64,000 nucleotides of DNA from Microgenomates group bacterium Gr01-1014_7 (lineage in GTDB: Bacteria > Patescibacteriota > Microgenomatia > Daviesbacterales > UBA10151), in the NCBI GenBank assembly GCA_007376405.1, contig VMGD01000001.1, positions 66,891-130,890 of the forward strand, read 5' to 3'. The position numbers and the translations under genes were made by a program. This document shows positions 1 to 64,000 of the stretch, in pieces; positions within the stretch are counted from its first letter, which is position 1; each line of letters starts with the position of its first letter. The notes under the pieces were generated by a model. It made no database searches. It was not told where the DNA came from and worked only from the letters and a program-made list of their open reading frames with translations.

Positions 1-757
1 AAACTTCCTCCATTAATTTTTTTTGCTGCAGCTGCCACAGCTGCACATACGTCATGTACATGCTGAAAGCTTGCAAAATTGAATCCATAATTCCAATTGT
101 GCCGTTAAAAAAACCTTTCCTTAAAATTCCCTGATTAAAAATTTCGGTTGTAAAAATTCTTAAAAATCTCCAGGCAGACATTTTTGGATGGCCTGCTTCT
201 AAACGCAATTTGGCATCAATTTTACTCCACTCCAAACTTTTTAAGACTATCTGATCTACTCCTCTGTGGGTTAAGTGTAGAAGTGAATTTTTGGTGTAAC
301 CCAGTTTTCCTGTAAACTTCGGATATTCATGAACCCTGCCAATCCATCCCTCCAGCGCATCCCTTTTAATTAATCTGATAACCCAATCCGGCCAAAAGGG
401 ATCATATTTTACTTCGCTACCAAAAATTATATTTCTTCTGGAAATTGCATAAGCAGAAAACTCATCGGTTTCTATAAGTTTTTTTATTTCTTCTTTTAGT
501 AATTCTACTACCCTCTCGTCGGGATCAACGTACAGAAGCCAATTTCCAGAAGTTTCTTCAGCTGCCTTATTTCTCCATTTAGCAAAATCTTCCTCTACAA
601 ATGTTATTATCTTATCTGTATATTTTTTAACTATCTTTAAAGTTTTATCAGTTGATCCATGATCTGCTACAATAATTTCGTCAGCCCATTTAACTGACTC
701 AAGACAGGTCTTAATTCTGGATTCTTCATTTTTTGTAAGAATAATAACGCTAATCAT
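1..757 (-). CDS. glycosyltransferase family 2 (partial; C-terminal part lies beyond window start)
   Basis: Minus-strand frame is open from the ATG at 755-757 to the window edge. N-terminus MISVIILTKNEESRIKTCLESVKWADEIIVADHGSTDKT...YVDPDE is a GT2 (GT-A) Rossmann/DxD signature. Paralog of the adjacent 762..1652 gene. Absent from the ORF track because it runs off the window. Confidence 0.7.
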   Translation of the reverse strand, partial: MISVIILTKNEESRIKTCLESVKWADEIIVADHGSTDKTLKIVKKYTDKIITFVEEDFAKWRNKAAEETSGNWLLYVDPDERVVELLKEEIKKLIETDEFSAYAISRRNIIFGSEVKYDPFWPDWVIRLIKRDALEGWIGRVHEYPKFTGKLGYTKNSLLHLTHRGVDQIVLKSLEWSKIDAKLRLEAGHPKMSAWRFLRIFTTEIFNQGILRKGFFNGTIGIMDSILQAFSMYMTYVQLWQLQQKKLMEEV

Positions 758-761
758 AGAA

Positions 762-1652
762 TTATCTTTTAAAAATCTTTAAAAATTTCTTTAGCCCTTT
801 TGCGCCTTTTGATTCTTTTATCCAGTAGTTAATATCTTTGCTCACTCTTGTTGTTTGGTTTTCAAACTCTGCCAGATTCAACTCTTGCTCCTTAAACTTA
901 GTTGTTTCCCACACCCTCAAATAAACAACAAAAAACGAAAAAGCCTGGAGCAGACTAAGAGATAAACCATGTAAACCATCTTTATAACCCTCATTTGTAA
1001 AATATCTTGATAAAAATTCGTTAAGCGGCTTGTCAAAAATATCTTGCCACCTGAATTTATAGCCTGATTTTTTTAGTTCCTCGGCTTGAATCTGGGTATA
1101 ACGATTCATTCTACTAATAAATTGTTCTATTGTCTGATAATTTTGATGTATTATTGACCATTTTTCTTCTGATGCAAGTTTCAAGCCAGTACCTTTAGCC
1201 TGAGGTTTGCTATGTATTTGGCTTTGCCAAACTACAGATCCCTTTTTAAAAAGTCTTATTTGATAATCCGGCCACCAACCAGAATGCTTAATCCACTTAT
1301 TGAAAATAATATTTTTTCTTGGTATCTCCACAAAATCAAACGAGCTCGATTTATTGACCAGCGCTTGTAGTCTTTTAGCCAAATCCTCATCTATTTGCTC
1401 GTCAGGATCAAGGACTAATATCCAGTCGTTTTTGGCTTTTGAAATAGCAAAATTCCTAGCAAGCTCAACATAATTTACTCTTTTATGAAAGATAACCTTT
1501 GCTCCCAAGTCTTTGGCAATTTCAGCGGTTTTATCATCTGAATACATATCACAAACTATAATCTCATCTGCCCATTTCACAGAATTTATAGCTTTAGCTA
1601 TATTTTTCTCTTCATTCCGGGTATTAATTATAACCGATATTTTTTGAGGCAT
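762..1652 (-). CDS. glycosyltransferase family 2
   Basis: 296 aa. MPQKISVIINTRNEEKNIAKAINSVKWADEIIVCDMYSDDKT...LDPDEQ is a typical GT2 N-terminal fold with DxD. Tandem paralog of the gene at 1..757. Confidence 0.8.
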   Translation of the reverse strand: MPQKISVIINTRNEEKNIAKAINSVKWADEIIVCDMYSDDKTAEIAKDLGAKVIFHKRVNYVELARNFAISKAKNDWILVLDPDEQIDEDLAKRLQALVNKSSSFDFVEIPRKNIIFNKWIKHSGWWPDYQIRLFKKGSVVWQSQIHSKPQAKGTGLKLASEEKWSIIHQNYQTIEQFISRMNRYTQIQAEELKKSGYKFRWQDIFDKPLNEFLSRYFTNEGYKDGLHGLSLSLLQAFSFFVVYLRVWETTKFKEQELNLAEFENQTTRVSKDINYWIKESKGAKGLKKFLKIFKR

Positions 1653-1662
1653 AGTTTAAATC

Positions 1663-3291
1663 TTACCACTTTGGAGATACTATATAAAATGCCGGGTAGC
1701 CATTAGACAGATAGATCTTTTCCAATATTTCCCCCTCCTTTAGATCTTTCGGAAAACTCCATGGGCTTCCAATAAATAGTACTCCTTTTTTATCTTGATC
1801 TACAGTCCAGTCAATCTGTCTAAAGGTATATTTATTGAATTTAAAATAATATGTACTGTCTTTACTATGTATCTTTGTTTCGGTTTGATAGGTCTTAGGA
1901 TCATACTTTGTATAAAAAAGTACATATAGATAGGGATTGCTAACAAGATATGGTCCTTCAATCCCTCTTCGAGGGTCAAATACTATCTCATTATAACTTT
2001 CTTGATGGTCACGTATATATAAAGCTGCTTGCTTTAACCCCTCATCAAAAGATTCTCCTTTTGCTCTGGGAAAATGAACAGCAAAAGTCAAAAAGGCATG
2101 TATAAAGACAAGCACCGCTACAAAACTAAATCCAAAAGCTACAATAAATCTCTGGTAAACTTTAGAAAGACTTACTATCCATTTACAAAACCTAATTGCT
2201 CCAAGAGCCGTAATAAGGATTATTATAGGAGCAATATGTAAAAGCCTGCCAGCATGAATTTGGTTATTAGTTATGGAATCAGGAAAAATTCCTGTAAGTA
2301 ACCAGATTACAAAAATGCTTTTATAAGGTATCTTACGTTTTATAAATTCAATAATACCTAAAAGTAAAAATGGTAATTCAAAAAGATACAACACTCCTAA
2401 TCCAAAAGTGCCAGGCACTGTCATATTTAATCCATTAATGAACAAGAAATTTGGATCAAGATAACTTAAATACCTTTTTATCCAAAAAAATATTAACATA
2501 GGAAAATCAAAAAAAGAATGGGAGTTAAGCAGTATATACCTTTGAAATTCAACATCATTGGAGATAAGAACCATTGTAAGCCTTGTCCCTGCTCCTTGAA
2601 ATAAAGTTGCATAGACTAAGGGCAGCCCTAATATCACACAAGTTGATACGAAAATAATTATTTTATTCCTGTGGGTTTTAAATTTGCGGAAGTTAAAAAT
2701 TAATGATGTAACAATAAATACCGGTACAAATAACCTGGGGGCAGGAGCGGTATACATAGTCAAAATAAGAAAAAAAGCAGATAGGAAAGTCCATTTACGC
2801 CCTCCGTCAAACATTTTCATAAAAAACCAAATTCCTAGCAGCACAAAAAAAGATGCAATTATATATTCATATTCCATTCTTGAGTAAAAAATATGCCAGG
2901 ATGATATAGCAAGAAAGAAACTGCCTACTAAAGCCAGTCTCTTTTCCTTAAAAATTTTAAAAAGAAAAAGAAAAAATGAAGGGATTATCAAAGTCCCTAT
3001 AAAAAAGTTTTGAAATCTCACGGCAAAATCATTTAAGCCAAATAGTTTTATTGAGATGGCCATTATGTATCCGGGAATTGGGTTTTTATAATCTCCTACT
3101 GCCTGAAAAGTTATTGGAAGAAATTTTCCATACTCATCTCTCCCTGTATTTAGTATTGAGTATGCGGTATAGGCAAAAGATATCTCATCACCATTTAGAC
3201 TCGGGGGGTTTTCGGTATTTTTGTAAAATCTTAAAAATCCTCCTAACAATGTTATTAATATCAGGGTTATCAAAACAAAATGTTTTCTCAT
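1663..3291 (-). CDS. GT-C fold glycosyltransferase, ArnT/PMT-like (GT39/GT83-like) polytopic membrane protein
   Basis: 542 aa with more than 10 predicted TM helices. An acidic 'NGDEISFAYTAYS' motif lies in the first extracytoplasmic loop after TM1, which is the hallmark of ArnT/PMT-type GT-C enzymes. Confidence 0.6.
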   Translation of the reverse strand: MRKHFVLITLILITLLGGFLRFYKNTENPPSLNGDEISFAYTAYSILNTGRDEYGKFLPITFQAVGDYKNPIPGYIMAISIKLFGLNDFAVRFQNFFIGTLIIPSFFLFLFKIFKEKRLALVGSFFLAISSWHIFYSRMEYEYIIASFFVLLGIWFFMKMFDGGRKWTFLSAFFLILTMYTAPAPRLFVPVFIVTSLIFNFRKFKTHRNKIIIFVSTCVILGLPLVYATLFQGAGTRLTMVLISNDVEFQRYILLNSHSFFDFPMLIFFWIKRYLSYLDPNFLFINGLNMTVPGTFGLGVLYLFELPFLLLGIIEFIKRKIPYKSIFVIWLLTGIFPDSITNNQIHAGRLLHIAPIIILITALGAIRFCKWIVSLSKVYQRFIVAFGFSFVAVLVFIHAFLTFAVHFPRAKGESFDEGLKQAALYIRDHQESYNEIVFDPRRGIEGPYLVSNPYLYVLFYTKYDPKTYQTETKIHSKDSTYYFKFNKYTFRQIDWTVDQDKKGVLFIGSPWSFPKDLKEGEILEKIYLSNGYPAFYIVSPKW

Positions 3292-4448
3292 TGTTTCCCT
3301 ACCTCATAATTTTGCTCAAATTCATAATATTTTGTAAATCTGGCCTTTTCTCTAAGCTGGATATCTGAAATAACAACTAAGGACTGAAGAATAATTAATA
3401 TCAGGGTTAATATGAGAAAGATATTGTGAATCTTCTTTTTTTTATTTTTAATTAATTCTATCAATCCATAAGAAATAACTATTATTACTACCGGAGCAAA
3501 AATAATTAAACGATTTAAATCAACCATATTCCTTGATAAAACAGATGGAATAACTAACAAGCTGGACAAAAATAGCACTTTTCTTTGAGGTAATTTTATT
3601 AAATGATAAAGACCATAAACAAACGGTATTAAAAAGCCAAAAAGTATTGGAGGGGTGAATGAGAAGTTTAGAAGTTTCTCTTGGGGTGTAAAATAGTTGG
3701 AAGGTACCAGTTGCTTAGTATATTTTAACAATATATTTTCTACTGTAAAGAGGTATTTATTTTCGCTTATTTTAGCAAGTTTACCTAATCCCTCTTGCTG
3801 CGCTGCCCCCTGGTAATTGTTAACCATATTTAATAGACCAGGATCTGAAAAAATCTTGGTCTCATTATCTAAGATATTTCTAAAAGCAACACTATGCGTT
3901 TGGATTAGAAAAAAAAGTGGAAATAGTAAAAAAGTTATAATTACAAAGAAAATCTTTAAATCTTTAAAAGAAATTATTTTAAAGACTGTTATTAGAAGAA
4001 CTGCTGGAATAAGTAATAATAGAGTCAAAGAGCTATATCCTACTCCCAAAATAGCTACACTTATTAAAAGAGCCCCTAAAAAATTTTTATATTTTAGCAA
4101 AAGTAACCCATAAAAGCCTACCAAGATAAAGAAAAGAAGATAAATATAAAAAGATCCTGCTATAACTAGATAACTACTCCATGGTGAAACAGAATAAACA
4201 AAAGGAGTAATTAAGGAATATTTATTAAAAATTTTCTTACTTATGATCCAAAGTAAAATTAGATTTCCCGCTTCTAAGATATAAAATAACCATTGAGGTA
4301 CATATAAACTTTTACCTATCAAGTCGGAAAAAAATAATTTTTTGGGATCAAAATGAATAGGATACAAATTATTTTGAATTAATGTCAAAAAAAGATAATG
4401 AAGCAATAATATGCCAGCAAAAAGACTAATTTGCTTTTTTGTTTTCAT
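3288..4448 (-). CDS. polytopic membrane protein, unknown family (possible GT-C-like)
   Basis: 386 aa, very hydrophobic and multi-TM. Embedded in the membrane glycosyltransferase operon; 4-nt overlap with the downstream gene. Confidence 0.45.
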   Translation of the reverse strand: MKTKKQISLFAGILLLHYLFLTLIQNNLYPIHFDPKKLFFSDLIGKSLYVPQWLFYILEAGNLILLWIISKKIFNKYSLITPFVYSVSPWSSYLVIAGSFYIYLLFFILVGFYGLLLLKYKNFLGALLISVAILGVGYSSLTLLLLIPAVLLITVFKIISFKDLKIFFVIITFLLFPLFFLIQTHSVAFRNILDNETKIFSDPGLLNMVNNYQGAAQQEGLGKLAKISENKYLFTVENILLKYTKQLVPSNYFTPQEKLLNFSFTPPILFGFLIPFVYGLYHLIKLPQRKVLFLSSLLVIPSVLSRNMVDLNRLIIFAPVVIIVISYGLIELIKNKKKKIHNIFLILTLILIILQSLVVISDIQLREKARFTKYYEFEQNYEVGKQ

Positions 4449-6267
4449 TTTTGGCTAATAGATAGAAGGCTGGTTCCCCAGAAGGATGCTTAATTACTTT
4501 AATTAAAATTAAATCCGATGGAACTCTCTCAGGTTCCCTAATTAAATCCAGTTTAATTTCTTTAGCCGGAGCAAGGTATAAACTATTTTCCGGTAATATT
4601 GAGCCTAATTCATATAGATTCTTATCCAACCCAATTGGAGGAAAAGAAAAATTACCTAATACTGAAACCTTCCCAAAGTGATCTAAATTTTCTTGGACTA
4701 ATGGATATTTTTTCTGAAATTCAGCAGGTGGAAATTGCGACCAACCAAGGAAAAAAATCATCGGAGGCTCTTCTGCCGCACTGATAATAACTTTATTATA
4801 TTTATGGCTCTCAGAAACAACAGACTCTATTGCCTCTTTAAACCCACTATGCCACCATCTTTGGGAGTCCCAAGGAAAGTGAACCCAATAATTATGTTGA
4901 TAGAAAATAAAGCTTAAGAAATAAACTAGTGATAAGACAACAACAAATATTTTCCTAGTTTTTTTACTTATTAAATAATAAGAATGATATATTCCTAAAG
5001 TTGTAAGTATAATCAGAGGTGGAAGTAAAAAAAGCAATCTTGAAGCATGCGAACTACCATCCTTGGTTAAAATTGATGGTAGAGGAGCAGTTAAAATCCA
5101 CAAAATGAGCAGTAATCTTATTTTTATATTTTCTATCTTTAAAAATAAAAATACTAAGCCTAAAATTATAAAGATTGCCTCTAATTTATAAAACTCACCA
5201 TGTCCAATTACATTATGAGTAGGTTGAGGATCTCCACTTATGAATAAAAACTCTGTTGAAAAAGCCCCAAGATAATTATTTATAATTTGTGAAGTAAAAT
5301 AAATCATTCTGTTGTGAAATAATCTATCTAGAATACTTCCTTTTGCACCAAATAAGGCCTTAGAGTCACGTATCCTTGCATCTTGAAGTCTATCAAAACC
5401 TATTTCGGAAGAAGCTGTTTTACTATTAAAAACAGATGTGGATGAAAATCTATCAGTCCCTCCTCCAAAAAATGTGCTAAATACAAAGGGAATAGTTATT
5501 ATCAAAAAAGCTATTAAAGAAATTATTAAATATTTCTTCTGTATCTTAACTACATTTTTCCCATAAAGTAATGCTAGTATTACTAGAGTTAACGGTAGAA
5601 AAACTTTTGCTGAATGATAAGAGAGCGGCGTTAAAGCAAAAAAAATAGATGAAAATACTAACCATTTTCCCTGTTCTAATGAGCGGAGAAAAAAATACAG
5701 ACCAGCAGTAAATAAAGCTAGCATTAATGTTCCTTCAAAACCCCATCTGGAATAATGAATATGCCAAGGAGAAATTGTAAGTACAAATGCAGTCAAAAGG
5801 GCCAAAGAGTTATTTTTAAATGCTTGTTTTATAAGTAAATATAATAGGTAAATTCCTAAAACACCAAAAAGTGCAGCAGGTAAACGCACTCCCAAGGGTG
5901 ATATGCCAAATACCGAAACTGTTGGAATTATTGAATAGGCATAAAGAGGGGATTTATAATCAGCTAAAGATTTAAGGTGCAAAGGTAAAAAATGGCCTGT
6001 ATAATCCTTACCGGTTTTAGAAAGAGAATATGCATGATAACCCACATCTACTTCATCTCCAAATAAAGAAACAGGTACTTTATCCAATCCCCAGACTCTT
6101 AAAATTAAAGCTAAGAATAAAATCAGAAAGAGCAAAATATTCCTGCTTAATGAACTACTCCGCAGCAAAGCTGACGGAGTATCCTTCGGAAAGTTCTTAT
6201 GTGAACCATTCATCCCCGCAGCAAGCTGCGAGGTATTCTGGTTCAATAATAAAGACTTGATTGTCAT
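4426..6267 (-). CDS. GT-C fold glycosyltransferase, ArnT/PMT-like
   Basis: 613 aa. 'SLFGDEVDVGYHAYSL' acidic loop after TM1, then many TM helices and a C-terminal soluble domain. Confidence 0.6.
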   Translation of the reverse strand: MTIKSLLLNQNTSQLAAGMNGSHKNFPKDTPSALLRSSSLSRNILLFLILFLALILRVWGLDKVPVSLFGDEVDVGYHAYSLSKTGKDYTGHFLPLHLKSLADYKSPLYAYSIIPTVSVFGISPLGVRLPAALFGVLGIYLLYLLIKQAFKNNSLALLTAFVLTISPWHIHYSRWGFEGTLMLALFTAGLYFFLRSLEQGKWLVFSSIFFALTPLSYHSAKVFLPLTLVILALLYGKNVVKIQKKYLIISLIAFLIITIPFVFSTFFGGGTDRFSSTSVFNSKTASSEIGFDRLQDARIRDSKALFGAKGSILDRLFHNRMIYFTSQIINNYLGAFSTEFLFISGDPQPTHNVIGHGEFYKLEAIFIILGLVFLFLKIENIKIRLLLILWILTAPLPSILTKDGSSHASRLLFLLPPLIILTTLGIYHSYYLISKKTRKIFVVVLSLVYFLSFIFYQHNYWVHFPWDSQRWWHSGFKEAIESVVSESHKYNKVIISAAEEPPMIFFLGWSQFPPAEFQKKYPLVQENLDHFGKVSVLGNFSFPPIGLDKNLYELGSILPENSLYLAPAKEIKLDLIREPERVPSDLILIKVIKHPSGEPAFYLLAKNENKKAN

Positions 6268-8282
6268 TTTTTAACCTTTAATATTAAAGCCTCATCATTT
6301 TCAAAAAAAACATCAATACCATTTTTCTCCATATCTAAAGGTTTATCAAGTTCATTTTTTGCAACATATATGAAACTAATTTTTGCTTTTTGTAGAAATT
6401 CTCTATTCCAAGCAAAGTCGGTTTGCTCAAAAAATCTTTTTTTATTTTCTATCCTTTGATCTGTTGTTGGATAAAATAAAAGTGTCACATGCTCAGAGGC
6501 AAGATAAGAAACTCTGCCAGTCAGGGCGGATATATAAGAAGTATCATACCAGGCATAAATGGGTTTAGGCTGAGTTGTGAATTTGTTTTGAAGGTTTTTA
6601 TTAAATGGCATATTCAAAACTACAACTTCTGAATCAGAATTATTTTTTAAATAACTTAATGCTTGTAGCTCACTATTACTTATTTTGGCAAGTGGATTGG
6701 TAGTGGGACCATAAAATTCTACTAAATTGCCTATTACTGTTGGTATGGAAAAACAAACGATTAGAACCATTATCAATACTTTAACTGCATAATTTTTGAC
6801 TAAGAGAATAATCTTGTAGGTAGCTACAGCGCCATAGAAACCAAAGATCAAGAGAAAATACTGCATAAATTGAATATTGTTATATATCAGACCCTTTTGA
6901 ACAAAGAGCAAAGGCACAATAAGTCCTGTCATCATACTGACTAAAAGCATAACCTCCACAGGTTGAATGAAAACTTTTCCCCTACTCGTAATTATTTTTC
7001 TTATAATTTCTAGAAGGCCTAAAATTCTCATTCCTAAATTTCCGGCTACAAAAATAAAAAGAGCCATGGTCTCAAATTGAATTATCCTAAGCTTTGCATT
7101 CCAGGTTCCCAATGATAGATAGAACTGTCTTCTCAATTCCAAATCAACCCAATCAAGCTTAACTACAACCATAGTTCTTACAAACCACCAAGGAAGAAAT
7201 ATTAGGAAAGATGCTGCTTGAGGAGAAGTCATTGATCTAAATGTTATTATATTTGATAGTCCCAAGGCTATTGCCAGAATAGGAGTAACTAATTTACGAT
7301 AAAAAATTAGGTCAACTAAAGCCGCAGCCCCCAATCCTACTAACATGACAAAGCCTCCTGAAACTTTAAAGCCTGCCAAGATTGAACCAATTAGAAATGA
7401 GATTAAAACCCATTTAATATTTCTTTTTTGAATGTACACTAGAAAGGCTAGAAAAAATGCCGGCAGTAAAAAATGGGAAGTAGCATGAGGAGGATTACCT
7501 AATATAGTATTTTGTTGGGCTGCCCAAAATGTAGTCTCCCCTCCAAAAATACTACCTCCATGTAAATAATTTACTATATAACCAAAACTGCCTACAAAAT
7601 AGGTAAAAAATAGCCCCAGATACCCTATGCTCCTATTATTTTGCCATCTAGTCACAAAGGCAAAAATAGTTATACCGATGAGAAAGGAAAAAACAACTGG
7701 AAAAAATCTAAAATAAAGATCCAAAGAGGAAAACATCGGAAAAAGCCGGGCAAATTCACCCATTAAAACATCGACCAAATAATGGTAGTTATAAATCACC
7801 TCACCTGAAAAACCAGGATTCTGAGGAGGTATGGACTCCTTTATTGCTTCCATTGAGGAAACATGCCATAGTCCATCATGTCCTTGCGAACTCCAAAAGT
7901 ATAGACCATCTTTATATTGAAAACCGCTAGGGAAATTAATAAATCCTTGAACAAGTATCCCAAGAATTAAAATAACTAAAAGTAATTTATCATATAAAAA
8001 AATTTTCCAAGGCTTAAGTATTTTATGTCTAAATTTAACAATTGCTCCAACATTTAGTATTAATAATAGAGGTAGAACCAAAAACCTTAAGTTTAATAAT
8101 CCAAATAAAATTGCTGTAAGTACAAACAATATTACACCAATGCATAAAGATAATCCTACTACTTCTTGATCTTCCAAGGCATTGTCGGTTTTATGTAATA
8201 GCCAAAAACCAAATGGATAAAACAACAAAAAAAATAATATTAAAAAGATAAATCCATATATTAGGGTTTGAAAAATTAACAT
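6264..8282 (-). CDS. polytopic membrane protein, 'GxWHxS...NP.FSG...NYH' family (putative GT-C-like)
   Basis: 672 aa. Motif 'QGHDGLWHVSSMEAIKESIPPQNPGFSGEVIYNYHYLVDVL' is shared with the C-terminal half of the 8284..11772 protein, so they are clear paralogs. Has a C-terminal soluble domain. Confidence 0.55.
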   Translation of the reverse strand: MLIFQTLIYGFIFLILFFLLFYPFGFWLLHKTDNALEDQEVVGLSLCIGVILFVLTAILFGLLNLRFLVLPLLLILNVGAIVKFRHKILKPWKIFLYDKLLLVILILGILVQGFINFPSGFQYKDGLYFWSSQGHDGLWHVSSMEAIKESIPPQNPGFSGEVIYNYHYLVDVLMGEFARLFPMFSSLDLYFRFFPVVFSFLIGITIFAFVTRWQNNRSIGYLGLFFTYFVGSFGYIVNYLHGGSIFGGETTFWAAQQNTILGNPPHATSHFLLPAFFLAFLVYIQKRNIKWVLISFLIGSILAGFKVSGGFVMLVGLGAAALVDLIFYRKLVTPILAIALGLSNIITFRSMTSPQAASFLIFLPWWFVRTMVVVKLDWVDLELRRQFYLSLGTWNAKLRIIQFETMALFIFVAGNLGMRILGLLEIIRKIITSRGKVFIQPVEVMLLVSMMTGLIVPLLFVQKGLIYNNIQFMQYFLLIFGFYGAVATYKIILLVKNYAVKVLIMVLIVCFSIPTVIGNLVEFYGPTTNPLAKISNSELQALSYLKNNSDSEVVVLNMPFNKNLQNKFTTQPKPIYAWYDTSYISALTGRVSYLASEHVTLLFYPTTDQRIENKKRFFEQTDFAWNREFLQKAKISFIYVAKNELDKPLDMEKNGIDVFFENDEALILKVKK

Positions 8283-8283
8283 T

Positions 8284-11200
8284 TTAAAGTTTGGTTTGAT
8301 AAATTGTAACTTCCTGGTTTTGGTAAATCTTATCTAGTGGGAGCTTATCTTCATCAATAGCCATAGAGAATTCATTTATTATGTAGATGTATTTAATATG
8401 ATTGTGCCTTAAGAAATTTTTAGCTGTCTGTAAACTTTCATCAGTAGATAAATGTGGTATAACATCACTAAAAAAATCCTTAGAAGCTACAATTCTTTTT
8501 TTGTAGTCTGTTAAAAGGATTTGATTTTGAGATTCATCCACTAGATAAACAGCCTTATTTGATAAAGCCGATACATAAGATGTGCTATCGTAAACAAAGA
8601 GCGGCCACGGCTCCTCAATCCTCTTTTTAAGCTTATCATCATAAGGATAAGTCAAAACTACACCATCTTGTTGTTTTGATAAAAACTCTAAGGCCTCTAA
8701 CTCTTTTTTATCAACTCTGGCATGAGGAAGATAATTTGTGTAGTAACTGGCTGTTACCAACGAATTAATCGGACTAATTATTAAAAACAAACCAATTATA
8801 AAACTTAATAAAAACTTGGGTAAATTAACAATTAAGGATAATAATACAACACCACTAATTACCGCTGTTACATAAAGACCATAATAAAAAAATTGAATTG
8901 TATTCCATGGATTTCCTGATTGTATAAAAAGTATTGGAATTAAAAATGAAAGGGTGGAAAAAACAAGTAGAAAAAGAAGATTACTATCTTTAACTATTCT
9001 TTTTATCTTGATCAGTGATAACAAGCTCAACATTCTCAACCCTAAATTACCCGCAATAAATAAGATAAGACTTATAAACTCTGCTGTTATAAATTTCCAC
9101 CAAATTCCCTTCTCCAACCCTACTGTTCTGGCTAATGTTAATCTCATCCATCCTACTCTGTCAGGAGAATCTATCATGGAGTGGATAAACCAAAAAGGCG
9201 CAAAAATCATAAGAGCCGAAGTTGGTTGAAAATTTGCAAAAAATATCACAACAGTAATAATCAATGCACCTATAAAAACTATTAGATAGTCTGCTCTTTT
9301 TTTAAAGAGACCTATTAACACCAAACTGACTAAAACTAAAACTGCACCGTACGCTTTAAAACCTATTAAACCTCCTGCTAATAAAATTGCCAAAGAAAGT
9401 TTCCTTTTTTTTCTGCCGGAGAAAATTAAGACTTGTATTAAGGCTATGATTATCAGTAAAGAAATAGCAAATGGAGGATTTAAATTAAAAGAGATTGATT
9501 GGTTTGCCCAAAAGGCAGACTCTCCGGCAAAATTTCTTTCTTTAATAAAAGAGACTATCCAACCAAAACTACCGGCAAAATAAACAAGATAAAGACTAAA
9601 TAAGGAAGCGATCTTAGTTTTTAAAATTCCCAAGCTTTCTTCAAAAAGATCACGAACAAGATAATAAGTTCCTATACCTAAAGATAAGGAGAATAAAATT
9701 GGATAAAATCTGAAAACTAGATCAAGTACCGGTATCTTTACTAGATAGTTTGTTGCGGCAACTAAAAGATCATAGAAGAAGTGATAGTTTTTTAAAATAT
9801 TGCCGGAAAATATAGGATTTTCAGGTGGAACAGCTTTTATTAACTGGTTTATTAAACTGATGTGCCAAACCCCATCATGAGTATTTGGACCCCAGAAACC
9901 TAAACCAAAAGGATAAACCAATCCATTTTTGAAAGCAGGTATTACTTGAAAAGCTGTTCCCATGATAATTAGTGTGATAATTGCTAGGTCAACTCTATTT
10001 TTAATTTTTGGAATATTTATCTTTTTAAGTTTAGGAAGATAAAGTCCTAAAAACAATATCAGATTTATTAAAATATAGGGGTATATCAAAAACCTAATCT
10101 TAAAAAGACCCAGTATATAGAAAATAAGAGTTAACTCTACTAAACCAACTATCGTTGATAAGAAGAAAGTTTGATATACAGATTTGTTTTTTAAAAGCCT
10201 ATTTATTAGTAAGAATCCGGGAATTATACAGCCAATGGTTAAAAACAAAATAAATGCGATAGTTTTGAATAAAACATTATTCAGCGACCATGCAAATGTT
10301 CCTTCCTCCATTGGTGAATTAATTTTCTTTTGTACTTCTTTTTTGGTAGCATCTAAAATAGCTCCATCAATGGAGGAAATTTTTCCATCAATACCTATAT
10401 CCCTTGGTAAAAATTCTATTGTTCTTGAATGTCCAGCTTCATTTTTGTAAGTAATTTCATAGTTTTCACCTTGTTTGACAACATTAAAATCGGTTATTCT
10501 TCCGTCATCTATAACCCACTTGTGGCCGAAGCTAACCTCATCTAAAACCCTCGTGGCAGAAGTGGCAAAGTTGACACTGTCACATCTGGCCTTAAAACAT
10601 AGTTCCTCTGATCCGTCAATATATTGGCGGATGTCCCTAAATACACTACCATCTTGATTTAAAAACCATCCCGCTCTGTAATAGGGATTCATAAACCAGA
10701 CTACCTTTTTATTCGTAGAAGAGCTTTGCTCATAAGTGCCCAAAGGATCATCCGCCACAATCAAATGTTGCGGGGATAAATCAGGAAATTTGGATTTATA
10801 CCATGAAGCAAAATCTCTCATTGTTGCTAAAGATATCTGGCTTGATTTTCTTTTACTGACAAGTGTTTCGACCTGGTTTTCATATTCCTTTGAATATTTC
10901 TGCCAAGAATAAGAGTTTTCTAAACCAACTACCAATTGAGACAATTGATTCAAAGGTTGTTTAGTATATATATCAATAAGTTTAGAAAAATATTTTATAT
11001 CCAGATTATGATAATCAATATAATCATTTGCTTGAAGGCTGTATGTACTTTCAATTACTCCATTGCCATATCCGTTTACAGGATCTCTGGTTGCCCACTG
11101 AGTTATCACCATAGGTAATTTATTCTCTAAAGTTTGAGCTGGATGTAAGGCATTTTTTTTGGAAGGATAATATGGAGTAGAAAAATATTGACCCCATATT

Positions 11201-11772
11201 TGATAATTGTCGGTTGAGTATTGATCTGCAACTATTAATGCAGCTGAAACTGCATATTTTTTCTGCATATAGTCCAAAGAATAACTATCTATCCACCAGG
11301 CTCCCACAGAAGTTGGATAAAACCCAAAAACTTCCTTAAAGCGGGAGAATACAGAATCTATTAATTTTTCTCTCTCTTCTCTTTCATAACCTGTTAAAAA
11401 TGCACTGCCTGCAGCGTGCCAATTTTCTCCACTGTGGTATTTCACTCCTGCTGCTTTTGCCCAAGTAGGAGTAATCTCTAAAAATAACCCTTTTTCACTT
11501 TGCGATCCTTTAAGAGCACTCGTTATTGTTTTATTACTTAGAGCATCAAATCTTATAAGCCAAGTTGCACTGGCATTAAATCTTTTTAAAATATCCATTT
11601 GTCCTAAAACTGCCGTTTGAGGCTTCTGATCCTTTAAATCCCAAAAATCCTCTCCTCTAACAGGATTTACAATAGAAACAAAAGAATTAGTTTGTGCTAA
11701 AACAGGTAAAGGAAAGGAAAGGAAGAAAAGGAAGGAAAAAAATAAAATAATCCTAAATTTTAAAAGATTCAT
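8284..11772 (-). CDS. large secreted-domain / polytopic membrane fusion protein (N-terminal ~500 aa extracytoplasmic domain + GxWHxS-family membrane domain)
   Basis: 1162 aa. N-terminal signal peptide (MNLLKFRIILFFSFLFFLSFPLPVLAQT), then a ~500-aa soluble domain of unknown, possibly carbohydrate-active function. The C-terminal half is a paralog of 6264..8282 ('NTHDGVWHISLINQLIKAVPPENPIFSGNILKNYHFFYDLL'). Confidence 0.55.
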   Translation of the reverse strand: MNLLKFRIILFFSFLFFLSFPLPVLAQTNSFVSIVNPVRGEDFWDLKDQKPQTAVLGQMDILKRFNASATWLIRFDALSNKTITSALKGSQSEKGLFLEITPTWAKAAGVKYHSGENWHAAGSAFLTGYEREEREKLIDSVFSRFKEVFGFYPTSVGAWWIDSYSLDYMQKKYAVSAALIVADQYSTDNYQIWGQYFSTPYYPSKKNALHPAQTLENKLPMVITQWATRDPVNGYGNGVIESTYSLQANDYIDYHNLDIKYFSKLIDIYTKQPLNQLSQLVVGLENSYSWQKYSKEYENQVETLVSKRKSSQISLATMRDFASWYKSKFPDLSPQHLIVADDPLGTYEQSSSTNKKVVWFMNPYYRAGWFLNQDGSVFRDIRQYIDGSEELCFKARCDSVNFATSATRVLDEVSFGHKWVIDDGRITDFNVVKQGENYEITYKNEAGHSRTIEFLPRDIGIDGKISSIDGAILDATKKEVQKKINSPMEEGTFAWSLNNVLFKTIAFILFLTIGCIIPGFLLINRLLKNKSVYQTFFLSTIVGLVELTLIFYILGLFKIRFLIYPYILINLILFLGLYLPKLKKINIPKIKNRVDLAIITLIIMGTAFQVIPAFKNGLVYPFGLGFWGPNTHDGVWHISLINQLIKAVPPENPIFSGNILKNYHFFYDLLVAATNYLVKIPVLDLVFRFYPILFSLSLGIGTYYLVRDLFEESLGILKTKIASLFSLYLVYFAGSFGWIVSFIKERNFAGESAFWANQSISFNLNPPFAISLLIIIALIQVLIFSGRKKRKLSLAILLAGGLIGFKAYGAVLVLVSLVLIGLFKKRADYLIVFIGALIITVVIFFANFQPTSALMIFAPFWFIHSMIDSPDRVGWMRLTLARTVGLEKGIWWKFITAEFISLILFIAGNLGLRMLSLLSLIKIKRIVKDSNLLFLLVFSTLSFLIPILFIQSGNPWNTIQFFYYGLYVTAVISGVVLLSLIVNLPKFLLSFIIGLFLIISPINSLVTASYYTNYLPHARVDKKELEALEFLSKQQDGVVLTYPYDDKLKKRIEEPWPLFVYDSTSYVSALSNKAVYLVDESQNQILLTDYKKRIVASKDFFSDVIPHLSTDESLQTAKNFLRHNHIKYIYIINEFSMAIDEDKLPLDKIYQNQEVTIYQTKL

Positions 11773-13202
11773 TTTTTAAAAATTGATTTAGTCATATTTA
11801 TAATTTTTGGTTCTAAAAGAATAATAATTACAGTATAGATAATTAACCCTGCAACAATCATTAAAATAACCTGCATTAGTGATATAGGAAGCAAACTTCT
11901 AACTATGTATAAAATAAATCCCATTAGAAGTGCAGTCATTAGAGGTTTTCCTACACTTTGTAAGTAATCCACCGTTACATATTTTGAGGCGATAAATATT
12001 GCTACGAATGAGCTAAGACCTACCAGAGTAAAACCAAAAGCTGCACCATTTAATCCGTAAGCTACTGCCAGCGCAGGGACAAGAATCCAAGTAAGCGCAG
12101 TCCACATAATCATCAATTTAAAAGTTATCGATACCTTTCCTATCGCGTTTAAGGTGTTGGTAAGCGGAGTAGTAATAGAAGCCAAAGCAGAAGTTATACT
12201 AATAAGGGTGAGGGCAGTTAAAGCAGGATTCCATTTACTGTATTTTGGAATGATCTCGGTAAGGGAGGGGGCCACTAAAACAAGTATCACAAGTGAAGGG
12301 AAAGATAAAATACATATAAATAATATCGCTCTTGAAACAGCATTTGATAGTTCTTGCTTTTCATCCTGTAACCTTGAGAATGCCGGAAAGGTTACTTTTA
12401 TAACCTGATCCATAAAAAAGCGCAAAGGCGCATATGCCCATTTTTGCGCCCATCCCAAAAGACCAATACCGGTTTGTCCTAAAATTCCTCCCAAAAGAAG
12501 AGTCATTCCATCATCTTTAATCATTGCCAAAAGTGCATTAGCCTGATATGGAACACCGAATTTAAGTACGGACTTAAATGCACTCACTGAAAAAGCAAGT
12601 CCCGGAAGCCATGGTTGAATCATATAAGTCATGATAAGCCCGGAAAAACCGCGAAGCAGTACCCCTATTGTGAAGCTTGTTACTCCAAAACCTTTCCAGG
12701 CAAGAAAAACAACAGAGATATTAAAAACTATAGTTTCTACGATTTGAGGGATAACCCATTTATTAAACTCAAGCTTTCTTTCTAAGAGTACATTGGGGAT
12801 AGTTTTTAATGAAGAAAGGACTAAAGAGAAAGCTACTGCCCAAAGTAAATATATTGATTTTTGATCCAGCTTGTATAAATTAACAATAACAGGAGTTGCA
12901 ATTAACACAGCGATCAATATTGTCAAAACCAGTAATTGTTGGGCGCTAAAAACAGTCCGCAGCTCTTGCTGTGTCAACTTTTCTTTTTTCTGGATTAGGG
13001 CTGCTGCAAAACCAATATCTCCAAAATAAGCCAAAAAATTAATTAAAGCAGAAACTATAAAGAATACCCCATACTCTGAAGGTTCAAGAAAAACTGTCAG
13101 CAGGACATTAGCAAAAAAGGCAATTGCTTGAATAAGAACGGTCCTTGCAGTTAAAATTCCAACACCTTTAATTACCCTTTTTTTTACAACTTCACTTTCC
13201 AT
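11769..13202 (-). CDS. wzx: polysaccharide/oligosaccharide flippase, Wzx-like (MOP/PST family)
   Basis: 477 aa with about 12-14 TM helices. N-terminus MESEVVKKRVIKGVGILTARTVLIQAIAFFANVLLTVFLEPSEYGVF is typical of PST/Wzx flippases. 4-nt overlap with the downstream gene. Confidence 0.65.
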   Translation of the reverse strand: MESEVVKKRVIKGVGILTARTVLIQAIAFFANVLLTVFLEPSEYGVFFIVSALINFLAYFGDIGFAAALIQKKEKLTQQELRTVFSAQQLLVLTILIAVLIATPVIVNLYKLDQKSIYLLWAVAFSLVLSSLKTIPNVLLERKLEFNKWVIPQIVETIVFNISVVFLAWKGFGVTSFTIGVLLRGFSGLIMTYMIQPWLPGLAFSVSAFKSVLKFGVPYQANALLAMIKDDGMTLLLGGILGQTGIGLLGWAQKWAYAPLRFFMDQVIKVTFPAFSRLQDEKQELSNAVSRAILFICILSFPSLVILVLVAPSLTEIIPKYSKWNPALTALTLISITSALASITTPLTNTLNAIGKVSITFKLMIMWTALTWILVPALAVAYGLNGAAFGFTLVGLSSFVAIFIASKYVTVDYLQSVGKPLMTALLMGFILYIVRSLLPISLMQVILMIVAGLIIYTVIIILLEPKIINMTKSIFKK

Positions 13203-14362
13203 TAATTTATTCCTTTTCTATAGTATAAAATCCACTTGCGCACTCTGGCAAAAGATATAAAAAATAAAACAGTAGTGATACCAATACCCATCAAGGTTAT
13301 TAAATTTGAAAGAGAACGAATCGGGGTATCATAAAGCCTTGCATCTATTTCATGGTTACCTTTTCCCAATATAAATGTCATCAACCCAGTACTATTATTT
13401 TTATAGTCAACCGGTATTTGTTTACCATCAACAAATACTTTCCAGTTAGGGAAATAGTATTGTGATAAACGAATAATAGTATGGCTGTTAGCTTCAGTTT
13501 TAAAGCTCATCCAGTTTGAGCCTTCCTTAAAATCTAAAATTTTAGTATCCCCTGTTAATAATTCATATCTGGACTGCGCTTGTTTGGCAGGTGACTCTTT
13601 AGCGTAAATTGGCAAGTAACCATTATGAATCAAGTTACTCTCAAACACCTTTGGTAAAAGATAAAAGGATGAAAGCAACAATCCCAAAAATAAACTTCCC
13701 AGACTAAACCAAAGAAATCTTGACTTTTTAATTTTAAAAAATAATATTGCAGCTACCAGTAAAACTAATGGAACAAAAATTATCTGAGAAAGATTAGAAG
13801 AGGTGAGCAAACTTGCTATAAATATCCCGGAAAGAAGAAGGTTTCTTATATTAATGTCTTCTCTTAATCTAATGAGTGAGTAGATAGTTGCAGCAAAAAA
13901 CATAAGTGCCCACATTTCTCCTAACACTCCTCTTTGGTAAAAATTTAATAGATAATATGGTACAAAGCTATAAATTAAAGCGAGTAAAATCGCTTTTAAA
14001 TTTCCCACATATTTTCTTGAAAGAATATAGATAAATAAATATGAGCCAAAAAAAGAAACAATAAATAATACTCTAATAGAAAAAGCCAAATTGTTACTTA
14101 ATAAAAAAGTAAGTTCACCAAAATAATAGGGGAGTGGAGCGTAGAAATTAAAAAAGGGGTATCCATATGAACCACCCAAATCAGGCACCCAGCGACAGGG
14201 AATTTGGTAATCTTTAATACACTTATCCATCTCAAATAGCCGAGCACTATGAAGATCCTCTAGGCGCATGAAAGAAGGTTCTGATAAAAATAGCCAGACT
14301 AATCCCACTAATAAAATTAGAGCCCAAAGGGACCACTTTGTCGTAAGTTTTTTGAGAAGCAC
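13202..14362 (-). CDS. membrane protein, short member of the 'DD...IPxRWVPD...GYP' paralog family
   Basis: 386 aa. 'MRLEDLHSARLFEMDKCIKDYQIPCRWVPDLGGSYGYPFFNFYAPLPYY' motif is shared with the three following genes. Shorter (fewer TM helices) but keeps the family's C-terminal 'LYDTPIR...TM' module. Confidence 0.5.
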   Translation of the reverse strand: MLLKKLTTKWSLWALILLVGLVWLFLSEPSFMRLEDLHSARLFEMDKCIKDYQIPCRWVPDLGGSYGYPFFNFYAPLPYYFGELTFLLSNNLAFSIRVLFIVSFFGSYLFIYILSRKYVGNLKAILLALIYSFVPYYLLNFYQRGVLGEMWALMFFAATIYSLIRLREDINIRNLLLSGIFIASLLTSSNLSQIIFVPLVLLVAAILFFKIKKSRFLWFSLGSLFLGLLLSSFYLLPKVFESNLIHNGYLPIYAKESPAKQAQSRYELLTGDTKILDFKEGSNWMSFKTEANSHTIIRLSQYYFPNWKVFVDGKQIPVDYKNNSTGLMTFILGKGNHEIDARLYDTPIRSLSNLITLMGIGITTVLFFISFARVRKWILYYRKGIN

Positions 14363-15993
14363 ATCCCTAATGATACTAAAAATCCGGCTAAAGAGATAGC
14401 ATCGAGAGCCTTTTTAAAAGTTGTCTCCTCAAATGATATTTTTAGCTGATGCTGTCCAGGCGGAACATTGACATTAATCTGTCCAAAAGGTTGGCCGATT
14501 TCTATTTTATTTTGCTTACCGTCTATTTTAGCCACCCAACCCGGAAAGAAATATTTATTGTAATTTATTGTTGCGCTAACTGTTGACTCAACTGTAATCA
14601 AAGCATCTAAATCATTTAATCTCTCAAATTTCTTAATTTCTCCATTCTCAACAGAGACTAAAGGATAATTTTGATTAGGTCTCACTTGGGTATGCTTGGG
14701 TAATCTTAAATATTCTTCCTGAGTCTCTAAATATTCCTTACTTGCGGAAGGAGTGGGAATATATCTATTTAGAAAGTAGCTATCTTGTCTGCCTAGAAAA
14801 TCCTCTGGTCTAAAATAACTTCCGCTGGTAATTAAAGTAAGGACAATTATAACTGTAGCAATGATTGACTTAGACTTAAATTTGTCAAAAACTATTATTA
14901 AAAGTGGGGTTGCAAAAGTGGTTAGTATTAAAAATCTCCAGGGAAACTGGAAATAAGATAGCAAGGGCAGATTATTCCATAAAAACGTAGACCTGTAATT
15001 CATAAGAAAAAAGGCGGAGCCTAGACAGACAAAAACCCAAACAAGTAAAATCTTTATTTCTTTCCTAAATCTGGACCAGGAAGTAATAGCTATAATAAAT
15101 CCTGCAATTACCAAAAGTAAATTTACTATTCCCAAGAAGAAAGACATACCATCTCCCGGACCTGGAACAGACGCTCCATATCCCCAATAAAGAGTAATTA
15201 GTTGTGAAATCGTAGGATAATGATCGGCAAAATTAAAAACAGTATCATATTTCATAAGGTTTGAATCCACTATTGCCGGTAGCCAAAAATACATACTGGT
15301 AAATAAACCCAAAAAAATCATTAAAATTGACCTTACTGCAAATGCCTTTTTATTTTCACTTGCAAAAAATTGCATTAAAAAAAACAGAGCCACAAAAGGA
15401 AAAAACATATATGAAGTAATATTGTGCGACAACACTAGGGAAGAAAGGGTAAGTGCTCCAATCCCTATCCACCTTAAGTTTGATTCCTTAATCTTTACAA
15501 TTGATAATAAAATTAAGGGTAAAAACACAAAACTTACTACCTCGCCGACCGCTCCACGGATATACAGATCAACCGCTCTGTAAGGGGTATAAATATATAA
15601 GGTTGCTCCGGCTAAACTTAAAGATCTTGAGATAAACTGTCGCAAAAGTAGATACATGAATACAAAAGATATGGGGATGCTAATAAAAAATAATGCTTTG
15701 ATGCTATCAACCAAACTTAGACCCAAAAGGTGAAATATTTCAGCTATATAAAAAGGCAGCGGAAAAACAAAGTTAAATAAAGGATAGCCAAAACCAAAAC
15801 TTAAATCGGGTACAAAGCGGGGAGGAATTTTACCGGAGAGAAGAGTTTTATGCATCTCATATAACCAGGCAATGTGAATATCATCAGACGCCCCATAAAA
15901 ACCCGGCACAAAAAGCGCCCAACAAGCCGGGATAAACAAAAGAGGCACTATTACCCACCAGTATCTAGTTAAAACGTTTTTTAGATTTACCAT
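14317..15993 (-). CDS. polytopic membrane protein, 'DD...IPxRWVPD...GYP' family (putative GT-C-like)
   Basis: 558 aa. 'GASDDIHIAWLYEMHKTLLSGKIPPRFVPDLSFGFGYPLFNFVFPLPFY'. A DD motif directly follows TM1. Confidence 0.55.
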   Translation of the reverse strand: MVNLKNVLTRYWWVIVPLLFIPACWALFVPGFYGASDDIHIAWLYEMHKTLLSGKIPPRFVPDLSFGFGYPLFNFVFPLPFYIAEIFHLLGLSLVDSIKALFFISIPISFVFMYLLLRQFISRSLSLAGATLYIYTPYRAVDLYIRGAVGEVVSFVFLPLILLSIVKIKESNLRWIGIGALTLSSLVLSHNITSYMFFPFVALFFLMQFFASENKKAFAVRSILMIFLGLFTSMYFWLPAIVDSNLMKYDTVFNFADHYPTISQLITLYWGYGASVPGPGDGMSFFLGIVNLLLVIAGFIIAITSWSRFRKEIKILLVWVFVCLGSAFFLMNYRSTFLWNNLPLLSYFQFPWRFLILTTFATPLLIIVFDKFKSKSIIATVIIVLTLITSGSYFRPEDFLGRQDSYFLNRYIPTPSASKEYLETQEEYLRLPKHTQVRPNQNYPLVSVENGEIKKFERLNDLDALITVESTVSATINYNKYFFPGWVAKIDGKQNKIEIGQPFGQINVNVPPGQHQLKISFEETTFKKALDAISLAGFLVSLGMCFSKNLRQSGPFGL

Positions 15994-17629
15994 AGAAAAC
16001 TACCCCTATTAAAATTATTAAAGAGACTAGAGAAGTAACATTGGAAATTTTACGAATAGTAGTATCAACAAATTTTCCCGATACAAAATAGTCTCCCCCT
16101 CTCTCAAAGTTAATACTTATTCTTCCCAAGTAATTTTTATTAGAGAAACTCATCTTTTGATCATTAACTTTAACTTCCCAGATTGGAAAATCAAAAACAG
16201 GTACCTCAATGCTTGTTTTATCTTCCACCTTTGCTTGAAACTGCCATTTATTTGATCTATTCTCAAACTTCAAAACTTCCCCTTTTCCTGAAACTACAAT
16301 TGGCTTATCAGGTGCAGCCTCTCTGGGTTGTACAGCGGTCTGGGGCAGGTAATCCAAGATGGCAGCTTTTTGCTGGTCCTCCCAAAGTTTACCTGATAAT
16401 TTTTCCTGATCAGTCATACTAGGATAAAATTCTTTTGGTTTAAAATAATTCCAGTTTAAAATAATGATTAAGATAATTAAAATTAAGCTTAAGTATTTTT
16501 TATAAACTTCTTTAAAATTTTGAACAAGATATGCTCCGAGTAGACTGGATGAGAAAATTGCCACTGATAAAAATCTCCAGGGGAATTGAGTGAATTTTAA
16601 AACTTCAATTTTTTCCCAGATAAAAGCAGATTTTATATGTGTCATAAAAATTGAAAACAAAAATGTCATAAATAAAAGGAGAGATAAACTATTAAATTTT
16701 CTTTTATAAATTATGCTAAAGAGAAACATTATAAAGGCAGCTACTACTATCCACCAATGTGGCCAGCCTATCTGAAAAGATATAGTGTCATTTGTACCCG
16801 GAGATGATGCTCCATAGCCCCAGGAGCGGTCAAATAAAAGCTGAGGTACGGTTACAAAATGGGCTCTAAAATTTAAATCTAACCTAATTAGGTTATCTAT
16901 TTGAACTAAATTCTTCTCAAAATATGCAGGAAAGATAAAGAAAGAAGACAGTCCTATTCCCAAAATTAGGCCTAAAGCCAGCGAAGATAAATTCTTCCAT
17001 TTTTCCAGTACCAGTTGGTACAGAATGAATATTAAAAGCACAGGAAAAAATAGAAGAATCATAATATTATGACTCACTAAAAAGATCGCCAAGGAGACGG
17101 ATAAACCAACTAAATATTTGGTGCTTTTAAGCTTAGTTAGCTTTAAGGCAAAATAAAAAACCAAAGGGATGGTAGCCATAGCAAAACTTTCAGCAACGGC
17201 TCCCCTGACATAGGTATCAAGGGAACGGTATGGGGCAAAGGTATAAAGCACGGATGCTAAAATTGCAGGGTATACTCCAAAAAGCTCTTTTGCCAAAAGA
17301 TACATTGAAATTGCACCTAAAAACAAAGGAATAGCAAAAAGCAACTTGGCGGAAGCTAAAAAACCAAAAATGTAGCTTAGAATTGCCGCAAGATAGTAGG
17401 GAAATACACTGTAATAGTTAAACAAAGGATAACCATTACCATATCCCATATCCGGCACCCATCTACAAGGAATTTGTAAATCCTCAATGCATTTTCTCAT
17501 CTCAAAAATCCTCATCACCTGTAAATCATCGTGGTGAGAAAAATATCCGGGCAGAAAAAGAGGCCATAAAGTAAGACCTAAAAGCAGTAGAGTAAAAACA
17601 AACCAATACTTAGCTAAAACTTTTTTCAT
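15965..17629 (-). CDS. polytopic membrane protein, 'DD...IPxRWVPD...GYP' family
   Basis: 554 aa. 'SHHDDLQVMRIFEMRKCIEDLQIPCRWVPDMGYGNGYPLFNYYSVFPYY'. Confidence 0.55.
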   Translation of the reverse strand: MKKVLAKYWFVFTLLLLGLTLWPLFLPGYFSHHDDLQVMRIFEMRKCIEDLQIPCRWVPDMGYGNGYPLFNYYSVFPYYLAAILSYIFGFLASAKLLFAIPLFLGAISMYLLAKELFGVYPAILASVLYTFAPYRSLDTYVRGAVAESFAMATIPLVFYFALKLTKLKSTKYLVGLSVSLAIFLVSHNIMILLFFPVLLIFILYQLVLEKWKNLSSLALGLILGIGLSSFFIFPAYFEKNLVQIDNLIRLDLNFRAHFVTVPQLLFDRSWGYGASSPGTNDTISFQIGWPHWWIVVAAFIMFLFSIIYKRKFNSLSLLLFMTFLFSIFMTHIKSAFIWEKIEVLKFTQFPWRFLSVAIFSSSLLGAYLVQNFKEVYKKYLSLILIILIIILNWNYFKPKEFYPSMTDQEKLSGKLWEDQQKAAILDYLPQTAVQPREAAPDKPIVVSGKGEVLKFENRSNKWQFQAKVEDKTSIEVPVFDFPIWEVKVNDQKMSFSNKNYLGRISINFERGGDYFVSGKFVDTTIRKISNVTSLVSLIILIGVVFYGKSKKRFN

Positions 17630-19347
17630 TTCTTTGTTTTAAGATATAGCCCTAAAACAGCTATTATAGATATCAAAGTAATTATATTACCTATTTGTCT
17701 GACCGGTGTATCTTGTAACTGCGCTTTGATTTTATATTTCCCCGGAGAAAGCTTAAAACTGATAAGACCAAAACAATACTCTTCTCCCCTGCAATCAACA
17801 GTATGAGGTAAGGTGTTTCCCCCTGCAGTTACTTTCATTCCCGGGAAATCAAAAAGAGGCAGTCTTATTAATGCTTCTTTTTTCACCTCCACCTCTCCGG
17901 TTTGAAAATTACTGCCCTTTTGATAGTTTAAAAAGTTTGCTTGTCCTTCTAAGACCTCCGGAAACTTGGGAGCTTTATGGTTGGGAGGAAGCTTAGCATA
18001 AATAGGTAAATAATCAAAAATGCTGATAGTTAGTTGCTTTTCCCATAATTTACCAGAGAATTTATCCGTATCAGATATATTTACCCAATCCTTAGGAGTA
18101 AAAAATTGACTGTGAAGTATAAAAGTTGCAGCTAAAATAAAAAGAGCGAAAATTAGAGCAATTTTTTTATTAAGTAAGCCAACGAAAAAAACTGTGATAG
18201 CCCCCAGGAAAGATAAAAGAAAAATACTATCCGTTAAAAATCTCCAGGGAAATTGTAGCCACCAAAGAACCGGTAATTTTTCCCAGATAAAAGAAGATTT
18301 TTGGTGAATCAAAAAAAGTACTGCCAACTCTGTAATACTAAAAACAATTGCTAAAATCGCCATATTTTTTTGTTTTTTAAAAAAGGCAAAGGCTAGGATT
18401 AAACCAAGCAGACCAAGCATCCAGTGTATCTGACCTGTGGAAAGAGTTAGGTTATTATCCTGGCCGAGTCCCGATGACCCATATCCCCAAAGATTAGAAA
18501 TAAGTAGTCTATACAAAGATACGAAGTGCTGCCGGTAGTCAAAATATCCGCCTTGCAAGGTTTCAAGATGAACAAATTTTCCCTCAAAAATAACCGGCAA
18601 AGTAAAAAAGGATGCCAAGCCTATTCCCAATATCCCCCCAAAAAAAAATTTTGGGATCATCTTCCATCTATTCTTAATAATTAATAAAACCAAACACCAC
18701 AAAAGGGCAATGGGTGCAAAAATTAAAGTCATAAGATTGTGAGTAATTAGCAAGAAAGCAGTAGAAAGAGAAAGAAAAATTAAATATTTTAGTTTGTTTT
18801 TAGTTATTAGTTGATAAACAGCCCAAAAAACTAAGGGGTATAAAATTAAACTCCAAAATTCACTAAGCGCTCCCCTGACATAAATTTCCAATGCTTTGTA
18901 TGGAACATAGGTATAGAGCATTGCTCCCAAAAGAGCCGGTAGAGTTGTAGTGGCAAAACTTTTTTCTTTTACTTCCCCATCAAAAAAGGCTTTTAAAAAA
19001 ATAAACATAAAAACAGTTGAAAGAATGTATCCTAAGATAAATAAGATTTTTACAGAGTCAATTATTTGAATTCCAAAAAGATGAATAAAAGCTCCAATGT
19101 AATAAACAATGGGTGGATAAAATAAAAATTGAGGATAGCCATATTGATATCCCATATCCGGTACCCAGCGACAGGGGATTTGCAGGTCTTGAAAACACCT
19201 AAACATTTGGTGGACCCGAAAAGCTTGCAGATCATCTTGCATGAAGAAAAAACCCGGCCTAAGCAGTTGAATAAAGGTTGGGATAGTAAGTATTAAAGTT
19301 AATATTATCCAAAACGAATAAGGTCTTTTTTCAAGGAAATCAAACAT
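17626..19347 (-). CDS. polytopic membrane protein, 'DD...IPxRWVPD...GYP' family
   Basis: 573 aa. 'FMQDDLQAFRVHQMFRCFQDLQIPCRWVPDMGYQYGYPQFLFYPPIVYY'. ATGA overlap with the downstream gene. Confidence 0.55.
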   Translation of the reverse strand: MFDFLEKRPYSFWIILTLILTIPTFIQLLRPGFFFMQDDLQAFRVHQMFRCFQDLQIPCRWVPDMGYQYGYPQFLFYPPIVYYIGAFIHLFGIQIIDSVKILFILGYILSTVFMFIFLKAFFDGEVKEKSFATTTLPALLGAMLYTYVPYKALEIYVRGALSEFWSLILYPLVFWAVYQLITKNKLKYLIFLSLSTAFLLITHNLMTLIFAPIALLWCLVLLIIKNRWKMIPKFFFGGILGIGLASFFTLPVIFEGKFVHLETLQGGYFDYRQHFVSLYRLLISNLWGYGSSGLGQDNNLTLSTGQIHWMLGLLGLILAFAFFKKQKNMAILAIVFSITELAVLFLIHQKSSFIWEKLPVLWWLQFPWRFLTDSIFLLSFLGAITVFFVGLLNKKIALIFALFILAATFILHSQFFTPKDWVNISDTDKFSGKLWEKQLTISIFDYLPIYAKLPPNHKAPKFPEVLEGQANFLNYQKGSNFQTGEVEVKKEALIRLPLFDFPGMKVTAGGNTLPHTVDCRGEEYCFGLISFKLSPGKYKIKAQLQDTPVRQIGNIITLISIIAVLGLYLKTKK

Positions 19348-19350
19348 AAA

Positions 19351-20832
19351 TTATGGAAAAACTTTATATAAAACCATTGCATCCTGTTCGGAACCATCCA
19401 AGGGCCTGGCTTTAGGATATTCTCTAACAAGTTCCGCTTTTTGAATGACCAGCTTTAGATTTTTTTTATTGCCAACAAAATAGGTCGCATTCTCCCTTGC
19501 GGTATCTCTAATTTGAGCTGAAATTGTAGCACTGCCGCCTATAATTGCTATATCATCTTTATCCAAGTATATCCAAAGACCATCGGGCAAGGTTCCAAAA
19601 GATCCTTCTGTCCCGACAATTACTTTTCCCTCTTTCCTTTTTTCTTTTAAAAACCCTGCAATATCTTTTAAGCCAAAACCTGCAGTCCAGTCCTCAAAAT
19701 AACCTTTTCTTTCCTCATTTGGCAGCGAATCCGGCGGAGGATTTGTTAAAAGCTGATAATCAAATTTAAGGGGCAAAAAAACTACAAGTATCAAAAGTAT
19801 TATGAGAGGTATTACCCTTGATATTTTTTCCATACCAAATCCTGCCAAAATTAAAAGTAGCGGTATAGAAGGAAGTAAATATCTTGCTGTAAAAGTTCTC
19901 AAAAATGTCATCTCCACCAAAAGAGGGATAATTGCCCAAGCCAGAATTACCCATCCCAACTTGTTTTTCTCCTTAACCATAAACCATAAACCATAAACCA
20001 TCAGACCAATTATTGGCCATGTTAAAAGTTTGGGAAACCAGTCTGAAATATCATGAAAATGCGGTATAAAAGGATCGAGCGGCCTGCCCACCAGTTCCAC
20101 TGGAGAGAAAACATAATCGGCATTTCTGGCAGATAACTGACGAAACTCCGGACCCAGTCTTAAAAGGTTATACATGACAAGGGCAATTACCACTGCCACT
20201 CCCCAGAATGCTACCAGTTTAACCAGTCTATATTTACCTGCCCCAGCTTTCTTAAACCCTAAAATGGAAACAGGCAAAATTAGCAGATTAAGCATTCCCG
20301 GAGTTTTGGTTAAAATTGCTCCACCCAGCATATAGCCTAAAATCATTGCTAAATCCAGTCTCAAGCTTTTTAAAAGCCAAACGGCAAAATAAACTACCCA
20401 GACGGTAAAGGCAGAGAGCATTGAATCTACCAAAGCCATCCGGTCAAAAAAAACAGTATATGGAGTAATTACATACACTAGAGATGCCCAAAGAGCAGCT
20501 TTGGCATTAAAAACTTTTCTGCTCAGGAAAAAAACACCTAAAAGAGTGAAAAAGCCGGACAGAACTGACAAAAATCTTCCGGCCAAAAGCGGATCATGGA
20601 TAAACTTAAAAAGAGGAATTAAGCTCCACATAAAAAGCGGGGTTTTGCCGTCAGTTTGAGGTAAAAAGCGAAGAGTCGGTTCAGACCTCATCACTTGAGC
20701 CCAGCGGATATAGATTGCCTCATCCGCAAAAATCGGCTGCAGGGTTAAATTAGGTAGCCTGAGAATAAAATAGGCAATTATTAAGCAAACGAGAACTATT
20801 ATTTCTCTTTGGTATTTCCAGACAAAATTCAC
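19351..20832 (-). CDS. GT-C fold glycosyltransferase, ArnT/PMT-like
   Basis: 493 aa. 'LQPIFADEAIYIRWAQVM' acidic loop after TM1; multi-TM. Confidence 0.6.
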   Translation of the reverse strand: MNFVWKYQREIIVLVCLIIAYFILRLPNLTLQPIFADEAIYIRWAQVMRSEPTLRFLPQTDGKTPLFMWSLIPLFKFIHDPLLAGRFLSVLSGFFTLLGVFFLSRKVFNAKAALWASLVYVITPYTVFFDRMALVDSMLSAFTVWVVYFAVWLLKSLRLDLAMILGYMLGGAILTKTPGMLNLLILPVSILGFKKAGAGKYRLVKLVAFWGVAVVIALVMYNLLRLGPEFRQLSARNADYVFSPVELVGRPLDPFIPHFHDISDWFPKLLTWPIIGLMVYGLWFMVKEKNKLGWVILAWAIIPLLVEMTFLRTFTARYLLPSIPLLLILAGFGMEKISRVIPLIILLILVVFLPLKFDYQLLTNPPPDSLPNEERKGYFEDWTAGFGLKDIAGFLKEKRKEGKVIVGTEGSFGTLPDGLWIYLDKDDIAIIGGSATISAQIRDTARENATYFVGNKKNLKLVIQKAELVREYPKARPLDGSEQDAMVLYKVFP

Positions 20833-20869
20833 TATACTATTGTACGTCTGTTAGTTTCCAGAGGCAAGC

Positions 20870-21610
20870 CTAATATTTTCCTCTGAGGTCATTTATTCTA
20901 ATTCTGAACATGTCATAGATGGCAGCTGCGGCATCTTTTATCACTTGTACCCTTTCGGTATCAACATAATTCCACTCCACCCCAACTTCCGCGATATTAA
21001 ATCCATACTTTTTTGCCAGATATAGTACTTCCACATCAAATCCCGCATTTACAGCCCCACCCTTAAAATGTACTACTCCCCATTCACTTTTAATCTTGGG
21101 AATAATTTTTTCCACGGCTTTTTTATTAAAAGCCTTGAATCCGCATTGAGTGTCCGTAAAAGGCAAATCCAAAATAATATTTCGCAGAACCGAAAAACCC
21201 CAGGCTGCCAATTTTCTCGCCAGAGGAGCTCCTTTTCTTCCCTGACGGGAACCAATCACAATATCAAAGCCTTCTTCAAATTTAGGTATAAATTTCTCCA
21301 GCTGGTTAATTGGGGTAGCCTGATCCATATCTGTAAAAAGGATTATTTCTCCATTGCTAGCAAGCATACCGGTCATTACCGCATTAGCTTTCCCGCCATG
21401 CGGAACCTGAATTAAATTAAATTTGGGATTTTTCTTGACATACTCCTCAATGACTTCTTTTGTTTCGTCTATTGACCCATCATCAACAATAATTACCTCA
21501 TATTCTAAAGCCATACCTTTTAAAAAATCTTTTACTTCTTCCAATACTCCTCTTTTTAAATTTTTGGCTTCATTATATGCGGGTATGACAATGGAAAGTT
21601 TGGTACTCAT
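20870..21610 (-). CDS. GT2 polyprenyl-phosphate sugar synthase (DPM1/GtrB/CsbB-like)
   Basis: 246 aa. MSTKLSIVIPAYNEAKNL...VIIVDDGSIDET...TDMDQ...DTQCGFKAF is the signature of dolichyl/undecaprenyl-phosphate hexose synthases. Confidence 0.75.
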   Translation of the reverse strand: MSTKLSIVIPAYNEAKNLKRGVLEEVKDFLKGMALEYEVIIVDDGSIDETKEVIEEYVKKNPKFNLIQVPHGGKANAVMTGMLASNGEIILFTDMDQATPINQLEKFIPKFEEGFDIVIGSRQGRKGAPLARKLAAWGFSVLRNIILDLPFTDTQCGFKAFNKKAVEKIIPKIKSEWGVVHFKGGAVNAGFDVEVLYLAKKYGFNIAEVGVEWNYVDTERVQVIKDAAAAIYDMFRIRINDLRGKY

Positions 21611-23799
21611 TAGGGCCTCCCACTTGGGTTAGCAATTAATTTATATAGTTTTACTCCATAAACTTCTTGCTCCCATTCTATTTTAGACCATCCAAAAGCA
21701 GCAATCTCATGTTTTGGGCTGTGTGTCGGATCACATACAGGGTCCTCGCAAACTACAAACAGCTGATCTGTTTTCTCAGCCGGAACCGGTTTGGGTTTGT
21801 GCCCATATAAATCCAGATAAAACTGGTAAGTCGAATCATAATTATTTTTGGCAAGTAGAGCAAAATTAAATGATCTTCCTTCCGATTTATCTATAATAAA
21901 CTTGGCCACGTCTTGCGTTCTTTTTAACTGGTTATTGGGTGGGTAAACAAGAGGATTTTTTTGCAAATTTACCAGAGTTAATGCCAAAAGCAAAACAGGA
22001 ACTGCTGTCCAAAAAAGTAAACGAATTCCCACATGAGACGTGGGAACTCGAACTAAATTTAGGGATGCTGCCAAAAGCAAATACGGAGCAGGGTTTAAAA
22101 ACCCTAAATAATGATCATAAATGCTGCTTTGATAAAGGGATAAACCCACAAGGCCAATAACCAGCCATACCGCAAGGGCGAATAAAGACCACTCCATCTC
22201 CTTTCCTTTAAACCTTTGCACAATCAGTTTAATTATTGGCAGCAGAATTAATATACCTACTACGGCAGTTAATATTAAATTTTCTGCTGTGATATATCTG
22301 CCTATCAGATTATTAAAATAAAGACCGGGAACTTTGACAAGAATACCCAAAGGGTTAAATTCAACTGCCTGATGATCAAAGAGAAGTTTTTTTATGGCAC
22401 GGAAATTTAAAAAATTATTACGAAGATCAAATAAAACAAACGGCAACATGACAGCCCAAAAAGCAATTACCGCCCCCAGACTGCCCGTCAGAATATTTCT
22501 TCCCTTTTTTTGAAAATATTGAAAAAACCAGAGGATAAGGTAGATTGGAATTAAAAGCACGACCAGATAATGCATCTGCAAAGCTGCTGCAGCTGCTGCT
22601 CCTACTAAAATAAACCATAAAAAATTTTTGGTTTGGTAAGCTTTATAACATCCCCAGATACCAATTAAAGAAAAAAAAGGGGCCGGGTTGGGGTTCCAAG
22701 AAGAACGGGAATAAATAATATTCACCGGTGAAATAGCATAAAGAAAAGCTGCAATTAAAGCCGAGGCTCTCCCAAACCAGATCTTACCCAGATAATAAAT
22801 CAACATTACTGTTGCCACTCCAATTAAGGCATCCATTCCGGCAGCTGCAGTGGGATTTAGCCAAAAAATAGCCATGGGGATAGTCATCATATAGTAGTAA
22901 AACGGACCTAAATAAATATTGCCGACAGAAGTGGGCGGACCAATAAAGGGTAAATCACCTTCTGTTAAAATTTTCTTAATAATAATTGCATCCCGTCCCT
23001 CATCCCCCAAAAAAGTCATATACCCAGAAAGTTTATAGAAACGCAAAAAGCAGGCAAGTAAAATTATCCCTAGGAGGCATAGGAACAAAGTTTTATTATC
23101 CTTAAGTTCCCACCAAAGTTTTATTAGATCAAGGTAAGATTTAATAATTACATTGAAATTCGCTCCTGTTGGTTTGCCGGAAAGCCGCGGAAAGTGATTT
23201 ACCCCAACCTGACCAATCTTGAAACCGGCCTTTTTGGCTTTGATGGCTAGTTCGGCATTGATCATGGCCCCCCTACTTGATTCCAAACGGGGAATTTTTT
23301 CCAAAACTTTTCTTTTAACCATCTTAAACCCGCAATCCACATCTTTTAAAGTTAGTCTGAAAAATGCCAGCAGTGTTAATTTCCAGCCCTTTTTAAAAAA
23401 AATTCTAAAAAAAGGGTCTCGTCTTTTGATGCGATAGCCAATAATCAGATCGTTAGTTTCTATTTTTTCCAAAAACTTGTTCACTTCGGAAAAATCAAAC
23501 TGCCCGTCTCCGTCGGTATAAACAATGGTGTCGAATTTGGCATTATAAAAGCCGGATTTTAATGCTTCCCCGTAGCCTGAATTTTTGGGATGATGAATGA
23601 CTCTAACTTTGGGATTTTGTTTGGCCAGACTGTCTGCTACTTTACCTGTTTTATCTGTAGAGCCGTCATCAACAACAATCACTTCATAATCTTCAAGTTT
23701 TAACTTTTCCAGAACTTTTAAGGCATTTTCAATCGTATTTTCAATATTTCCTTCTTCATTAAACACAGGGAAGAAAACAGAAAGATTTTTAATGGACAT
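21610..23799 (-). CDS. bifunctional fusion: N-terminal GT2 polyprenyl-phosphate sugar synthase domain + C-terminal GT-C membrane glycosyltransferase domain
   Basis: 729 aa. Residues 1 to about 235 are DPM1/GtrB-like (FFPVFNEEGNI...VIVVDDGSTDKT...TDGDGQ...DVDCGFKMV). Residues from about 240 to 729 are multi-TM, with the 'FLGDEGRDAIIIKKILTEGDLPFIGPPTSVGNIYLGPFYYY' motif shared with genes 37935.., 39457.. and 42686... Confidence 0.7.
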   Translation of the reverse strand: MSIKNLSVFFPVFNEEGNIENTIENALKVLEKLKLEDYEVIVVDDGSTDKTGKVADSLAKQNPKVRVIHHPKNSGYGEALKSGFYNAKFDTIVYTDGDGQFDFSEVNKFLEKIETNDLIIGYRIKRRDPFFRIFFKKGWKLTLLAFFRLTLKDVDCGFKMVKRKVLEKIPRLESSRGAMINAELAIKAKKAGFKIGQVGVNHFPRLSGKPTGANFNVIIKSYLDLIKLWWELKDNKTLFLCLLGIILLACFLRFYKLSGYMTFLGDEGRDAIIIKKILTEGDLPFIGPPTSVGNIYLGPFYYYMMTIPMAIFWLNPTAAAGMDALIGVATVMLIYYLGKIWFGRASALIAAFLYAISPVNIIYSRSSWNPNPAPFFSLIGIWGCYKAYQTKNFLWFILVGAAAAAALQMHYLVVLLIPIYLILWFFQYFQKKGRNILTGSLGAVIAFWAVMLPFVLFDLRNNFLNFRAIKKLLFDHQAVEFNPLGILVKVPGLYFNNLIGRYITAENLILTAVVGILILLPIIKLIVQRFKGKEMEWSLFALAVWLVIGLVGLSLYQSSIYDHYLGFLNPAPYLLLAASLNLVRVPTSHVGIRLLFWTAVPVLLLALTLVNLQKNPLVYPPNNQLKRTQDVAKFIIDKSEGRSFNFALLAKNNYDSTYQFYLDLYGHKPKPVPAEKTDQLFVVCEDPVCDPTHSPKHEIAAFGWSKIEWEQEVYGVKLYKLIANPSGRP

Positions 23800-23821
23800 G
23801 GTAATATGCTAACATCAAATT

Positions 23822-24961
23822 ATGCACAAAACAACGAAAGACCTTATTCTTCTTTTGGTTGCGGTACTAACGATAACCTTTCTTGTTTGGCTTCCACATT
23901 TTTTGGCTTTACCAGATTTTTGGGGATTATCCTTCAAAGAAGGATTTTCTACAATCTATCGCAACTTTGACGGTTTGGAATATGTCACTATTGCTAAAAC
24001 TTTTTATAATCCTGCTGCTTTAGCCTCTGTTCCACAAACCCTTCCTGCCAATTATTTTGCTTCCCACTTCCCCGGATATTCAATCCTAATGACCCTTTTT
24101 GCACCGGTTTTGGGGTATCTAAAATCAATGCTTTTTGTTTCCCTAATATCTACAATTTTAGCAGTTTGGTCTTTTTACTTTTTACTTAAAACTTTTAACT
24201 TAACTTCCCATCCTCTTTTTTTAAGTTTTATTTTTCTCATCTTGCCTGCCAGGTGGTTGATTGTGCATAGTGTTGGCTCATCCGAGCCGTTATTTTTATT
24301 TTTGACAATAACCACGCTTTATTTTTTTATTCGTTTCGAGCAAACCGGCCATTACACCGACATAGTATTTGCAGGTGTTGCCGGCCTGCTTGCCCAAATC
24401 ACCAGACCGCCGGGAATTTTGCTTTTTATTGCTCTAATGCTTTATGTACATTGGCGCAAAAAAGCCTGGCTTGATCCTTTAAAATACTTCCCAATGATTC
24501 TTATCCCATTGGGACTACTGGGAGTTTTCTATCTATTTAGTCAAACGTATGGGGACTTTTGGGCTTACTTTAAAAGCGGAGATAACATTCACCTTACCTT
24601 CCCTCCTTTCCAGGTTTTTAATAAACACCAGTTTTGGGTAGGGGATATCTGGCTGGAAGATATTGTTTATATTTTTATATTGGGATTTTTGGGGGGAGTG
24701 ACCCTGTGGAGGAAAAAACTATACCCCTTGGCTTTTTTTGTTTTAACCTATTTAACAGCCGCCATCTTTGTTGCCCACAGAGATATTAGCAGATATATTC
24801 TTCCGGTCACTCCGTTTATCCTAATTGCCTTTGAAAAAGTTTTAACTTCCAAAGAATTTAAAATTATTCTGCCGATTATTGCGCTGGCAATTTATCTCTA
24901 TACCCAAAACTTTATGCTCACCAACACCGCCCCCATCCCCAATCTGGAAATTTATAACTAA
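23822..24961 (+). CDS. polytopic membrane protein, unknown family
   Basis: 379 aa, multi-TM. Divergent from the upstream minus-strand operon with only a 22-bp spacer. 4-nt overlap with the convergent GT2 gene end. Confidence 0.45.
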   Translation: MHKTTKDLILLLVAVLTITFLVWLPHFLALPDFWGLSFKEGFSTIYRNFDGLEYVTIAKTFYNPAALASVPQTLPANYFASHFPGYSILMTLFAPVLGYLKSMLFVSLISTILAVWSFYFLLKTFNLTSHPLFLSFIFLILPARWLIVHSVGSSEPLFLFLTITTLYFFIRFEQTGHYTDIVFAGVAGLLAQITRPPGILLFIALMLYVHWRKKAWLDPLKYFPMILIPLGLLGVFYLFSQTYGDFWAYFKSGDNIHLTFPPFQVFNKHQFWVGDIWLEDIVYIFILGFLGGVTLWRKKLYPLAFFVLTYLTAAIFVAHRDISRYILPVTPFILIAFEKVLTSKEFKIILPIIALAIYLYTQNFMLTNTAPIPNLEIYN

Positions 24962-26142
24962 TCTTCCTGATGTTTCCAGGTAATAAAATGATTCATTAAA
25001 AAGTTCCATACCATAACCGGTGGGATTGTTGCTAAAAAGTAGAAGTTATTATAGGCAATTGCCTTACCAAAAATATTTACCGACCCATCTCCATATGTTA
25101 AATGCAAATATTTTACAATCAAAACGCCAATTATCAATCCTCCAAGACTAACCAGGTTAAAAATCCCCAATTTTTGCCAAAAATTGGTTTTGGTTTTTCT
25201 ATATCTAAAAGTCCAGTAATTATTCAAAATAAAATTGTTGATGATGGCAATTTCGGTGGAAATTCCTTTTGACGACGCTGGTGGAAATCCAAAACTTCTG
25301 ATAAATATTTTATAAAACAAAAAGTCAACCAAAGTCCCTATAAACCCAACTAGACCAAACTTGACAAATGTCTTAGCTCTCCTGGTCAGGTAGAAAAAGC
25401 GGATATTAAAACCCCATTTATGTAGCCTGACATCAATACAGTAAGTAATAACATCATATGTATAATTGAAAACTTTATTTTTAGAATAACCCTCAAGACG
25501 ATTTTTAAATACCAGTGGTACTTCTTTATATTTTGCTCCCGCCATAATCATTTCATGCAAAAAGGCAGGTTGGACAATAAAAGTTTTTTCCCTCCATGGT
25601 AATCTCGCCAGGTTTATTTTTTTAAAAATTTGCGGAGTAAATGCCCGGGCAGAATTGGTAAATTCTTTAACATCCGAAGGCCCCATTACAATCCTGCAAA
25701 AAAGCGATGAGCCAAGGGTGAAAATACGCCTTGCCAAAGTCAGCTTATTTTTTCCACCCTCCATCAGTCTTGACCCGATAACAAAATCATAACCTTCCTC
25801 TATACCTTTAACTAACCTTACCAAAACATCCGGTTCAACCTGCCCATCAGCATCAAGTTGGGCTAAAACATCAGGATGAATTTTTTCCAGCGCAAACTGA
25901 TGACCTTTTATCAAGCCGGCTCCCAAACCCGGCTCAACTTTTAGAAAATGTACTTTGGAGTTTTTGCGGAAAAGCTGTTGGGCAATTTTATCAGTACCAT
26001 CTGAAGTTCTGATATCATCTGCAACTACAATTTGTATTTCCCAGCCCGGAAGACTTTTTTGCTGAGCTAAAACTTTTTCTACAGTTGATGTGATGTTTGC
26101 TTTTTCGTTATAGGTGGGTAAAACTACCGATACTTTCTTCAT
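24958..26142 (-). CDS. GT2 polyprenyl-phosphate glycosyltransferase with C-terminal GtrA-like membrane domain
   Basis: 394 aa. N-terminal GT2 domain (VSVVLPTYNEKANI...VVADD...LDADGQ). The C-terminal ~120 aa has four TM helices in a GtrA-like arrangement (KFGLVGFIGTLVDFLFYKIF...NNYWTFRYRK). Confidence 0.7.
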   Translation of the reverse strand: MKKVSVVLPTYNEKANITSTVEKVLAQQKSLPGWEIQIVVADDIRTSDGTDKIAQQLFRKNSKVHFLKVEPGLGAGLIKGHQFALEKIHPDVLAQLDADGQVEPDVLVRLVKGIEEGYDFVIGSRLMEGGKNKLTLARRIFTLGSSLFCRIVMGPSDVKEFTNSARAFTPQIFKKINLARLPWREKTFIVQPAFLHEMIMAGAKYKEVPLVFKNRLEGYSKNKVFNYTYDVITYCIDVRLHKWGFNIRFFYLTRRAKTFVKFGLVGFIGTLVDFLFYKIFIRSFGFPPASSKGISTEIAIINNFILNNYWTFRYRKTKTNFWQKLGIFNLVSLGGLIIGVLIVKYLHLTYGDGSVNIFGKAIAYNNFYFLATIPPVMVWNFLMNHFITWKHQED

Positions 26143-27179
26143 GAAAACTTTGCAAGATCGTAGTGGACCATAATTTTAACCAGATCCTTAAATTTAGTTT
26201 TTGGCTCCCAATCTAAAACTTTTTTGGCGTAAGATGCATCCCCTTGGAGCGGCCCTGTTTGCACAGGCGGAACAAAATTAGAATCAGTCACAACATACTC
26301 TTTCCAATCAAGGCCGACTGTAGCAAATGCTTCCCGGACAAAATCTTCCACCGTGTGAATCTCACCTGTGGCTATCACAAAATCATTGGCTTGTCTTTGT
26401 TGTAATATTTTCCACATAGCTTCGACATAATCCGGTGAGTAACCCCAGTCCCGTTCGGCATTTAAATCTCCCAATTTTATTTTGCCGTTTTGAACAATAG
26501 GTTCACCTATTTCATTTAAAGGAATTCCTTCTTTTTTATTGTTTTTTATACAAGCTACCCCGGCTGTAATTTTCCTGGTTACAAAATTAAGTCCTCTTCG
26601 GGGGCTTTCGTGATTAAATAAAATTCCACAGGAAATAAATTGAGGTTGTTTCCGATCTAATCTTCCAATAACCGCCATTCTATGGGCAAACTCTTTGGCA
26701 GCAGCATAAGGATTTGCCGGACTAAACGGGGTAGCCTCATTTTGCGGCACCTGCTTTGGAACACCAAACATCTCCGAAGTTGAGGCCTGATAAACTTTTG
26801 CCTCAGGGACAATCTGTTTTGCCCTCTCAAAAACATGCAAAGCTCCCACCCCTGTAATCATGATTGAGGCAAACTTGTCACTAAAAGAAGCAAAAGGAGA
26901 CGACAGAGAAGCAAGATTGTAAATTTCATCCGGTTTAAAATCCAGTAGTGCCAGAGCAATAGATTCAGGTGATTGAAGATCACCAAAATATATTTTTATA
27001 TCATCTTTTATGTGTTCAATATTGCCCAGTTCCCCTATGGCATTTCGTCTTATTAACCCCCCCACTTCATATCCTTTATTTAATAAGAGCTCGCTTAGGT
27101 ATGAGCCGTCCTGACCCGAAATTCCGGTGATGAATGCTCTTTTAGATTTTGCCATTTGGATTACTATATCTAATTTCAA
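26139..27179 (-). CDS. gmd: GDP-mannose 4,6-dehydratase
   Basis: 346 aa. 'RAFITGISGQDGSYLSELLLNKGYEVGGLIRR' and the overall SDR pattern match Gmd. Confidence 0.8.
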   Translation of the reverse strand: MKLDIVIQMAKSKRAFITGISGQDGSYLSELLLNKGYEVGGLIRRNAIGELGNIEHIKDDIKIYFGDLQSPESIALALLDFKPDEIYNLASLSSPFASFSDKFASIMITGVGALHVFERAKQIVPEAKVYQASTSEMFGVPKQVPQNEATPFSPANPYAAAKEFAHRMAVIGRLDRKQPQFISCGILFNHESPRRGLNFVTRKITAGVACIKNNKKEGIPLNEIGEPIVQNGKIKLGDLNAERDWGYSPDYVEAMWKILQQRQANDFVIATGEIHTVEDFVREAFATVGLDWKEYVVTDSNFVPPVQTGPLQGDASYAKKVLDWEPKTKFKDLVKIMVHYDLAKFS

Positions 27180-28069
27180 CCCTTCCCGTCAACTTCTTCT
27201 TTGAAAAGTTTTATACTTTCTTCAACCGAATGTAAAATCCCCTGCCCGAATTCACCAGTAAACTTAGCGCTATCAAGCCAGGAATTCTTTAAAAGTTTTG
27301 CCATTTTCTTTTGATTGTATTCACCCAATGTCATCGAGACAATTAATGAGGAGTCTAAATTAAAAGCTTGAACAATCTGTTTGGCAAATTCAAACGGGGT
27401 AGTATGATTTATTGATGAAACATGGTAGATTCCCGAAGCTTTTCCCTCTACTAAAACAGCCAGCGCATTGGCAATATCATCGGTTAAAGTGGGAGTTATT
27501 CTCTGATTAATTATTGCTTTAATTTGCTTTTTTTCTCTTAGCTGATTTAAAAAAAACCTTGCTATATCAGATTTTTGCTGATAGTAAGCAGAGTATGGCA
27601 TGGATAATCTAACAATTATATAAGAACAACCACTCTCTAAAACATTTTGCTCTCCAAAATACTTAGTTTGACCATACCAGTTTATCGGATTAGGTTTATC
27701 TTCTTCAATATAAGGACTACCGGATTTTGTTCCATCAAAAATATATTCTGTAGAAATATGGATTAGATGCTTCTCTAAAATTTTACATGCATCAGCTACA
27801 TTTTTTGCGCCGGCGGCATTTAACATATAAGCTAAACCCCGTTTGTCGTTTTTTTGCTTCTCTGATTCTTCTACATGCGTAAAAGCAGCAAAGTTAATTA
27901 TAACCTCTGCTCCCGAATCTTCTATAAATTTTGACGCTTGATTGAAATCTGTAATATCTACAAGACTTGCCGGAGGGGAGCTTATGTTGAAGCGGCCGGC
28001 ATTTAGCTCTAAAAACTTCGAGCCGACTAGGCCACTGCCACCAAAGATCAATACTTGTCTTTTATTCAT
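27176..28069 (-). CDS. rfbD: dTDP-4-dehydrorhamnose reductase
   Basis: 297 aa. The RmlD substrate-binding pattern (VLIFGGSGLVG...INFAAFTHVEESE...HISTEYIFDG...YGQTKYFGE) aligns with E. coli RmlD. Last gene of the rmlABCD run. Confidence 0.7.
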   Translation of the reverse strand: MNKRQVLIFGGSGLVGSKFLELNAGRFNISSPPASLVDITDFNQASKFIEDSGAEVIINFAAFTHVEESEKQKNDKRGLAYMLNAAGAKNVADACKILEKHLIHISTEYIFDGTKSGSPYIEEDKPNPINWYGQTKYFGEQNVLESGCSYIIVRLSMPYSAYYQQKSDIARFFLNQLREKKQIKAIINQRITPTLTDDIANALAVLVEGKASGIYHVSSINHTTPFEFAKQIVQAFNLDSSLIVSMTLGEYNQKKMAKLLKNSWLDSAKFTGEFGQGILHSVEESIKLFKEEVDGKG

Positions 28070-28644
28070 TTGAATTTTTCGGGAAACAAATCACGAAGCT
28101 TGGGGTTATTTTTATCACGTTCCGATATAATTGGATTTTTAATCGGCCAGTTAATTGCCAAATCCGGATCATCCCAGGCAATAGCCCTGGTATCTGAACC
28201 ATCATAGTAGGCATCAATCAGATAAATGTAATCGACTGATGTCTCGCTCGTTACACAAATTGAATTAGCCAAACCATTGGGTATAAACAGTCCAACTCTA
28301 TTGCTGTCATTAATGTCAAAGGTTTCGACTTTTCCAAAAGTGGAGGAATCACCTCTTACATCAACTATTGCCACGAAAACTTGTCCGTTTAAAGGATAGA
28401 CAATTTTGTTCCATCTCTCCGCATGAATGCCTCTTAAGACTCCGGGGTCTGAATGGGAATGATTCATCTGCACCCCGCTGAATTTAACCCCGGCAATCTT
28501 TTCTAACTCATCCAGATGAAAAATCTCCCTGAAAAATCCTCTATCGTCTTTATGAATAGGTCTTTCTAAAATCAAAAGTCCCGAGATTGAAGCTTTTTTA
28601 ATATATTTATTGTCCATAAGATTTTTGGGCCGAGGCATCAACAT
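28066..28644 (-). CDS. rfbC: dTDP-4-dehydrorhamnose 3,5-epimerase
   Basis: 192 aa cupin. 'HKDDRGFFREIFH...GIHAERWNKIVYPLNGQVFVAIVDVRGDSSTFGK' is typical of RmlC. Confidence 0.8.
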   Translation of the reverse strand: MLMPRPKNLMDNKYIKKASISGLLILERPIHKDDRGFFREIFHLDELEKIAGVKFSGVQMNHSHSDPGVLRGIHAERWNKIVYPLNGQVFVAIVDVRGDSSTFGKVETFDINDSNRVGLFIPNGLANSICVTSETSVDYIYLIDAYYDGSDTRAIAWDDPDLAINWPIKNPIISERDKNNPKLRDLFPEKFK

Positions 28645-29614
28645 TCGGCCTCCCCTGCTTTAATGGTCTCCACCACCACTCATTTTCCTTGTACCATTTA
28701 ATGGTTTCATCCAATCCTTGATCAAAATTAAATTCTGGTTTCCATCCTAAGTTTTGAAGTTTTGTATCATCTAGTGCATAACGAAAATCGTGACCAAGAC
28801 GATCAGCTACCCTCTCGATCCATGATTCATCTTTACCTAAAGCCTTAAGGATTTTTCTGGTGACTTCAATATTCCTTTGTTGATCTCCTCCTATACAGTA
28901 AGTCTCCCCTACCTGTCCATGCAATAAAACTGTCTCAATTGAGCTGCAATCATCTAAAACAAAAATCCAGTCTCTGATATTTTCTCCCTGCCCCATCAAA
29001 GGCACTTTTTGCCCTTCAAGCAGATTAGTGATGAAGCGCGGTATTAACTTTTCCGGATCCTGATATGGACCGAAGTTGTTACCACAATTAGTAATGGTAA
29101 TGGGCAACTTATATGTCCGATAATACGATATTACCAGTAGGTCAGAGGCGGCTTTGGATGCAGCATAAGGACTTCTGGGTCTATACGGAGTATTTTCGGT
29201 AAAAGGCGGATCATTTAGCCCGAGCTGCCCATAAGTTTCATCAGTTGAAATATGATGAAACCTTTTTACCTCATGCTTCAAAGCTGTTGCGAGCAACACG
29301 CCAGTACCCATAACATTTGTATTTATAAATGGAGAGGGATCCATAATGGATCTGTCTACATGAGATTCTGCAGCAAAATTAACAACCATATCAACCCCTG
29401 CCATGGCCTTCTCCACATCAGCAGCATCAGTTATATCACCCTTTATAAAGGTGTAGTTGGGATTACCCTCGATATCTTTAAGAGATTCCAGATGGCCGGC
29501 GTAAGTAAGCGCATCCAAATTAACCACTTGATCGCCGGGATGAGTTCTTAACCAGTAATGAATAAAATTCGAACCGATAAAACCGGCTCCACCGGTTACC
29601 AAAAGTTTACTCAT
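28607..29614 (-). CDS. rfbB: dTDP-glucose 4,6-dehydratase
   Basis: 335 aa. 'MSKLLVTGGAGFIGSNFIHYWL' and the extended SDR motifs match RmlB. Confidence 0.85.
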   Translation of the reverse strand: MSKLLVTGGAGFIGSNFIHYWLRTHPGDQVVNLDALTYAGHLESLKDIEGNPNYTFIKGDITDAADVEKAMAGVDMVVNFAAESHVDRSIMDPSPFINTNVMGTGVLLATALKHEVKRFHHISTDETYGQLGLNDPPFTENTPYRPRSPYAASKAASDLLVISYYRTYKLPITITNCGNNFGPYQDPEKLIPRFITNLLEGQKVPLMGQGENIRDWIFVLDDCSSIETVLLHGQVGETYCIGGDQQRNIEVTRKILKALGKDESWIERVADRLGHDFRYALDDTKLQNLGWKPEFNFDQGLDETIKWYKENEWWWRPLKQGRPNVDASAQKSYGQ

Positions 29615-30693
29615 AGTTGAATCTTACACTTTTCTCCGACAAAGAGTGTGGTTTTAGCTCCTCTGCCATTATTTCCTATTACTTCGCTATCCGTACCCAC
29701 TAAGCTGTCTTCCATTGGATGATCCTTAACCCCACTTACTCTTACTCCACTCATCAAAATAGATCTTTTTACTTTGCTTCTTAAAATCTCACATCCGTCC
29801 CCTATGGCAGTAAAAGGACCAATTTCCGAATCCTCAATTATCACCTTATCCCCTATTACCACCGGCCCTTTAATTTTGGAATTTCTAATTTCAACGTGTC
29901 TGCCTATTGAAACCTTACCTTCCACTTTTGAGGTTTTATCAATTTCACTCTCTACCTTTTCCTGTAAATTATTTTTCAAAATATACTCATTTGACCCGAG
30001 CCAGTCATCAATTTTTCCCGGATCAAGCCATTTACCTTTATATTCTAAAACATCAACCCGCATTCCATGATCTATCAGCCACTGGAAAGGCGCGCTTATT
30101 TCATACTCTCCCCGGGCAGAGGGTTTGATAGCATCAGCATCTTTAAAGCAGCGGAAAACTACTGCGCTAAAAAAATATATTCCCGGAATAGCAAAATCAT
30201 GAGGCGGATTTTCCGGTTTTTCCACATATTTTATTAAGTGGTCGTCTTTATCAAAATAAGGCACACCGAGACGGGTGTTCTCGCTGTGGTGAACCATTGC
30301 CACCAAACCATCCGGTTTTTGTCTTTCAAAATGAGAAACCAGACTGTTGATCCCGCCCACAAAAATATTATCCCCCAGGTGCATCACAAAAGATTCACCG
30401 TTAAGATATTCCTCAGCAACCTCAAAAATATTAGCCAGTCCTTTTGGCTGCTCCTGCAAAATATAGGTAAATTTAAGCCCCCATCTGGACCCGTCGCCTA
30501 AAACCGACTTTACTTCATCCAAATATCCCGGGTTATAAGTAATGCCCACTTCTTTAATCCCAGCATTGGCCACAGTTTCTATCGGGTAAAAAATTAAGGG
30601 TTTGTTGGCAACCGGAATAAAATGTTTATTGGTGGAAAAGGTAAGCGGTCTCATCCTGGTCCCGCGCCCGCCTGTTGGAATAATAGCTTTCAT
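29611..30693 (-). CDS. rfbA: glucose-1-phosphate thymidylyltransferase, long form with C-terminal left-handed beta-helix
   Basis: 360 aa. 'MKAIIPTGGRGTRMRPLTFSTNKHFIPVANKPLIFYPIE' nucleotidyltransferase motif; the C-terminal ~100 aa has hexapeptide-repeat character. Confidence 0.8.
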   Translation of the reverse strand: MKAIIPTGGRGTRMRPLTFSTNKHFIPVANKPLIFYPIETVANAGIKEVGITYNPGYLDEVKSVLGDGSRWGLKFTYILQEQPKGLANIFEVAEEYLNGESFVMHLGDNIFVGGINSLVSHFERQKPDGLVAMVHHSENTRLGVPYFDKDDHLIKYVEKPENPPHDFAIPGIYFFSAVVFRCFKDADAIKPSARGEYEISAPFQWLIDHGMRVDVLEYKGKWLDPGKIDDWLGSNEYILKNNLQEKVESEIDKTSKVEGKVSIGRHVEIRNSKIKGPVVIGDKVIIEDSEIGPFTAIGDGCEILRSKVKRSILMSGVRVSGVKDHPMEDSLVGTDSEVIGNNGRGAKTTLFVGEKCKIQL

Positions 30694-30851
30694 TAGATCA
30701 GTACCCCCATAAGCAGTATTAAAACAAGAGCAGCTGTTAAAAGATACTCTAAAAAAATAACCAAAGTCAAACTTTTGTCGCGCTTATGATGAGTAAACGA
30801 CCAAACAAGATAAATTATTACACCAACAGTTAAAATCTTTAAAGCTATCAT
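30693..30851 (-). CDS. unannotated 52-aa two-TM micro-protein (MIALKILTVGVIIYLVWSFTHHKRDKSLTLVIFLEYLLTAALVLILLMGVLI)
   Basis: Translated by hand; not in the ORF track (under 60 aa). ATG at 30849-30851 overlaps the TGA of the CAP-domain gene (ATGA). Its TAA (30693-30695) overlaps the ATG of rfbA (TAATG). Two hydrophobic helices separated by an HHKRDK loop. Confidence 0.4.
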   Translation of the reverse strand: MIALKILTVGVIIYLVWSFTHHKRDKSLTLVIFLEYLLTAALVLILLMGVLI

Positions 30852-31726
30852 AATACAGCTCCCGGTGATGCCAGAAAAAGAGAACCTGCAGTCAAAGAAA
30901 GAAGAGCCATGTGAGCTATATGGTGAGAAGATAATCTAAATACCCCTCTTCTTCTTAAAACACAAATATCAAGAATCAATAATACCGCAATCATCGCAGT
31001 GATTGAATATCCTGCTATTTTGGATACTTTGAAAGGATCAAATAAGGACTTGGCAACAGTTGTTTCTATGGTTGATACTGCTAGCTGAGGTTTATTAAAA
31101 AAATCCTGAGGGGGAACTGCAACAGACTTCCCTTGTACGGTAACGCTGGGTTTTTGAGCCAGATATTCGGTGGTGCCAAATTCCTGCACCACAAGAGTTG
31201 TTTTCTGACCATTTAACACTCCCTCCACCACTGCAATTCCAATATCCCTGTAGTTTGGGTTAAGCAGATTATCCCGGTGAGTGGGGGATTCCACCCAGGC
31301 TTTTACTACCTCATCCGATGAATAAAAATTTTTAGCCAAATTTTCTCCGGCAAAAGTAAATTTGTATCCCGCACCCAAAATAAAATCCCAGGGGGTTTTG
31401 CCCGATGGTGCAAAATGAGCCCAATAATTTTCCTCAAACATATTTTTAGCTTTAAGCGTTGCCGCCTTATCCAAGGCCTCATTTTCAGAAACTGCAGGTA
31501 GACCTTTATTTTGCCGCTCTTTATTGGTCAGTTCAATCAGTCTTTTTTGGTCAATATTGCCGGAAATTCCCAAAATTCCTGGTTTGACAAAACCAACAAT
31601 GGAAAATCCAACCTGTAAAGCCATGAAAAAAAGCACATAGATAAGCAATGCTTCCCAGGAAATAAGATGAGCTTTTTTATGAGTATCCCTATGAGGAATG
31701 AACCATTTATGAATTTTGTGCCACAT
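30848..31726 (-). CDS. CAP (SCP/PR-1-like) domain protein with N-terminal membrane anchor
   Basis: 292 aa. N-terminal TM helix, CAP-domain motifs (NKERQNKGLPAVSENEALDKAA...HFAPSGKTPWDF...GENLAKNF...VKAWVESPTHRDNLLNPNYRDIGIAVV), and a C-terminal hydrophobic tail. Confidence 0.7.
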   Translation of the reverse strand: MWHKIHKWFIPHRDTHKKAHLISWEALLIYVLFFMALQVGFSIVGFVKPGILGISGNIDQKRLIELTNKERQNKGLPAVSENEALDKAATLKAKNMFEENYWAHFAPSGKTPWDFILGAGYKFTFAGENLAKNFYSSDEVVKAWVESPTHRDNLLNPNYRDIGIAVVEGVLNGQKTTLVVQEFGTTEYLAQKPSVTVQGKSVAVPPQDFFNKPQLAVSTIETTVAKSLFDPFKVSKIAGYSITAMIAVLLILDICVLRRRGVFRLSSHHIAHMALLSLTAGSLFLASPGAVL

Positions 31727-31730
31727 TCTA

Positions 31731-32033
31731 TCAGTATACCAAATCTGTTTCTAATTTCTTACCGTTAACAGGAATCCCTAAAGAAAACCCTAAGGCATTA
31801 GCCACAGAAACTCCCACCCGCAATCCTGTAAAACTCCCAGGCCCGGTTTCAACTTCTATTCCTTTAAGAGTTCTTAGCTCATAGTTCGTAGTTCTTAGTA
31901 ATTTAATAATTAGTGGCAATAAAACCTGTGAACCATACTCATTTTCCTCGCTTAAACTCCCCACTACTTCCCCATTCTTTTTCAAAGTTACAGTAATCTG
32001 CTTCCGGTCTTTGGTATTAATATGAAGAACCAT
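31731..32033 (-). CDS. tsaB: TsaB-like protein, N-terminal domain only (tRNA t6A biosynthesis)
   Basis: 100 aa. 'GIEVETGPGSFTGLRVGVSVANALGFSLGIPV' is the conserved TsaB/YeaZ N-lobe motif. The gene ends 4 nt before the next start, so it is genuinely short and not a frameshift inside this window. Confidence 0.55.
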   Translation of the reverse strand: MVLHINTKDRKQITVTLKKNGEVVGSLSEENEYGSQVLLPLIIKLLRTTNYELRTLKGIEVETGPGSFTGLRVGVSVANALGFSLGIPVNGKKLETDLVY

Positions 32034-32102
32034 GAAAAGAATTTTAACATAAAGTAGTGCCCGATCAATGATTCACAATGACGAATAAGATATAATTCTT
32101 TC

Positions 32103-33194
32103 ATGGAAGAAATTAGGTCCAAATTGGAAGAGTTAAAAAAAAGATTTAATAAAATATCCCAGTCAATTGACCGGGACAATTTGCAAAAAGAAATTAGAGA
32201 GCTTGAGGCCCTGACTATGAAAGAGGGCTTTTGGAATGATCAAATTCAAGCCAGAAAAGTTTCCCAAGACCTTGCAGATAAACAAAAGCAGCTGGAAAGC
32301 TTGGAAAATTTAGAAAAAAGAATCTCGGATGCACTGGAGCTATCAGGAGATGCAGAAATGCAGGAAGAGCTACAAGAAGAAGCCAGTAGAATTGAGATTT
32401 TGCTTAAAGATTTTGAATTAAAAACTTTCCTGTCCGGGCCATATGATAAATCAGAAGCCATAGTTTCTATCCATTCAGGGACAGGAGGGGTGGAAGCCAT
32501 GGACTGGACAGCCATGCTGGCCCGGATGTATCAGAGATTTTTTGAAAGAAAGGACTGGAAGTTTGAAGTAACCGATGAAAATCCCGGTGAAGAAGCAGGC
32601 TATAAAACTTTTTCCATGATAGTCCATATCCCTTTTGCTTATGGCAATTTAAGGGGCGAGGCAGGAACTCACCGCTTGGTCCGCCAATCCCCTTTCAATG
32701 CTGACAAACTCCGCCAAACTTCCTTTGCTTTAGTTGAAGTTCTGCCGGTTATTGAAGATTCCAAAGAAATAGAAATAAAAGATGACGAAATAGAGTTTGA
32801 TGCTTTCAGATCGGGTGGAGCAGGTGGGCAGAATGTTAATAAAGTTTCAACAGCAGTCCGCCTTAAACACAAACCATCCGGTATTGTAGTTACCTGTCAA
32901 ACTGAGCGGTCTCAACTGCAAAATCGGGAAAACGCTTTGAAAATGCTTAAGGCAAAAATATGGGAACGCCAGCAAACTGAAAAACAAACACAAACCTCGC
33001 AATTAAAAGGGGGTAAAACCCAGGCCTCCTGGGGAACTCAAATCAGATCATATGTCCTGCACCCCTATCATATGGTTAAAGATTTAAGAACCAATGTTGA
33101 GACATCAGACACCGATGCTGTTTTAGATGGAGACTTGACTGAGTTTATTGAAGCAGAACTTAAGGGGCTTGCCCCGAGCGAAAGAGAGGGGTAG
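32103..33194 (+). CDS. prfB: peptide chain release factor 2
   Basis: 363 aa. SPF specificity tripeptide ([11 protein letters not shown]) and GGQ motif ([14 protein letters not shown]). Encoded in one continuous frame with no internal UGA / +1 frameshift site. Confidence 0.85.
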
Positions 33195-33230
33195 ACAAAT
33201 TACTTAAGTTATGGTTAATATAGAAAGTAC

Positions 33231-33674
33231 ATGGAAAAAATAGATTCTGAAGGAGTAGAAAAAATTACCAGGCCAGTTCTAACTGAAAACCCAACCAGGT
33301 TACTTATGGGGGTAGTTATAGCGGCTTTAGTTTTAGGAGGGGTTACAGGCTATATACTTTCCACCAAAGGCAACTCTTCTTCCTCAGTTTCAATTCCGGG
33401 AACTGCCGCAAAAACTGCCCAACAGGATACCCGCACCTTTAAAGATTTTGCCGAAGGCACAGTTAAGGCCCGTCCCCAGCCCTCGGATGCAGGAGAATAT
33501 GTAGAGGGGACTCATATTCTGGAGCGTGCAGGAGCAGTACCTGTAGCTCTTACTTCTTCCGTGGTTGATTTATCAAAATATGAGGGTAAAAAAGTTAAGG
33601 TTTACGGTGAAACTCAAAAAGCTTTAAAAGAAGGCTGGTTAATGGATGTAGGTAAAGTAGAAGAGATTAAATGA
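33231..33674 (+). CDS. hypothetical membrane-anchored protein
   Basis: 147 aa. Single N-terminal TM helix (LLMGVVIAALVLGGVTGYIL), then a Ser-rich linker and a small soluble domain. Immediately upstream of ftsE. Confidence 0.45.
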   Translation: MEKIDSEGVEKITRPVLTENPTRLLMGVVIAALVLGGVTGYILSTKGNSSSSVSIPGTAAKTAQQDTRTFKDFAEGTVKARPQPSDAGEYVEGTHILERAGAVPVALTSSVVDLSKYEGKKVKVYGETQKALKEGWLMDVGKVEEIK

Positions 33675-33677
33675 GAA

Positions 33678-34358
33678 ATGATTTTATTCGAGTCGGTTTC
33701 AAAGAAATTCGGTTCTACAATTGCCCTTGATGATGTCTCTTTAGAGATAAAACAGGGGGAATTTGTTTTTATTGTTGGACCCTCCGGTGCCGGCAAATCC
33801 ACACTTCTTAGAATTCTCACCCGGGAAATAGTTCCATCCTCAGGCAGGGTAAAGGTGGGGGAAATGGATCTTACAAAAATAAAAGACAAAAATGTTCCGC
33901 ATTTGCGAAGGAAAATCGGGGTGGTTTTTCAGGATTTTAAACTGCTGGATGACCGGACGGTTTTTGAGCAGGTGGCTCTGACTTTAGAGGTCTTAGGTAA
34001 AACCGATGAGGAAATAGGAAAGCAGGTTGAACATATCCTCAAACTGGTAGAAATCTGGGGCCGCCGCAATTTATTTCCCAGACAGCTTTCAGGAGGGGAG
34101 GCTCAGCGAACTGCAATTGCCAGAGCTGTCGTGGGAAAACCGGATATTCTTCTGGCTGATGAACCAACAGGCGATTTGGACCTCAAAACCGCTTGGGGAG
34201 TAATCCAGCTTTTAAATGAAATTAATTCCTGGGGCACAACTATAGTCATGGCCACCCATAATCAGGAAATTGTTAATACTTTGAAACGCCGGGTTATAGT
34301 ATTAAAAAGGGGCAAAATCGCAAGCGATTCTAAAGTAGGAAAATATACAATTCATTAA
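33678..34358 (+). CDS. ftsE: cell division ATP-binding protein FtsE
   Basis: 226 aa. Walker A GPSGAGKST, ABC signature LSGGEAQR, Walker B ILLADEPTG. Followed by ftsX. Confidence 0.85.
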   Translation: MILFESVSKKFGSTIALDDVSLEIKQGEFVFIVGPSGAGKSTLLRILTREIVPSSGRVKVGEMDLTKIKDKNVPHLRRKIGVVFQDFKLLDDRTVFEQVALTLEVLGKTDEEIGKQVEHILKLVEIWGRRNLFPRQLSGGEAQRTAIARAVVGKPDILLADEPTGDLDLKTAWGVIQLLNEINSWGTTIVMATHNQEIVNTLKRRVIVLKRGKIASDSKVGKYTIH

Positions 34359-34361
34359 AAT

Positions 34362-35234
34362 ATGAACCGAAGCCTTACGTTTACTAAAAGAAATATCAGA
34401 CGCACTCCGATGCAGGCCATTGCCGCCTCAATGGTCATGTTTTTGACCTTTTTGGCATTACTTATCTTTATTCTGGTAGCCGCAGGATCACAAGCTTCTC
34501 TAAAATATTTTGAGAGCAAGCCGCAAGTGATTGCCTTTTTTAAGGAAGGCACCACCGATGCGGATGTTTCAGCCATAGAAAACGCTCTATCCCAGGAATC
34601 AAGAGTAACCAAGACCAAATTTGTTTCAAAAGAGGAAGCCTTAAAAATTTATCGGGAGAAAAATAAAAACGATCCTGCTCTTTTGGAACTTGTTACCGCC
34701 AGTATCCTACCCGCATCTTTGGAAATATCAACCAAAGACCCAAAGGATTTACAGCCGATTGCCGAAATCCTGAAAAAAGAACCGGCTGTTTCCGAGGTGA
34801 TTGTGCCGGAAGATGTAGTCCAAACTCTAACTTCTGTTACCAGCATTATCAGAATAGTAGGGTCTATGATAGTTGGATTTTTGATGATCTTTGCTACCCT
34901 TGTTGTGGTAATGATTATCGGATTTAAAATCAGACTTAAAAGAAACGAGATAGAAATTATGCGGCTTTTAGGCGCGTCCCCTGCTTTTATCAGAAACCCA
35001 TTTCTTCTGGAAGGAATTTTTTACGGCGTAGCCGGAGCATTTTCCGCCTGGGCAGTCACTTATCTTTTGCTTTGGTACTTTACCCCGTTTTTACAAGGAT
35101 ATTTAGGTGAAGTTAAGCTTTTGCCTGTGAATCCTCTATTTATGCTGGCAATTCTTATTTGCGCACTGCTGGCTGCCTGTATAATTGGCGGACTGGGATC
35201 ATTTAGTGCAGTCAGAAGATATCTTAAGATATGA
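34362..35234 (+). CDS. ftsX: cell division permease FtsX
   Basis: 290 aa. N-terminal TM, a large extracytoplasmic loop, and three C-terminal TM helices (FtsX topology). Directly downstream of ftsE. Confidence 0.8.
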   Translation: MNRSLTFTKRNIRRTPMQAIAASMVMFLTFLALLIFILVAAGSQASLKYFESKPQVIAFFKEGTTDADVSAIENALSQESRVTKTKFVSKEEALKIYREKNKNDPALLELVTASILPASLEISTKDPKDLQPIAEILKKEPAVSEVIVPEDVVQTLTSVTSIIRIVGSMIVGFLMIFATLVVVMIIGFKIRLKRNEIEIMRLLGASPAFIRNPFLLEGIFYGVAGAFSAWAVTYLLLWYFTPFLQGYLGEVKLLPVNPLFMLAILICALLAACIIGGLGSFSAVRRYLKI

Positions 35235-35246
35235 CCTGTCTATCAT

Positions 35247-36395
35247 ATGAAACGAACAATCTTCATCCTGTTTATTCTGTTTTCTTCACTTCTCACTTAC
35301 CCCATCTTTGCCCAATCTCCTGATGATCTAACCAAACAGCTTCAGGAAAAACAGACAGAAATTCAAAAACTGGAAGAGGGCCTGCAGAATGCCAGGAATC
35401 AGGAGAAAACTTTAAAATCACAGCTTAATTTAATTGACGGCCAGACCAAAGTCACTACCTTAAAAATCGAAGAAACCAATTTAAAAATAGAAAAGCTAAA
35501 AAGAGAAATCTCCGACTTATCAGGAAGAATCAATCGAATCTCAACAACCCTAGATGCACTCTCGGAAATTCTGCTTAAAAGAATTATCCAAACATATAAG
35601 TATAGCAATGCTGTTTCAACTTTCGATCTAATCTTTTCCTCACACGGCTTTGCCGAGCTTTTGGAAAGATTAAAATATATTCAGGTAGCTCAAACCTATG
35701 ACAAAAAGAAATTATATGAACTGCAGGCAACCAAATTTGCCTACAATGAACAAAAACAAGACAAGGAGACGAGACAACAAGAGGCTGAAAAATTAAATAA
35801 AGACCTGGAAGTTTATAAAAAACAGCTGGATGAACAGAAAAGGGCCAAGGATGAGCTTTTGAGAGTTACTCAAAATGATGAAGCCAGGTTTCAGCAGGAA
35901 CTGGCAAGGCTTCGTGCAGATATTGCCTCTATTTCTCTGGCATTATCCAATGTTGGAGCAAAAATCGGACCGGTTAATAAAGGAGATACAATTGCAGCAA
36001 TGGGATCAACCGGCTGTTCAACAGGACCGCATTTACATTACGAGGTTTATGAAAATGCAAAAATAGAAGGGGGAAAAGTGACAGGAAATAGAGTGAATCC
36101 TCATAACTTCCTTGACAGCGGCAAACTTGGTTCTCCATTGCAAGGTTATCCCGGTGACACAACCATTACCACAGAATTTGGGGAAGTATATTTCTTGGGA
36201 ACACATACAGGTTTGGATATAGCACCAAAAAAATATGAAGGAGTTGGCAGGGGGATTTTAGCATCGGAAAAAGGAGTTGCATATTCCGTATCTGCACCTT
36301 GCAGCTATAACATTTCAGGTGGATCATCTGTTGGTAAGGGGGTAGTTATTGACCATGAAAACGGCACAGTCACTTTATACTGGCATATCCTCTGA
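35247..36395 (+). CDS. coiled-coil M23 family metallopeptidase (EnvC/PcsB-like FtsEX partner); M23 motifs in circularly permuted order
   Basis: 382 aa. Signal peptide, then about 200 aa of coiled coil (EnvC-like), then a C-terminal M23 domain. 'GSTGCSTGPHLHYEV' (nt about 36000-36048) precedes 'ITTEFGEVYFLGTHTGLDIA...GKGVVIDHENGTVTLYWHI' (nt about 36180-36390). In canonical M23 these come in the opposite order. Confidence 0.7.
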   Translation: MKRTIFILFILFSSLLTYPIFAQSPDDLTKQLQEKQTEIQKLEEGLQNARNQEKTLKSQLNLIDGQTKVTTLKIEETNLKIEKLKREISDLSGRINRISTTLDALSEILLKRIIQTYKYSNAVSTFDLIFSSHGFAELLERLKYIQVAQTYDKKKLYELQATKFAYNEQKQDKETRQQEAEKLNKDLEVYKKQLDEQKRAKDELLRVTQNDEARFQQELARLRADIASISLALSNVGAKIGPVNKGDTIAAMGSTGCSTGPHLHYEVYENAKIEGGKVTGNRVNPHNFLDSGKLGSPLQGYPGDTTITTEFGEVYFLGTHTGLDIAPKKYEGVGRGILASEKGVAYSVSAPCSYNISGGSSVGKGVVIDHENGTVTLYWHIL

Positions 36396-36416
36396 TATTT
36401 AACTATTATTAAGGTA

Positions 36417-37532
36417 GTGAGAACACTAATAATTTTCTTGCTTCTTTTTTATCCAGTAGCACCTGTCTTTGCTGCAGACCCACCTATTCTGACAAGTCCT
36501 TCAAATAACTCTACTGTCGCCTCTTCAACTCTAAACTGGCAAGCACCACTCTATCCAGTTTGCTCAAACTATGATGCTTACAGGGTACAAGTAGATAATG
36601 ATCCTTCGTTTCCAAGTTCAAGTATATATAGAAATATCTATACAAAAAATACTTATTACACTCCACAACTTACTTTGGGTACTTGGTACTGGAGAGTTAT
36701 GGTAAGAGATGAAACATGCAATAATTGGAGTAGTTGGAGTACTGTTTGGTCTTTTATCCTAGCAACCTCTACCCCATCACCTACTCCGACCCCTTCATCC
36801 ACACCAACATCATCCTCATCTACTTCATCTAACTCTTCCAGCTCATCAGCTTCCACGTTTACTATCTCCAACACTCCCTCACAAATTAATTCCGACCAGT
36901 CATCTAATGTTTCAGTTAATTTAGCTTTACCAGATAATCCTAATACCTCATTTTATCTAAAAGGTGCCTTTAAAAAATCTGATGGTTCCAATTATTTTGG
37001 ACTGACTAAAGTTTCCGGCAGCTGGATAAAAAATGGCAGTACATATTCTAATCAATATCCCGTCAAAACTAATTCATCCGGTAATTGGTCAGGCAATTTG
37101 GAAATTCAACCGGATGCTGATGACTCCGGTTTTACAGGTAGCGATGATTATATTTTCAAAGTAGGTAGATATACATCATCTGGTTCAGGACCTACTTGGA
37201 GCAACGAAACAACTATTAAAATAGTCGCTGCCTCCACCAATCAAGGTGCTACAACTGAAACATCATCTAAAACTTCCGACTCACCAACCGTAACTTCCCC
37301 ACCGCAAACTGCAAAAGCTATTCCCGCAAATTCTTCATCAAAAAATTCCGGTAATGTTGAGTATCACATTGCATCTGTTGCTGCAGTTTCCAGCGGATCT
37401 GCCACACCATCTACTGTAGAAGTTAAAAGTGAAAAAAGGCCAAACTTCTTACCCTTTATTGGTGGAGTGCTAATTTTGGCTGGACTTGGCTCTTTAGGCT
37501 ATATATACTTACGCAGTAAAAAAATCATATGA
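36417..37532 (+). CDS. secreted Ser/Thr/Pro-rich cell-surface protein with C-terminal TM anchor
   Basis: 371 aa. Signal peptide (MRTLIIFLLLFYPVAPVFA), a beta-rich N-domain, a long S/T/P linker (TSTPSPTPTPSSTPTSSSSTSSNSSSSSAS), a second domain, and a C-terminal TM (FLPFIGGVLILAGLGSLGYIYL) with a basic tail. Confidence 0.6.
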   Translation: MRTLIIFLLLFYPVAPVFAADPPILTSPSNNSTVASSTLNWQAPLYPVCSNYDAYRVQVDNDPSFPSSSIYRNIYTKNTYYTPQLTLGTWYWRVMVRDETCNNWSSWSTVWSFILATSTPSPTPTPSSTPTSSSSTSSNSSSSSASTFTISNTPSQINSDQSSNVSVNLALPDNPNTSFYLKGAFKKSDGSNYFGLTKVSGSWIKNGSTYSNQYPVKTNSSGNWSGNLEIQPDADDSGFTGSDDYIFKVGRYTSSGSGPTWSNETTIKIVAASTNQGATTETSSKTSDSPTVTSPPQTAKAIPANSSSKNSGNVEYHIASVAAVSSGSATPSTVEVKSEKRPNFLPFIGGVLILAGLGSLGYIYLRSKKII

Positions 37533-37948
37533 AAAAATATATTACCCGCTCGGAAACAGAAACCAAAAAACTGGCCGAAAGATTTGCCCAAAAATTTTCC
37601 GGTAGAGTCATTACCTTAACAGGCGAACTCGGCGCAGGAAAAACCACTTTTGTTCAAGGCTTTGCCAGAGGACTGGGAATTAAAGAAAAAATTATCTCCC
37701 CCACTTTTGTCCTAATCCGCCAGCACAAAATCCCAAATTCTTCAAAAGCACTTTTTCATATTGATCTTTACAGACTGGATGATATTTCACATATTGACAA
37801 TTTGGGCCTTAAGGAAATTCTAGAAAATCCCGATAACATAGTGATTATTGAATGGCCGGAAAAAATAAAGAAATTTTTACCAAAAAATCCTACCTGGATA
37901 ACCTTTGAAACTTCAAAAGATAATAAAAGGGAAATTATTGCCAATTAA
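37529..37948 (+). CDS. tsaE: tRNA threonylcarbamoyladenosine biosynthesis ATPase TsaE
   Basis: 139 aa. The 'LTGELGAGKTTFVQGFARGLGI' P-loop is diagnostic of TsaE/YjeE. Confidence 0.8.
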   Translation: MKKYITRSETETKKLAERFAQKFSGRVITLTGELGAGKTTFVQGFARGLGIKEKIISPTFVLIRQHKIPNSSKALFHIDLYRLDDISHIDNLGLKEILENPDNIVIIEWPEKIKKFLPKNPTWITFETSKDNKREIIAN

Positions 37949-39509
37949 CTTCTTTTCTAATTTCAACTTCCAAGGGGCCTACCATTTCTTTTCCAATAGT
38001 TTCCCAATTGTATTTAATAAAATCCCCTTCCCATCCAAAGCGGGTATAATTTCTATTAGGTTCTTTAATCAGAAAAACTAATCCTGAAAAATTCTCTTTT
38101 GATCCTTGGAATTTATCTTGACTGGGAATATATGGCGGTTTATTGGGGGAATAGACATACTCACCCGGTATATATCCATAGGTCTTTTTTCCATACCACC
38201 AGAAAAGATATTGATATGGATAGTCATAAACCGAAGGAAGATAAGTATAAACCCTAAAGTTTTGCCCTTCTGCTTTTTTATAGACATAATCTATTGCAGC
38301 TATCTCATTTTTATATAAAGAAGGATCCATATTAATTTTACCAACATCATTAAGAAAAAAATTAAAAATATTTACCAGGGCAAAAAAACAAATCAAAATC
38401 CCAATAATCGGCGCAATTAGTTTCCCCATCAAATTAAAATCCCTAATTTCTTTTAATAAAAAACCAATCAGTATTAAAGATGCACTCATCTCTCCACCCA
38501 AATGCCAGGGATTAACCGCAACCGGCAAAATCAAATAACCTAAAAATGGAACAAAAATATAAACTAAGGAAAGTATTACTAATGAGTTTTTTTTAACTGC
38601 GCTTTTCCAAATTTTTAAAATCAGTAAAATAAATAGTCCCAAAATGATCCAGGCAAGAGTCTGATGATTCATCAAAGTCGGCACAAAAGTATTAAAAAAA
38701 GAAGAGGAGATAGTTTGAAGTCTTGCTGCCGGATTAAACCCCATTCCGGATGAGCCCTGATCTAAAAAGTTAAGTACAGACTTGCTCATAATAAATTGAT
38801 GCCTTAAATCAAAAATAATTTGGGGCATTAAAATTACTACAAAGAAGATACTACCCAGCCAAAAAGCTTTCTTTTTTAATAAATTCTTTTTTATAAAAAA
38901 AGTGGACACTAAAATAATCACTGGAATAAAAATCCCAAAATTCATTTCAAAATTAAAAAATAACCCTCCCAGAAACCAGGCAGAAATACTATATAAAAAC
39001 CTTCCGGTTTCCAGATATTTAAAAAGTAAAAAAATAAAAAGCGGTGTTAAAAGTGTCACCGGATTTGGGTTAAAAGCATAAAGGTTTGTTAGCACTATAT
39101 AATTTGATGCAACCCATAATAATCCTATTGTTATAGTAATCCAGGTTCCCCATTTACTGACCAGCTTTAGCAGAAAAAATCCTCCAATTGCCCAAAGAAT
39201 TATTTCCATAATAATAGATGCATAGGGATCACCGCCGGATAATACAAATGGGATAGCCAGCAAATAATACCAAGCCGGACCGTTAAACAATCCTTCGATT
39301 GCAGAGGTTGGACCAATCAACCTGAGTTTGTGTAAAACTACCATTTCTCTCACATCCACCATATCTCTGGCATTATCCATGTTAAAAAGAAAATTTCCAT
39401 TCCAGGTAAGAAACAGTCTATATAAGATTCCTGCCAGTAAAATGCCCAGAATTAATTTACTGTTTCGCATCTGATTTTGGTTTTCTAAATTGGAGAATGA
39501 GTCCCTCAT
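37935..39509 (-). CDS. GT-C-like polytopic membrane protein, 'DxARD...GPPTS' family
   Basis: 524 aa. 'FNMDNARDMVDVREMVVLHKLRLIGPTSAIEGLFNGPAWYY' after TM1. Paralog of 39457..40950, of 42686..44158, and of the C-domain of 21610..23799. Confidence 0.55.
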   Translation of the reverse strand: MRDSFSNLENQNQMRNSKLILGILLAGILYRLFLTWNGNFLFNMDNARDMVDVREMVVLHKLRLIGPTSAIEGLFNGPAWYYLLAIPFVLSGGDPYASIIMEIILWAIGGFFLLKLVSKWGTWITITIGLLWVASNYIVLTNLYAFNPNPVTLLTPLFIFLLFKYLETGRFLYSISAWFLGGLFFNFEMNFGIFIPVIILVSTFFIKKNLLKKKAFWLGSIFFVVILMPQIIFDLRHQFIMSKSVLNFLDQGSSGMGFNPAARLQTISSSFFNTFVPTLMNHQTLAWIILGLFILLILKIWKSAVKKNSLVILSLVYIFVPFLGYLILPVAVNPWHLGGEMSASLILIGFLLKEIRDFNLMGKLIAPIIGILICFFALVNIFNFFLNDVGKINMDPSLYKNEIAAIDYVYKKAEGQNFRVYTYLPSVYDYPYQYLFWWYGKKTYGYIPGEYVYSPNKPPYIPSQDKFQGSKENFSGLVFLIKEPNRNYTRFGWEGDFIKYNWETIGKEMVGPLEVEIRKEVNWQ

Positions 39510-40950
39510 ATTTAATTTCGCTAATCAAATCTGTTTTACTGTTTTCGGAACCTATTTCAAGATTAAATTCAGTATCCGGTATCCCCACGTGCGGTTCTAT
39601 TATAAAAAAACTTTTATCCAATGGTTTATCTATCTTTTTCAAATCATTAACTCCTAAAAGCCCGACTTGATCATGACCGGTAAATTCCGGGACATATCCG
39701 TATTTTTGTTTACCGTACCATGAATAAAGATAGGCCCAAGTAGTATTTGTCCAAAGCGGCAAAGTTAAAGTATTTATGGAAAACGGTTGACCTTCTGCTT
39801 TTTTATAAGTTTGATCAATTAAATCGATTTGATTTTTCAAAACCATATCATTAGGAATAACTAAAATGATTTGTCCTAAAGGAGAATTTTTAAAATGGGA
39901 GTAAAGATTAGATACAATAATTAAAAGAACTAACAACACAGCAAGGACCTTACTCCATTTAGTAAGAATTTTTATCATGTTGATAACGGCCAAAATTGCT
40001 CCAACCACTAACCCCACATTTGCATATGTATTACTATGCCCTCCGAAAATAAAAATAGGAAAATTTGAAAACAGATAAAAAAGTATTAACTTTTCTTTTC
40101 TAAGAAATGGCAAAACAACTAAAGCCAAAAGCCCCCCTAAAAAAACATTTGTTGGGAAAAAGTTATAAATAAAAATCTCAGAAAACCTATCCACATAATT
40201 TAACAAGGCTTGGCTAAATGGTGGCCTGAAATCAACTTGGGTAGCGGTGGCAATATTTAGAAAGCCACCCAGAAATGTTTGAAGAGTTTGAAATTTAATG
40301 GCGGCAATGATAAAAGGGCTTAATCCCAAAATAGCTAGAATTGAAGAAATCCTAATTTGGTTCAAAGTTACTTTGATTTTAAAAAGGTAACCAAAAATAG
40401 GTATTAAAAGTAAAAGATAAATTAAGAAAAATTGAAATTGGGAAGAGATTACTGCCGAAAGAAAGGCAAGATACAAAGCCTTATTCTCTCCCTTTTGCCA
40501 GATTCTTAAAAAGTAGAAAAATAATATAACAGTTAAAATTGAAGGTGAGGGATTTGAAAGCCAAGGGCCATATTGATTTGCCTCAAAGGAAACAGCAAAC
40601 AATAAACCTGCCAGTATTGCCCATTTAATATTTTTAAATAAATCTTTAGCAAGAAACATAATAGGAAAAACTGCTAAAGAGTTAAGAAAGGCTAAGAAAA
40701 ATGCAACCACTCGTGGATCACCTTTACCTAGTCCATAAAAAGGAGCTAAAAGATAATAGTAGAGTGCACCATGAAATAAACCAGGAGTTGATGTAGGTGG
40801 GCCTAAAATTTTTAAATCACCATTCCAAATTTGCAACGCAATAAAGGCATCTCTTGCCATATCGTAATGAAAAGAAACCGCTCCTTGAGAAATAAAAAGG
40901 ATGCGTAAAATAAAAGCTAAAATTATCAGAGGCAGTATAATTTTTAACAC
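39457..40950 (-). CDS. GT-C-like polytopic membrane protein, 'DxARD...GPPTS' family
   Basis: 497 aa. 'HYDMARDAFIALQIWNGDLKILGPPTSTPGLFHGALYYY'. The start at 40950 is a GTG in the ORF track. TM1 precedes the first ATG, so a non-ATG start is plausible. Confidence 0.5.
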   Translation of the reverse strand: MLKIILPLIILAFILRILFISQGAVSFHYDMARDAFIALQIWNGDLKILGPPTSTPGLFHGALYYYLLAPFYGLGKGDPRVVAFFLAFLNSLAVFPIMFLAKDLFKNIKWAILAGLLFAVSFEANQYGPWLSNPSPSILTVILFFYFLRIWQKGENKALYLAFLSAVISSQFQFFLIYLLLLIPIFGYLFKIKVTLNQIRISSILAILGLSPFIIAAIKFQTLQTFLGGFLNIATATQVDFRPPFSQALLNYVDRFSEIFIYNFFPTNVFLGGLLALVVLPFLRKEKLILFYLFSNFPIFIFGGHSNTYANVGLVVGAILAVINMIKILTKWSKVLAVLLVLLIIVSNLYSHFKNSPLGQIILVIPNDMVLKNQIDLIDQTYKKAEGQPFSINTLTLPLWTNTTWAYLYSWYGKQKYGYVPEFTGHDQVGLLGVNDLKKIDKPLDKSFFIIEPHVGIPDTEFNLEIGSENSKTDLISEIKYEGLILQFRKPKSDAKQ

Positions 40951-41011
40951 TACACCAATATAATCTTACTTTTAAAAACTTGCAATAGGATTTAGTATAA
41001 TAACTTATGTT

Positions 41012-41938
41012 ATGAATATTTTAGTCACGGGCGGAGCAGGTTTTATCGGTTCTAATGTCACAAAACTATTGCTTGACGAGGGGCACAGCGTAACCGTAGT
41101 TGATAATCTATCAAAAGGACATAAAGAAAATATAGACCAGCGAGCAACTTTTGTGCAGGCGGATTTATTAGACCAACCAAAATTGGAAGAAATTTTACCG
41201 GAAACAGATGCTGTTATTCACATGGCTTCCTTAATAGAAGTAGGCGAGTCAGTTAAAAAACCTGTTGAATTTAGCGAAAATAACATTATCGGCACTGTTA
41301 AACTTCTGGAAGCTATGAAAAATACCGGCGTAAAAAAAATTATCTTTTCTTCCAGTGCCTGCGTTTATGGAACTCCATCTAAGCTACCTATTACCGAAGA
41401 TGATCCATTAGGAGAACAGGAGAATCCTTATGGAATTACCAAAGTTACAATGGAAGAGTTTTGTATTCTTTACCATAGCCTTTTTAATTTTGATGTAATA
41501 ATACTTCGCTATTTTAATCCTTACGGTCCGGGTGAACTACACCAACCGGAAACTCATGCTATCCCGAATTTTATAAAAGCTGTACTTTCCAAAAATCCCA
41601 TTCCCCTTTTTTGGAAAGGTGAACAGATAAGAGATTTTATCTATATTGACGACTTGGCTTATGCTCATATTTTGCCGCTAAATTTATCCGGCTTACATAT
41701 TTATAATGTGGGAACCGAACTTGGGGTTAAAGTAATAAATCTTGTAAACACGATTTTTAAATTAGTTGGATATGAAACTCCTATTAATCATAAAGGTGAG
41801 CGAGAAGGAGATGTATCCTCTCTTGTTGCCTCTTCAGAAAAAATTAAAAAAGAATTAGGCTGGAAAGCTGAGATTAATTTAGAAGAAGGCTTAAGAAAAA
41901 CTATTGATTTTTACCGCTCTCGCCTTTCTTCCACTTAA
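41012..41938 (+). CDS. NAD-dependent sugar-nucleotide epimerase/dehydratase/reductase (SDR; GalE/Rmd-like)
   Basis: 308 aa. 'MNILVTGGAGFIGSNVTKLLLDEGHSVTVVDNLSKG' Rossmann motif, with YxxxK downstream. Confidence 0.7.
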   Translation: MNILVTGGAGFIGSNVTKLLLDEGHSVTVVDNLSKGHKENIDQRATFVQADLLDQPKLEEILPETDAVIHMASLIEVGESVKKPVEFSENNIIGTVKLLEAMKNTGVKKIIFSSSACVYGTPSKLPITEDDPLGEQENPYGITKVTMEEFCILYHSLFNFDVIILRYFNPYGPGELHQPETHAIPNFIKAVLSKNPIPLFWKGEQIRDFIYIDDLAYAHILPLNLSGLHIYNVGTELGVKVINLVNTIFKLVGYETPINHKGEREGDVSSLVASSEKIKKELGWKAEINLEEGLRKTIDFYRSRLSST

Positions 41939-42641
41939 CAGCTGAAAAAAGCGGATAAAACATATCTTCTTTCTCCGGAATTTCCAAATTAATAAAACGA
42001 TTGGTAAATTCTATATATGGAATATCGGAAATAATTGCAATCGGAGTTTGCTCTGACCCTTCCCCCATTTCCAAAACCGCAGCTGTTGCCAGACTATCAG
42101 CTAAATTTGAGGTTTCCATTCTGAACTCTCTTCCGAATAAATCCTTCTTACCTATATAATCTCTTAATGGTTTAAATCCAAAATATCCAATTGCAATTCC
42201 AACTACTCCGGCCCGCAGCGGTATCAACCTTGAGTCTGTAATTATTACCCCTAATTTTTTTACTTTAAATTTTCTCTTTAAGAATTCCCATATTCTTTTG
42301 GCTGATTTTTGAGGATTTTTTGGCCAAAGAATATAAAACCCTGCTCCGTTACTTTCATCTATTCCCGAGGAAGCCACAAACATATTATTTTTAATAGTAT
42401 GCAGCATTTGTTTATTGGGAGATAACTTCCGCGGTATATATTTATCCGCCTCAGTAATTGCAAGTTTGTCTTTATTCTCTACTTGATTTATAGGTATGCA
42501 TCGTCGTTCACCTATAGATACTACTTTAGATGTAATTAGTACAACCGAATTTTCATTTAATAATTTAATGGCAGATAATAAATCCCAAAGATCATCTTTT
42601 GGGGGCAGAAATTTTCTTGTTTTGATTGCTTTAGTAATCAT
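41901..42641 (-). CDS. CofE-like protein (F420-0:gamma-glutamyl ligase family)
   Basis: About 246 aa from the likely ATG (MITKAIKT...). 'VLITSKVVSIGERRCIP' and 'LGVIITDSRLIPLRAGVVGIAIGYFGFKPLRDYIGKKDLFGREF' align with archaeal CofE motifs (VVCSTVISKAEGRIR; VGVIITDTNGRCFRRGVVGFAIGISGV...GRKDLYGREL). Confidence 0.6.
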   Translation of the reverse strand: MITKAIKTRKFLPPKDDLWDLLSAIKLLNENSVVLITSKVVSIGERRCIPINQVENKDKLAITEADKYIPRKLSPNKQMLHTIKNNMFVASSGIDESNGAGFYILWPKNPQKSAKRIWEFLKRKFKVKKLGVIITDSRLIPLRAGVVGIAIGYFGFKPLRDYIGKKDLFGREFRMETSNLADSLATAAVLEMGEGSEQTPIAIISDIPYIEFTNRFINLEIPEKEDMFYPLFSAVKWKKGESGKNQ

Positions 42642-42685
42642 ATGCGAATTATATCGTAAACGATTATAATGAAACCACAAATAAA

Positions 42686-44158
42686 ATGAAACGTTCTCAT
42701 CTAATTTTACTGGGACTTGTACTGCTAATCGGCTTATTTTTCAGAAGCTATCAAGCCGTAGAAAGATTTGAATTTGCTCATGACGGAGATTTGTATTCCT
42801 GGATATTCAAGGATATCGTTGTAAATCATCATTTTCGCTTGATTGGTCAACTAACCTCTGCCCCGGGAATTTTTATTGGAGGGCTCTTTTATTACTTACT
42901 TATCCCCTTTTTCTTATTTTTCAACATGGATCCGATTGGTGTAATTTTGTTTGCAATAATAATCGGCTTATTAACAATAACAAGTTATTACTTTGTATTC
43001 TCATCGCTTTTCAAAAAAGATGTTGGTTTAATTGCCGCTTTTTTGTATGCAACTTTATTATCTACAATTAACTTTGACAGATGGGTTGTGCCAACTATCA
43101 CTACTAACCTCTGGGTTATCTGGTATTTTTATACAGTTATAAAACTTGCCCGGGGAGAATACAAAATATTAATTTTAGCAGGAATTTTAATTGGACTTAT
43201 ATGGCACGTTCATCTTGCATTACTTCCCACCCTTATCGCTATTCCTGCTGCGATTTTTGTATCAAAAAAACTTCCCAATAAAAAACAAGTCTTCATCTTT
43301 CTACTTTCATTTTTTATTACTTCTTTACCTTTAATCATTTTTGAGGTAAGACACGGTTTTTCTCAAACGCGCAGTTTAATTGAAAATTTTTTTGCCTCTC
43401 ATAGCGGGGAAACGGGTATTTCAAAACTTAGTACTGTTTTGGGTATGATTACCAAAAATATTAACACTCTGTTTCTGTCTCCTCATAGTTTGGACAACTG
43501 GATGAGACCCCTATTTATTGTCCTGATACTTTCAACAGCCTTTATCTTATACAGAAAAAAATTACTTTCAAATAAAGAAATTATTCCGCCAGCCTTTTGG
43601 ATTATAGGTGTAGTAGGATTTTTTACTTTTTCCTCCAGCTTAATTTCCGAATATTATTTTTCTAATATTGAAATTATTTTTATTACTTTGGTAAGTTTAA
43701 CACTCTACCTTATTTACCGCGAATCCAAAATCGGAAAATTTTTAATACTTTTTTTGCTGGCATTTATTTTAGTTAAAAATATCTATTTTTTTACTAATCA
43801 ATATATTTATCACAAAGGTTATGTTGAAAAGAGGGCTCTGGTTGATTACATTACCATGGATGCAAAAAACAAGGATTATCCTTGTTTTGGAATAAGTTAC
43901 ATTACTGCTCCGGGAGAAAATGTCGGTTTCAGATATTTTTTCCTGTTAAAAAAAGCTCATCTAGTCCATCCCTCTTTGGATGTACCTGTTTACAACATAG
44001 TAATACCGGAAGAGTTATCTTTGAGAGAAGTCAAACAAAAATTCGGCCATATCGGATTAATTCCTCCTAAAAAAACCCCTTCAAAAGATCTTATGAAAGA
44101 AGCGTGTAGTGAAAAAAACACCAATCTAACTGATCCTATGTTTGGCTATGTAGATTAA
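42686..44158 (+). CDS. GT-C-like polytopic membrane protein, 'DxARD...GPPTS' family
   Basis: 490 aa. 'FAHDGDLYSWIFKDIVVNHHFRLIGQLTSAPGIFIGGLFYY' after TM1. Confidence 0.55.
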   Translation: MKRSHLILLGLVLLIGLFFRSYQAVERFEFAHDGDLYSWIFKDIVVNHHFRLIGQLTSAPGIFIGGLFYYLLIPFFLFFNMDPIGVILFAIIIGLLTITSYYFVFSSLFKKDVGLIAAFLYATLLSTINFDRWVVPTITTNLWVIWYFYTVIKLARGEYKILILAGILIGLIWHVHLALLPTLIAIPAAIFVSKKLPNKKQVFIFLLSFFITSLPLIIFEVRHGFSQTRSLIENFFASHSGETGISKLSTVLGMITKNINTLFLSPHSLDNWMRPLFIVLILSTAFILYRKKLLSNKEIIPPAFWIIGVVGFFTFSSSLISEYYFSNIEIIFITLVSLTLYLIYRESKIGKFLILFLLAFILVKNIYFFTNQYIYHKGYVEKRALVDYITMDAKNKDYPCFGISYITAPGENVGFRYFFLLKKAHLVHPSLDVPVYNIVIPEELSLREVKQKFGHIGLIPPKKTPSKDLMKEACSEKNTNLTDPMFGYVD

Positions 44159-44160
44159 AT

Positions 44161-46509
44161 ATGAGTTTAAAAGAAGCAATATTAACCTTAATATTTTTTA
44201 CAGTTATTACAATTGTATTTTTCTACAAAATATTTCTTGGTCTAATTCCGCTACCTACTGATTTAATTGTAGGGGGTTATTATCCTTGGCTAAGTTATAA
44301 ATGGGGTTATATCACAGGAGTACCGGTCAAAAATACTAAACTCTCTGACTCAGTATCGCTGTTTTATCCTGCAAAAGCCTTAGCTGCCGAATTTGAGAAA
44401 AAGGGAGAATTTCCTTTGTGGAACCCTTATATGTTTGGGGGATATCCTCTTTTTGCTAGTGTTTCGTTTGGTTTACTTTTTCCTACTATGATTTTTTATC
44501 TTATATTCCAGGCTCCAATTGCCTGGACCTTACAGACAATGTCTCAATCTATCCTAGCCTCATTTTTTATGTACTTACTTTTAAGACATCTTAAGTTGGA
44601 CAAAATTGCTAGTGTTTTTGGAAGCATTGCTTTTGGATTTGGGGGCTTTTCAATTTTGTGGTTACAGTGGAATACTCAAGCTACCACCGCCTTATTCTTA
44701 CCAATTCTAATTTTACTTATGGATAAGTACTTAATTTCAAAAAAGCTTAGATGGGGGGCGCTGTTTAGTATTTTTCTTGCTTTACAAATATTTGCAGGTT
44801 ATTTACCAATTATCCTATTAACTCTAGTCAGTCTTGTAATCTGGTATATCTTTAGATCAAATAGCCTATCTTCTCTAAAGATAATTTTTTTTGTTATCCT
44901 AGGAATACTCTTAAGCGCTGTTTATTTACTTCCTGTTGGTGAGCTGATCCAAATTTCTCAAAGAAAAGTTGAGACACTAGGACCTGCTGGACCATTCACG
45001 CCACCTGAAAATTTTATTAATTTAATTGCCCCTGATTTTTTTGGCAATGATGCAACCAGCAATTTTTGGGGAAGAGGAGATCATATGGATGCCACCTTAT
45101 ATGTAGGCATAATAACTTTAATACTGGCGCTTTACGGTATAAGTAAGTTTTATAAAAAGAGAGAAGTTAAATTTGCTGTTTGTCTTTTTATTGTTACCAT
45201 AATAATCTCAGTATCTAATCCTCTAAGTGACTTTCTATATAAATTAGGTGTTTGGGGAGGTTCCTCTATAACCATGAATCGTGTAAATTTTATGATGAAT
45301 TTTTCTCTGTCTCTTCTGGGAGCATATGGAATCCTAGCTATTAAAAATTTTTATTCAAAGCTAAGTTTAAAACCAGCTATATTAGTGGCAGCAGTTGCCT
45401 TAGGAGTAATTTTGGGTTTATTGATATCTAAAGAAATGCTACTTAAAAGCTTGAATGAAGCCACTGTCAGTAGCGAGATAATTAGCTGGCTGGCGCGTAT
45501 CAATATCAGTTTAAGAAATACTATTCTTCCTTCCTTTTTAATTGCAGTGGGGGTTTTGTTAATCTATCTATCAAAAAAATTCCAGCGTATCAGACAAATC
45601 TCAGCATTTATTTTTATCTTGGTACTTACTTTTGAATTATTTAGATTTGGGCTTAAGTTTAATACATTTGCAAAACCTTCATTTATTTATCCCCAAACAC
45701 CTATTACAAACTTTTTAGAAAGATATCCTAATGATCGATTTATTGCCGAACAAAACATCCTACCTGCAAATATGTGGGTTCCTTTCAAGCTTTCTTCTAT
45801 GCAAGGATATGATGGGATATACCCATTAAATACGGCTAAACTTTTAGCTGTTGCGGATTCCGATAATACTGATGCAACTCCAATGACAAGATGGGGTGTT
45901 TTGCAAAACTTCAACTCTAAAATTTTGGATGAGACAAATACACGTTTTCTGTTAATTGAAAAAAAGAAAAATCAGTATGAAGCTAGTGATAAATACAAAA
46001 AAGTATTCGAGGATAAGGAGGTAGTGGTACTGGAAAATACTCAAGCTCTTCCCAGAGTATATTTAACCAAAAAAGTTATTAAAACATCTGATCAACAAAC
46101 TCTTAAGCTTTTACTAGATGAAAATTTTCCAATTAGAACAACTTCTGTCACGGAAGATTTTGAATTTAACAATGTCTCGGAAGAAACCTTAAGCGCTGAT
46201 TTAGAATATAGATCTGTTACAAACTCTCATGTAGTGATTAAAGCTAATTCTAATATTGATGCATACCTGGTAGTTTTAGATTCATTCTATCCTGGATGGA
46301 AAGCTAAAATTGATGGGAATGAAACTAAAATTCACAGAACAAATTATAATTTTAGAGGAATACTATTACCAAAAGGGGACCACATTGTAGAATTTATCTA
46401 TACCCCAGAGTCCCTAAAATATGGAGCAATGATGAGTGGAACATCATTATTAATAATACTTTTGCTTCTACTTTATCCCTCTTTTAAGAGAATTTATGGT
46501 TCCAGGTAA
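44161..46509 (+). CDS. yfhO: YfhO-family membrane glycosyltransferase (GT-C)
   Basis: 782 aa. N-terminal region 'GGYYPWLSYKWGY...FPLWNPYMFGGYPLFASVSFGLLFP' matches conserved YfhO motifs. Many TM helices and a C-terminal beta-rich domain with a final TM. Confidence 0.65.
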   Translation: MSLKEAILTLIFFTVITIVFFYKIFLGLIPLPTDLIVGGYYPWLSYKWGYITGVPVKNTKLSDSVSLFYPAKALAAEFEKKGEFPLWNPYMFGGYPLFASVSFGLLFPTMIFYLIFQAPIAWTLQTMSQSILASFFMYLLLRHLKLDKIASVFGSIAFGFGGFSILWLQWNTQATTALFLPILILLMDKYLISKKLRWGALFSIFLALQIFAGYLPIILLTLVSLVIWYIFRSNSLSSLKIIFFVILGILLSAVYLLPVGELIQISQRKVETLGPAGPFTPPENFINLIAPDFFGNDATSNFWGRGDHMDATLYVGIITLILALYGISKFYKKREVKFAVCLFIVTIIISVSNPLSDFLYKLGVWGGSSITMNRVNFMMNFSLSLLGAYGILAIKNFYSKLSLKPAILVAAVALGVILGLLISKEMLLKSLNEATVSSEIISWLARINISLRNTILPSFLIAVGVLLIYLSKKFQRIRQISAFIFILVLTFELFRFGLKFNTFAKPSFIYPQTPITNFLERYPNDRFIAEQNILPANMWVPFKLSSMQGYDGIYPLNTAKLLAVADSDNTDATPMTRWGVLQNFNSKILDETNTRFLLIEKKKNQYEASDKYKKVFEDKEVVVLENTQALPRVYLTKKVIKTSDQQTLKLLLDENFPIRTTSVTEDFEFNNVSEETLSADLEYRSVTNSHVVIKANSNIDAYLVVLDSFYPGWKAKIDGNETKIHRTNYNFRGILLPKGDHIVEFIYTPESLKYGAMMSGTSLLIILLLLLYPSFKRIYGSR

Positions 46510-47343
46510 AATAGGCAAAAGATCAGATGCCAGCAGTCCTGCATCTCCTATTTTTTCTTTCATCATCTCACCGGCCATACCATGAAGATATACTCCACAG
46601 CAAGCAGCATCAAAATTATTTAGTCCCTGGGCAATAAAGCCTGCTATTATCCCTGATAATATATCTCCTGTCCCGGCAGTTGCCAAAAGGGGATTGGCAA
46701 AAGGACTTGCAGCCACTTGCCCATTCGGAGATGCAATCACAGTATTAGCTCCTTTCAATAGCACTGTTTTCCCCCATTTTCTGGCAAGCTTTTGAGTAAT
46801 ATTTTCTCGATCTGCTTTTATTTCATCTATAGATAATCCAGTCAGCCTGCTCATTTCTCCAGGATGAGGAGTTAATACACAATCTGTCTTTAAATTCTCC
46901 CACCAATTTTCAAACCCTGATAAGATATTCAATCCGTCTGCATCAATTACCATTCTCGGTAAATTCTCCTTAAGTAACTTTTTAACCAATTTAATAGCTT
47001 GCTCTTCTTGACCTAAACCCGGACCCACTAACAAAACATCATAATTCAAAATTTTTCCGAATATTTCATCTCGCGAAATAAAAGTCACCTCGGGTAATTT
47101 CCTAGAAATTATTGTTTGAACAGAAGGAATAATAGCCAAAGTTACCAAACCGGCACCTACTCTATAAGAAGCAGCGCACGAAAGATACGCTGCCCCGGGA
47201 AAATTTTCCGACCCAGCTATGACTAAAACCTTTCCAAAAGTGCCCTTATTTGCATCCCTTGGTCTTTTAGGTAACTTACCAGCTACCCACTGCTTTGTTA
47301 GTTTGGATAATGGCATTTTTTGTACTTTTTTCCGGATCCACAA
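46468..47343 (-). CDS. nnrD: ADP-dependent NAD(P)H-hydrate dehydratase (YjeF C-terminal domain family)
   Basis: 'GTFGKVLVIAGSENFPGAAYLSCAASYRVGAGLVTLA...LVGPGLG...GTGDILSG' carbohydrate-kinase-like motifs. The likely true start is the internal M (MPLSKL, about 47316). Confidence 0.75.
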   Translation of the reverse strand: MWIRKKVQKMPLSKLTKQWVAGKLPKRPRDANKGTFGKVLVIAGSENFPGAAYLSCAASYRVGAGLVTLAIIPSVQTIISRKLPEVTFISRDEIFGKILNYDVLLVGPGLGQEEQAIKLVKKLLKENLPRMVIDADGLNILSGFENWWENLKTDCVLTPHPGEMSRLTGLSIDEIKADRENITQKLARKWGKTVLLKGANTVIASPNGQVAASPFANPLLATAGTGDILSGIIAGFIAQGLNNFDAACCGVYLHGMAGEMMKEKIGDAGLLASDLLPILPGTINSLKRGIK

Positions 47344-49991
47344 TGACAGGGATCATTTCTGCCTATTTTTCCATGGGACTTGGTAAGTTGTCCCTGCCCA
47401 CCATAAGTTTCCTGGGCTATTACCTGACCTCCTCTTTCAATGGTCACTTTGGTTTCTCCTCCTTCGCTAATCTTTCCGGACTCCAATTCTTCTTTTTCTG
47501 TTTCAACCCCAATTTCTATTTCCGGATGTTTTTCTTCAACAATTATTCTTTCGGGCTGTGCCGCCACAGGTGCCTGACCCTGTACAGCAACCTTATAAAT
47601 CCGATGGACTATTTCATAATCTATTTCCACAATTAATTTTTCAAATAAATCAAATCCCTCCCTTTTATATTCAATTAAAGGATCCCTTTGGGCATAACCC
47701 CGAAGTCCAATGCCCGATCTTAAATCATCCATAGTATCCAAATGCTCAATCCATAAAGTATCAATAGTATTAAGATAAACAAAAACTTCCATTTGTCTTG
47801 CCATCTCTTCCCCAACTTGTTTCTCTCTTTCTTCATAAAAATTACTTGCCAGTTCAACTAGGAATTTAGTTATCTCATCTGTATTTACCAGTGCGGATAT
47901 TTGTTTTTCGATTTGTAATTTGGACTCTTCATCAATTGGCGCAACAGTGGAAAACTCCTCAATAATCTTTTTAGCATCAATCCCCTCTTCCGTGTGAATT
48001 GTCACCACACTGGCAATTTCTCTTTCTATTTTTTCCAAAATCTCCTCTTTCAAAGCAGTACTTTTAGTTTCAGCGGTTTCCAAAACTTTTTTCCTTACCT
48101 CATAAATAATCTTCCTCTGCTGATTCATCACGTCATCGTATTCAACAGTGTGTTTCCTGATATCAAAGTTGTGGCCTTCAACTTTTTTCTGTGCTCCTTC
48201 TATGGCTTTGGAAACCAAACCATGCTCGATTGGCACATCTTCCGGCATTTTTAGAAAGTCCATCACTTTGGAAACTTGTTCCCCACCAAAAATTCTCATC
48301 AAATCATCTTCCAAAGAAACAAAAAATCTTGATTCTCCCGGATCCCCCTGACGACCGGAACGACCCCGCAGCTGATTATCTATCCTTCTTGATTCATGCC
48401 GTTCCGTCCCAATTACATACAACCCGCCCAAATCACCCACATTTTTGCCCAAAATAATATCCACTCCCCGCCCGGCCATGTTGGTGGCAACAGTAACAGA
48501 TCCTTTCTCTCCGGCTTTGGCAATAATTTCCGCTTCTTTTTCGTGATTTTTGGCATTAAGCAGCGCATGAGAAATTCCCTTTCTTTTTAGAAGCTCCGAC
48601 AAAGCTTCATTTTTATCAATAGCTGTGGTTCCCACCAAAACCGGCTGGCCTTTTTTGTAAAGTTCTTCCACCAGATTGGCAACAGCAGTGTATTTACCGG
48701 CTTGAGTTTTATAAATAGTATCCGCATGATCTGCTCTTATCATTGGATTGTTAGTCGGAATAACTACCACATCAAGATTATAGATTTTATGGAATTCTTC
48801 AGCTTCGGTTGCAGCGGTTCCTGTCATGCCGGCTAATTTTTCATACATACGAAAGTAGTTCTGGAAAGAAATAGTTGCCAGAGTTTGGGATTCTTGCTGA
48901 ATTGCTACACCCTCTTTTGCCTCAATTGCCTGGTGCAAACCTTCCGAATATCTCCTGCCCATCATCAGCCTACCGGTAAACTCATCAACAATAATTACTT
49001 CCCCATCCTTAACCACATAATCCTTATCTTTTTGGAATAAAGTGCGGGCTTTTAGCGCTTCTTCCAAATGATGAAGAGTGGAAAAATCTTTCTCATATAA
49101 ATTATCTACCCCCAGCATTTTTTCTATTTTTAAGTTTCCGCCTTCTGTTAAATGCACAGTTTTTAATTTTTCATCCACCACATAATCCGAAGGTGAAAGC
49201 TTGTCAATAATTTTGACAAAATCATAATATTTTTCCGTTGCTTCCTGAGCCGGTTGGGAAATAATTAAAGGAGTTCTGGCCTCATCAATTAAAATTGAGT
49301 CAACCTCATCAACCACAGCAAAAAAGTGTCCTCTTTGTGCCTGATCGGACAAGCGGAAAGCCATGTTGTCCCGCAGGTAATCAAAACCAAATTCATTATT
49401 GGTTCCGTATGTAATATCCGCCGCGTACGCCTCCTGGCGGGAAACCGGTTTTAGATGCTGCAATCTCTTATCATCACTTTGGGTCTCTTTGTGCTTCGGG
49501 TCATAAATAAAAGCCTGATCATGAATTATGGTGGCGCAGGTTGCTCCGAGTGCATAAAAAACAGGCCCCATCCAGCCGCAATCACGGCGGGCCAGATAGT
49601 CATTAACTGTCACCAGGTGTACCCCTTTACCGGCAATGGCATTTAAAAAAAGGGTGGGGGTGGCGGATAAAGTTTTTCCCTCCCCTGTTTTTTGCTCGGC
49701 AATTTTACCCTGATGCAAGCTGACTCCCGCCATCAGTTGAACATCAAAATGCCTCTGTTTAATTGTTCTTTTGGCAGCTTCCTTAACAGCGGCAAAAACT
49801 TCGGGTAAAAGCTCATCCAGACTCTTACCCCGCTCATGCTGCAATTTAAACTCGGCAGATTTTCCTTTAAGCTGTTTATCAGTTAGACGGGAAGTCTTTT
49901 TCTCTAAACTATTAATAGCCTCAATAACAGGCTTAAGCTTATTTATTTCCCGTTCATTTGAATCAAGCAGTTTTCCAAATATTCCCAACAT
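47298..49991 (-). CDS. secA: preprotein translocase ATPase SecA
   Basis: 897 aa. Canonical SecA N-terminus and DEAD-like motor; C-terminal zinc-finger tail CHCGSGKKYKKCH. Confidence 0.9.
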   Translation of the reverse strand: MLGIFGKLLDSNEREINKLKPVIEAINSLEKKTSRLTDKQLKGKSAEFKLQHERGKSLDELLPEVFAAVKEAAKRTIKQRHFDVQLMAGVSLHQGKIAEQKTGEGKTLSATPTLFLNAIAGKGVHLVTVNDYLARRDCGWMGPVFYALGATCATIIHDQAFIYDPKHKETQSDDKRLQHLKPVSRQEAYAADITYGTNNEFGFDYLRDNMAFRLSDQAQRGHFFAVVDEVDSILIDEARTPLIISQPAQEATEKYYDFVKIIDKLSPSDYVVDEKLKTVHLTEGGNLKIEKMLGVDNLYEKDFSTLHHLEEALKARTLFQKDKDYVVKDGEVIIVDEFTGRLMMGRRYSEGLHQAIEAKEGVAIQQESQTLATISFQNYFRMYEKLAGMTGTAATEAEEFHKIYNLDVVVIPTNNPMIRADHADTIYKTQAGKYTAVANLVEELYKKGQPVLVGTTAIDKNEALSELLKRKGISHALLNAKNHEKEAEIIAKAGEKGSVTVATNMAGRGVDIILGKNVGDLGGLYVIGTERHESRRIDNQLRGRSGRQGDPGESRFFVSLEDDLMRIFGGEQVSKVMDFLKMPEDVPIEHGLVSKAIEGAQKKVEGHNFDIRKHTVEYDDVMNQQRKIIYEVRKKVLETAETKSTALKEEILEKIEREIASVVTIHTEEGIDAKKIIEEFSTVAPIDEESKLQIEKQISALVNTDEITKFLVELASNFYEEREKQVGEEMARQMEVFVYLNTIDTLWIEHLDTMDDLRSGIGLRGYAQRDPLIEYKREGFDLFEKLIVEIDYEIVHRIYKVAVQGQAPVAAQPERIIVEEKHPEIEIGVETEKEELESGKISEGGETKVTIERGGQVIAQETYGGQGQLTKSHGKIGRNDPCHCGSGKKYKKCHYPN

Positions 49992-50057
49992 AATTTATTA
50001 CGAAGTAACAAACTCGCTTTATATATTATACCTCTAGATTGATACTAAAAGACATGG

Positions 50058-50086
50058 TTGACAAGACTAATAAATTTAAATAAACT
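50058..50086 (+). promoter_or_regulatory. candidate sigma70-like promoter (TTGACA-17-TAAACT) for the 50110 gene
   Basis: TTGACA at 50058-50063, a 17-nt spacer, and TAAACT at 50081-50086, about 24 nt upstream of the ATG. In the divergent secA/50110 intergenic region. Confidence 0.3.
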
Positions 50087-50109
50087 AGCAGTAATTAAAA
50101 ACTTGCCCA

Positions 50110-50994
50110 ATGGATAATCCGAATAATCCAAATCCAAATAACCCAAATCCTGACCCGCCTTTTCCCGGCGCAACTCCTCCACCTCCAACCCCATCTGCGC
50201 CACCACCTCAACCGGCTAATCCAAGCTGGGAATCACCGTCGTCCCCTTGGCCAACTGCACCCGGTCCGCTACATTCTGACGAACAACTGCCTCCTCAACC
50301 ATCAACAACACCACCATCTGATACATGGCCGTCCTCTTCCCCACCATCTGCTCCTACCCAAACAACCTCTCCTTTAGATAATCCGTGGAATGTACCGGTC
50401 CAACCTCCTCCCATAGATGGTCCGCAACCAACAACACCTGATTTATCTGCCACGCCGACTTTCCCCTCAACTCCTGTCGAACCAGCTGCTTCGCCAGCCA
50501 GTACCTGGCCAACTACACCATCTACCTCCCCCCCTACCGCAGAACCTGCACCATCACCATCTGGCACCGAACCTGCCCCGGCGGCACCAACTGATCTTTC
50601 GCATCTCATAACCAATCTTCAGCCTGAAACTCCGTTAGCTCCCGGAGGGGCAGAAACTTTAGTTGTACCTCCGGCTACTCCTGAGGTACCAACAGTTCCA
50701 ACCGAAAATCACAAAAGTATACCAAAGTGGTTAATTGGATTGGGAATAGGTCTGCTGATTATCGTGGTAGGAGCCTCTGCTTACTTTATTTTGGGTATTG
50801 GACAACCTCCTAAAACAACAACCTCAGTTCCTGCTACAACTCAAACCTCAAAACAAACTGTTAAAGCTCCACCTCCAATTGCCACACCTCAACCTGCTGC
50901 CTCCGGTTCTGCCAGTTTTGGTGAACTTCAAGGGGGCGGCCAAACCGCAACTTCCGCAGCAGATTTACTCCGCCGTCAACAACAGGGAAGATAA
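50110..50994 (+). CDS. Pro/Thr/Ser-rich low-complexity protein with C-terminal TM segment
   Basis: 294 aa. [32 protein letters not shown].... Single TM near the C-terminus ([24 protein letters not shown]). The region is GC-rich relative to its surroundings, and the antisense ORF is a composition artefact. Confidence 0.5.
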
Positions 50995-50999
50995 TTCAC

Positions 51000-51269
51000 T
51001 TACCCCCTATGTATATACTTCAGCCATAGATTCTTAATAAAGGAAACAGATAAAGTGGAGAGAATGAATGCTATAGCTGGAACAATGGAATTAACAAAAG
51101 GATTACTAATACCGGCAAATAAAAAGAATAATGATATTACAAGATAAGTTAGAGCAGATATAATGAATTTTCTAGTCCAGCTTGTTTCCCAGGATTTTTC
51201 TCTTTCTACTCTTCTATTTCTTTCCTTAATTTTATTAATTTCTTCTTCTAAATCTTGAACTGTGCTCAT
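51000..51269 (-). CDS. small hypothetical membrane protein
   Basis: 89 aa. A charged N-terminal helix (coiled-coil-like EEEINKIKERNRRVEREK) plus two TM helices. Stop/start overlap with serS upstream. Confidence 0.4.
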   Translation of the reverse strand: MSTVQDLEEEINKIKERNRRVEREKSWETSWTRKFIISALTYLVISLFFLFAGISNPFVNSIVPAIAFILSTLSVSFIKNLWLKYIHRG

Positions 51270-52498
51270 TTTGGGTGAATTTCCGAAAAGCCGATATATT
51301 TATGTAGAACTTCCGGGATTTTGACAGTTCCATCTTCTTGCTGAAAATTTTCCAGAAGCGCAATTAAAATCCTAGGGGAGGCAATGGCAGTATTATTTAG
51401 GGCGTGACAATATTTTGCTTGTCCCTCTTTATCTCTGTATCTAATTTTTAACCTTCTGGTTTGAAAATCCAAACAAATAGAATTCGAATGAGTTTCCCCA
51501 TAGCCTTCACGAGAAGACATCCAGGTTTCAATATCATAAGTAATTGCTGCTTTTTTACCCATATCTTGAGAAGATAAGCATATAACTTGATAAGGAAGGC
51601 CGAGCTGGTTCAAAATTTCCTCCGAATTTTCCTGAAGCTCCTCAAAAAAACCAAGTGATTCTTGTTCGTCTGCTTCACACAAAATAACCTGTTCAACTTT
51701 GTAAAATTCATGTACTCTGAAAAGGCCTTTTGTATCTTTTCCGTATGATCCAATTTCTGTTCTGAAACATGCAGACATCCCCACATATTTTTTAGGCAAA
51801 TCTTTCAAATCAAAAGTTTCATCCGCATGCAAAGCCATTAAGGGAATTTCTGCTGTTCCTACAAGATAATCTTCATCCCCTACCTTGTAGGTGTCTTCCT
51901 CCCCCCAGGGAAATTGTCCTCCGCCCAAAAGAGCAAAACTTCTATTTATAACAGGCGGCACTACCAGCTGAAATCCTTTTTGCAAAATATGATCCAGGGC
52001 AAAATTTAAAACAGCGAAGTGCAGTCTGGCTCCTTCGTTTTTCAAATAATATCCTCTAAAACCCCCTACTTTCACTCCCCTGTCAAAATCAATAATATCT
52101 AATAACTTCCCCAGTTCTATATGATCCTTAATCTTAAAAGAAAACTTCGGCGGCTCCCCCACTTTTCTTATGATTTTGTTCGCTGAAGCATTCCCTATTG
52201 GAACTTCATCCAGTAAAACATTCGGTACTTGCAACATTAAAGCATTCCACTGCATTTCTACTTCGTTTAACTTTTGTTCCAAACCATCTAGTGCACTTTT
52301 AATTTTCTTTCCTGACTCTATATCTCTTTTCTTTGCTGCATCGTTTCTTTTAGCGCGCAGTTCATCCACCCGGGCAATAAGTTTTCTGCGCTCTTCATCC
52401 AAGGAAAGCAGTTTATCCAAATCCAAATCTGCCTTTCTGGCTTCAATAGATTTTTTAACCAGTTCTTTATTATCTCGGATAAAATTAATGTCTAACAT
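51266..52498 (-). CDS. serS: seryl-tRNA synthetase
   Basis: N-terminal coiled-coil arm (MLDINFIRDNKELVKKSIEARK) plus class II catalytic core. The start is probably the MLDIN methionine (52498), not the upstream M at 52522. Confidence 0.85.
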   Translation of the reverse strand: MLDINFIRDNKELVKKSIEARKADLDLDKLLSLDEERRKLIARVDELRAKRNDAAKKRDIESGKKIKSALDGLEQKLNEVEMQWNALMLQVPNVLLDEVPIGNASANKIIRKVGEPPKFSFKIKDHIELGKLLDIIDFDRGVKVGGFRGYYLKNEGARLHFAVLNFALDHILQKGFQLVVPPVINRSFALLGGGQFPWGEEDTYKVGDEDYLVGTAEIPLMALHADETFDLKDLPKKYVGMSACFRTEIGSYGKDTKGLFRVHEFYKVEQVILCEADEQESLGFFEELQENSEEILNQLGLPYQVICLSSQDMGKKAAITYDIETWMSSREGYGETHSNSICLDFQTRRLKIRYRDKEGQAKYCHALNNTAIASPRILIALLENFQQEDGTVKIPEVLHKYIGFSEIHPK

Positions 52499-53081
52499 TT
52501 TGCCATTCCCTTGCGGGTTCAATTTCCCCGCTTAAAATTAAATCAACTGCCTTTTTATGCCAGTCAAATTTAGTAATATGGTAAACCTGCTTAAAATATT
52601 TTAACGCATCTTTGGCTCCTGGTACACCTTTGGCTTGAGCCAGAGCATCCAGATTATCTGCCACTTTAACTATTCTTGCTTCCATAGTATTTCTGTCATT
52701 GTATTCTGAAACAAGCTCCATAATCTCCTTCTTTGAGTCCAAACCCGAAACTAGCGCTTTTACCCCCTCTATCTCAATATCTTTAAAAACTCCCCCTGCC
52801 ATACCTTTAACAAAAGTGCCAACATCTCCAACAATAGTTTCTCCTATATCATGAACCAGTCCCATTTTTAAAACTTTGTCGCAATCAATTTTTTCTCCTT
52901 CTTTTTGCAGCTGCCTGGCCAGAAAATATGCCAATAATGCTGTAGAAAAGCTGTGGGCGGCCACAGAATCCGCCTCATTTCTTTTAAACCCCATGGCAAT
53001 AAACCCCTGTCTGGGAAGTTCCTTTGCCCACTGCAAAGTCAAAAATACCTTTAAAATCTTTTTTAAATCATTTATATTCAT
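52485..53081 (-). CDS. HD-domain phosphohydrolase
   Basis: 198 aa with an H...HD...D pattern (GLVHDIGETIVGD; AHSFSTALLAYFL...). Confidence 0.65.
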   Translation of the reverse strand: MNINDLKKILKVFLTLQWAKELPRQGFIAMGFKRNEADSVAAHSFSTALLAYFLARQLQKEGEKIDCDKVLKMGLVHDIGETIVGDVGTFVKGMAGGVFKDIEIEGVKALVSGLDSKKEIMELVSEYNDRNTMEARIVKVADNLDALAQAKGVPGAKDALKYFKQVYHITKFDWHKKAVDLILSGEIEPAREWQNVRH

Positions 53082-53089
53082 AGGATAAG

Positions 53090-53116
53090 AGGATAAGAGT
53101 ATATAGTGATGAGTCT
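53090..53116. repeat. inverted-repeat arm (AGGATAAGAGT[atatag]TGATGAGTCT); partner at 53486..53505
   Basis: Read directly from the sequence. The 20-mer AGGATAAGAGTGATGAGTCT occurs here with a 6-bp insertion, and as its exact reverse complement at 53486-53505. An adjacent GGATAAGA tandem copy lies at 53083-53090. Confidence 0.6.
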
Positions 53117-53493
53117 TAACCCCTATTCTTTCTTAATGTTTTCAAAGTTGCAATTAGCATTTTAATTGTTTCTTCATTTAATAGCAAAATCTTTTTTATT
53201 TGGTCTGAAAATTGAGAGTAAGTTTCTTCTAGAAGCTCAAGCCAGTATTCTGTTTCCCTAGCTGAACCTAGTGCCATTTGTAGAAATCGAGGATATTCTT
53301 TTCCAAGATATTTACCATAACCTTCAGCTATACAAGCACCTACCGAAAAACTTGATCTTAATACTTGATCAGTAATAATCCAAACAATTCTTTCACTTGG
53401 AAGCTTTCTTGTTAACTGTATAATTTGTCTACTAACTTCTTTAGATTTTTGCCAAAATATTAATTTCTTATAACTATTTATTTCTAGACTCAT
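53116..53493 (-). CDS. four-helix-bundle protein (TIGR02436 / 23S rRNA intervening-sequence protein family)
   Basis: 'ERIVWIITDQVLRSSFSVGACIAEGYGKYLGKEYPRFLQMALGSARETEYWLELL' matches the family consensus. The ATG start is at 53491-53493; the ORF track uses the GTG one codon upstream. Confidence 0.75.
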   Translation of the reverse strand: MSLEINSYKKLIFWQKSKEVSRQIIQLTRKLPSERIVWIITDQVLRSSFSVGACIAEGYGKYLGKEYPRFLQMALGSARETEYWLELLEETYSQFSDQIKKILLLNEETIKMLIATLKTLRKNRG

Positions 53494-53505
53494 CACTCTT
53501 ATCCT
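53486..53505. repeat. inverted-repeat arm, reverse complement of the 53090..53116 arm
   Basis: agactcatcactcttatcct is the reverse complement of AGGATAAGAGTGATGAGTCT. It spans the RBS-like AGGA and the start codon of the four-helix-bundle gene. Confidence 0.6.
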
Positions 53506-53511
53506 AGTTCC

Positions 53512-54969
53512 TCATTTCCTAACTTTTTCAGGTTTTAGTGTTGGGAATGGTATCACATCGGCAATTGATGGAGAATCAGTCATTACCATTACCCATCTAT
53601 CAAGTCCGGGTCCAATCCCGGAGGTTGGCGGCATACCGTATTCCAAAGCCTCCAAAAAATCCTCATCGGTTTTTTGAGCTTCCAAATTCCCCTTTTTCAT
53701 CTTCTTTTTTTCTTCCATCCAAGCCCACTTTAAAACCTGTGGATCATTTTGTTCACTCCAATTAGTCCCCATCTCCATCCCTGCCACATATATATCAAAA
53801 CTTTCCACCAGTTTAGGATTATCTTCCTTTCTTTTAGCTAAAGGATAAAAATCCGCCGGGAAGTCATAAACAAAAGTAGGCTGTATAAGTTGATCAGTAC
53901 ATTTTTTCTCGAAAATCTCCAGCAGTATTTCTCCATCAGTCATGTAATCTTTAATTTCAACTCCCAGTTTTTTGGCCAATTTTGTTGCTTTTTCTAATGT
54001 ATCTATCTCATGAAAATGTACTCCGGTATGTTTTTTGAATAAATCCACCAGCTTTACTCTTTGCCATGGATTTTTAAAATCTAAAACCAGTCCTTGATAA
54101 GTTAATTTTGTTTTTCCAAATACTTTTTTCGCTACTACCTCAAACATCTCCTCAATTAAATTCATGTTATCCATGTAATCTGCATAAGCTTCCATGGTTT
54201 CAAACATGGTAAATTCCGGATTATGGTTTCTATCCATCCCCTCATTCCTAAATACATGTCCAATTTCAAAAACTTTTTCAAATCCTCCGACGATTAATCT
54301 TTTTAAATAAAGCTCATTGGCAATGCGAAGATAAAAGTTAGTATCCAAAGCATTATGATGAGTCTTAAACGGTTTGGCTCTACCGCCTCCATATACCGGC
54401 TGTAAAATAGGATTCTCCACTTCTATATAGCCTTTTTCCTCCGCCAGGAATTTACGGATGGTATAGATAATTTTGGATCGGGTTTCAATGATTTCCTTTG
54501 CTTTTGGATTCATTAAAAGGTCCAGATAACGTTTTCTATATCTTTCTTCTACATCTTTTAATCCGTACCATGAGGAGGGAAGCGGTCGGAGGCTTTTACT
54601 TAAAATTGTAAAATCATTAACATTAACAGTAATTTCCCCGGATTGGGTTCTGATTACCTCCCCTATAACCTCAATAAAATCCCCTAAATCAAGATTAGGT
54701 AAAATTTCATATTTCTCACCTTTTAAAGAGTCTGCTCTAAAAAGCAACTGAATTTTACCTGTGACGTCTTCAATATCAGCAAAGGTAATTTTTCCATGAG
54801 GACGAAGGGAACGAATCCTTCCGGCAACTATAACTTTTTTACCTATCATTTTGCGGGCAACAGCAATAGTATGTTTTCTATTACTTTTGGAGGGGTAGGG
54901 ATTTATCCCCAAGCTTTTAATATTTTTTAATTTTTTTAATCTTTCTTTCTGTAAATTCTCAAGCGCCAT
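53512..54969 (-). CDS. lysS: lysyl-tRNA synthetase (class II)
   Basis: 485 aa. N-terminal OB anticodon-binding domain plus a class II core with motifs 1-3 (FRNEGMDRNHNPEFT; GGGRAKPF; GIGPGLDRWVMVMT). Confidence 0.85.
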   Translation of the reverse strand: MALENLQKERLKKLKNIKSLGINPYPSKSNRKHTIAVARKMIGKKVIVAGRIRSLRPHGKITFADIEDVTGKIQLLFRADSLKGEKYEILPNLDLGDFIEVIGEVIRTQSGEITVNVNDFTILSKSLRPLPSSWYGLKDVEERYRKRYLDLLMNPKAKEIIETRSKIIYTIRKFLAEEKGYIEVENPILQPVYGGGRAKPFKTHHNALDTNFYLRIANELYLKRLIVGGFEKVFEIGHVFRNEGMDRNHNPEFTMFETMEAYADYMDNMNLIEEMFEVVAKKVFGKTKLTYQGLVLDFKNPWQRVKLVDLFKKHTGVHFHEIDTLEKATKLAKKLGVEIKDYMTDGEILLEIFEKKCTDQLIQPTFVYDFPADFYPLAKRKEDNPKLVESFDIYVAGMEMGTNWSEQNDPQVLKWAWMEEKKKMKKGNLEAQKTDEDFLEALEYGMPPTSGIGPGLDRWVMVMTDSPSIADVIPFPTLKPEKVRK

Positions 54970-55027
54970 GCCTAAAGTATACCTTTATCCTGAAGTTTTG
55001 ACAACGCAGAAAGGGGATATCTTCCAG

Positions 55028-55798
55028 TTATACAAGCGTGGGTAATAATGTGGGAGTAGAAGGTAAACTTATATCTGATCTCTCACCGTTTTGGAATCTA
55101 TCCATAAATTGCTCAAATTGTTCAAATAAACTCTCACTACCTCTACTTTGTAAAAAATTGGTATTTCCTATTAGGACAGGTTGAATGTTGTCTTTAACTA
55201 CAGCCAGTTCCCGCAAACTCCAAGTTCTCATGGTCTTACCGCTATCTACAATAACCACAGCAGCTTCAGCTCTATGGTCGGATACCTGTACTTCTTCTTT
55301 ACCGTTTGTTCGACCATCTAAATTGATTGGTACTCCATCATACTTAGGGAAATGTTGCTCAAAGAATTGCATTGTTAATCCAGGATAAGAGGTAATCACT
55401 CTTTGATGCTCTAGGTCGGTTACAATCTGGTATCTATAATTATTTCTTACCAAAACACTAAGCCTAACATTTGGATTAAATACCTCTAGAACGGCTAGCT
55501 CTTCTAGGTTTGGTGAAGGATCATTTTCATGCAGCGAAGCGAGAGCTAGATATTCGGCCCGTCTATCACTAGCAACAATTCCAAGGGGGTATATTCCTTC
55601 GTCAACCAATCTGGTAATATCCCTTGAGCTTTGGGCTATAAAGACTACATCTGGATCTTCTACCTCAACCAAAAGATGGCCATTTCTTCTTTGACTAGAT
55701 GAGTGGAAACCCCTTCTATTAAGTTCGTCCAAAACTGGGCGAAGGATATGTTTACCATCCGGAATAAGTACTCCCAATCTTTGTTCACGATCTATCAT
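55028..55798 (-). CDS. hisG: ATP phosphoribosyltransferase-like protein (HisG family) with atypical C-terminal tail
   Basis: 256 aa. Aligns with E. coli HisG across the catalytic core: [20 protein letters not shown] ~ [46 protein letters not shown] ~ [41 protein letters not shown]...[10 protein letters not shown] ~ RIATSYPHLLKRYLDQ...LVSTGATLEA. The C-terminal ~45 aa is unlike the long-form regulatory domain. Confidence 0.5.
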   Translation of the reverse strand: [256 protein letters not shown]

Positions 55799-55885
55799 AT
55801 TTATTTACCTACAACCTATCTTCCCCTAACCAAGTAGGGGTAAATTTGTGATATTGTAACATAAGAATGCAATATAAGAAAGATA

Positions 55886-57262
55886 TCAAAATTGAGTGGG
55901 GATTTTAGTGAGAGTTTTGGACAGGCGTTCAAAAATCCTTAGGTTGGCATTTTTCTTAATAAATTGCTCTGCCTCTTTATATGAACCTTTTTGCAAAAAA
56001 TAAGTTAGCTTATATGCTATTGTCTCAATCTCAAAAAAGATTCTTGAAAAATTAGGCCATGATATACCCTCACTCTCTCGGAGTGCCCCCTGAGACAGGT
56101 AAGAATTAAGTAGAATGGAATTCCCAATCATATGAGACTGTTTTGCAATATTTTGTTTATAAAGCAGCCAATCTGCTATCATCCAAACTATATGAATAAT
56201 CATAATAGCTTCAAGTTGTTCTTGAGAAAGCAATCCTTTCACAACTAAGTGCTTGCTATGTTCTATGCCCGATGCAAAACCGTTTGCTTCATCAATTGGC
56301 GGATACAATTCTTGTAGTCGTTCTCTTACTGCTGGAAACTTGTGTAGCTGTTTACCAAGCTCATAAAGCAATATACTCCAACCGGTTGCTTCCAAAAGTA
56401 AATCCTTAGAATATTTTGATGCGAATCTTGGCTCAAAAATTGTTTTAAAAATAGGGTAATATAGCTTCTCAAACTTTAGTTTAAATTGTGAAGAATAGAT
56501 TATAATTCTAGATCCATACTTAAGCGCGATATCTATGTTACGGGGAAATTGTTGTCCGGAGGAAAGTATGTCTGCCGGATACCCAGATATAGCAAGAGTG
56601 TGTTCCACCAATACACCAACTCCTTTTCTAGGAATATCCGTGGAATGATATTTACTAAAACTCAATTTTGCACTGCTATATAAAGCCTCTTTGTAGGATG
56701 CAGCCAGTTTAGTTTGCTCAAGATCGATAATTCCCAGATGAGCTTGATATGCCCTTTTTATAGAAAACGCCTTATCCAGATGAGTCTCAAGTGGGCCGAT
56801 AGTGAAATCTAATTTACTATTTTTAACACTTAGCCATAGTTTATAAGCTTCTTCATAGCCAGCAACCTCCAGCAACGATTTTGCCCGAGCATTTAAATAT
56901 GTTTGAAAAGATTTATTTGTACAAGCCCCTGCCGCTTTTTGAAGTTTGTCGGAAATTGGCTTAAGGTATTTGAAGTAATGCACACTGTAAGGTATGCCTA
57001 CCAGGTTGCCATTTTTTTTCTCCACAAAGGTAAGCGGTGAAAGTATTTCAGGATTAATTATGACTGCCTGTTCTAACTCCCGTTTGGTAATCCCTTTGGG
57101 ATAAAACCCCTCTTTAAGTTGAAGCTCATATAAAGCAGTTGATTCCTTAACTATACCTTCAAGGATTTTTAAAATCTTTTTATCTTCTTGAGATAAATCT
57201 TTATAGTATTTATTATCAATCCTAAATTTTCTATATATCATTTTATCTCCAGTACTTTGCAT
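55886..57262 (-). CDS. hypothetical protein (about 450 aa soluble, helical)
   Basis: A long ORF with no motif I can assign confidently. The start may be the internal MIYRKF (about 57241), giving a short overlap with the greA stop. Confidence 0.45.
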   Translation of the reverse strand: MQSTGDKMIYRKFRIDNKYYKDLSQEDKKILKILEGIVKESTALYELQLKEGFYPKGITKRELEQAVIINPEILSPLTFVEKKNGNLVGIPYSVHYFKYLKPISDKLQKAAGACTNKSFQTYLNARAKSLLEVAGYEEAYKLWLSVKNSKLDFTIGPLETHLDKAFSIKRAYQAHLGIIDLEQTKLAASYKEALYSSAKLSFSKYHSTDIPRKGVGVLVEHTLAISGYPADILSSGQQFPRNIDIALKYGSRIIIYSSQFKLKFEKLYYPIFKTIFEPRFASKYSKDLLLEATGWSILLYELGKQLHKFPAVRERLQELYPPIDEANGFASGIEHSKHLVVKGLLSQEQLEAIMIIHIVWMIADWLLYKQNIAKQSHMIGNSILLNSYLSQGALRESEGISWPNFSRIFFEIETIAYKLTYFLQKGSYKEAEQFIKKNANLRIFERLSKTLTKIPTQF

Positions 57263-57726
57263 TTATACTTAACAATTGGCGTGGTTACCTCAACTTCTTC
57301 CCCCTTTTTGGCACCAAGCAGTGACATGCCCAGCGGTGACTCGTTTGAAATTCTTTTTTTGGAAGGGTCAGCTTCAACTCTTCCTACTATGGTAAATTCA
57401 TCAATCCCATCCTCCATTTCAATTTTAACGGTTGAGCCTATTACCACAAAATCCAGCGTATGCTTTTCGGCAATAACTTTAGCACTTTTTAAAATATCTT
57501 CAAGTTCCCCAATCCGCGTCTCCATCAAGGATTGATCTTCAACCGCGCTGTCGTATTCCGAATTCTCAGATAAATCTCCATATTCTCTGGCCTGGCGTAT
57601 TCTTTCGGCAATATCCAGCCTTTTAACTTTTTTTAGGTATTCCAGTTCTGTCTTTGCCTGCGATAAACCATGAGGGGTAAGATAGGTATTTTTTGGATTC
57701 CTGACGGAATATTTTATTTTTGTCAT
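57238..57726 (-). CDS. greA: transcription elongation factor GreA
   Basis: 162 aa. N-terminal coiled coil with 'REYGDLSENSEYD' acidic tip; the C-terminal FKBP-like domain is conserved. Confidence 0.85.
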   Translation of the reverse strand: MTKIKYSVRNPKNTYLTPHGLSQAKTELEYLKKVKRLDIAERIRQAREYGDLSENSEYDSAVEDQSLMETRIGELEDILKSAKVIAEKHTLDFVVIGSTVKIEMEDGIDEFTIVGRVEADPSKKRISNESPLGMSLLGAKKGEEVEVTTPIVKYKCKVLEIK

Positions 57727-57747
57727 CTATTTGGGCAAATCGCGCCA

Positions 57748-57776
57748 ATTTTATGCTAAAATAACACATAAGTCAA
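57748..57776 (-). promoter_or_regulatory. candidate sigma70-type promoter for greA (TTGACT-17-TAAAAT)
   Basis: On the minus strand, -35 TTGACT (57771-57776) and -10 TAAAAT (57748-57753), separated by 17 nt. The -10 element is 22 nt upstream of the greA ATG. Confidence 0.4.
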
Positions 57777-57788
57777 ACTAGATTTTTT

Positions 57789-57862
57789 GCCGCCATCGTC
57801 TAGTGACCCAGGACACCTGGTTCTCATCCAGGAAATCGCGGGTTTAAATCCCGCTGGCGGTA
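57789..57862 (+). tRNA. tRNA-Glu (anticodon CUC)
   Basis: Folded by hand: acceptor GCCGCCA/TGGCGGT (G1-U72 wobble), U8, D-arm GTCT-AGTGACCC-AGGAC, anticodon stem CCTGG/CCAGG with loop TTCTCAT (CUC), T-arm GCGGG-TTTAAAT-CCCGC, and discriminator A. No encoded CCA. Followed by a T6 run. Very similar to bacterial tRNA-Glu, but with an A19/U56 pair in place of G19/C56. Confidence 0.8.
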
Positions 57863-57910
57863 CTTTTTTGGGCTTGATTCCACTATCAGGCTTTGTTACG
57901 CTAAGTAAAT

Positions 57911-59362
57911 ATGAAAAATTCTCTGCTCATCAAGTTGGCTACTACCACATCTTTGGCAATACTGACAATCTCTGTGGTTTCTATTTATTTGGTTCACAGT
58001 TTAACAGTTTCAATCGCAGTTGCTATTTTAGCGGCAATTTTTTCAACCGTCTCCATATTTATCTTTTTGAAACCTTTGCAGGATTTAATAAAAAGTGCCA
58101 AGGCTTTAGGAGATGGAAACTTTAATCAAAGGGTAGATTTAAGAACCGGTGATGAATTTGAAGAAGTTGGCAACTCATTTAACCAAATGGCTAATAAACT
58201 GTCGGGGATTTTTCAGAAGCTGGAAAGAGATACGCAAATCGCAATTTCCGAGAAAAGTAAACTAAATGAAGTATTATCCTCAATAATAGATGGCATTATT
58301 GCCCTGGACTTTAATAGAAATATTCTTCTTGCAAACAGGGCTGCCGAGGAAATTACAGGCTTCACCACTGCCGAACTGCAAGGACAAAGAGTAGATAATC
58401 TTATTCATTTATTCTCCGATTTCGAAGAAATTCTTCCCAAAACTTATTGTGAAACAAATTTTAGCCAGTCTGCCAAATTGACGGGAAAGGAAGGAAAACA
58501 AACCTCTGTTAACGTGATGACTTCAAAAGTAGGGGAAGCGCTGCAAACCAACTTAAGCTGTATCCTTATTTTCCATGATTTATCTAAAGAAGAGGAATTG
58601 GAAAAAATGAAAATGGATTTTGTTTCAATGGCTTCCCATGAACTGCGCACTCCTCTTACCTCAATCATTGGGTATTTGTCAGTTTTTGCTAATGAAAATC
58701 GAGGTAAGCTGCCAAAACAAGATTTGGATTTAATTGAAAAATCAGAAATATCTGCCAGGCAGCTTTTGACTCTGATTCAAAATCTCCTTAATGTTAATAA
58801 GATTGAAAGGGAAGAAATGTCTGTCACACCCGAACCAGTAGATTACCTGCCAATTCTTTCCAAAGCAGTTGAGGATTTAAAAACTCAGGCCAATCAGAAA
58901 GATATTGTTCTAAATTTTAATCCACCCACCGAATCTCTACCCAAAGTTATGGCAGACCCAATCAGGATAAGTGAGGTGGTAACAAATCTTTTGGCCAATG
59001 CCATAAACTATACCAATCCAGGGGGGAAAGTTGAACTGATAATTCAAGTCTCTCCGGATAAAGTAACAACTACTATCTCCGATACCGGAGTAGGAATTCC
59101 CAAAGATGCTATACCGCATCTTTTTAATAAGTTTTTCCGCGTTTCCAATCAAAGCCAGAAAATGAGCAAGGGTACAGGACTGGGGCTATACATTACCAAA
59201 TCTATTATTGAAAAATTAAACGGTAAAATCTGGGTGGAATCCGAACTGGGAAAGGGTAGTAGATTTTGCTTTAGCTTGCCTGTTGCGACGATTAGTTCCG
59301 GAGTATTAAATACTAATCAATTTATGGGAGAACAGATTCAAGCCGGGGCACTCAATTATTGA
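57911..59362 (+). CDS. sensor histidine kinase (TM-HAMP-PAS-HisKA-HATPase)
   Basis: 483 aa. Two N-terminal TM segments, a HAMP-like segment, a PAS region, H-box 'SMASHELRTPLTSIIGYL', then N/G1/F/G2 boxes (LLANAINYT; DTGVGIP; GTGLGLYITKSIIE). Confidence 0.8.
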   Translation: MKNSLLIKLATTTSLAILTISVVSIYLVHSLTVSIAVAILAAIFSTVSIFIFLKPLQDLIKSAKALGDGNFNQRVDLRTGDEFEEVGNSFNQMANKLSGIFQKLERDTQIAISEKSKLNEVLSSIIDGIIALDFNRNILLANRAAEEITGFTTAELQGQRVDNLIHLFSDFEEILPKTYCETNFSQSAKLTGKEGKQTSVNVMTSKVGEALQTNLSCILIFHDLSKEEELEKMKMDFVSMASHELRTPLTSIIGYLSVFANENRGKLPKQDLDLIEKSEISARQLLTLIQNLLNVNKIEREEMSVTPEPVDYLPILSKAVEDLKTQANQKDIVLNFNPPTESLPKVMADPIRISEVVTNLLANAINYTNPGGKVELIIQVSPDKVTTTISDTGVGIPKDAIPHLFNKFFRVSNQSQKMSKGTGLGLYITKSIIEKLNGKIWVESELGKGSRFCFSLPVATISSGVLNTNQFMGEQIQAGALNY

Positions 59363-59396
59363 TCTTCTCCTATATTTTAAGTTACAATAGATTAAT

Positions 59397-59813
59397 ATGG
59401 ATCCAAAACCTAAAAAAATTCTACTAGTTGAAGATGAAGATTTTATTAGAGAGCTTTATGTAAGACAGCTGACAAAAGAGGGATTTGAGGTTAAAAGTGC
59501 AACAGATGGACAAACCGGCTTAAACTTGCTAAAGCAGGAAAGTTTTGATCTTTTACTTTTGGACATCATGCTTCCGGGAATGAATGGACTGCAACTTCTG
59601 CGGGAATTTAAAAGTCAAAATCCGAATTCTTCCATGGTTACCATACTTTTGACCAACCTGGGACAGGAAGCAGTGATTAAAGAGGGGTTTGAACTTGGGG
59701 CACAAGCATATTTAATTAAGGCATCATACACTCCGGATCAGGTAGTAACAGAGGTCAAAAATGCTCTCTCCGACGGCCAGCCACCTACCCCAAATCCTAA
59801 TCCGTCATCTTAA
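59397..59813 (+). CDS. stand-alone response-regulator receiver domain protein
   Basis: 138 aa. CheY-like receiver ([11 protein letters not shown]...[12 protein letters not shown]...K). No DNA-binding or other output domain; Pro-rich C-terminal tail [10 protein letters not shown]. Confidence 0.75.
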
Positions 59814-61829
59814 AAAGGGAACCAGAAGAAGTGCTACTATATTGACTACTTTAATCATCGGATTAATGGCCGGGCCGGCTGTATCTTTGTAGGGATCACC
59901 AACCGTATCTCCTGTGACTGCGGCTTTGTGGGCCTCACTCCCCTTACCTCCAAACTTTCCCGATTCTATGTACTTTTTAGCATTATCCCAAGCAGCTCCA
60001 CCCGTAGTCATAGAAACTGCCACAAAAATTCCTGTGATAATACTCCCAACCAGCATTCCTCCCAAAGCCACCGGACCCAGAATAAATCCAACCAAAAATG
60101 GAGCTAGAACCGGAATCAGGGCGGGAATAAACATTTCTTTTTGTGCAGCAGCCGTGACAATAGACACACAGCGAGCATAATCCGGTTTGGCCGTGCCCTC
60201 CATAATTCCCTTGATAGTTTTAAACTGACGCCTTACTTCCTCCACCACTGCCCCGCCGGCCTTACCAACAGCCTCCATGGCAAAGGAGGCAAAAAGATAG
60301 GGGAGGGACCCGCCTAAAAACAGACCTACCAGAACTTTAGGATCTGACAGGGAAAAGTTAAGTTCTCGCCCCACTGCGGCAAATTCCTGTGAATAAGCGG
60401 CAAATAAAACCAATGCTGCCAGGCCAGCTGATGTGATTGCATAACCTTTGGTGACAGCCTTAGTGGTATTGCCCACCGCATCCAGAGGGTCGGTTACTGC
60501 CCGGACTTTGGAAGGCAAGCGAGCCATCTCGGCAATTCCCCCGGCATTATCGGTAATCGGCCCGAAAGCATCAATTGCCACCACAGTCCCGGCCAAAGAT
60601 AGCATTGAAACAGCAGCAATGGCTATACCATAAAGCCCGGCTAAGCCGTAGCTTACCAGAACTGCTGCCGAAATTAACAGCACGGGGAAAAAAGTAGATT
60701 TCATAGAAGTAGCCAGCCCGGCAATAATATTGGTGGCGTGGCCGGTTTTGGAAGAGGCGGCTATATGTTGCACCGGATTATATTGGGTACCTGTATAATA
60801 CTCGGTTATCCAAAAGATTGCTCCTGTCACCACCATCCCAACCAAAGCGGATAAATAAAGATTTAAAACCGAGAAGACTCCGTTATCACCCATCAAGGCC
60901 GAAGTTATCGGATAAAAAAGTATTAAAGAAAAAACTACCGCCACTGTCAGACCTTTATACAGCGCTCCCATGATATTCTTTCCCGCTTCGCGAGGCGAGC
61001 CCGAAAGTTTAACTATTATACTTCCCACAATAGAACCAAAAATAGCAACAGATAAAAGAAGCAGGGGATAAACCAAGGCTTTGGGAAAAGCCGGTAGAAG
61101 CAACTGCCCCAGTAAGATTGCGGCAATGGCAGTGACCATATGGGTTTCAAAAACATCCGCTGCCATGCCGGCGCAATCGCCAACATTATCCCCGACATTA
61201 TCGGCAATCACGCCTGGGTTTCTCGGGTCATCCTCGGGGATTCCTGCTTCAAGTTTGCCAACCAAATCCGCCCCAACATCTGCTCCTTTGGTAAAAATTC
61301 CACCACCAAGCCTGGCAAAAACCGAAATCAGAGATCCGCCAAAACCTAATCCAATTAAAGCTTTTAAATCCCCTCCTGTGTATTGATAGAAACCATATAC
61401 GGCACCCAATGCCAAACCAACCACTAAAAAGCCGGTGACTGCCCCGCCTTTGTAAGCCAGCGAAAAAGCCTCAAATAACCCTTTTTTAGCTGCCTCAGCC
61501 ACCCGGACATTGGTCCGGACAGAAACACTCATACCCACAAATCCAGCCAGGGCCGAAAGAGCGGCCCCTATTAAAAATCCAACTGCCGTATTTTGACCTA
61601 AGTAGTAATATAAAATTGCTGCTAAAACTGCTGCCACGCCTGCCACCACCAGATATTGTCTTTGTAAATATGCTGCGGCTCCCTCCTGAATGGCAAAGGC
61701 AATCTCTTGCATGCGCTCATCCCCTGCCCCACGTCGCATAATATCTACAATTAGCCAAAGGCCATAAAGTAAGGCCGCTCCCACCGCAGCCCAAATAATT
61801 AAGCTGGTATTATTTATTATGAAATCCAT
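59805..61829 (-). CDS. hppA: membrane-bound proton/sodium-translocating pyrophosphatase
   Basis: 674 aa with about 16 TM helices. Conserved H+-PPase motifs ([17 protein letters not shown]; [19 protein letters not shown]; AAWDNAKK). Confidence 0.85.
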
Positions 61830-61893
61830 GAAAATTCCCGAGGCAGTATTTATATAGTTTACCCTTAAGTTTCCGAAGGGTCAAGAGGAAATC

Positions 61894-64000
61894 TTATGCC
61901 AGAGCCGGCTGAGGAGTAAGCGGAATAGATTTGTGCTGGCGGAGCAAAGGAGATCTAAGCAGGGCTACCCGCAACACCTCATCCAAATGTTTTACCCAGA
62001 CAAAATGTAAATCCTTCAAAACATAATCCGGTATATCTTCCAAATCTTTTTCATTATCGCTTGGGGCAATAATAGTTTTTACTCCTGCCCGATGGGCTGC
62101 CAAAACTTTTTCCTTCAAACCTCCTATTTCCAAGACCCTTCCCCGAAGGGTAACCTCTCCTGTCATGGCCACATCCTTCCTGACCGGAATTTTGGTAAAA
62201 GCGGAAACAATCGCTGTAGTTAGGGCAATGCCGGCTGATGGTCCATCTTTAGGAATTGCTCCTTCCGGCACATGAACATGAACATCAACTTTGTGGAAAA
62301 ATCGCTCCGGCAGTCCCAAATGATTCCAGTGAGCTCTGACATATGACATAGCTGCCTGCCCGGATTCTTTCATCACATCCCCCAGTTGTCCGGTTAAAAG
62401 TAAGGTCCCCTTTCCCGGCATTAGAGTTACCTCAATAAAAAGTACCTCTCCCCCGGCCTCTGTAACTGAGAGCCCGGTGGTCATTCCCACTTCATCCTCT
62501 TTCTCTGCCAGAATCGGCAAAAACTTAATCGGCCCCAAAAACTTATGAACCTGCTCCGAAGTAATGACAGCTTTCTTAACTTCTCCATTTCCCTCTGCCA
62601 CTTGCCTGGCCACTTTACGCATTATTGCAGACAGTTCCCGCTCCAGGCTTCTTACACCTGCTTCCCTGGTATACTCCCGGATCACCGATCTGATGCCTTC
62701 ATCCATAAACTCAATCTGCTCCGGTTTTAAACCATGATTTTCAACTTGTTTTGGAATCAAAAAGCTTTTGGCAATATGGAATTTCTCATCCTCTGTATAG
62801 CCGGGATAGCGGATGACTTCCAGCCGGTCGCGCAGGGCCGGCGGGATAGTATCCAAAATATTGGCCGTGGTAATAAACATCACGTCAGACAAATCAAAAG
62901 GCACTTCCAGGTAATGATCGGAAAAGTTTTCATTTTGCTCAGGGTCCAAAGCTTCCAAAAGAGCTGCCGAAGGGTCTCCCCTATAATCTGCTCCAATCTT
63001 ATCAATTTCATCCAGCATAAAAACTGGGTTTTTGGTTTTGGCCTGCTTAATCCCCTGAATTATTCTTCCCGGCATTGAACCGACATAAGTTCTTCTGTGT
63101 CCTCTTATTTCCGCCTCATCCCGAATCCCTCCCAGAGAAACTCTGATGAATTTTCTATTCAAGGCTCTGGCAATAGATTTGCCAATTGAAGTTTTACCTG
63201 TGCCCGGAGGGCCAACAAAACAAAGAATCGGGCCTTTCATTTTCCCTGCCAGCTTGTGCACTGCCAGATATTCCACAATTCTCTCTTTGACCTTTTTTAA
63301 TCCGTAATGATCCGCGTCCAAAATCTCCTCTGCTTTTTTCAAATCAATCTTGCCCATATTTTCCAGTTTCCAGGGTAAATCTGTTAACCATTCCAGATAA
63401 TTTCGAATGTATCCTGCCTCAGGATTGTAAGTTGACATTTTGGCCAGCCGGGACAGTTCTTTTTTGGCTCGGTCCAAAACTTCCTGGGGCATACCTGATC
63501 TTTTGATTTTCTCTTCAAATTCATGAATTTCCTGATGCTCCGAATCTGCCCCACCCAACTCTTCCTCAATGCTTTTCATTTGTTCCCGCAAAATCGCCTC
63601 TTTGGTCATTTTGGAAACCCGCTCATGAGTCTGGGTGGAAATTTTCTGGGAAATTTCCATGATCCTTATTTCTTTGGCCAGAAGCTCGGTTAATCGCTGC
63701 AACCGGTCTGAGGCAGAAACCATCTCCAGAATTTGCTGCTTATCGATGGTTTTAAAATCTATTGACTGGGTGATGGAGTTAACCAGCTGGTTGGGATCAT
63801 CGGAATAAGTAAAAAGCGACCAGTTGGCAAAATTACTTTGATCAAAAAATGGATTACCGCCAAGTTCCAGAAATCTTCTGACCTGATCTCTGACAGTTCT
63901 GATTAAAGCCTCTGTTTGCTCGTTTCTTTCATAAAGCTCAGGAATCTCTTCTATTTCTGCTTCAAGATATGGTTCTGTTTTGGTGAAATTTTTAAGATAA
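61894..64000 (-). CDS. lon: ATP-dependent Lon protease (partial; N-terminus beyond window end)
   Basis: AAA+ module (GPPGTGKTS) and S16 protease domain with the catalytic Ser in 'DGPSAGIAL'. I extended the frame manually: it stays open from 63723 to position 64000 (...[26 protein letters not shown]...). The gene therefore starts outside the window, and the ORF-track start at 63723 is an internal Met. Confidence 0.85.

Follow-up and report, generated by a model that had tools for sequence, protein, structure and literature searches.

What does a small-genome bacterium build with a long run of genes for polytopic membrane proteins and sugar-handling enzymes? The question is raised by a 64,000-nucleotide stretch of DNA (the window), part of ENA contig ERZ27284378:k139_581057 (144.8 kb), from a groundwater bacterium that NCBI lists as Microgenomates group bacterium Gr01-1014_7 and that is kin of the Daviesbacteria. 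An earlier note had read positions 1-46509 as a locus for envelope glycosylation by GT-C membrane enzymes. Our analyses confirm that observation and support the GT-C glycosylation interpretation. With moderate confidence, we propose that the cluster is a lineage-conserved envelope-glycan assembly system of Daviesbacteria-type Microgenomates, a many-fold version of multi-component transmembrane glycosylation. Its membrane enzymes are likely to act outside the cell, attaching sugars to surface molecules.

Gene content and extent of the cluster

The interval 1-46509 holds five GT2 genes (one of them a GT2-GtrA fusion), a Wzx flippase, rmlABCD, gmd, galE and 16 polytopic membrane proteins (Table 1). 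Glycosylation accounts for ~83% of the interval rather than almost all of it, as had been claimed; the stretches at 30.7-37.9 kb and 41.9-42.7 kb, ~8 kb in all, encode housekeeping or otherwise unrelated functions. Beyond the window start the cluster extends for at least 9 kb with four further PMT/PMT_2-type GT-C genes, bringing the total to 20 GT-C genes in ~56 kb. The YfhO gene marks its right-hand end, with only housekeeping genes to the right. About 5% of the host's DNA is given over to the cluster.

Thirteen genes, from 20832 down to 1, are co-directional and tightly spaced; neighbours either overlap by 1-46 nt or are at most 10 nt apart. The single-strand run described earlier therefore stands, and it is longer than described: it begins at 23799 and crosses the window start into GT2, GT1 and PMT genes. 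Several other GT-C genes, at 37935-40950 and 42686-46509, are separate from this main operon and occur on both strands. All cluster ORFs are intact with overlapping stop/start codons, and GC content ranges from 0.31 to 0.41 along the interval. No priming phosphoglycosyltransferase (WecA/MraY-like or WbaP-like), Wzy polymerase or LCP ligase was seen in the 46.5-kb cluster, the 9-kb extension or the Pfam labels of two relatives.

Table 1 Features of the glycosylation cluster and its interspersed genes, in window coordinates.
Feature	Position	Strand	Evidence or remark
GT2	1..757	-	Pfam Glycos_transf_2 E 6e-17; truncated by window start; full gene 267 aa (L005)
GT2a, 296 aa, one C-terminal hydrophobic helix	762..1652	-	Pfam GT2 E 2e-21; cytoplasmic type
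PMTa, GT-C, PMT/PMT_2 type, 542 aa	1663..3291	-	Pfam PMT 28.5 bits vs cut-off 22.7
S386, 386 aa, 8 helices	3288..4448	-	PMT-derived membrane core without external domain
PMTb, GT-C, PMT_2/PMT type, 613 aa	4426..6267	-	Pfam PMT_2 E 5e-14
B672, family B short form, 672 aa	6264..8282	-	STT3/AglB-like predicted fold
B1162 residues ~496-1162, family B GT-C membrane core and C-terminal globular domain	8284..10287	-	
B1162 residues 1-495, signal anchor, then predicted external DUF3863-like barrel	10288..11772	-	
Wzx/MOP-family flippase, 477 aa	11769..13202	-	Pfam Polysacc_synt_3 E 6e-52; NCBIfam MOP flippase E 1e-46
Cs, family C short form, 386 aa	13202..14362	-	above cut-off for PMT_2 (35.6 bits) and PTPS_related (33.4 bits)
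C1, family C, 558 aa, YfhO-like	14317..15993	-	hhalign 99.4% to YfhO
C2, family C, 554 aa	15965..17629	-	PTPS_related E 4e-13; hhalign 99.3% to YfhO
C3, family C, 573 aa	17626..19347	-	36% identical to C2; hhalign 99.2% to YfhO
PMTc, GT-C, PMT_2 type, 493 aa	19351..20832	-	Pfam PMT_2 E 7e-10
GT2s, soluble, 246 aa, polyprenyl-phosphate sugar synthase type	20870..21610	-	Pfam GT2 E 3e-32
GT2 synthase + PMT_2-type GT-C fusion, 729 aa	21610..23799	-	Pfam GT2 E 2e-32, PMT_2 E 6e-11
PIG-M-like small GT-C, 379 aa, divergently transcribed	23822..24961	+	hhalign 92.7% to PMTc
GT2 synthase + C-terminal GtrA/DPMS TM domain, 394 aa	24958..26142	-	GtrA_DPMS_TM E 3e-21, GT2 E 4e-21
gmd (GDP-mannose 4,6-dehydratase-like)	26139..27179	-	Pfam GDP_Man_Dehyd E 2e-89; TIGR01472 297 bits, below 415-bit cut-off
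rmlD, rmlC, rmlB, rmlA (long form), dTDP-L-rhamnose synthesis	27176..30693	-	
CAP-domain protein, TsaB-like ORF (100 aa), prfB, 147-aa protein, ftsE, ftsX	within 30848-37948		housekeeping/unrelated
M23 peptidase, Ser/Thr-rich secreted protein, tsaE	within 30848-37948		housekeeping/unrelated
Candidate acceptor (secreted, long Ser/Thr/Pro-rich linker, C-terminal membrane anchor)	36417..37532	+	sequence read directly
GTCx1, PMT_2-related, 524 aa	37935..39509	-	Pfam PMT_2 25.2 bits, slightly below 26.1 cut-off
GTCx2, 497 aa	39457..40950	-	PMT_2-related via paralogy only
GalE, UDP-glucose 4-epimerase	41012..41938	+	TIGR01179 267 bits vs cut-off 262
CofE-like	41901-42680		housekeeping
GTCx3, PMT_2-related, 490 aa	42686..44158	+	Pfam PMT_2 20 bits, below cut-off
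YfhO-family GT-C, 782 aa	44161..46509	+	Pfam YfhO E 3e-23; C-terminus matches PgfM2

Cytoplasmic enzymes and flippase

Pfam bears out the five GT2 genes named in the earlier note, as well as the Wzx flippase and the GtrA-like domain. Three of the GT2s look like polyprenyl-phosphate sugar synthases, as had been supposed. Their best NCBIfam matches agree (PgfS, ArnC, AglJ, dolichyl-phosphate hexose transferase and PpgS overall; PgfS, ArnC and Dol-P-hexose transferase for the soluble enzyme GT2s), although none reaches its curated cut-off. In the fusion protein, the GT-C portion gives a weak match to Agl23 (TIGR03663). Some genomes carry this gene fused and others as two genes (~235 + 500 aa in loci L029, L038, L039, L069, L071 and L073), which ties the synthase to its transferase. 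Most related loci have an orthologue of the cytoplasmic GT2a, 50-64% identical, at the equivalent place.

The nucleotide-sugar genes were likewise correctly recognised, the SDR epimerase being GalE. The rml genes match RmlD_sub_bind, dTDP_sugar_isom, GDP_Man_Dehyd/Epimerase and NTP_transferase in Pfam, and RmlA scores 356 bits against the long-form model TIGR01208 (cut-off 320).

GT-C membrane proteins

The 16 membrane proteins have 6-14 predicted hydrophobic helices apiece, and every one can be linked to the GT-C superfamily by a Pfam match, a profile-profile alignment, BLAST or a structure prediction; none was placed in a transporter family. The structure model covers family B, and the remaining assignments come from sequence profiles or BLASTP. 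Nine of the 16 reach the curated cut-off of a GT-C Pfam family. These hits include PMT or PMT_2 (PMTa, PMTb, Cs, PMTc and the fusion), PTPS_related (C2, also Cs) and YfhO (44161-46509); GTCx1 and GTCx3 fall slightly under the PMT_2 cut-off. BLASTP and hhalign together resolve at least six paralogous families, in line with the five or more first proposed. The Wzx flippase, used as a negative control for hhalign, stayed below 8% against every family.

The weaker Pfam cases are linked by paralogy. GTCx1 and GTCx3 align with the GT-C region of the fusion at hhalign values of 99.7% and 99.9%, and GTCx2, which has no Pfam match, finds three PMT_2-type paralogues (the fusion protein, GTCx1 and GTCx3) by BLASTP at E 3e-9 to 5e-11. 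The profile of the PIG-M-like protein matches the solved GPI mannosyltransferase I (E 8e-4); its homologues match PMT_2 too weakly to pass the cut-off, and PA14 domains occur in some of them. PMTc is found in most loci that retain the upstream flank. The short form Cs is kept at 333-412 aa in seven relatives and is therefore not a pseudogene.

S386 has no match in Pfam, NCBIfam or the PDB. Nonetheless, hhalign relates it to the PMT pair (98%) and to PMTb (98.6%, aligning only downstream of the DE motif), and 6 of its 26 homologues match PMT_2. When complete, it lies between PMTb and PMTa in relatives. It is possibly a non-catalytic partner.

First-loop acidic residues

The earlier note had counted at least 15 GT-C-like proteins with an acidic DE/DD motif in the first external loop. 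While GT-C links extend to all 16 proteins, the hallmark is not universal. Read by eye, a literal DE or DD, counting the ED of Cs, occurs in nine: DE in PMTa, PMTb, PMTc and the fusion, DD or ED in the four family C proteins and DGD in GTCx3. Six others carry a single Asp in differing contexts (HDG in the two family B proteins, FDG in the PIG-M-like protein, MDN in GTCx1, YDM in GTCx2 and one isolated residue in YfhO), and S386 homologues have no invariant first-loop acid.

Taking presence in at least 90% of homologues as conservation, 10 of 14 aligned families keep at least one first-loop acid, or 11 of 15 with family B. D35-E36 of PMTa is conserved in 21/21 sequences and D37-D38 of C1 in 23/23; D50 of the PIG-M-like protein is invariant, and the homologue alignment supports conservation of D71-E72 in PMTb. 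Alignments of Cs, PMTc and YfhO did not demonstrate conservation at this threshold.

Family B and the B1162 external domain

Neither family B protein has a Pfam or NCBIfam match. The structure prediction called for earlier confidently assigns the family, newly recognised here, a GT-C fold whose nearest relatives are the oligosaccharyltransferases STT3 and AglB. The consensus of its C-terminal domain contains no WWDYG-type motif.

The N-domain of B1162 is modelled as a barrel of the deacetylase/GH57 superfamily, matching polysaccharide deacetylases, DUF3863 and ArnD, followed by a beta-rich region (strands at residues ~336-467 of the model). Helix order in the model places this domain outside the membrane. 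The Asp-His-His signature of CE4 enzymes is absent from it. Among the loci holding both flanks, all but one have Wzx immediately upstream of B1162.

Conservation and paralogue age

Counted at species level, ~50 genomes keep the core gene order; most are Daviesbacteria, and one is a complete 820-kb chromosome. This order runs from the PIG-M-like gene (opposite strand) through the GT2-GT-C fusion, GT2s, PMTc and one to four family C genes to Wzx, B1162, (B672), PMTb, (S386, PMTa), (YfhO), GT2a and GT2a'. A chimeric assembly, considered as a source of the locus, was ruled out by this recurrence in independent assemblies.

Orthologues are 42-79% identical in closer relatives (mostly 50-79%), as compared to 27-36% for paralogues within the genome. 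The duplications are therefore old and every copy was kept; such retention suggests that the copies have distinct specificities.

Proposed function and alternatives

The assembly system proposed here builds on gene content, the fold or family of each component, synteny, the modelled external domain of B1162 and paralogue age. RmlABCD, Gmd and GalE would supply cytoplasmic dTDP-rhamnose, a GDP-6-deoxyhexose precursor and UDP-galactose/glucose, and the three GT2 synthases (soluble, GtrA-like-fused and GT-C-fused) would put single sugars on polyprenyl phosphate. Cytoplasmic enzymes of the GT2 and GT1 types probably make a lipid-linked oligosaccharide primer at the same time. Wzx and the GtrA-like domain would flip the lipid-linked sugars. 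Outside, ~20 GT-Cs from 6-7 anciently diverged families, each responsible for one defined sugar or linkage, would together make a complex surface glycan step by step. At the core of the process, B1162 of the conserved Wzx-B1162 pair would receive the flipped intermediate, transfer it and perhaps modify it. Donors, step order, acceptor and the wall-, lipid- or protein-linkage of the product are parts of this scheme that we infer.

Such stepwise external build-up would resemble mycobacterial LM/LAM/arabinogalactan assembly and the ALG steps in the ER lumen. A GT-A enzyme with a GtrA- or Wzx-type flippase and a GT-C is an established design (PMC8035078); the parallel drawn earlier with synthase, flippase and transferase systems thus fits, Wzx-type flippases included. 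Firmicutes carry 1-3 GT-A/GT-C pairs per genome (PMC8035078) against 20 GT-C genes here, and the 'extraordinary investment' of the earlier note holds in that comparison only, a large GT-C count being the norm for this lineage.

The GT2/GT-C sets could instead be independent, each decorating its own, already existing acceptor with one sugar (a teichoic-acid-like polymer, peptidoglycan, Ser/Thr-rich surface proteins, pili or an S-layer), on the model of CsbB/YfhO, GtlA/GtlB, Csd and Pgf/GtrB-PgtC2 in Firmicutes. We judge this unlikely, while recognising that the known systems act as separate pairs, that several GT-C genes are found on both strands away from the main operon, and that the top NCBIfam hits for the GT2 synthases and YfhO, PgfS and PgfM2, belong to the S. 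mutans protein O-glycosylation machinery. Ser/Thr/Pro-rich secreted proteins at 36417-37532 and 50110-50994 also fit, Ser/Thr-rich disordered regions being GT-C substrates in streptococci (PMC12041528). However, three synthase-type GT2s serving 16-20 GT-Cs would mean shared donors for most of the latter; the compact operon and its conserved order across ~50 species suggest coordination, and Wzx with cytoplasmic GT2/GT1 genes in the operon suggests an oligosaccharide intermediate.

The cluster could also encode an ER-like route, in which a lipid-diphosphate oligosaccharide made in the cytoplasm is flipped by Wzx, extended by GT-Cs with polyprenyl-phosphate sugars and transferred en bloc to protein or wall by family B, a new kind of oligosaccharyltransferase. 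The position of B1162 directly after Wzx favours this route, and its parts parallel ALG and OST (GT1/GT2, flippase, DPM1-like GT2 synthases, GT-Cs and an STT3-like protein). We nonetheless consider it improbable, given a family B C-terminal domain devoid of the WWDYG-type motif and the failure to find a priming phosphoglycosyltransferase in the sequences surveyed; for the latter reason, the lipid-diphosphate branch stays an unproven proposal. Finally, the GC range, the 386-aa family C copy and the 100-aa TsaB-like ORF might point to a chimeric assembly or decaying paralogues. Synteny has already effectively refuted this, and the intact, overlapping ORFs, the retained short form and the orthologue identities agree.

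Candidate acceptors

The secreted protein encoded at 36417..37532 is a speculative candidate for a glycosylation acceptor. A homologue of it adjoins the cluster in one relative (locus L038).

Gene content and extent of the cluster

Genes were mapped from a six-frame ORF listing combined with Pfam and NCBIfam scans, and followed beyond the window on the 144.8-kb metagenome contig to which it belongs (ENA ERZ27284378:k139_581057), where window position x is contig position 77905-x. The nearest relatives of the source organism are Candidatus Daviesbacteria. The map agrees with the gene inventory of an earlier note on this DNA, apart from the changes described here. That note had the first 46.5 kb devoted almost entirely to glycosylation, which is too strong, as ~8 kb of it is not. 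It also reported a run of 13 genes on one strand; the run is co-directional and larger than claimed, since it begins at 23799 and continues past the window start, giving ~27 kb and 18 genes. The co-directional genes beyond the window start encode a GT2 (267 aa), a GT1 (357 aa) and a PMT (551 aa). Farther along the contig lie three more PMT/PMT_2 genes, another GT2 and another GT1. Interspersed with these PMT genes, on the opposite strand, is one for a 255-aa protein that has no Pfam match and is predicted to contain six membrane helices (contig locus L005, 16016-16780). The cluster thus holds at least 20 GT-C genes in ~56 kb. A promoter/terminator scan gave no enrichment over shuffled sequence.

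Genes of the cluster and their positions in the window
Feature	Position	Strand
Two GT2 genes	1-757, 762-1652	-
Five GT-C-type membrane proteins (PMTa, S386, PMTb, B672, GT-C part of B1162)	1663-10287	-
External N-terminal domain of B1162	10288-11772	-
Wzx	11769-13202	-
Four family C proteins	13202-19347	-
PMTc	19351-20832	-
Soluble GT2	20870-21610	-
GT2 fused to PMT_2-type GT-C	21610-23799	-
Small PIG-M-like GT-C	23822-24961	+
GT2 with GtrA/DPMS membrane domain	24958-26142	-
gmd, rmlD, rmlC, rmlB, rmlA	26139-30693	-
Housekeeping or unrelated: CAP-domain protein, 100-aa TsaB-like ORF, prfB, 147-aa protein, ftsE, ftsX, M23 peptidase, Ser/Thr-rich secreted protein, tsaE	30848-37948	mixed
Two PMT_2-related GT-Cs	37935-40950	-
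galE	41012-41938	+
CofE-like gene	41901-42680	-
PMT_2-related GT-C	42686-44158	+
YfhO	44161-46509	+

To the right of 46509 all genes are housekeeping (NAD(P)HX dehydratase, SecA, SerRS, class II aminoacyl-tRNA synthetase, GreA, a two-component system, H+-pyrophosphatase, Lon). A PF05635 gene (23S rRNA-intervening-sequence protein family; 53116-53496, -) stands alone there between HD-domain and class II aminoacyl-tRNA synthetase genes. The TsaB/TsaD-family ORF at 31731-32033 (-) covers only positions 30-84 of the 264-position Pfam TsaD model, which leaves two readings, a very short TsaB or gene truncation.

Conservation across related genomes

An alignment of B1162, the large GT-C protein next to Wzx, was scanned against 185,579 species-representative genomes and returned 71 loci, whose ORFs were compared with the window proteins by BLASTP. 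Lineage-naming titles among these loci give Daviesbacteria, Amesbacteria, Collierbacteria, Parcubacteria, 'Microgenomates group' or 'Patescibacteria group'. Many clearly Daviesbacteria-like loci (within L006-L076) are titled 'uncultured Gammaproteobacteria bacterium ... binchicken' or 'uncultured Pseudomonadales', which look like placeholder or wrong labels.

The comparison across relatives called for in the earlier note reveals a conserved core order in ~50 genomes: the PIG-M-like gene (opposite strand), GT2-GT-C, the soluble GT2 (GT2s), PMTc, one to four family C genes, Wzx, B1162, (B672), PMTb, (S386, PMTa), (YfhO), GT2a and GT2a'. B1162 almost always follows Wzx. A minimal version, with five GT-Cs around B1162, is present in the complete 820,589-bp Daviesbacteria chromosome CP066688.1, and the window holds an expanded version of that cluster. 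This shared gene order rules out a chimeric assembly as the source of the region. Orthologues are mostly 50-79% identical and paralogues within the window 27-36%; that orthologues are the more alike indicates old duplications, with each copy maintained.

GC content across window positions 1-64000 is 0.31-0.35 in the GT-C genes, 0.37-0.41 in rml and housekeeping genes, and 0.44-0.48 in the H+-pyrophosphatase/Lon region (60-64 kb). Since relatives share the gene order of the cluster, its low GC probably stems from membrane-protein composition and not from recent transfer.

GT-C identity of the membrane proteins

Profile HMM analysis of the membrane proteins supports the GT-C identity first proposed for them, all being linked to GT-Cs via Pfam, hhalign, PDB profile, BLASTP or structure. 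A simple hydropathy scan, which undercounts, predicts 6-14 hydrophobic helices in each of the 16 proteins, in keeping with a polytopic core of ~8-13 TM helices. Nine of the 16 reach the Pfam cut-off for PMT, PMT_2, PTPS_related or YfhO, the last two of which belong to Pfam's GT-C clan. For the remaining proteins, family alignments were built from orthologues in related loci and compared all-vs-all with hhalign, which links these families at 88-100% probability; the Wzx negative control stays below 8% against any family. Family C aligns with YfhO (99.2-99.4%), and two of the PMT_2-related proteins (GTCx1 and GTCx3) align with the GT-C half of the fusion protein (99.7-99.9%), itself linked to PMTb (99.5%). 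S386 matches PMTb (98.6%) and PMTa (98.3%), the PIG-M-like protein matches PMTc (92.7%), and B672 matches YfhO (87.8%). The PIG-M-like profile also matches the solved GPI mannosyltransferase I (PIG-M) in the PDB (E 8e-4). The protein at 39457-40950, with too few homologues for a profile, is tied by BLASTP only to three PMT_2-type paralogues (E 3e-9 to 5e-11). Single-sequence PDB searches with family B, family C, S386, PMTb and YfhO gave no match, nor did profile PDB searches with alignments A1 and A4; by hhalign, A4 does not match A3, and A1 matches A3 at 25% only.

Individual assignments can be refined. PMTa (1663-3291) and PMTb (4426-6267) match PF02366 above cut-off with the DE motif conserved in both, as in the N-terminal part of GT39 PMTs. 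A C-terminal PMT_4TMC module or MIR domain finds no Pfam match at E up to 0.01, and the PMT-matching proteins are better described as generic PMT_2/ArnT-like GT-Cs. The YfhO protein scores 82.7 bits against PF09586 (cut-off 28.5), and its relation to family C is at profile level only. The acidic residue in the first extracytoplasmic loop, proposed earlier as a hallmark of all these proteins, is a genuine feature, with conservation seen in 11 of 15 family alignments; it is absent from the alignment of 3288-4448 (S386), and its conservation did not emerge in those of 13202-14362, 19351-20832 and 44161-46509. Transporters are an alternative class of polytopic membrane protein, a reading we reject: no transporter family matches, Foldseek on family B returns transporters at probability <0.1, and the Wzx control is unlinked to the GT-C profiles. 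Use of polyprenyl-phosphate-linked sugar donors by these GT-Cs is putative, and is suggested by the co-located GT2 synthase-type genes.

An STT3-like family and its fused barrel

Family B unites B672 with the GT-C portion of B1162. Sequence searches of Pfam, NCBIfam and the PDB return nothing for the family, even with E allowed up to 10. Its AlphaFold model is nonetheless confident (pLDDT 89.4, pTM 0.91) and shows a full helical core with the three-dimensional GT-C fold, and Foldseek agrees with this placement. The confidence of the model and the Foldseek agreement together argue that family B is a GT-C, with a predicted fold nearest the oligosaccharyltransferases. The best structural matches are STT3, AglB and PglB, covering both an STT3-like membrane core and an AglB-like C-terminal globular domain, and a flippase gene adjoins family B. 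In contrast to those enzymes, family B carries three extra N-terminal helices before the core. Read by eye, the C-terminal-domain consensus of both family B alignments shows no WWDYG-like motif, and the STT3 models of Pfam and NCBIfam find no match at E up to 10. For these two reasons we do not accept family B as a true oligosaccharyltransferase.

The first 495 residues of B1162 start with a signal anchor, and the profile of the domain that comes next matches PDB 3lm3 (E 7e-7), the solved DUF3863 (PF12979) protein deposited as 'putative glycoside hydrolase/deacetylase', consistent with homology; against the Pfam DUF3863 model itself the domain falls below threshold. The full-length B1162 model is of mixed confidence (pLDDT 69.8), and its N-domain adopts the distorted beta/alpha barrel fold of CE4 enzymes. 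Structural matches (values in brackets) are the H. pylori peptidoglycan deacetylase HP0310 (22.4), 3lm3 (21.7), an M. smegmatis polysaccharide deacetylase (21.5), the GH57 amylase AmyC (18.5), a chitin deacetylase (17.2) and ArnD (17.1). Eight acids are invariant among 26 homologues (D76, E99, D162, D183, D188, D230, D250 and E285). The CE4 Asp-His-His metal triad (DD motif, H-x-x-x-H type motif) is not evident in these homologues, among which a single His is conserved at >=90%. The fold fits a CE4 deacetylase and the metal-binding His pair is missing, so we retain the description 'DUF3863-like'; our literature search returned nothing on DUF3863 function.

Between the N-domain and the first external loop of the GT-C core there are four helices, which would put the domain and the GT-C active site together on the outer face of the membrane in the predicted topology. 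Amesbacteria-type genomes have a version without the GT-C core, in which the N-domain runs straight into the C-terminal globular domain of family B (hhalign 97.6%, E 4e-12), and this direct fusion makes the two soluble domains look like one functional unit. Such coreless proteins are 575-690 aa long and occur in Amesbacteria-type and other Microgenomates loci (L058-L068, L070, L074 and L076), where the neighbouring genes are a GT2s-like one and, in several cases, PMT genes.

Comparison with known systems

Multi-component transmembrane glycosylation relies on three parts, namely a GT-A/GT2 synthase of lipid-phosphate sugars, a flippase of GtrA or Wzx type and a GT-C acting outside the membrane, and Firmicutes carry one to three GT-A/GT-C pairs per genome (PMC8035078). 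The parallel with three-component systems drawn in the earlier note holds, as the parts match that design: all component classes of CsbB/GtcA/YfhO, GtlA/GtlB, GacI/GacJ/GacK/GacL, Gtr, Csd and PgfS/PgfM are found in this cluster. Compared with the Firmicutes systems, however, it has 16-20 GT-C genes and only three synthase-type GT2 genes, one of them fused to a GT-C; the operon itself includes Wzx and cytoplasmic GT2/GT1 genes; for two extra GT-C families there is no database model; and an STT3-like GT-C family with a fused deacetylase-like barrel adjoins Wzx. The system is of a known type, with a putative function. What is new is its multiplication, its lineage-wide conservation, a GT-C family that lacks annotation and a domain fusion.

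The mycobacterial LM/LAM/arabinogalactan set (EmbA-C, AftA-D, PimE, MptA-C, Ppm1) likewise uses many GT-C paralogues and polyprenyl-phosphate sugars to extend a flipped lipid-linked primer externally, and AftA, AftB, AftD and PimE are among the structural matches here. Sequence-level orthology with that set is absent, and the present cluster is one compact conserved operon in a genome of ~1 Mb. In contrast to mycobacterial arabinose, the donors are probably hexose or deoxyhexose, and no DprE-type genes were seen. In the Arn pathway (ArnC, ArnD, ArnE/F, ArnT), ArnD works on the cytoplasmic face, whereas the barrel described here is fused to a GT-C, is predicted to lie outside the membrane and lacks the CE4 metal-binding His pair. 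Here the DUF3863-like domain is joined to a GT-C core, except in Amesbacteria-type genomes, where its sole partner is the C-terminal domain of family B.

Proposed assembly and alternatives

Our analysis is best accommodated by one complex surface glycan that would be built stepwise outside the membrane, like mycobacterial LM/LAM/arabinogalactan or the ER-lumen ALG steps, with the Wzx-B1162 pair as the conserved core of the assembly. We consider this stepwise scheme fairly probable, with putative donors, acceptor and product. Independent systems decorating several acceptors, Ser/Thr-rich surface proteins included, would be a less probable arrangement. In its favor, mucin-like proteins are encoded at 36417-37532 (+) and 50110-50994 (+), both plausible O-glycosylation acceptors, and streptococcal GT-C substrates include Ser/Thr-rich regions (PMC12041528). 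The former protein is secreted, with a long Ser/Thr/Pro linker from about residue 117 and a C-terminal membrane anchor, and has a homologue beside the cluster in a related locus (L038); the latter has 294 aa, is rich in Pro/Ser/Thr and carries a single membrane helix.

Transfer of the glycan in one piece, in the manner of an oligosaccharyltransferase, is in our judgment unlikely. The same low expectation applies to a more specific proposal in which family B, B1162 above all, would form a new bacterial GT-C class that moves a Wzx-flipped lipid-linked oligosaccharide whole, or by polymerising, onto a surface protein or wall acceptor, while the DUF3863-type barrel edits the glycan by deacetylation or trimming. 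If that proposal were true, family B with the surrounding GT-Cs and synthases would amount to an ER-like pathway (ALG enzymes plus oligosaccharyltransferase) in ultra-small bacteria. Any lipid-diphosphate oligosaccharide model has its main weakness in the lack of a phosphoglycosyltransferase primer, Wzy or LCP ligase in the window, in the stretch of its contig covered by L005 and among the Pfam labels of two related loci (L002 and L004).

The cluster bears on a cell envelope, that of CPR/Patescibacteria, which is essentially uncharacterised; since these cells are attached to or dependent on others, the chemistry of their surface is probably a central part of their biology. A genome of ~0.8-1.1 Mb gives ~5% of its length to one conserved cluster with ~20 external glycosyltransferases, which suggests that an elaborate surface glycan is a core trait of the lineage. 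Our literature search turned up nothing relevant on Daviesbacteria glycosyltransferases, and nothing that describes this cluster or an expansion of GT-Cs in CPR bacteria. About eight 'dolichol-phosphate mannosyltransferases' are mentioned in passing for Peribacteria (PMC4736985), and a Saccharibacteria pilus study calls glycosylation there 'unexplored' (PMC11623550). The conserved operon, the unannotated STT3-like GT-C family, the GT-C/deacetylase-like-barrel fusion and the synthase-transferase fusion offer handles on the CPR envelope, and the two families without a database model are candidates for Pfam and CAZy.

Individual genes of the cluster

S386 (3288-4448, -) is a PMT-derived membrane protein with neither the conserved catalytic-loop acid nor an external domain, and may be a non-catalytic subunit. 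In relatives the complete protein stands between PMTb and PMTa, an arrangement that recalls Pmt1-Pmt2-type complexes. The short family C gene at 13202-14362 was considered as a truncated pseudogene and rejected, its short form being kept in seven relatives. Wzx contains a Polysacc_synt_3 domain (E 6e-52) and 10 predicted helices, in keeping with the ~10-12 transmembrane helices of Wzx/MOP flippases; its substrate may be a lipid-diphosphate oligosaccharide or a lipid-phosphate monosaccharide. Some genomes carry GT2-GT-C as one fused gene and six (L029, L038, L039, L069, L071 and L073) have two adjacent genes (~235 and 500 aa) in its place, a pattern that links this synthase with its transferase. 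The GT-C half gives a weak score against the archaeal 'flippase activity-associated protein Agl23' model (50 bits, cut-off 126).

Follow-up and report, generated by a model that had tools for sequence, protein, structure and literature searches.

Four adjacent genes in the window, the 64,000-nucleotide stretch of DNA analyzed here, encode related membrane proteins designated D, C, B, and A, and we consider it likely that D, C, and B are extracytoplasmic glycosyltransferases that use lipid-phosphate sugars and differ in specificity, with A probably a non-catalytic derivative. An open reading frame (ORF) listing placed all four on the minus strand with the lengths given in a preliminary description of this DNA: D, the first gene of the array (573 aa, 17626..19347), C (554 aa, 15965..17629), B (558 aa, 14317..15993), and A (386 aa, 13202..14362, GTG start). 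The first three are full-length GT-C-type membrane proteins, and consecutive genes either abut or overlap by 4 to 46 nt. Pairwise BLASTP comparisons returned identities of 27 to 37% and E-values of 1e-34 to 1e-116, the latter for D against C (36% identity). As these values lie far beyond chance, sequence comparison shows that the four are true paralogs, and the four-way alignment, with 41 invariant columns, agrees with the relationship first proposed. A search of the window for a fifth family member found none.

All four proteins share an N-terminal DD…IPxR(W/F)VPD…GYPxF module, a C-terminal beta domain, and a final transmembrane (TM) helix. An (E/D)D pair directly follows TM1 in each, IP(C/P)R(W/F)VPD(L/M) begins 17 residues on, and GYPxF comes next. 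The N-terminal part of the originally described signature therefore holds as written, except that the residue after GYPxF is L rather than N in D. The C-terminal part fared less well: the shared beta domain and terminal TM helix are indeed present throughout, but the DTP(I/V)R motif occurs only in A and D, being DTTIR in C and a degenerate EETTFK in B. In C, the modelled copy, the external loop 1 signature spans residues 34 to 71 (17417..17530, minus strand), with D34-D35, IPCRWVPD at 53 to 60, and GYPLF at 66 to 70; it is invariant or nearly so among 31 aligned sequences and is kept in all four orthogroups. The secondary structure of the AlphaFold model places an extracytoplasmic beta-sandwich at residues 444 to 520 (16070..16300, minus strand), directly followed by the terminal TM helix at 524 to 553. 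B is the most divergent full-length copy (IPPRFVPDLSFGFGYP; EEYLRLP replaces DYLP) and carries the majority of orthogroup-specific substitutions.

Assignment to the GT-C fold is supported by three independent lines of evidence, namely Pfam, profile-profile comparison, and predicted structure. In the Pfam search, A and C passed the gathering score of PF10131 (for C, E-value of 4e-13 and 49 bits against a cut-off of 26.4), and 30 of 31 family members match this model. PMT_2 (PF13231) was the second-best match, with A above the gathering score and C slightly under it (24.1 versus 26.1); B and D on their own fell below the Pfam threshold. The family had at first been left unassigned to any named glycosyltransferase family, but these matches allow it to be called PF10131/PMT_2-like; no CAZy-type assignment or characterized member was found for it. 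PF10131 ("PTPS_related," a membrane domain named after 6-pyruvoyl-tetrahydropterin synthase) belongs to the Pfam GT-C clan CL0111 and is of unknown function, so membership explains little (PMC7801869). PMT_2 is a GT-C clan member as well. Public records label orthologs "6-pyruvoyl-tetrahydropterin synthase-related protein." The paralogs match only positions 1 to 339 of the 621-position model, starting near residue 70, and the TM1-DD-IPxRWVPD loop therefore lies outside it. Comparison of the family with the window's own PMT/ArnT-like proteins by hhalign gave a probability of 97.5%, aligning R142 with a conserved Arg and DD, at an offset of one residue, with the (G/A)DE loop 1 motif of the PMT_2-type proteins, in line with the earlier suggestion that the acid pair is GT-C-like. 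The AlphaFold model of C (pLDDT 84, pTM 0.87) has a predicted GT-C core, and Foldseek retrieved only GT-C structures at probability 1.0; GT-C enzymes also made up the significant matches (E ≤ 0.001) and all high-probability near-full-length matches, led by AglB, ArnT, STT3, PglB, Pmt4, Emb, AftD, and DPY19. TM-scores of 0.38 to 0.45 and identities of 11 to 15% indicate likeness at the level of fold only. Matches to a characterized non-glycosyltransferase family were looked for, and none appeared.

Hydropathy, model helices, and K/R-rich loops suggest 12 TM helices with both termini cytoplasmic, which would place DD and RWVPD outside the membrane. Under this topology, of the 44 residues conserved in every one of the four orthogroups, 34 fall in predicted outside loops (P = 2.6e-4), D34, D35, R56, D60, R142, E147, H187, and R352 among them. 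So do 15 of 20 positions conserved in an orthogroup-specific manner, mostly in loop 1, a pattern that fits diversification of the paralogs.

The array belongs to a conserved cluster that also holds GT2 genes resembling polyprenyl-phosphate-sugar synthases, a Wzx flippase, and dTDP-rhamnose genes. Pfam identifies, upstream in the same operon and all on the minus strand, a PMT_2-type GT-C protein (19351-20832), a 246-aa GT2 (20870-21610), and a GT2+PMT_2 fusion (21610-23799), an order (19351..23799) that recurs in 51 to 58 of 79 loci. Downstream on the same strand are a Wzx-type flippase (11769-13202; Polysacc_synt_3, E-value of 6e-52) and an uncharacterized 1162-aa envelope protein (8284-11772), which adjoin the array in 59 to 60 of 79 loci. 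A GT2+GtrA-domain protein (24958-26142, minus strand) and dTDP-sugar genes (RmlB-, RmlD-, and RmlC-like, an epimerase, and a nucleotidyltransferase; within 24958..30693, minus strand) were likewise found by Pfam. For the neighboring GT2 domains, the nearest matches were PgfS, ArnC, Dol-P-hexose, and PpgS synthases, with every score far below the NCBIfam cut-off.

Homology and gene neighborhood together suggest activity, donor, and acceptor for the paralogs; D, C, and B look active and most likely add sugars to the cell surface. We propose that they represent three integral membrane glycosyltransferases of the GT-C fold that diverged long ago and whose active site would be formed by extracytoplasmic loops, with the final TM helix tethering the extracytoplasmic beta-sandwich. 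Undecaprenyl phosphate would be loaded with sugars by the cytoplasmic GT2 enzymes of the operon, and the lipid-linked sugar would be flipped by the GtrA-domain or the Wzx-type protein. Each paralog would then move sugar from the flipped donor onto a glycoconjugate at the cell surface, most probably a wall polysaccharide that contains rhamnose, with donor, acceptor, or linkage specificity differing between paralogs. The D34/D35 pair in external loop 1 may serve as base or metal ligand, while R56, R142, and R352 may hold the phosphate. A descends from a fourth paralog, E. Its variable C-terminal membrane module is gone, its predicted catalytic residues are being lost, and selection would maintain its beta-sandwich, anchor helix, and tail.

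Systems that combine GT2, flippase, and GT-C proteins have been described (PMC8035078), and the paralogs share this operon logic with ArnT/PMT_2-type enzymes (PF13231; GT83/GT39-like, including the Gram-positive GtlB, GacL, and PgfM-type proteins). Their PMT_2 matches span TM2 to TM7, ArnT is a top structural match of C, and the loop 1 acid motif and conserved Arg align with the window's PMT_2-type proteins. Unlike these enzymes, to which they are 11 to 15% identical, the paralogs have a much longer loop 1 with IPxRWVPD…GYPxF, add a C-terminal beta-sandwich and terminal TM helix, and have no PF02366 match. YfhO (PF09586) acts with CsbB and GtcA in lipoteichoic and wall teichoic acid glycosylation, where the GT-C protein works outside the cell on C55-P-sugar made by a GT2 enzyme (PMC5836110, PMC8035078). 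A few family members match PF09586 weakly at the C-terminal beta/TM region, but the four paralogs do not, and they fall short of YfhO proteins by about 300 aa; the window does contain a genuine YfhO homolog elsewhere (44161-46509).

More than 40 genomes of Microgenomates (CPR) keep the D-C-B order, with a separate orthogroup for each copy: D at 50 to 75% identity in 66 of 79 related loci, C at 46 to 81%, and B at 48 to 72% in 55 loci. Genomes with a single copy have it at the corresponding position, flanked by the PMT_2 gene and wzx. The array is therefore ancient, and the "quadruplication" noted earlier is an old set of orthogroups, conserved across Microgenomates, rather than a recent expansion. 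The host is a tiny groundwater bacterium. D-type proteins of other lineages are fused to an N-terminal GT2 domain, which is more rhamnosyltransferase-like than lipid-phosphate sugar synthase-like. Head-to-tail fusions of family members also occur (L043, of 1094 aa, P0241, P0242, P0267, and P0261), and the predicted cytoplasmic position of both termini would permit them. Such fusions, together with the strictly conserved order and overlapping junctions, would fit a different arrangement, in which the paralogs would be polymerizing or branching transferases of a hetero-oligomer like EmbA-EmbB/EmbC or Pmt1-Pmt2, assembling a glycan step by step outside the cell instead of decorating independently, with A as a structural subunit. 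Mycobacterial embC, embA, and embB lie in that order, and the C-terminal domains of their products bind sugar. Emb and AftD, both with extracytoplasmic sugar-binding beta domains, are among the structural matches (for Emb, 7bve and 7bvc), and Emb too comprises three tandem GT-C paralogs that all carry a C-terminal beta domain outside the cytoplasm. However, Emb proteins reach about 1,100 aa and have 15 TMs, large carbohydrate-binding domains, and a decaprenyl-phosphate arabinose donor, and they resemble the paralogs in fold but not in sequence. Moreover, errors in sequencing or gene calling could have produced the fusions, and many genomes get by with only one family gene at this position. We regard the hetero-oligomer as possible, if unlikely.

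Enzymes independently decorating a surface glycan, the reading we prefer, must also be weighed against protein O-glycosylation, in which the paralogs would work as PMT, PgfM, or PglL-like systems do, on Ser/Thr-rich pili, S-layer, or other surface proteins, each with its own protein class or adding a successive sugar. PMT_2 as the second-best Pfam match fits this scheme, and the best NCBIfam match of the neighboring GT2 genes, under cut-off, is PgfS, the GT2 of the Streptococcus mutans protein-glycosylation operon (PMC5856776, PMC12041528). STT3, AglB, and Pmt4 rank among the top structural matches; the best Foldseek matches of C include AglB (3wak, E-value of 5e-5), 5ogl, and 6s7o, and a few relatives match PF02516 weakly. 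On the other hand, the paralog alignment shows no WWDYG-type motif, TM-scores are about 0.4, and the C-terminus is a small beta-sandwich plus TM helix in place of the OST periplasmic domain. The paralogs lack PF02366, MIR, and PMT_4TMC domains in the Pfam search, their beta-sandwich is closer to accessory domains of glycoside hydrolases than to OST/PMT peptide-binding domains, and Wzx and dTDP-rhamnose genes are typical of polysaccharide pathways. Protein acceptors appear rather unlikely.

Alignments of A with E, B, C, and D reveal the absence of about 180 aa corresponding to C residues ~244 to 425, with the junction between H246 and N247 (13622..13627, minus strand). The missing segment comprises external loop 4, four TM helices, the motif QFPWRF, and a helix; TM1 to TM7, the beta-sandwich, the last TM helix, and the cytoplasmic tail are kept. 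In a neighbor-joining tree, A falls within the clade of full-length E proteins; judged from sequence, it is a derivative of E that arose by one internal deletion. Across the short-form clade, HHDD has become RLED, NRSD, or EQ-N, YVRG has become Y(I/L)K (with Arg retained in the window's A), and SHN is lost. Identity within the N-module is 0.58 for short forms versus 0.70 for E, compared with 0.69 versus 0.68 for the C domain. These alignments show decay of the predicted catalytic motifs and conservation of the beta domain. The first copy is thus shortened, as originally noted, but not simply a shortened enzyme, given its lost membrane module and the loss of catalytic motifs in its clade.

That A is a still-active minimal GT-C enzyme, its seven-helix module and beta-sandwich sufficing for catalysis, appears improbable. 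The window copy does retain E35-D36, R57, D61, R144, and E149, and might therefore keep some activity. At least 10 independent sequences, from several genomes, carry an uninterrupted ORF, and the AlphaFold model is confident (pLDDT 85.7), retaining the N-terminal GT-C module and beta-sandwich. Sister short forms nevertheless lack one or both HHDD acids, the YVRG Arg-Gly, and SHN; QFPWRF and external loop 4, invariant in full-length orthogroups, are absent from all short forms; and relaxed constraint is confined to the N-terminal module. The N-terminal part of A matches STT3 and ArnT (rmsd of 5 to 7 Å to the STT3 N-terminal part), and the beta domain of A matches beta-sandwich domains of glycoside hydrolases (8k7y, 2.8 Å over 81 columns; 8exd, 4.0 Å over 91 columns). 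A probably non-catalytic A might bind acceptor or act as a scaffolding partner of the active paralogs. The GT-C clan includes at least one non-transferase, PIG-U (PMC7801869), but that the paralogs as a whole are GT-C-shaped non-catalytic subunits or transporters is very hard to reconcile with the invariant acid pair, the invariant Arg, Glu, and His on the outer face, the glycan-synthesis operon with its lipid-sugar synthase-like GT2 genes, and the GT2 fusions of other lineages. Finally, the NCBI annotation of A (P0121) has 355 aa, with M32 as its start; beginning instead at the GTG at 14362 recovers a TM1 that can be aligned with that of full-length relatives, making 386 aa the better call.

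An ORF listing of the minus strand reproduced exactly the four consecutive paralogous genes, and their lengths, that a preliminary description had picked out: D (17626-19347, 573 aa), C (15965-17629, 554 aa), B (14317-15993, 558 aa), and A (13202-14362, 386 aa, GTG start), with neighboring reading frames that abut or overlap. Pairwise BLASTP comparisons of the four proteins gave E values of 1e-34 to 1e-116 at 27-37% identity, and 41 columns are invariant in their four-way alignment. The alignment confirmed an N-terminal module common to all four, in which the first transmembrane helix (TM1) is directly followed by (E/D)D, then, 17 residues on, by IP(C/P)R(W/F)VPD(L/M), and finally by GYPxF. 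The C-terminal beta domain and the terminal TM helix also stood as described; the motif that ends the domain, originally written L.DTP(I/V)R, reads DT(P/T)(I/V)R and is degenerate in B. The GTG at 14362, which places the first 46 nt of A (14317-14362) over the end of B, gives A a TM1 that is homologous to and alignable with that of its full-length relatives. NCBI calls A as a 355-aa protein (database match P0121) from an internal Met start, leaving out TM1.

The proteins had been thought not assignable to a named family; the Pfam matches of A and C point to PF10131/PMT_2, within the Pfam GT-C clan. PF10131 (PTPS_related; cut-off, 26.4 bits) was matched above its gathering threshold by A (33.4 bits) and C (49 bits), both of which also match PF13231 (PMT_2), and B and D gave no PF10131 match at E ≤0.01 in the Pfam search. 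The phrase "6-pyruvoyl-tetrahydropterin synthase-related" reportedly appears in a study of Clostridium acetobutylicum adhE. Among 31 aligned relatives, 30 matched PF10131 (E ≤0.1) and 20 matched PMT_2. The PF10131 match begins at residue ~70 and is confined to the first half of the 621 model positions (1-339), so that the diagnostic module of TM1 and loop 1, the first external loop, falls outside what Pfam models. Pfam places PF10131 in its GT-C clan (CL0111) with unknown function, and that listing was all that was found on it in the literature (PMC7801869). None of the four proteins has a family in NCBIfam, and a profile search of PDB sequences returned nothing meaningful, the rRNA methylase at E 1.1 being spurious. 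A HMMER scan of the whole family returned 18,060 clusters (50% identity) at E ≤1e-3 and 5,662 at E ≤1e-30; the family already has a Pfam entry and annotations in public genomes, with no characterized member.

Profile-profile comparison of the family with the six PMT/ArnT-like proteins of the window gave a probability of 97.5% (E 6e-12). HHDD falls on the (G/A)DE loop-1 motif of these proteins with a one-residue offset, and R142 (residue numbers are those of C) aligns with a conserved Arg in them. NCBI names some orthologs "glycosyltransferase family 39 protein," apparently on the strength of the PMT_2 match; PF02366, MIR, and PMT_4TMC were matched by none of the four paralogs. PF02516 (STT3), the domain of the oligosaccharyltransferases (STT3/AglB/PglB), was matched by only 3 of the 31 relatives, weakly. 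The consensus and motif lines inspected showed no WWDYG motif, and where oligosaccharyltransferases have a C-terminal soluble domain with WWDYG, the array proteins have a beta-sandwich of ~80 aa and then a TM helix. The YfhO domain, PF09586, was matched by none of the four paralogs. By the defining domains of those families, the array proteins are outside PMT/GT39, oligosaccharyltransferases, and YfhO; their mode of action is most probably like that of the ArnT/GtlB/GacL class.

An AlphaFold2 model of C built on the 31-sequence alignment (pLDDT 84, pTM 0.87) was compared with the PDB using Foldseek. GT-C enzymes were matched at probabilities of 0.9-1.0, everything at probability 1.0 was a GT-C enzyme, and no other fold was matched over the full length. 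The matches included AglB (3wak, E 5e-5), ArnT (5ezm and 5f15), yeast and human STT3, PglB, Pmt4, EmbA/B/C, AftD, AftA, DPY19, and ALG12, at TM-scores of 0.38-0.45 and 11-15% identity. From this model, a GT-C fold is the predicted assignment for C, yet one without a close structure. The GT-C core predicted in this way joins the Pfam clan match and the profile-profile probability in supporting the GT-C reading first drawn from the acid pair after TM1, a pair whose D35 is invariant and which aligns with (G/A)DE of the PMT_2-type proteins. The feature is real, and its initial interpretation was essentially right.

Model helices, hydropathy, and the distribution of Lys and Arg together suggest that C has 12 TM helices, with N and C termini both cytoplasmic. 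The segments predicted outside are loop 1 (residues 26-75), loop 2 (118-144, carrying PY…YVRGxxxE), after which the SHN turn is placed in the layout, loop 4 (236-288, WGYGxS, of low model confidence), loop 5 (carrying QFPWRF), and a late region (397-523) with the beta-sandwich at 444-520; the terminal TM helix spans 524-553. In the 31 sequences, D35 is invariant and D34 at least 90% conserved, and conservation of the pair extends to each of the four orthogroups, the sets of counterparts of each paralog across genomes. On this topology, the acid pair would lie outside the membrane. Forty-four residues are identical in all four full-length orthogroups, and 34 of them fall in segments predicted to lie outside (odds ratio 3.6, p 2.6e-4); every conserved charged residue but K95, namely, D34, D35, R56, D60, R142, E147, H187, and R352, is predicted outside. 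Such clustering would be the pattern expected of a GT-C active site facing the non-cytoplasmic side. Positions conserved in an orthogroup-specific manner are also mostly predicted outside (15 of 20), chiefly in loop 1 beside the acid pair.

A scan of species-representative genomes yielded 79 related loci (L001-L079), all from Microgenomates-type CPR (Daviesbacteria, Woesebacteria, Shapirobacteria, and Collierbacteria). When the ORFs of these loci were searched by profile and assigned by best match, the order D-C-B was found in more than 40 genomes, and more distant genomes have one family member in the same slot. A neighbor-joining tree of shared columns separated B, C, and D into clades of their own, with a fourth clade for a position held either by E, a full-length paralog type absent from the window, or by A. 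A recent tandem duplication was ruled out as the origin of the array, as each copy is 50-75% identical to its window counterpart and the paralogs are 27-37% identical to one another. The conserved gene order runs from a divergent membrane protein of 379 aa through one to four genes for GT2+PMT_2 fusions, a GT2 of 246 aa, and a PMT_2-type GT-C to the D-C-B-(E/A) array, which is followed by wzx and a 1162-aa uncharacterized protein, often with its 672-aa paralog; the GT2/Wzx/GT-C arrangement is kept in 51-60 of the 79 loci. The conserved order and neighborhood argue that the array came from an old in situ duplication and has been maintained as a set. Our literature search found nothing on GT-C arrays in Patescibacteria. 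Within the literature searched, four features appear to be new: the ordered D-C-B-(E/A) array that Microgenomates have long conserved, the loop-1 signature beyond the Pfam model, the beta-sandwich-plus-anchor architecture, and the truncated, decaying fourth copy.

Many of the 79 loci come from binchicken co-assembly MAGs titled "uncultured Gammaproteobacteria/Pseudomonadales bacterium" despite clear Microgenomates synteny, and these titles seem to be placeholders or errors. A polytopic membrane protein of ~419 aa lies between B and the fourth copy in L006 (13208-14467), as well as in L008, L062, L017, and L029; the window is without it.

The earlier view of A as a shortened variant held, in that ~180 middle residues are missing from it in the four-way alignment, but the short form proved to be derived by deletion from full-length E. 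The full-length form (~569 aa) holds the fourth position at 11 loci and accounts for most of the 120 database matches listed for A; the short form (380-394 aa) was found in the window, in L001, L006, L008, and L062, and in the database proteins P0123, P0127, P0140, P0141, and P0147. The short forms group together within the E clade of the neighbor-joining tree, which points to a single deletion event. In alignments, this deletion takes loop 4, four TM helices, QFPWRF, and the following helix; because four TM helices are removed, the topology is preserved. The catalytic-type motifs that are left decay in the short forms: HHDD has become RLED (window), NRSD, AQND, EQ-N, or unrecognizable, YVRGxxGE has become Y(I/L)K… (the Arg being kept by the window copy only), and SHN has become SSN, SYQ, SYD, SYE, or SAD; the Asp of RWVPD is absent from three of the five genomic short copies. 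The beta-sandwich, last TM helix, and cytoplasmic tail are almost unchanged. Mean identity of the N-terminal module is 0.58 among short forms versus 0.70 among E, and that of the C-terminal part is 0.69 versus 0.68. On the question of substitution rates in A, amino acid identities of 43-58% imply that synonymous sites are saturated.

The tail after the last TM helix of E and A, RVRKW(I/L)xYY(R/K)K(G/R)IN, is strongly conserved, predicted to be cytoplasmic, and modeled as a helix, and B, C, and D have none. The final 13 codons of A, RVRKWILYYRKGIN, and the stop codon occupy 13202-13243 of the minus strand.

In a confident AlphaFold model of A (pLDDT 85.7), residues 1 to ~260-285 resemble the N-terminal portions of STT3 and ArnT (probability 0.97-1.0, rmsd 5-7 Å). 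For the beta domain, the matches are accessory beta-sandwich domains from glycoside hydrolases, among them those of the GH146 arabinofuranosidase 8k7y (rmsd 2.8 Å, 81 columns), the sterylglucosidase 8exd (rmsd 4.0 Å, 91 columns), and GH30/GH5 xylanases. Whereas GT-C enzymes combine a conserved and a variable module (PMC10154233), A retains the conserved module and the variable one is gone. Several genomes and database entries have short forms that are intact and share the deletion, which ruled out A as a one-off pseudogene. A is probably a maintained, non-catalytic derivative; the window copy is the least decayed and could have residual activity. We consider it rather unlikely, if conceivable, that the short A clade of several Daviesbacteria-like genomes is a naturally occurring "half" GT-C, with the conserved seven-helix module and no variable one, that gave up catalysis and persists as an acceptor-binding or scaffolding subunit by way of its beta-sandwich and tail, and that it would join active D, C, and B in a hetero-oligomer, peculiar to Microgenomates, that assembles glycans outside the cytoplasm. 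Truncated A offers a natural test of what a GT-C enzyme can lose with the gene still retained, and it bears on the published suggestion that small GT-C enzymes may require a separate acceptor-binding partner (PMC8035078).

Multicomponent transmembrane glycosylation combines a GT-A lipid-sugar synthase, a flippase, and a GT-C enzyme (PMC8035078); in such a system, the GT-C enzyme uses a C55-P-monosaccharide produced by the GT2. All three component types co-occur at the window locus by Pfam, where a GT2 (20870-21610), a GT2 fused to PMT_2 (21610-23799), a GT2+GtrA protein (24958-26142), and a Wzx-type flippase (11769-13202) are encoded. In NCBIfam, the GT2 genes come closest to PgfS, ArnC, Dol-P-hexose transferase, and PpgS, with every match far below the equivalog cut-off, and dTDP-rhamnose-type sugar genes adjoin the locus. 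Given the GT2/GtrA/Wzx operon context, we propose that the donor of the array may be a polyprenyl-phosphate-linked sugar. The GT-A/GT2 enzymes of the operon would act beside the GtrA-fused GT2, the Wzx-type flippase, and the GT-C proteins, and D, C, and B would each take a sugar from undecaprenyl-phosphate sugar and, outside the membrane, attach it to a glycoconjugate of the surface, which may be a polysaccharide or a protein. Their specificities would be distinct, which is supported by the predicted outside location, mostly in loop 1, of the orthogroup-specific positions. In its logic, the closest worked example is side-chain glycosylation of the streptococcal rhamnose polysaccharide by GacI/J, GacK (Wzx type), and GacL (PMC8035078). 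A promoter and terminator scan of 11000-25000 gave counts at the level of shuffled sequence, and Rfam found one tRNA only in the whole window.

In other lineages, D-type proteins of 805-832 aa carry an N-terminal cytoplasmic GT2 domain (L021, 7569-10004; L035, 7503-10001; L044, 7599-10016; L060, 7569-9938; proteins P0249, P0265, P0268, P0280, and P0359), and this fusion ties the family to sugar-nucleotide-dependent steps. The idea that the fused GT2 is a lipid-phosphate sugar synthase was unsupported, as its best NCBIfam match, below cut-off, is a rhamnosyltransferase subfamily. Single ORFs of 1093-3329 aa in which two to five family members are fused head to tail were also seen (L043, 10001-13285; P0241, P0242, P0267, and P0261). 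These hint at cooperation between neighbors and are either genuine multidomain enzymes or read-through or assembly artifacts of tandem arrays. Another relative, P0360, has C-terminal TPR repeats.

CPR/Patescibacteria have tiny genomes and rely on contact with other cells. In the window, ~45 kb is given to envelope glycosylation, with roughly 15 GT-C-like membrane proteins among it. For surface-glycan work in these uncultivated bacteria, the targets are an old, ordered PF10131-type set of three to four paralogs in a conserved cluster, defined invariant residues, predicted to face outward, that are usable for mutagenesis, and a large family (~18,000 clusters at 50% identity) without assigned function. 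Current understanding is not overturned by these results; a known enzyme class and pathway logic are extended to a poorly studied lineage.

Envelope-glycosylation genes are unusually dense for a CPR genome across 762-46509. PMT/PMT_2-like GT-C proteins are encoded at 1663-3291, 4426-6267, 19351-20832, 21610-23799 (GT2-fused), 37935-39509, and 42686-44158, a YfhO homolog (PF09586, E 3e-23) at 44161-46509, and polytopic proteins with no Pfam match at 3288-4448, 6264-8282, 8284-11772, 23822-24961, and 39457-40950. The 1162-aa protein (8284-11772) and the adjoining 672-aa protein (6264-8282) gave no Pfam, NCBIfam, or PDB-sequence match. Residues 614-1161 of the former, its C-terminal membrane portion, are 31% identical to the latter, and the two have in common the motif HDG(V/L)WH…PP(E/Q)NPxFSG. 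The 1162-aa gene adjoins wzx in 59 of the 79 related loci, and its product might therefore be a polymerase or ligase of the pathway.

Follow-up and report, generated by a model that had tools for sequence, protein, structure and literature searches.

Pairs of GT-A and GT-C enzymes are known from glycosylation pathways, and the assignment of a given synthase to its GT-C transferase usually requires genetics. The step at which the lipid-linked sugar crosses the membrane is often unassigned. In the 64,000-nucleotide stretch analysed here (the window), from Microgenomates group bacterium Gr01-1014_7, one open reading frame was predicted to join a polyprenyl-phosphate sugar synthase (GT2) to a GT-C transferase in a single polypeptide. 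This raises the question of whether such a gene is real and, if so, whether its two halves act as a pair, one making a lipid-linked donor and the other consuming it.

The fused gene and its two halves

The features of the gene, with the basis of each assignment in brackets, are as follows:

21610..23799, minus strand: whole fused gene, GT2 plus GT-C, 729 aa (ORF listing)
23104..23799, minus strand: residues 1-232, a GT2 domain of GT-A fold, predicted to act in the cytoplasm as a polyprenyl-phosphate sugar synthase (Pfam PF00535, PDB, Foldseek)
23506..23514, minus strand: DXD metal/nucleotide-sugar motif D96-G97-D98, with Q100 (invariant in 51 homologs)
23104..23157, minus strand: predicted amphipathic interface helix, residues 215-232 (FNVIIKSYLDLIKLWWEL), the final GT2 element (model helix, hydropathy)
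23038..23103, minus strand: short linker (LKDNK) and GT-C TM1, residues 233-254, the fusion junction (model helices, junction comparison)
22855..23037, minus strand: first outside loop EL1, residues 255-315 (invariant columns, positive-inside rule)
21961..22854, minus strand: GT-C membrane core TM2-TM11, residues 316-613 (Pfam PMT_2, Foldseek, loop charges)
21613..21960, minus strand: C-terminal predicted extracytoplasmic alpha/beta domain, residues 614-729 (model, invariant columns, C-out topology)

The ORF listing gives an ATG start, 729 aa and zero internal stops, and the junction (...LIKLWWELKDNKTLFLCLLGIILLACFLRFYKL) reads through unbroken, including nt 23080-23100, where a hidden frameshift or stop had been considered. 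The product is 100% identical to an NCBI entry named 'Glycosyltransferase' from the same bacterium, and we infer that the chance origin of a 729-codon open frame in ~37% GC DNA is impossible. Over 120 homologs span the full length (707-740 aa) at 61-70% identity, all with GT2 and PMT_2 domains, and as they stem from independent NCBI, JGI, ENA and Logan assemblies, the fusion is not an assembly artefact. A merger of two genes by misassembly or a frameshift might have been suspected from the two-gene versions known in relatives, in which the stop and start codons often overlap. However, this explanation is effectively refuted by the independent homologs, the continuous junction, the fused state of 21 of the 81 loci scored, the conserved linker and a confident two-domain AF2 model (pLDDT 88, pTM 0.83), and it was rejected. 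The fusion is thus confirmed as a genuine single gene of a tiny-genome (CPR) bacterium.

The N-terminal half matches the Pfam GT2 family PF00535 over residues 7-169 (E 2.4e-32). Its best PDB sequence matches are all polyprenyl-phosphate glycosyltransferases (DPMS 5mlz, 1.6e-14; GtrB, 3e-13; ArnC, 9e-12), which align from residue ~3 to ~170-190, whereas other GT2s align only over ~3-120, the nucleotide-binding half. Foldseek places ArnC, DPMS and GtrB at ranks 1-21. These matches agree with the DPM1/GtrB-type GT2 that the original prediction had placed at residues 1-235, here 1-232. The D96-G97-D98..Q100 stretch lines up with D-A-D..Q in the DPMS of P. furiosus, and D45, D96xD98, Q100, D153/D155 and R205 are invariant among 51 homologs.

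Like GtrB, ArnC and DPMS, to which it is ~20-26% identical, this half combines a GT-A fold, a DXD..Q motif and (here predicted) interface helices. Those enzymes continue at the C-terminus into a TM hairpin of their own or into a 4-TM domain resembling GtrA, whereas here the next helix is TM1 of the GT-C half. We found no TM helices belonging to the GT2 itself: the half ends at ~232, directly before GT-C TM1, and its orthologs encoded by separate genes (230-250 aa) are TM-less as well. Two helices of the model, 130-147 and 215-232, have intermediate hydropathy (0.91 and 0.75) and are predicted to be amphipathic and to lie at the membrane surface. W229 and W230, in the second of these, are invariant in the 51 homologs, and the split orthologs stop exactly at its end (...KLWMKLR*).

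The scores against all NCBIfam equivalogs, a match to which would define the sugar, were far below the cutoffs (e.g. PgfS 75 versus 500, ArnC 59 versus 529). This lack of equivalog-level matches, together with the fact that generic GT2 families, e.g. PgaC and GpgS, also score against this half, leaves some room for an enzyme that is not a polyprenyl-phosphate sugar synthase. Its acceptor would then be something else, e.g. a glycolipid, a cytoplasmic loop or a lipid-linked oligosaccharide, and the two activities would act sequentially on one glycan instead of as donor maker and consumer. We regard this as very unlikely, since polyprenyl-phosphate glycosyltransferases alone make up the best matches in sequence and fold, and these reach into the acceptor side, since interface helices are predicted, and since GT-C enzymes require Pren-P(P)-linked donors.

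The GT-C identity proposed for residues 240-729 holds for the C-terminal half, delimited here as 236-729. PMT_2 (PF13231) matches residues 299-447 with E 6.2e-11 and 43.2 bits, against a Pfam cutoff of 26.1, and Foldseek retrieves ArnT (5f15, E 8e-9, TMt 0.57) and AglB, so that a GT-C fold is present. No PDB sequence relatives were found at E<=1, either with the single sequence or with the family profile. A count of 12 TM segments from the helices alone was rejected, as its parity is inconsistent; with helix 300-311 assigned to EL1, the model helices and the positive-inside rule give an N-in, C-out topology with 11 TM segments. K+R averages are 1.8-4.0 in the short inside loops and 0-0.2 in the short outside loops.

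In this predicted topology all conserved polar motifs of the GT-C half lie on the outside face, in line with the expected arrangement of a GT2 inside and GT-C loops outside. In EL1, D266, R269 and D270 are invariant and E267 is nearly so, and a second motif, G287-P288-(P-T)-S291, has invariant G, P and S positions. The membrane core contributes SSWNPNP (366-372), QMHY (408-411) and YDHY (561-564), and the C-terminal domain carries the invariant C684-E685..C689. The PMT_2 clan membership, the N-in orientation, the acidic first outside loop, the C-terminal outside domain and the fold are shared with ArnT (GT83), PMT (GT39) and AglB-type enzymes. On the other hand, the fusion differs from them in its predicted 11 rather than 13 TM segments, in a distinct motif set (DEGRD, GPPTS, SSWNPNP, QMHY, YDHY) and in that sequence homology to any solved GT-C was undetectable in the PDB searches.

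Fused and split forms in relatives

The GT-C subfamily was followed through 81 loci, from 80 species-representative genomes plus the locus L003, mostly labelled as Microgenomates-group CPR; among the named matches it is apparently confined to CPR. The same fusion does occur in related genomes: the orthologous TM-less GT2 is fused to the GT-C in 21 loci, encoded by a separate gene immediately upstream in 59, and located ~1.1 kb upstream in one. It is thus fused to or directly adjoins the GT-C in 80 of the 81 loci, and the separate genes mostly overlap the GT-C gene by 4-19 nt. In L003, the two proteins are each 58% identical to the corresponding part of the fusion, and the split point is exactly the linker, where a separate RBS and ATG are present. 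This orthologous pairing is kept even where the identity of the GT-C falls to ~38%.

In neighbour-joining trees, which carry no support values, at least four fusion/fission changes were placed on a tree with a split root, and fused forms are scattered through the wider GT-C tree. Three distinct junction types occur in different lineages. The split state appears to be ancestral, and, judging from the sequences, fusion arose several times, by three junction types. The correlation of GT2 and GT-C mirror-tree distances was modest (r = 0.46), not discriminating, and is not counted as evidence. In one fused lineage, P0163, the catalytic residues of the GT2 are apparently lost and the domain is retained, which suggests a structural role of the GT2 domain beyond catalysis.

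As the two parts are encoded by neighbouring, separate genes in the relatives, the synthase and the transferase almost certainly work as a pair, and the proposed coupling of donor synthesis with donor use is backed by comparison (80 of 81 loci fused or adjacent, repeated independent fusions). The covalent linkage itself is not essential, since the majority of relatives have two genes. We therefore regard the fusion as one variety of a conserved pair of synthase and transferase, similar to SccN/SccM and SccP/SccQ, the cognate GT-A/GT-C pairs that act on the polyrhamnose of S. mutans (PMC11754754).

The latter belong to the three- and four-component systems, together with GtrA/GtrB/GtrC, CsbB/GtcA/YfhO and GacI-J-K-L. 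In these, a GT-A enzyme makes a polyprenyl-phosphate monosaccharide inside the cell and a cognate GT-C uses it outside (PMC11754754; PMC10821137), and the locus described here resembles them also in having specific pairs encoded by adjacent genes in a rhamnose-glycan locus. It differs in that the pair is one polypeptide or two overlapping genes, and in that the GT2 has neither a TM segment nor a small activator subunit.

Another instructive case is Ppm1 (Rv2051c) of M. tuberculosis. In some species this polyprenyl-phosphate sugar synthase, which is TM-less, is joined to a polytopic partner in the membrane, and in others separate adjacent genes encode the two and their products interact; its D1 and D2 parts are fused in M. 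tuberculosis and split in M. smegmatis, where they still interact (PMC3485146). However, the membrane domain of Ppm1, with six TM segments, stands at the N-terminus and has not been described as a GT-C (PMC3485146), whereas the partner in the fusion is a C-terminal PMT_2 GT-C with a predicted outward active site, so that the domain order is reversed. Our literature search on GT2-GT-C fusions or GT-C biology in CPR yielded background on three-component systems, on Ppm1 and on Agl23, but nothing specific.

The surrounding locus and the membrane-crossing step

The following genes of the window bear on the function of the fusion:

20870..21610, minus strand: GT2b, a second, stand-alone TM-less GT2, 246 aa (ORF listing, Pfam, identity, RBS)
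19351..20832, minus strand: GT-Cb, a stand-alone PMT_2 GT-C after GT2b, giving a second, unfused GT2/GT-C pair (Pfam PMT_2)
23822..24961, plus strand: 379-aa TM-only GT-C-fold protein, divergently transcribed, conserved core (synteny, AF2, Foldseek)
24958..26142, minus strand: GT2 plus GtrA/DPMS-type 4-TM domain, 394 aa, DPMS-like, flippase candidate (Pfam PF00535 and PF04138)
26139..30693, minus strand: nucleotide-sugar genes, GDP-Man-dehydratase-like, RmlD, RmlC, RmlB and RmlA-like (Pfam)
11769..13202, minus strand: Wzx-type flippase, Polysacc_synt_3 (Pfam, E 5.9e-52)
37935..39509, minus strand; 39457..40950, minus strand; 42686..44158, plus strand: three separate genes paralogous to the fused GT-C within its subfamily, no adjacent GT2 (subfamily HMM, motifs)

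The locus contains Rml genes, further GT2s and many GT-Cs, and is syntenic in a 65%-identical relative; the nucleotide-sugar genes keep the same order in L001/L002 and L003, and the GT2-GtrA gene is conserved upstream in relatives.

The separate downstream GT2 described earlier, GT2b, is a real ORF, 34% identical to the fused GT2 domain. Its ATG shares one base with the TAA stop of the fusion (TAATG) and is preceded by GGAGG 8 nt upstream, from which translational coupling of GT2b with the fusion is predicted. Homologs of GT2b occur downstream of the main GT-C in 57 of the 81 loci, and GT-Cb in 46-48. An origin of GT-Cb by recent duplication of the fused GT-C was rejected, the two being 24% identical over 174 aa only.

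In 72 of the 81 loci, the 379-aa gene is found upstream in the opposite orientation. Its AF2 model (pLDDT 79) retrieves STT3, ArnT, PglB, ALG3 and PimE in Foldseek, and some of its homologs carry PMT_2 or are named 'GT39'. With its GT-C fold, it was rejected as the missing classical flippase.

The three stand-alone genes assigned by the original prediction to the family of the fused GT-C all match the subfamily HMM nearly end to end (151 bits for 42686..44158, 138 for 37935..39509, 79.5 for 39457..40950). The 'DxARD...GPPTS' signature used to define that family stands in part: GPPTS is found in the fusion, but its own loop reads DEGRD (266-270), D[NM]ARD being present in two of the three paralogs, one of which also has GPPTS. 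An epimerase gene and an F420-ligase-like gene lie beside these paralogs.

The window holds at least 12 GT-C-type genes and few GT2 synthases. This imbalance, the conserved second GT-C adjoining the fusion and the absence of TM helices from the GT2 would all fit a GT-C half that is only a membrane anchor or allosteric activator of the synthase, as Ppm2/D1 is for Ppm1 and GacJ for GacI, with other GT-Cs of the locus as the main users of the lipid-linked sugar and no specific donor-consumer relation within the polypeptide. There are precedents for the fusion and fission of a synthase and its membrane partner (PMC3485146), and GacI/GacJ-type synthases depend on such a partner (PMC10821137). We nevertheless consider this unlikely. 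The GT-C half is strongly constrained at outward catalytic-type residues, the specific orthologous pairing survives deep divergence, and the tandem GT2b/GT-Cb pair suggests a logic of one synthase for one transferase.

The original prediction had rightly singled out the flippase step needed between the two activities. By the predicted topology, the GT2 product and the GT-C substrate site are on opposite membrane faces, therefore simple 'channelling' would not be the benefit of the fusion unless flipping takes place at or near the protein. Two proteins are candidates for a separate flippase, the one with the GtrA domain (24958..26142) and the Wzx (11769..13202), which sits 8 kb from the fusion. 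No stand-alone GtrA ORF was found between 18 and 27 kb of the window; the GtrA domain occurs there only as the C-terminal part of 24958..26142.

It is also conceivable that the polyprenyl-phosphate sugar produced by the GT2 is carried across, from the inner leaflet to the outer one, by the GT-C half, which may or may not also transfer it, so that no separate flippase would be needed. The only non-GT2 NCBIfam match of the GT-C half (residues 243-432, E 2e-13) and of GT-Cb (E 9e-11) is TIGR03663, 'flippase activity-associated protein Agl23'. In Haloarcula hispanica, the glycosyltransferase Agl22 and the GT-C-like membrane protein Agl23 act on hexose-P-dolichol; Agl23 is reported to be a putative flippase of hexose-P-dolichol, not a transferase, and in proteoliposomes the purified protein reportedly translocated a lipid-linked oligosaccharide (PMC11182771). 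Even well-studied systems still lack an identified flippase for Und-P-monosaccharides (PMC11754754), pairing is near universal, and the fusion of a synthase straight to TM1 of its partner would make most mechanistic sense if the lipid product were passed on within the complex.

However, the Agl22/Agl23 system is archaeal, and the TIGR03663 score of 50.2 bits is below the cutoff of 126.25, by which the GT-C half is not a member of that family. The full set of invariant outward polar motifs and the conserved outside domain look like a typical transferase active site, and the GtrA-domain protein and Wzx are encoded nearby. We therefore consider translocation by the GT-C half rather unlikely. The same low probability applies to a self-contained 'make, flip and transfer' unit, in which, by analogy with Agl23, the GT-C would take the lipid-linked sugar from the attached GT2 at the inner leaflet, translocate it and use it at its outward site.

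Proposed mechanism and its significance

Based on domain identities, fold, topology, the conservation of catalytic-type residues and a universal pairing with repeated fusion, we favour the reading that the gene is a covalently fused cognate pair of a 'three-component'-type extracytoplasmic glycosylation system, and consider it fairly probable. The GT2 domain (1-232) would be cytoplasmic, held against the membrane by its amphipathic helices, and would move one sugar from a nucleotide sugar onto polyprenyl (probably undecaprenyl) phosphate. The lipid-linked sugar would then be shifted to the outer leaflet, where the GT-C domain (11 TM segments, outward acidic loop DEGRD, C-terminal outside domain) would pass it to a cell-surface acceptor, the most plausible being a surface protein or a rhamnose-containing wall glycan that this locus encodes or makes.

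With a TM-less GT2, TM1 of the GT-C would replace the TM hairpin of GtrB, ArnC and DPMS, so that the fusion, or the translationally coupled gene pair of most relatives, would anchor the synthase beside its consumer at a fixed 1:1 stoichiometry; the products of the split genes would presumably form a complex. Because the fusion has recurred and its parts are otherwise conserved as a module of two overlapping genes across Microgenomates-type CPR, we argue that the synthase and the transferase may be physically united, with one part on each face of the membrane.

Such a fusion is a natural 'Rosetta stone' for the pairing of synthases with transferases, and it offers a single 729-aa polypeptide as a system for assaying synthesis, flipping and transfer at once. 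If 'make, flip and transfer' proved true, it would explain both the recurrent fusion and the missing dedicated flippase in many Und-P-monosaccharide pathways. To our knowledge, the envelopes of minimal-genome CPR organisms are almost unstudied, and our results indicate in them a conserved cell-surface glycosylation module consisting of a short GT-C, a GT2 and a GT-C.

The fused polypeptide and its two halves

The gene is a single uninterrupted open reading frame with an ATG start:

21610..23799, minus strand, 729-aa fusion of a GT2 half (residues 1-232) and a GT-C half (residues 236-729)

Pfam places a GT2 domain (PF00535) at residues 7-169 (E 2.4e-32) and PMT_2 of the GT-C family (PF13231) at residues 299-447 (43.2 bits versus a cutoff of 26.1). 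The original prediction of one polypeptide joining two glycosyltransferases thus stands, and the junction sequence contains neither a stop nor a change of frame. A 100% identical GenBank entry from Gr01-1014_7, a CPR/Patescibacteria MAG, is named only 'Glycosyltransferase', and homologous proteins are annotated just as 'glycosyltransferase' or 'hypothetical'. Over 120 homologs of full length (707-740 aa, 61-70% identity) from independent assemblies share the fusion, each with GT2 and PMT_2 domains, and a genome scan found the same continuous frame in 21 of the 81 scored loci. Against these data, there is next to no chance that the fusion is an artefact.

The best PDB sequence matches of the GT2 half were P. 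furiosus dolichyl-phosphate mannose synthase (DPMS; 1.6e-14), GtrB (3e-13) and ArnC (9e-12 to 3e-11). These alignments span query residues ~3-190, whereas those of other GT2 enzymes cover only the nucleotide-binding part (~3-120). An AlphaFold2 model of the fusion (51-sequence input) is confident as a prediction (pLDDT 88, pTM 0.83), and ArnC, DPMS and GtrB occupied ranks 1-21 when it was submitted to Foldseek. Residues invariant in the 51 sequences include D45, D96-G-D98, Q100, D153/D155 and R205, and the D-x-D..Q stretch aligns with its DPMS counterpart. It is very improbable that the acceptor of this half is something other than a polyprenyl phosphate. Every NCBIfam match of the half fell far below its equivalog cutoff, therefore the sugar cannot be named. 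An amphipathic helix (residues 215-232, ...DLIKLWWEL) closes the domain according to the model and hydropathy, and neither model helices nor hydropathy revealed a TM helix within it.

For the C-terminal half, Foldseek returned ArnT (E 8e-9, TMt 0.57) and AglB, ranked after the GT2-type matches. No PDB relative of this GT-C subfamily was found at the sequence level with a single sequence or a profile, and it is a branch of the PMT_2 clan without structural characterisation. Model helices and the positive-inside rule predict 11 TM helices and place the N-terminus inside, the C-terminus outside; the mean K+R content over the 51 sequences is 1.8-4.0 in short predicted inside loops and 0-0.2 in short outside loops. 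The expected topology, with an internal GT2 and external GT-C loops, agrees with this prediction, as every conserved polar motif faces outward: D266-E267-G-R269-D270 and GPPTS in the first outside loop (residues 255-315), SSWNPNP, QMHY and YDHY. A C-terminal alpha/beta domain of 115 aa with invariant C684/C689 is also predicted outside. Such a predicted arrangement is the canonical GT-C layout, and since the N-terminus of this half lies inside, the attached GT2 needs no additional TM segment for its cytoplasmic placement.

The main alternative, which we regard as unlikely, is that the GT-C-like half also performs flipping. The only non-GT2 NCBIfam match of this half is TIGR03663/Agl23 (50 bits, below the cutoff of 126), and H. 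hispanica Agl23 is reported to be a hexose-P-dolichol flippase with in vitro translocation activity (PMC11182771). The invariant motifs that face outward, and likewise the outside domain, speak for transfer as at least part of its role. It is quite unlikely that the half bearing them serves as a mere anchor or activator.

Fused and split forms among relatives

A search with the GT-C half alone against 1.84 billion representatives yielded 451 at E<=1e-30. The best 150 of these are mostly stand-alone proteins of ~500 aa; about ten have an N-terminal extension of ~230-255 aa, which contains a Pfam GT2 in all except one. Fused forms occupy at least six separate positions of a neighbour-joining GT-C tree. 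The unfused GT-C closest to the fusion (P0121, 58% identity) has its own GGGGA and ATG start. It is preceded, at a distance of 51 nt, by a separate 232-aa GT2, which is also 58% identical to the fused domain and terminates exactly at the linker point (...KLWMKLR*).

Genomes, one per species (GTDB), were then scanned with the GT-C alignment as query. The 80 best loci and L003, a split-gene locus, were scored with HMMs of both halves, and an orthologous GT2 was present at all of them.

Position of the orthologous GT2 at the 81 loci, and junction types
Fused to the GT-C: 21/81
Separate gene immediately upstream: 59/81 (230-283 aa, 240-370 bits; L077 counted after start correction)
About 1.1 kb upstream: 1/81 (L043)
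Junction type 1: short linker, ...WW.LKD.K
Junction type 2: longer conserved linker, ...WWQLK.EILVERG.AVF.WE
Junction type 3: a different GT2 lineage as base, ..GEQTGGK..

On a tree of 79 complete pairs, parsimony reconstructs the ancestor as split and requires four or more state changes; together with the three types of junction sequence, this points to several independent fusion events. Separate upstream GT2 genes usually overlap the GT-C start by 4-19 nt, and because the ancestral genes overlap, repeated fusion is mechanistically easy to explain.

According to record titles, the carriers are Daviesbacteria, Woesebacteria, Collierbacteria, Amesbacteria, Shapirobacteria, Blackburnbacteria, Beckwithbacteria and unclassified Microgenomates/Patescibacteria; two complete Woesebacteria genomes (CP011214.1, CP055307.1) are among those with the module. 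Numerous 'binchicken' MAG records under the title 'uncultured Gammaproteobacteria' (L004, L006, L012, L013, L016 and others) hold the module as well, as do one titled 'Alphaproteobacteria' and one 'Clostridia'; otherwise, all named carriers are CPR. Gene order in the 'binchicken' loci matches that of Daviesbacteria/Woesebacteria, and these three titles are probably placeholders or taxonomically wrong.

One fused homolog from a Logan assembly (P0163, 736 aa) has an intact GT-C, while in its GT2 (residues 1-249) TDGDGQ reads LRADAG and KDVDCGF has lost its acidic residues to other ones, so that the DXD and D153/D155 positions are substituted. Judged by these residues, the domain appears catalytically dead and may be a pseudo-enzyme with a structural role; this lineage is at odds with a solely catalytic role of the GT2 domain.

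The surrounding glycan locus

A large surface-glycan locus makes up the window, and a relative with 65% identity (L001/L002) has the genes in the same order. In the window are RmlA-D-type and GDP-mannose-dehydratase-like genes, a series of additional GT-C-like proteins with a Wzx flippase, a YfhO-type GT-C, and:

19351..20832, minus strand, stand-alone PMT_2 GT-C, forming a second, unfused pair with the GT2 at 20870..21610
20870..21610, minus strand, stand-alone GT2, 246 aa
23822..24961, plus strand, 379-aa membrane protein, divergent from the fusion
24958..26142, minus strand, 394-aa GT2 with a GtrA/DPMS-type 4-TM domain
37935..39509, 39457..40950 and 42686..44158, three paralogs of the fused GT-C

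The stand-alone GT2 foreseen directly downstream of the fusion is indeed there; it is TM-less and 34% identical to the fused GT2. The fusion TAA and its ATG share one base (TAATG, 21608..21612), and a GGAGG lies 8 nt upstream of that ATG, within the fusion 3' end, a sequence arrangement which points to translational coupling along the chain from the fusion to this GT2. The three paralogs match the subfamily HMM almost end to end, as proposed. The 'DxARD...GPPTS' signature suggested for the family held only in part: two of the three read D[NM]ARD, one also with GPPTS, but the fusion itself reads DEGRD.

The 394-aa protein is a DPMS-like synthase that most relatives also encode upstream of the module; apart from its GtrA-type domain, nothing near the fusion resembles GtrA. 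The 379-aa neighbour, which has no Pfam match, keeps its position in 72 of the 81 loci. Its model (pLDDT 79) matches STT3, ArnT, PglB, ALG3 and PimE, some of its homologs score with PMT_2, and a loop N48-F-D50-G-(L)-E53-Y54 after TM1 is invariant. The protein is thus modelled as a TM-only GT-C fold, by which the conserved core becomes short GT-C <-> GT2. GT-C, and it appears to be the third fixed member of the module. The same fold matches and homologs rule it out as the missing flippase of classical type. Only 22 nt (23800..23821) separate its start codon from that of the fusion, so either the promoters lie inside neighbouring coding sequences or one start was mis-called.

Altogether, 12 or more membrane proteins of GT-C type (by PMT_2, PTPS_related, YfhO or at fold level) lie in 1663..24961 and 37935..46509 of the 64 kb, which for a roughly 1-Mb-class genome is an unusually large commitment to extracytoplasmic glycosylation. 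Those at 13202..14362 and 15965..17629 (both minus strand), like 16225..17976 of L001, match both PMT_2 and PF10131 ('PTPS_related'), and a relative has a weak STT3 match; they are further uncharacterised GT-C-like families of the same operon. Two large minus-strand ORFs, 6264..8282 (672 aa) and 8284..11772 (1162 aa), have no Pfam match at E<=0.01. Between the GT-C paralogs, 41901..42680 (minus strand) encodes an F420-0:gamma-glutamyl ligase-family protein (PF01996, E 8e-35), which is unexpected, as F420 metabolism is not known from CPR genomes.

A putative cognate synthase/transferase pair

We consider it fairly likely that the fusion unites a synthase with its cognate transferase, in a glycosylation pathway of the three-component type. 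On the inner face, the GT2 half would attach a monosaccharide to polyprenyl phosphate, the lipid-linked sugar would be translocated across the membrane, and the GT-C half would pass the sugar on to an acceptor outside, plausibly a surface protein or a wall glycan that contains rhamnose. The TM-less synthase would be anchored at its partner, and the stoichiometry fixed, by fusion or, in the split forms, by translational coupling.

A GT-A Pren-P-sugar synthase working with a GT-C is an already known kind of system. The closest characterised analogues are SccN/SccM and SccP/SccQ of S. mutans, which 'work in pairs' on polyrhamnose and for which no flippase has yet been identified (PMC11754754), GacI/GacJ-type synthases, which require a membrane partner (PMC10821137), and M. 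tuberculosis Ppm1, in which one polypeptide combines the synthase domain with a membrane domain, the latter being a separate, interacting protein in M. smegmatis (PMC3485146). Our literature searches found no description of the covalent fusion, its repeated origin or the conserved pair of overlapping genes in CPR. A new principle would follow only if one protein were to make, flip and transfer. The fusion is nevertheless a solid Rosetta-stone case, and it provides a compact system in which the passage of lipid-linked monosaccharides across the membrane can be approached by experiment.
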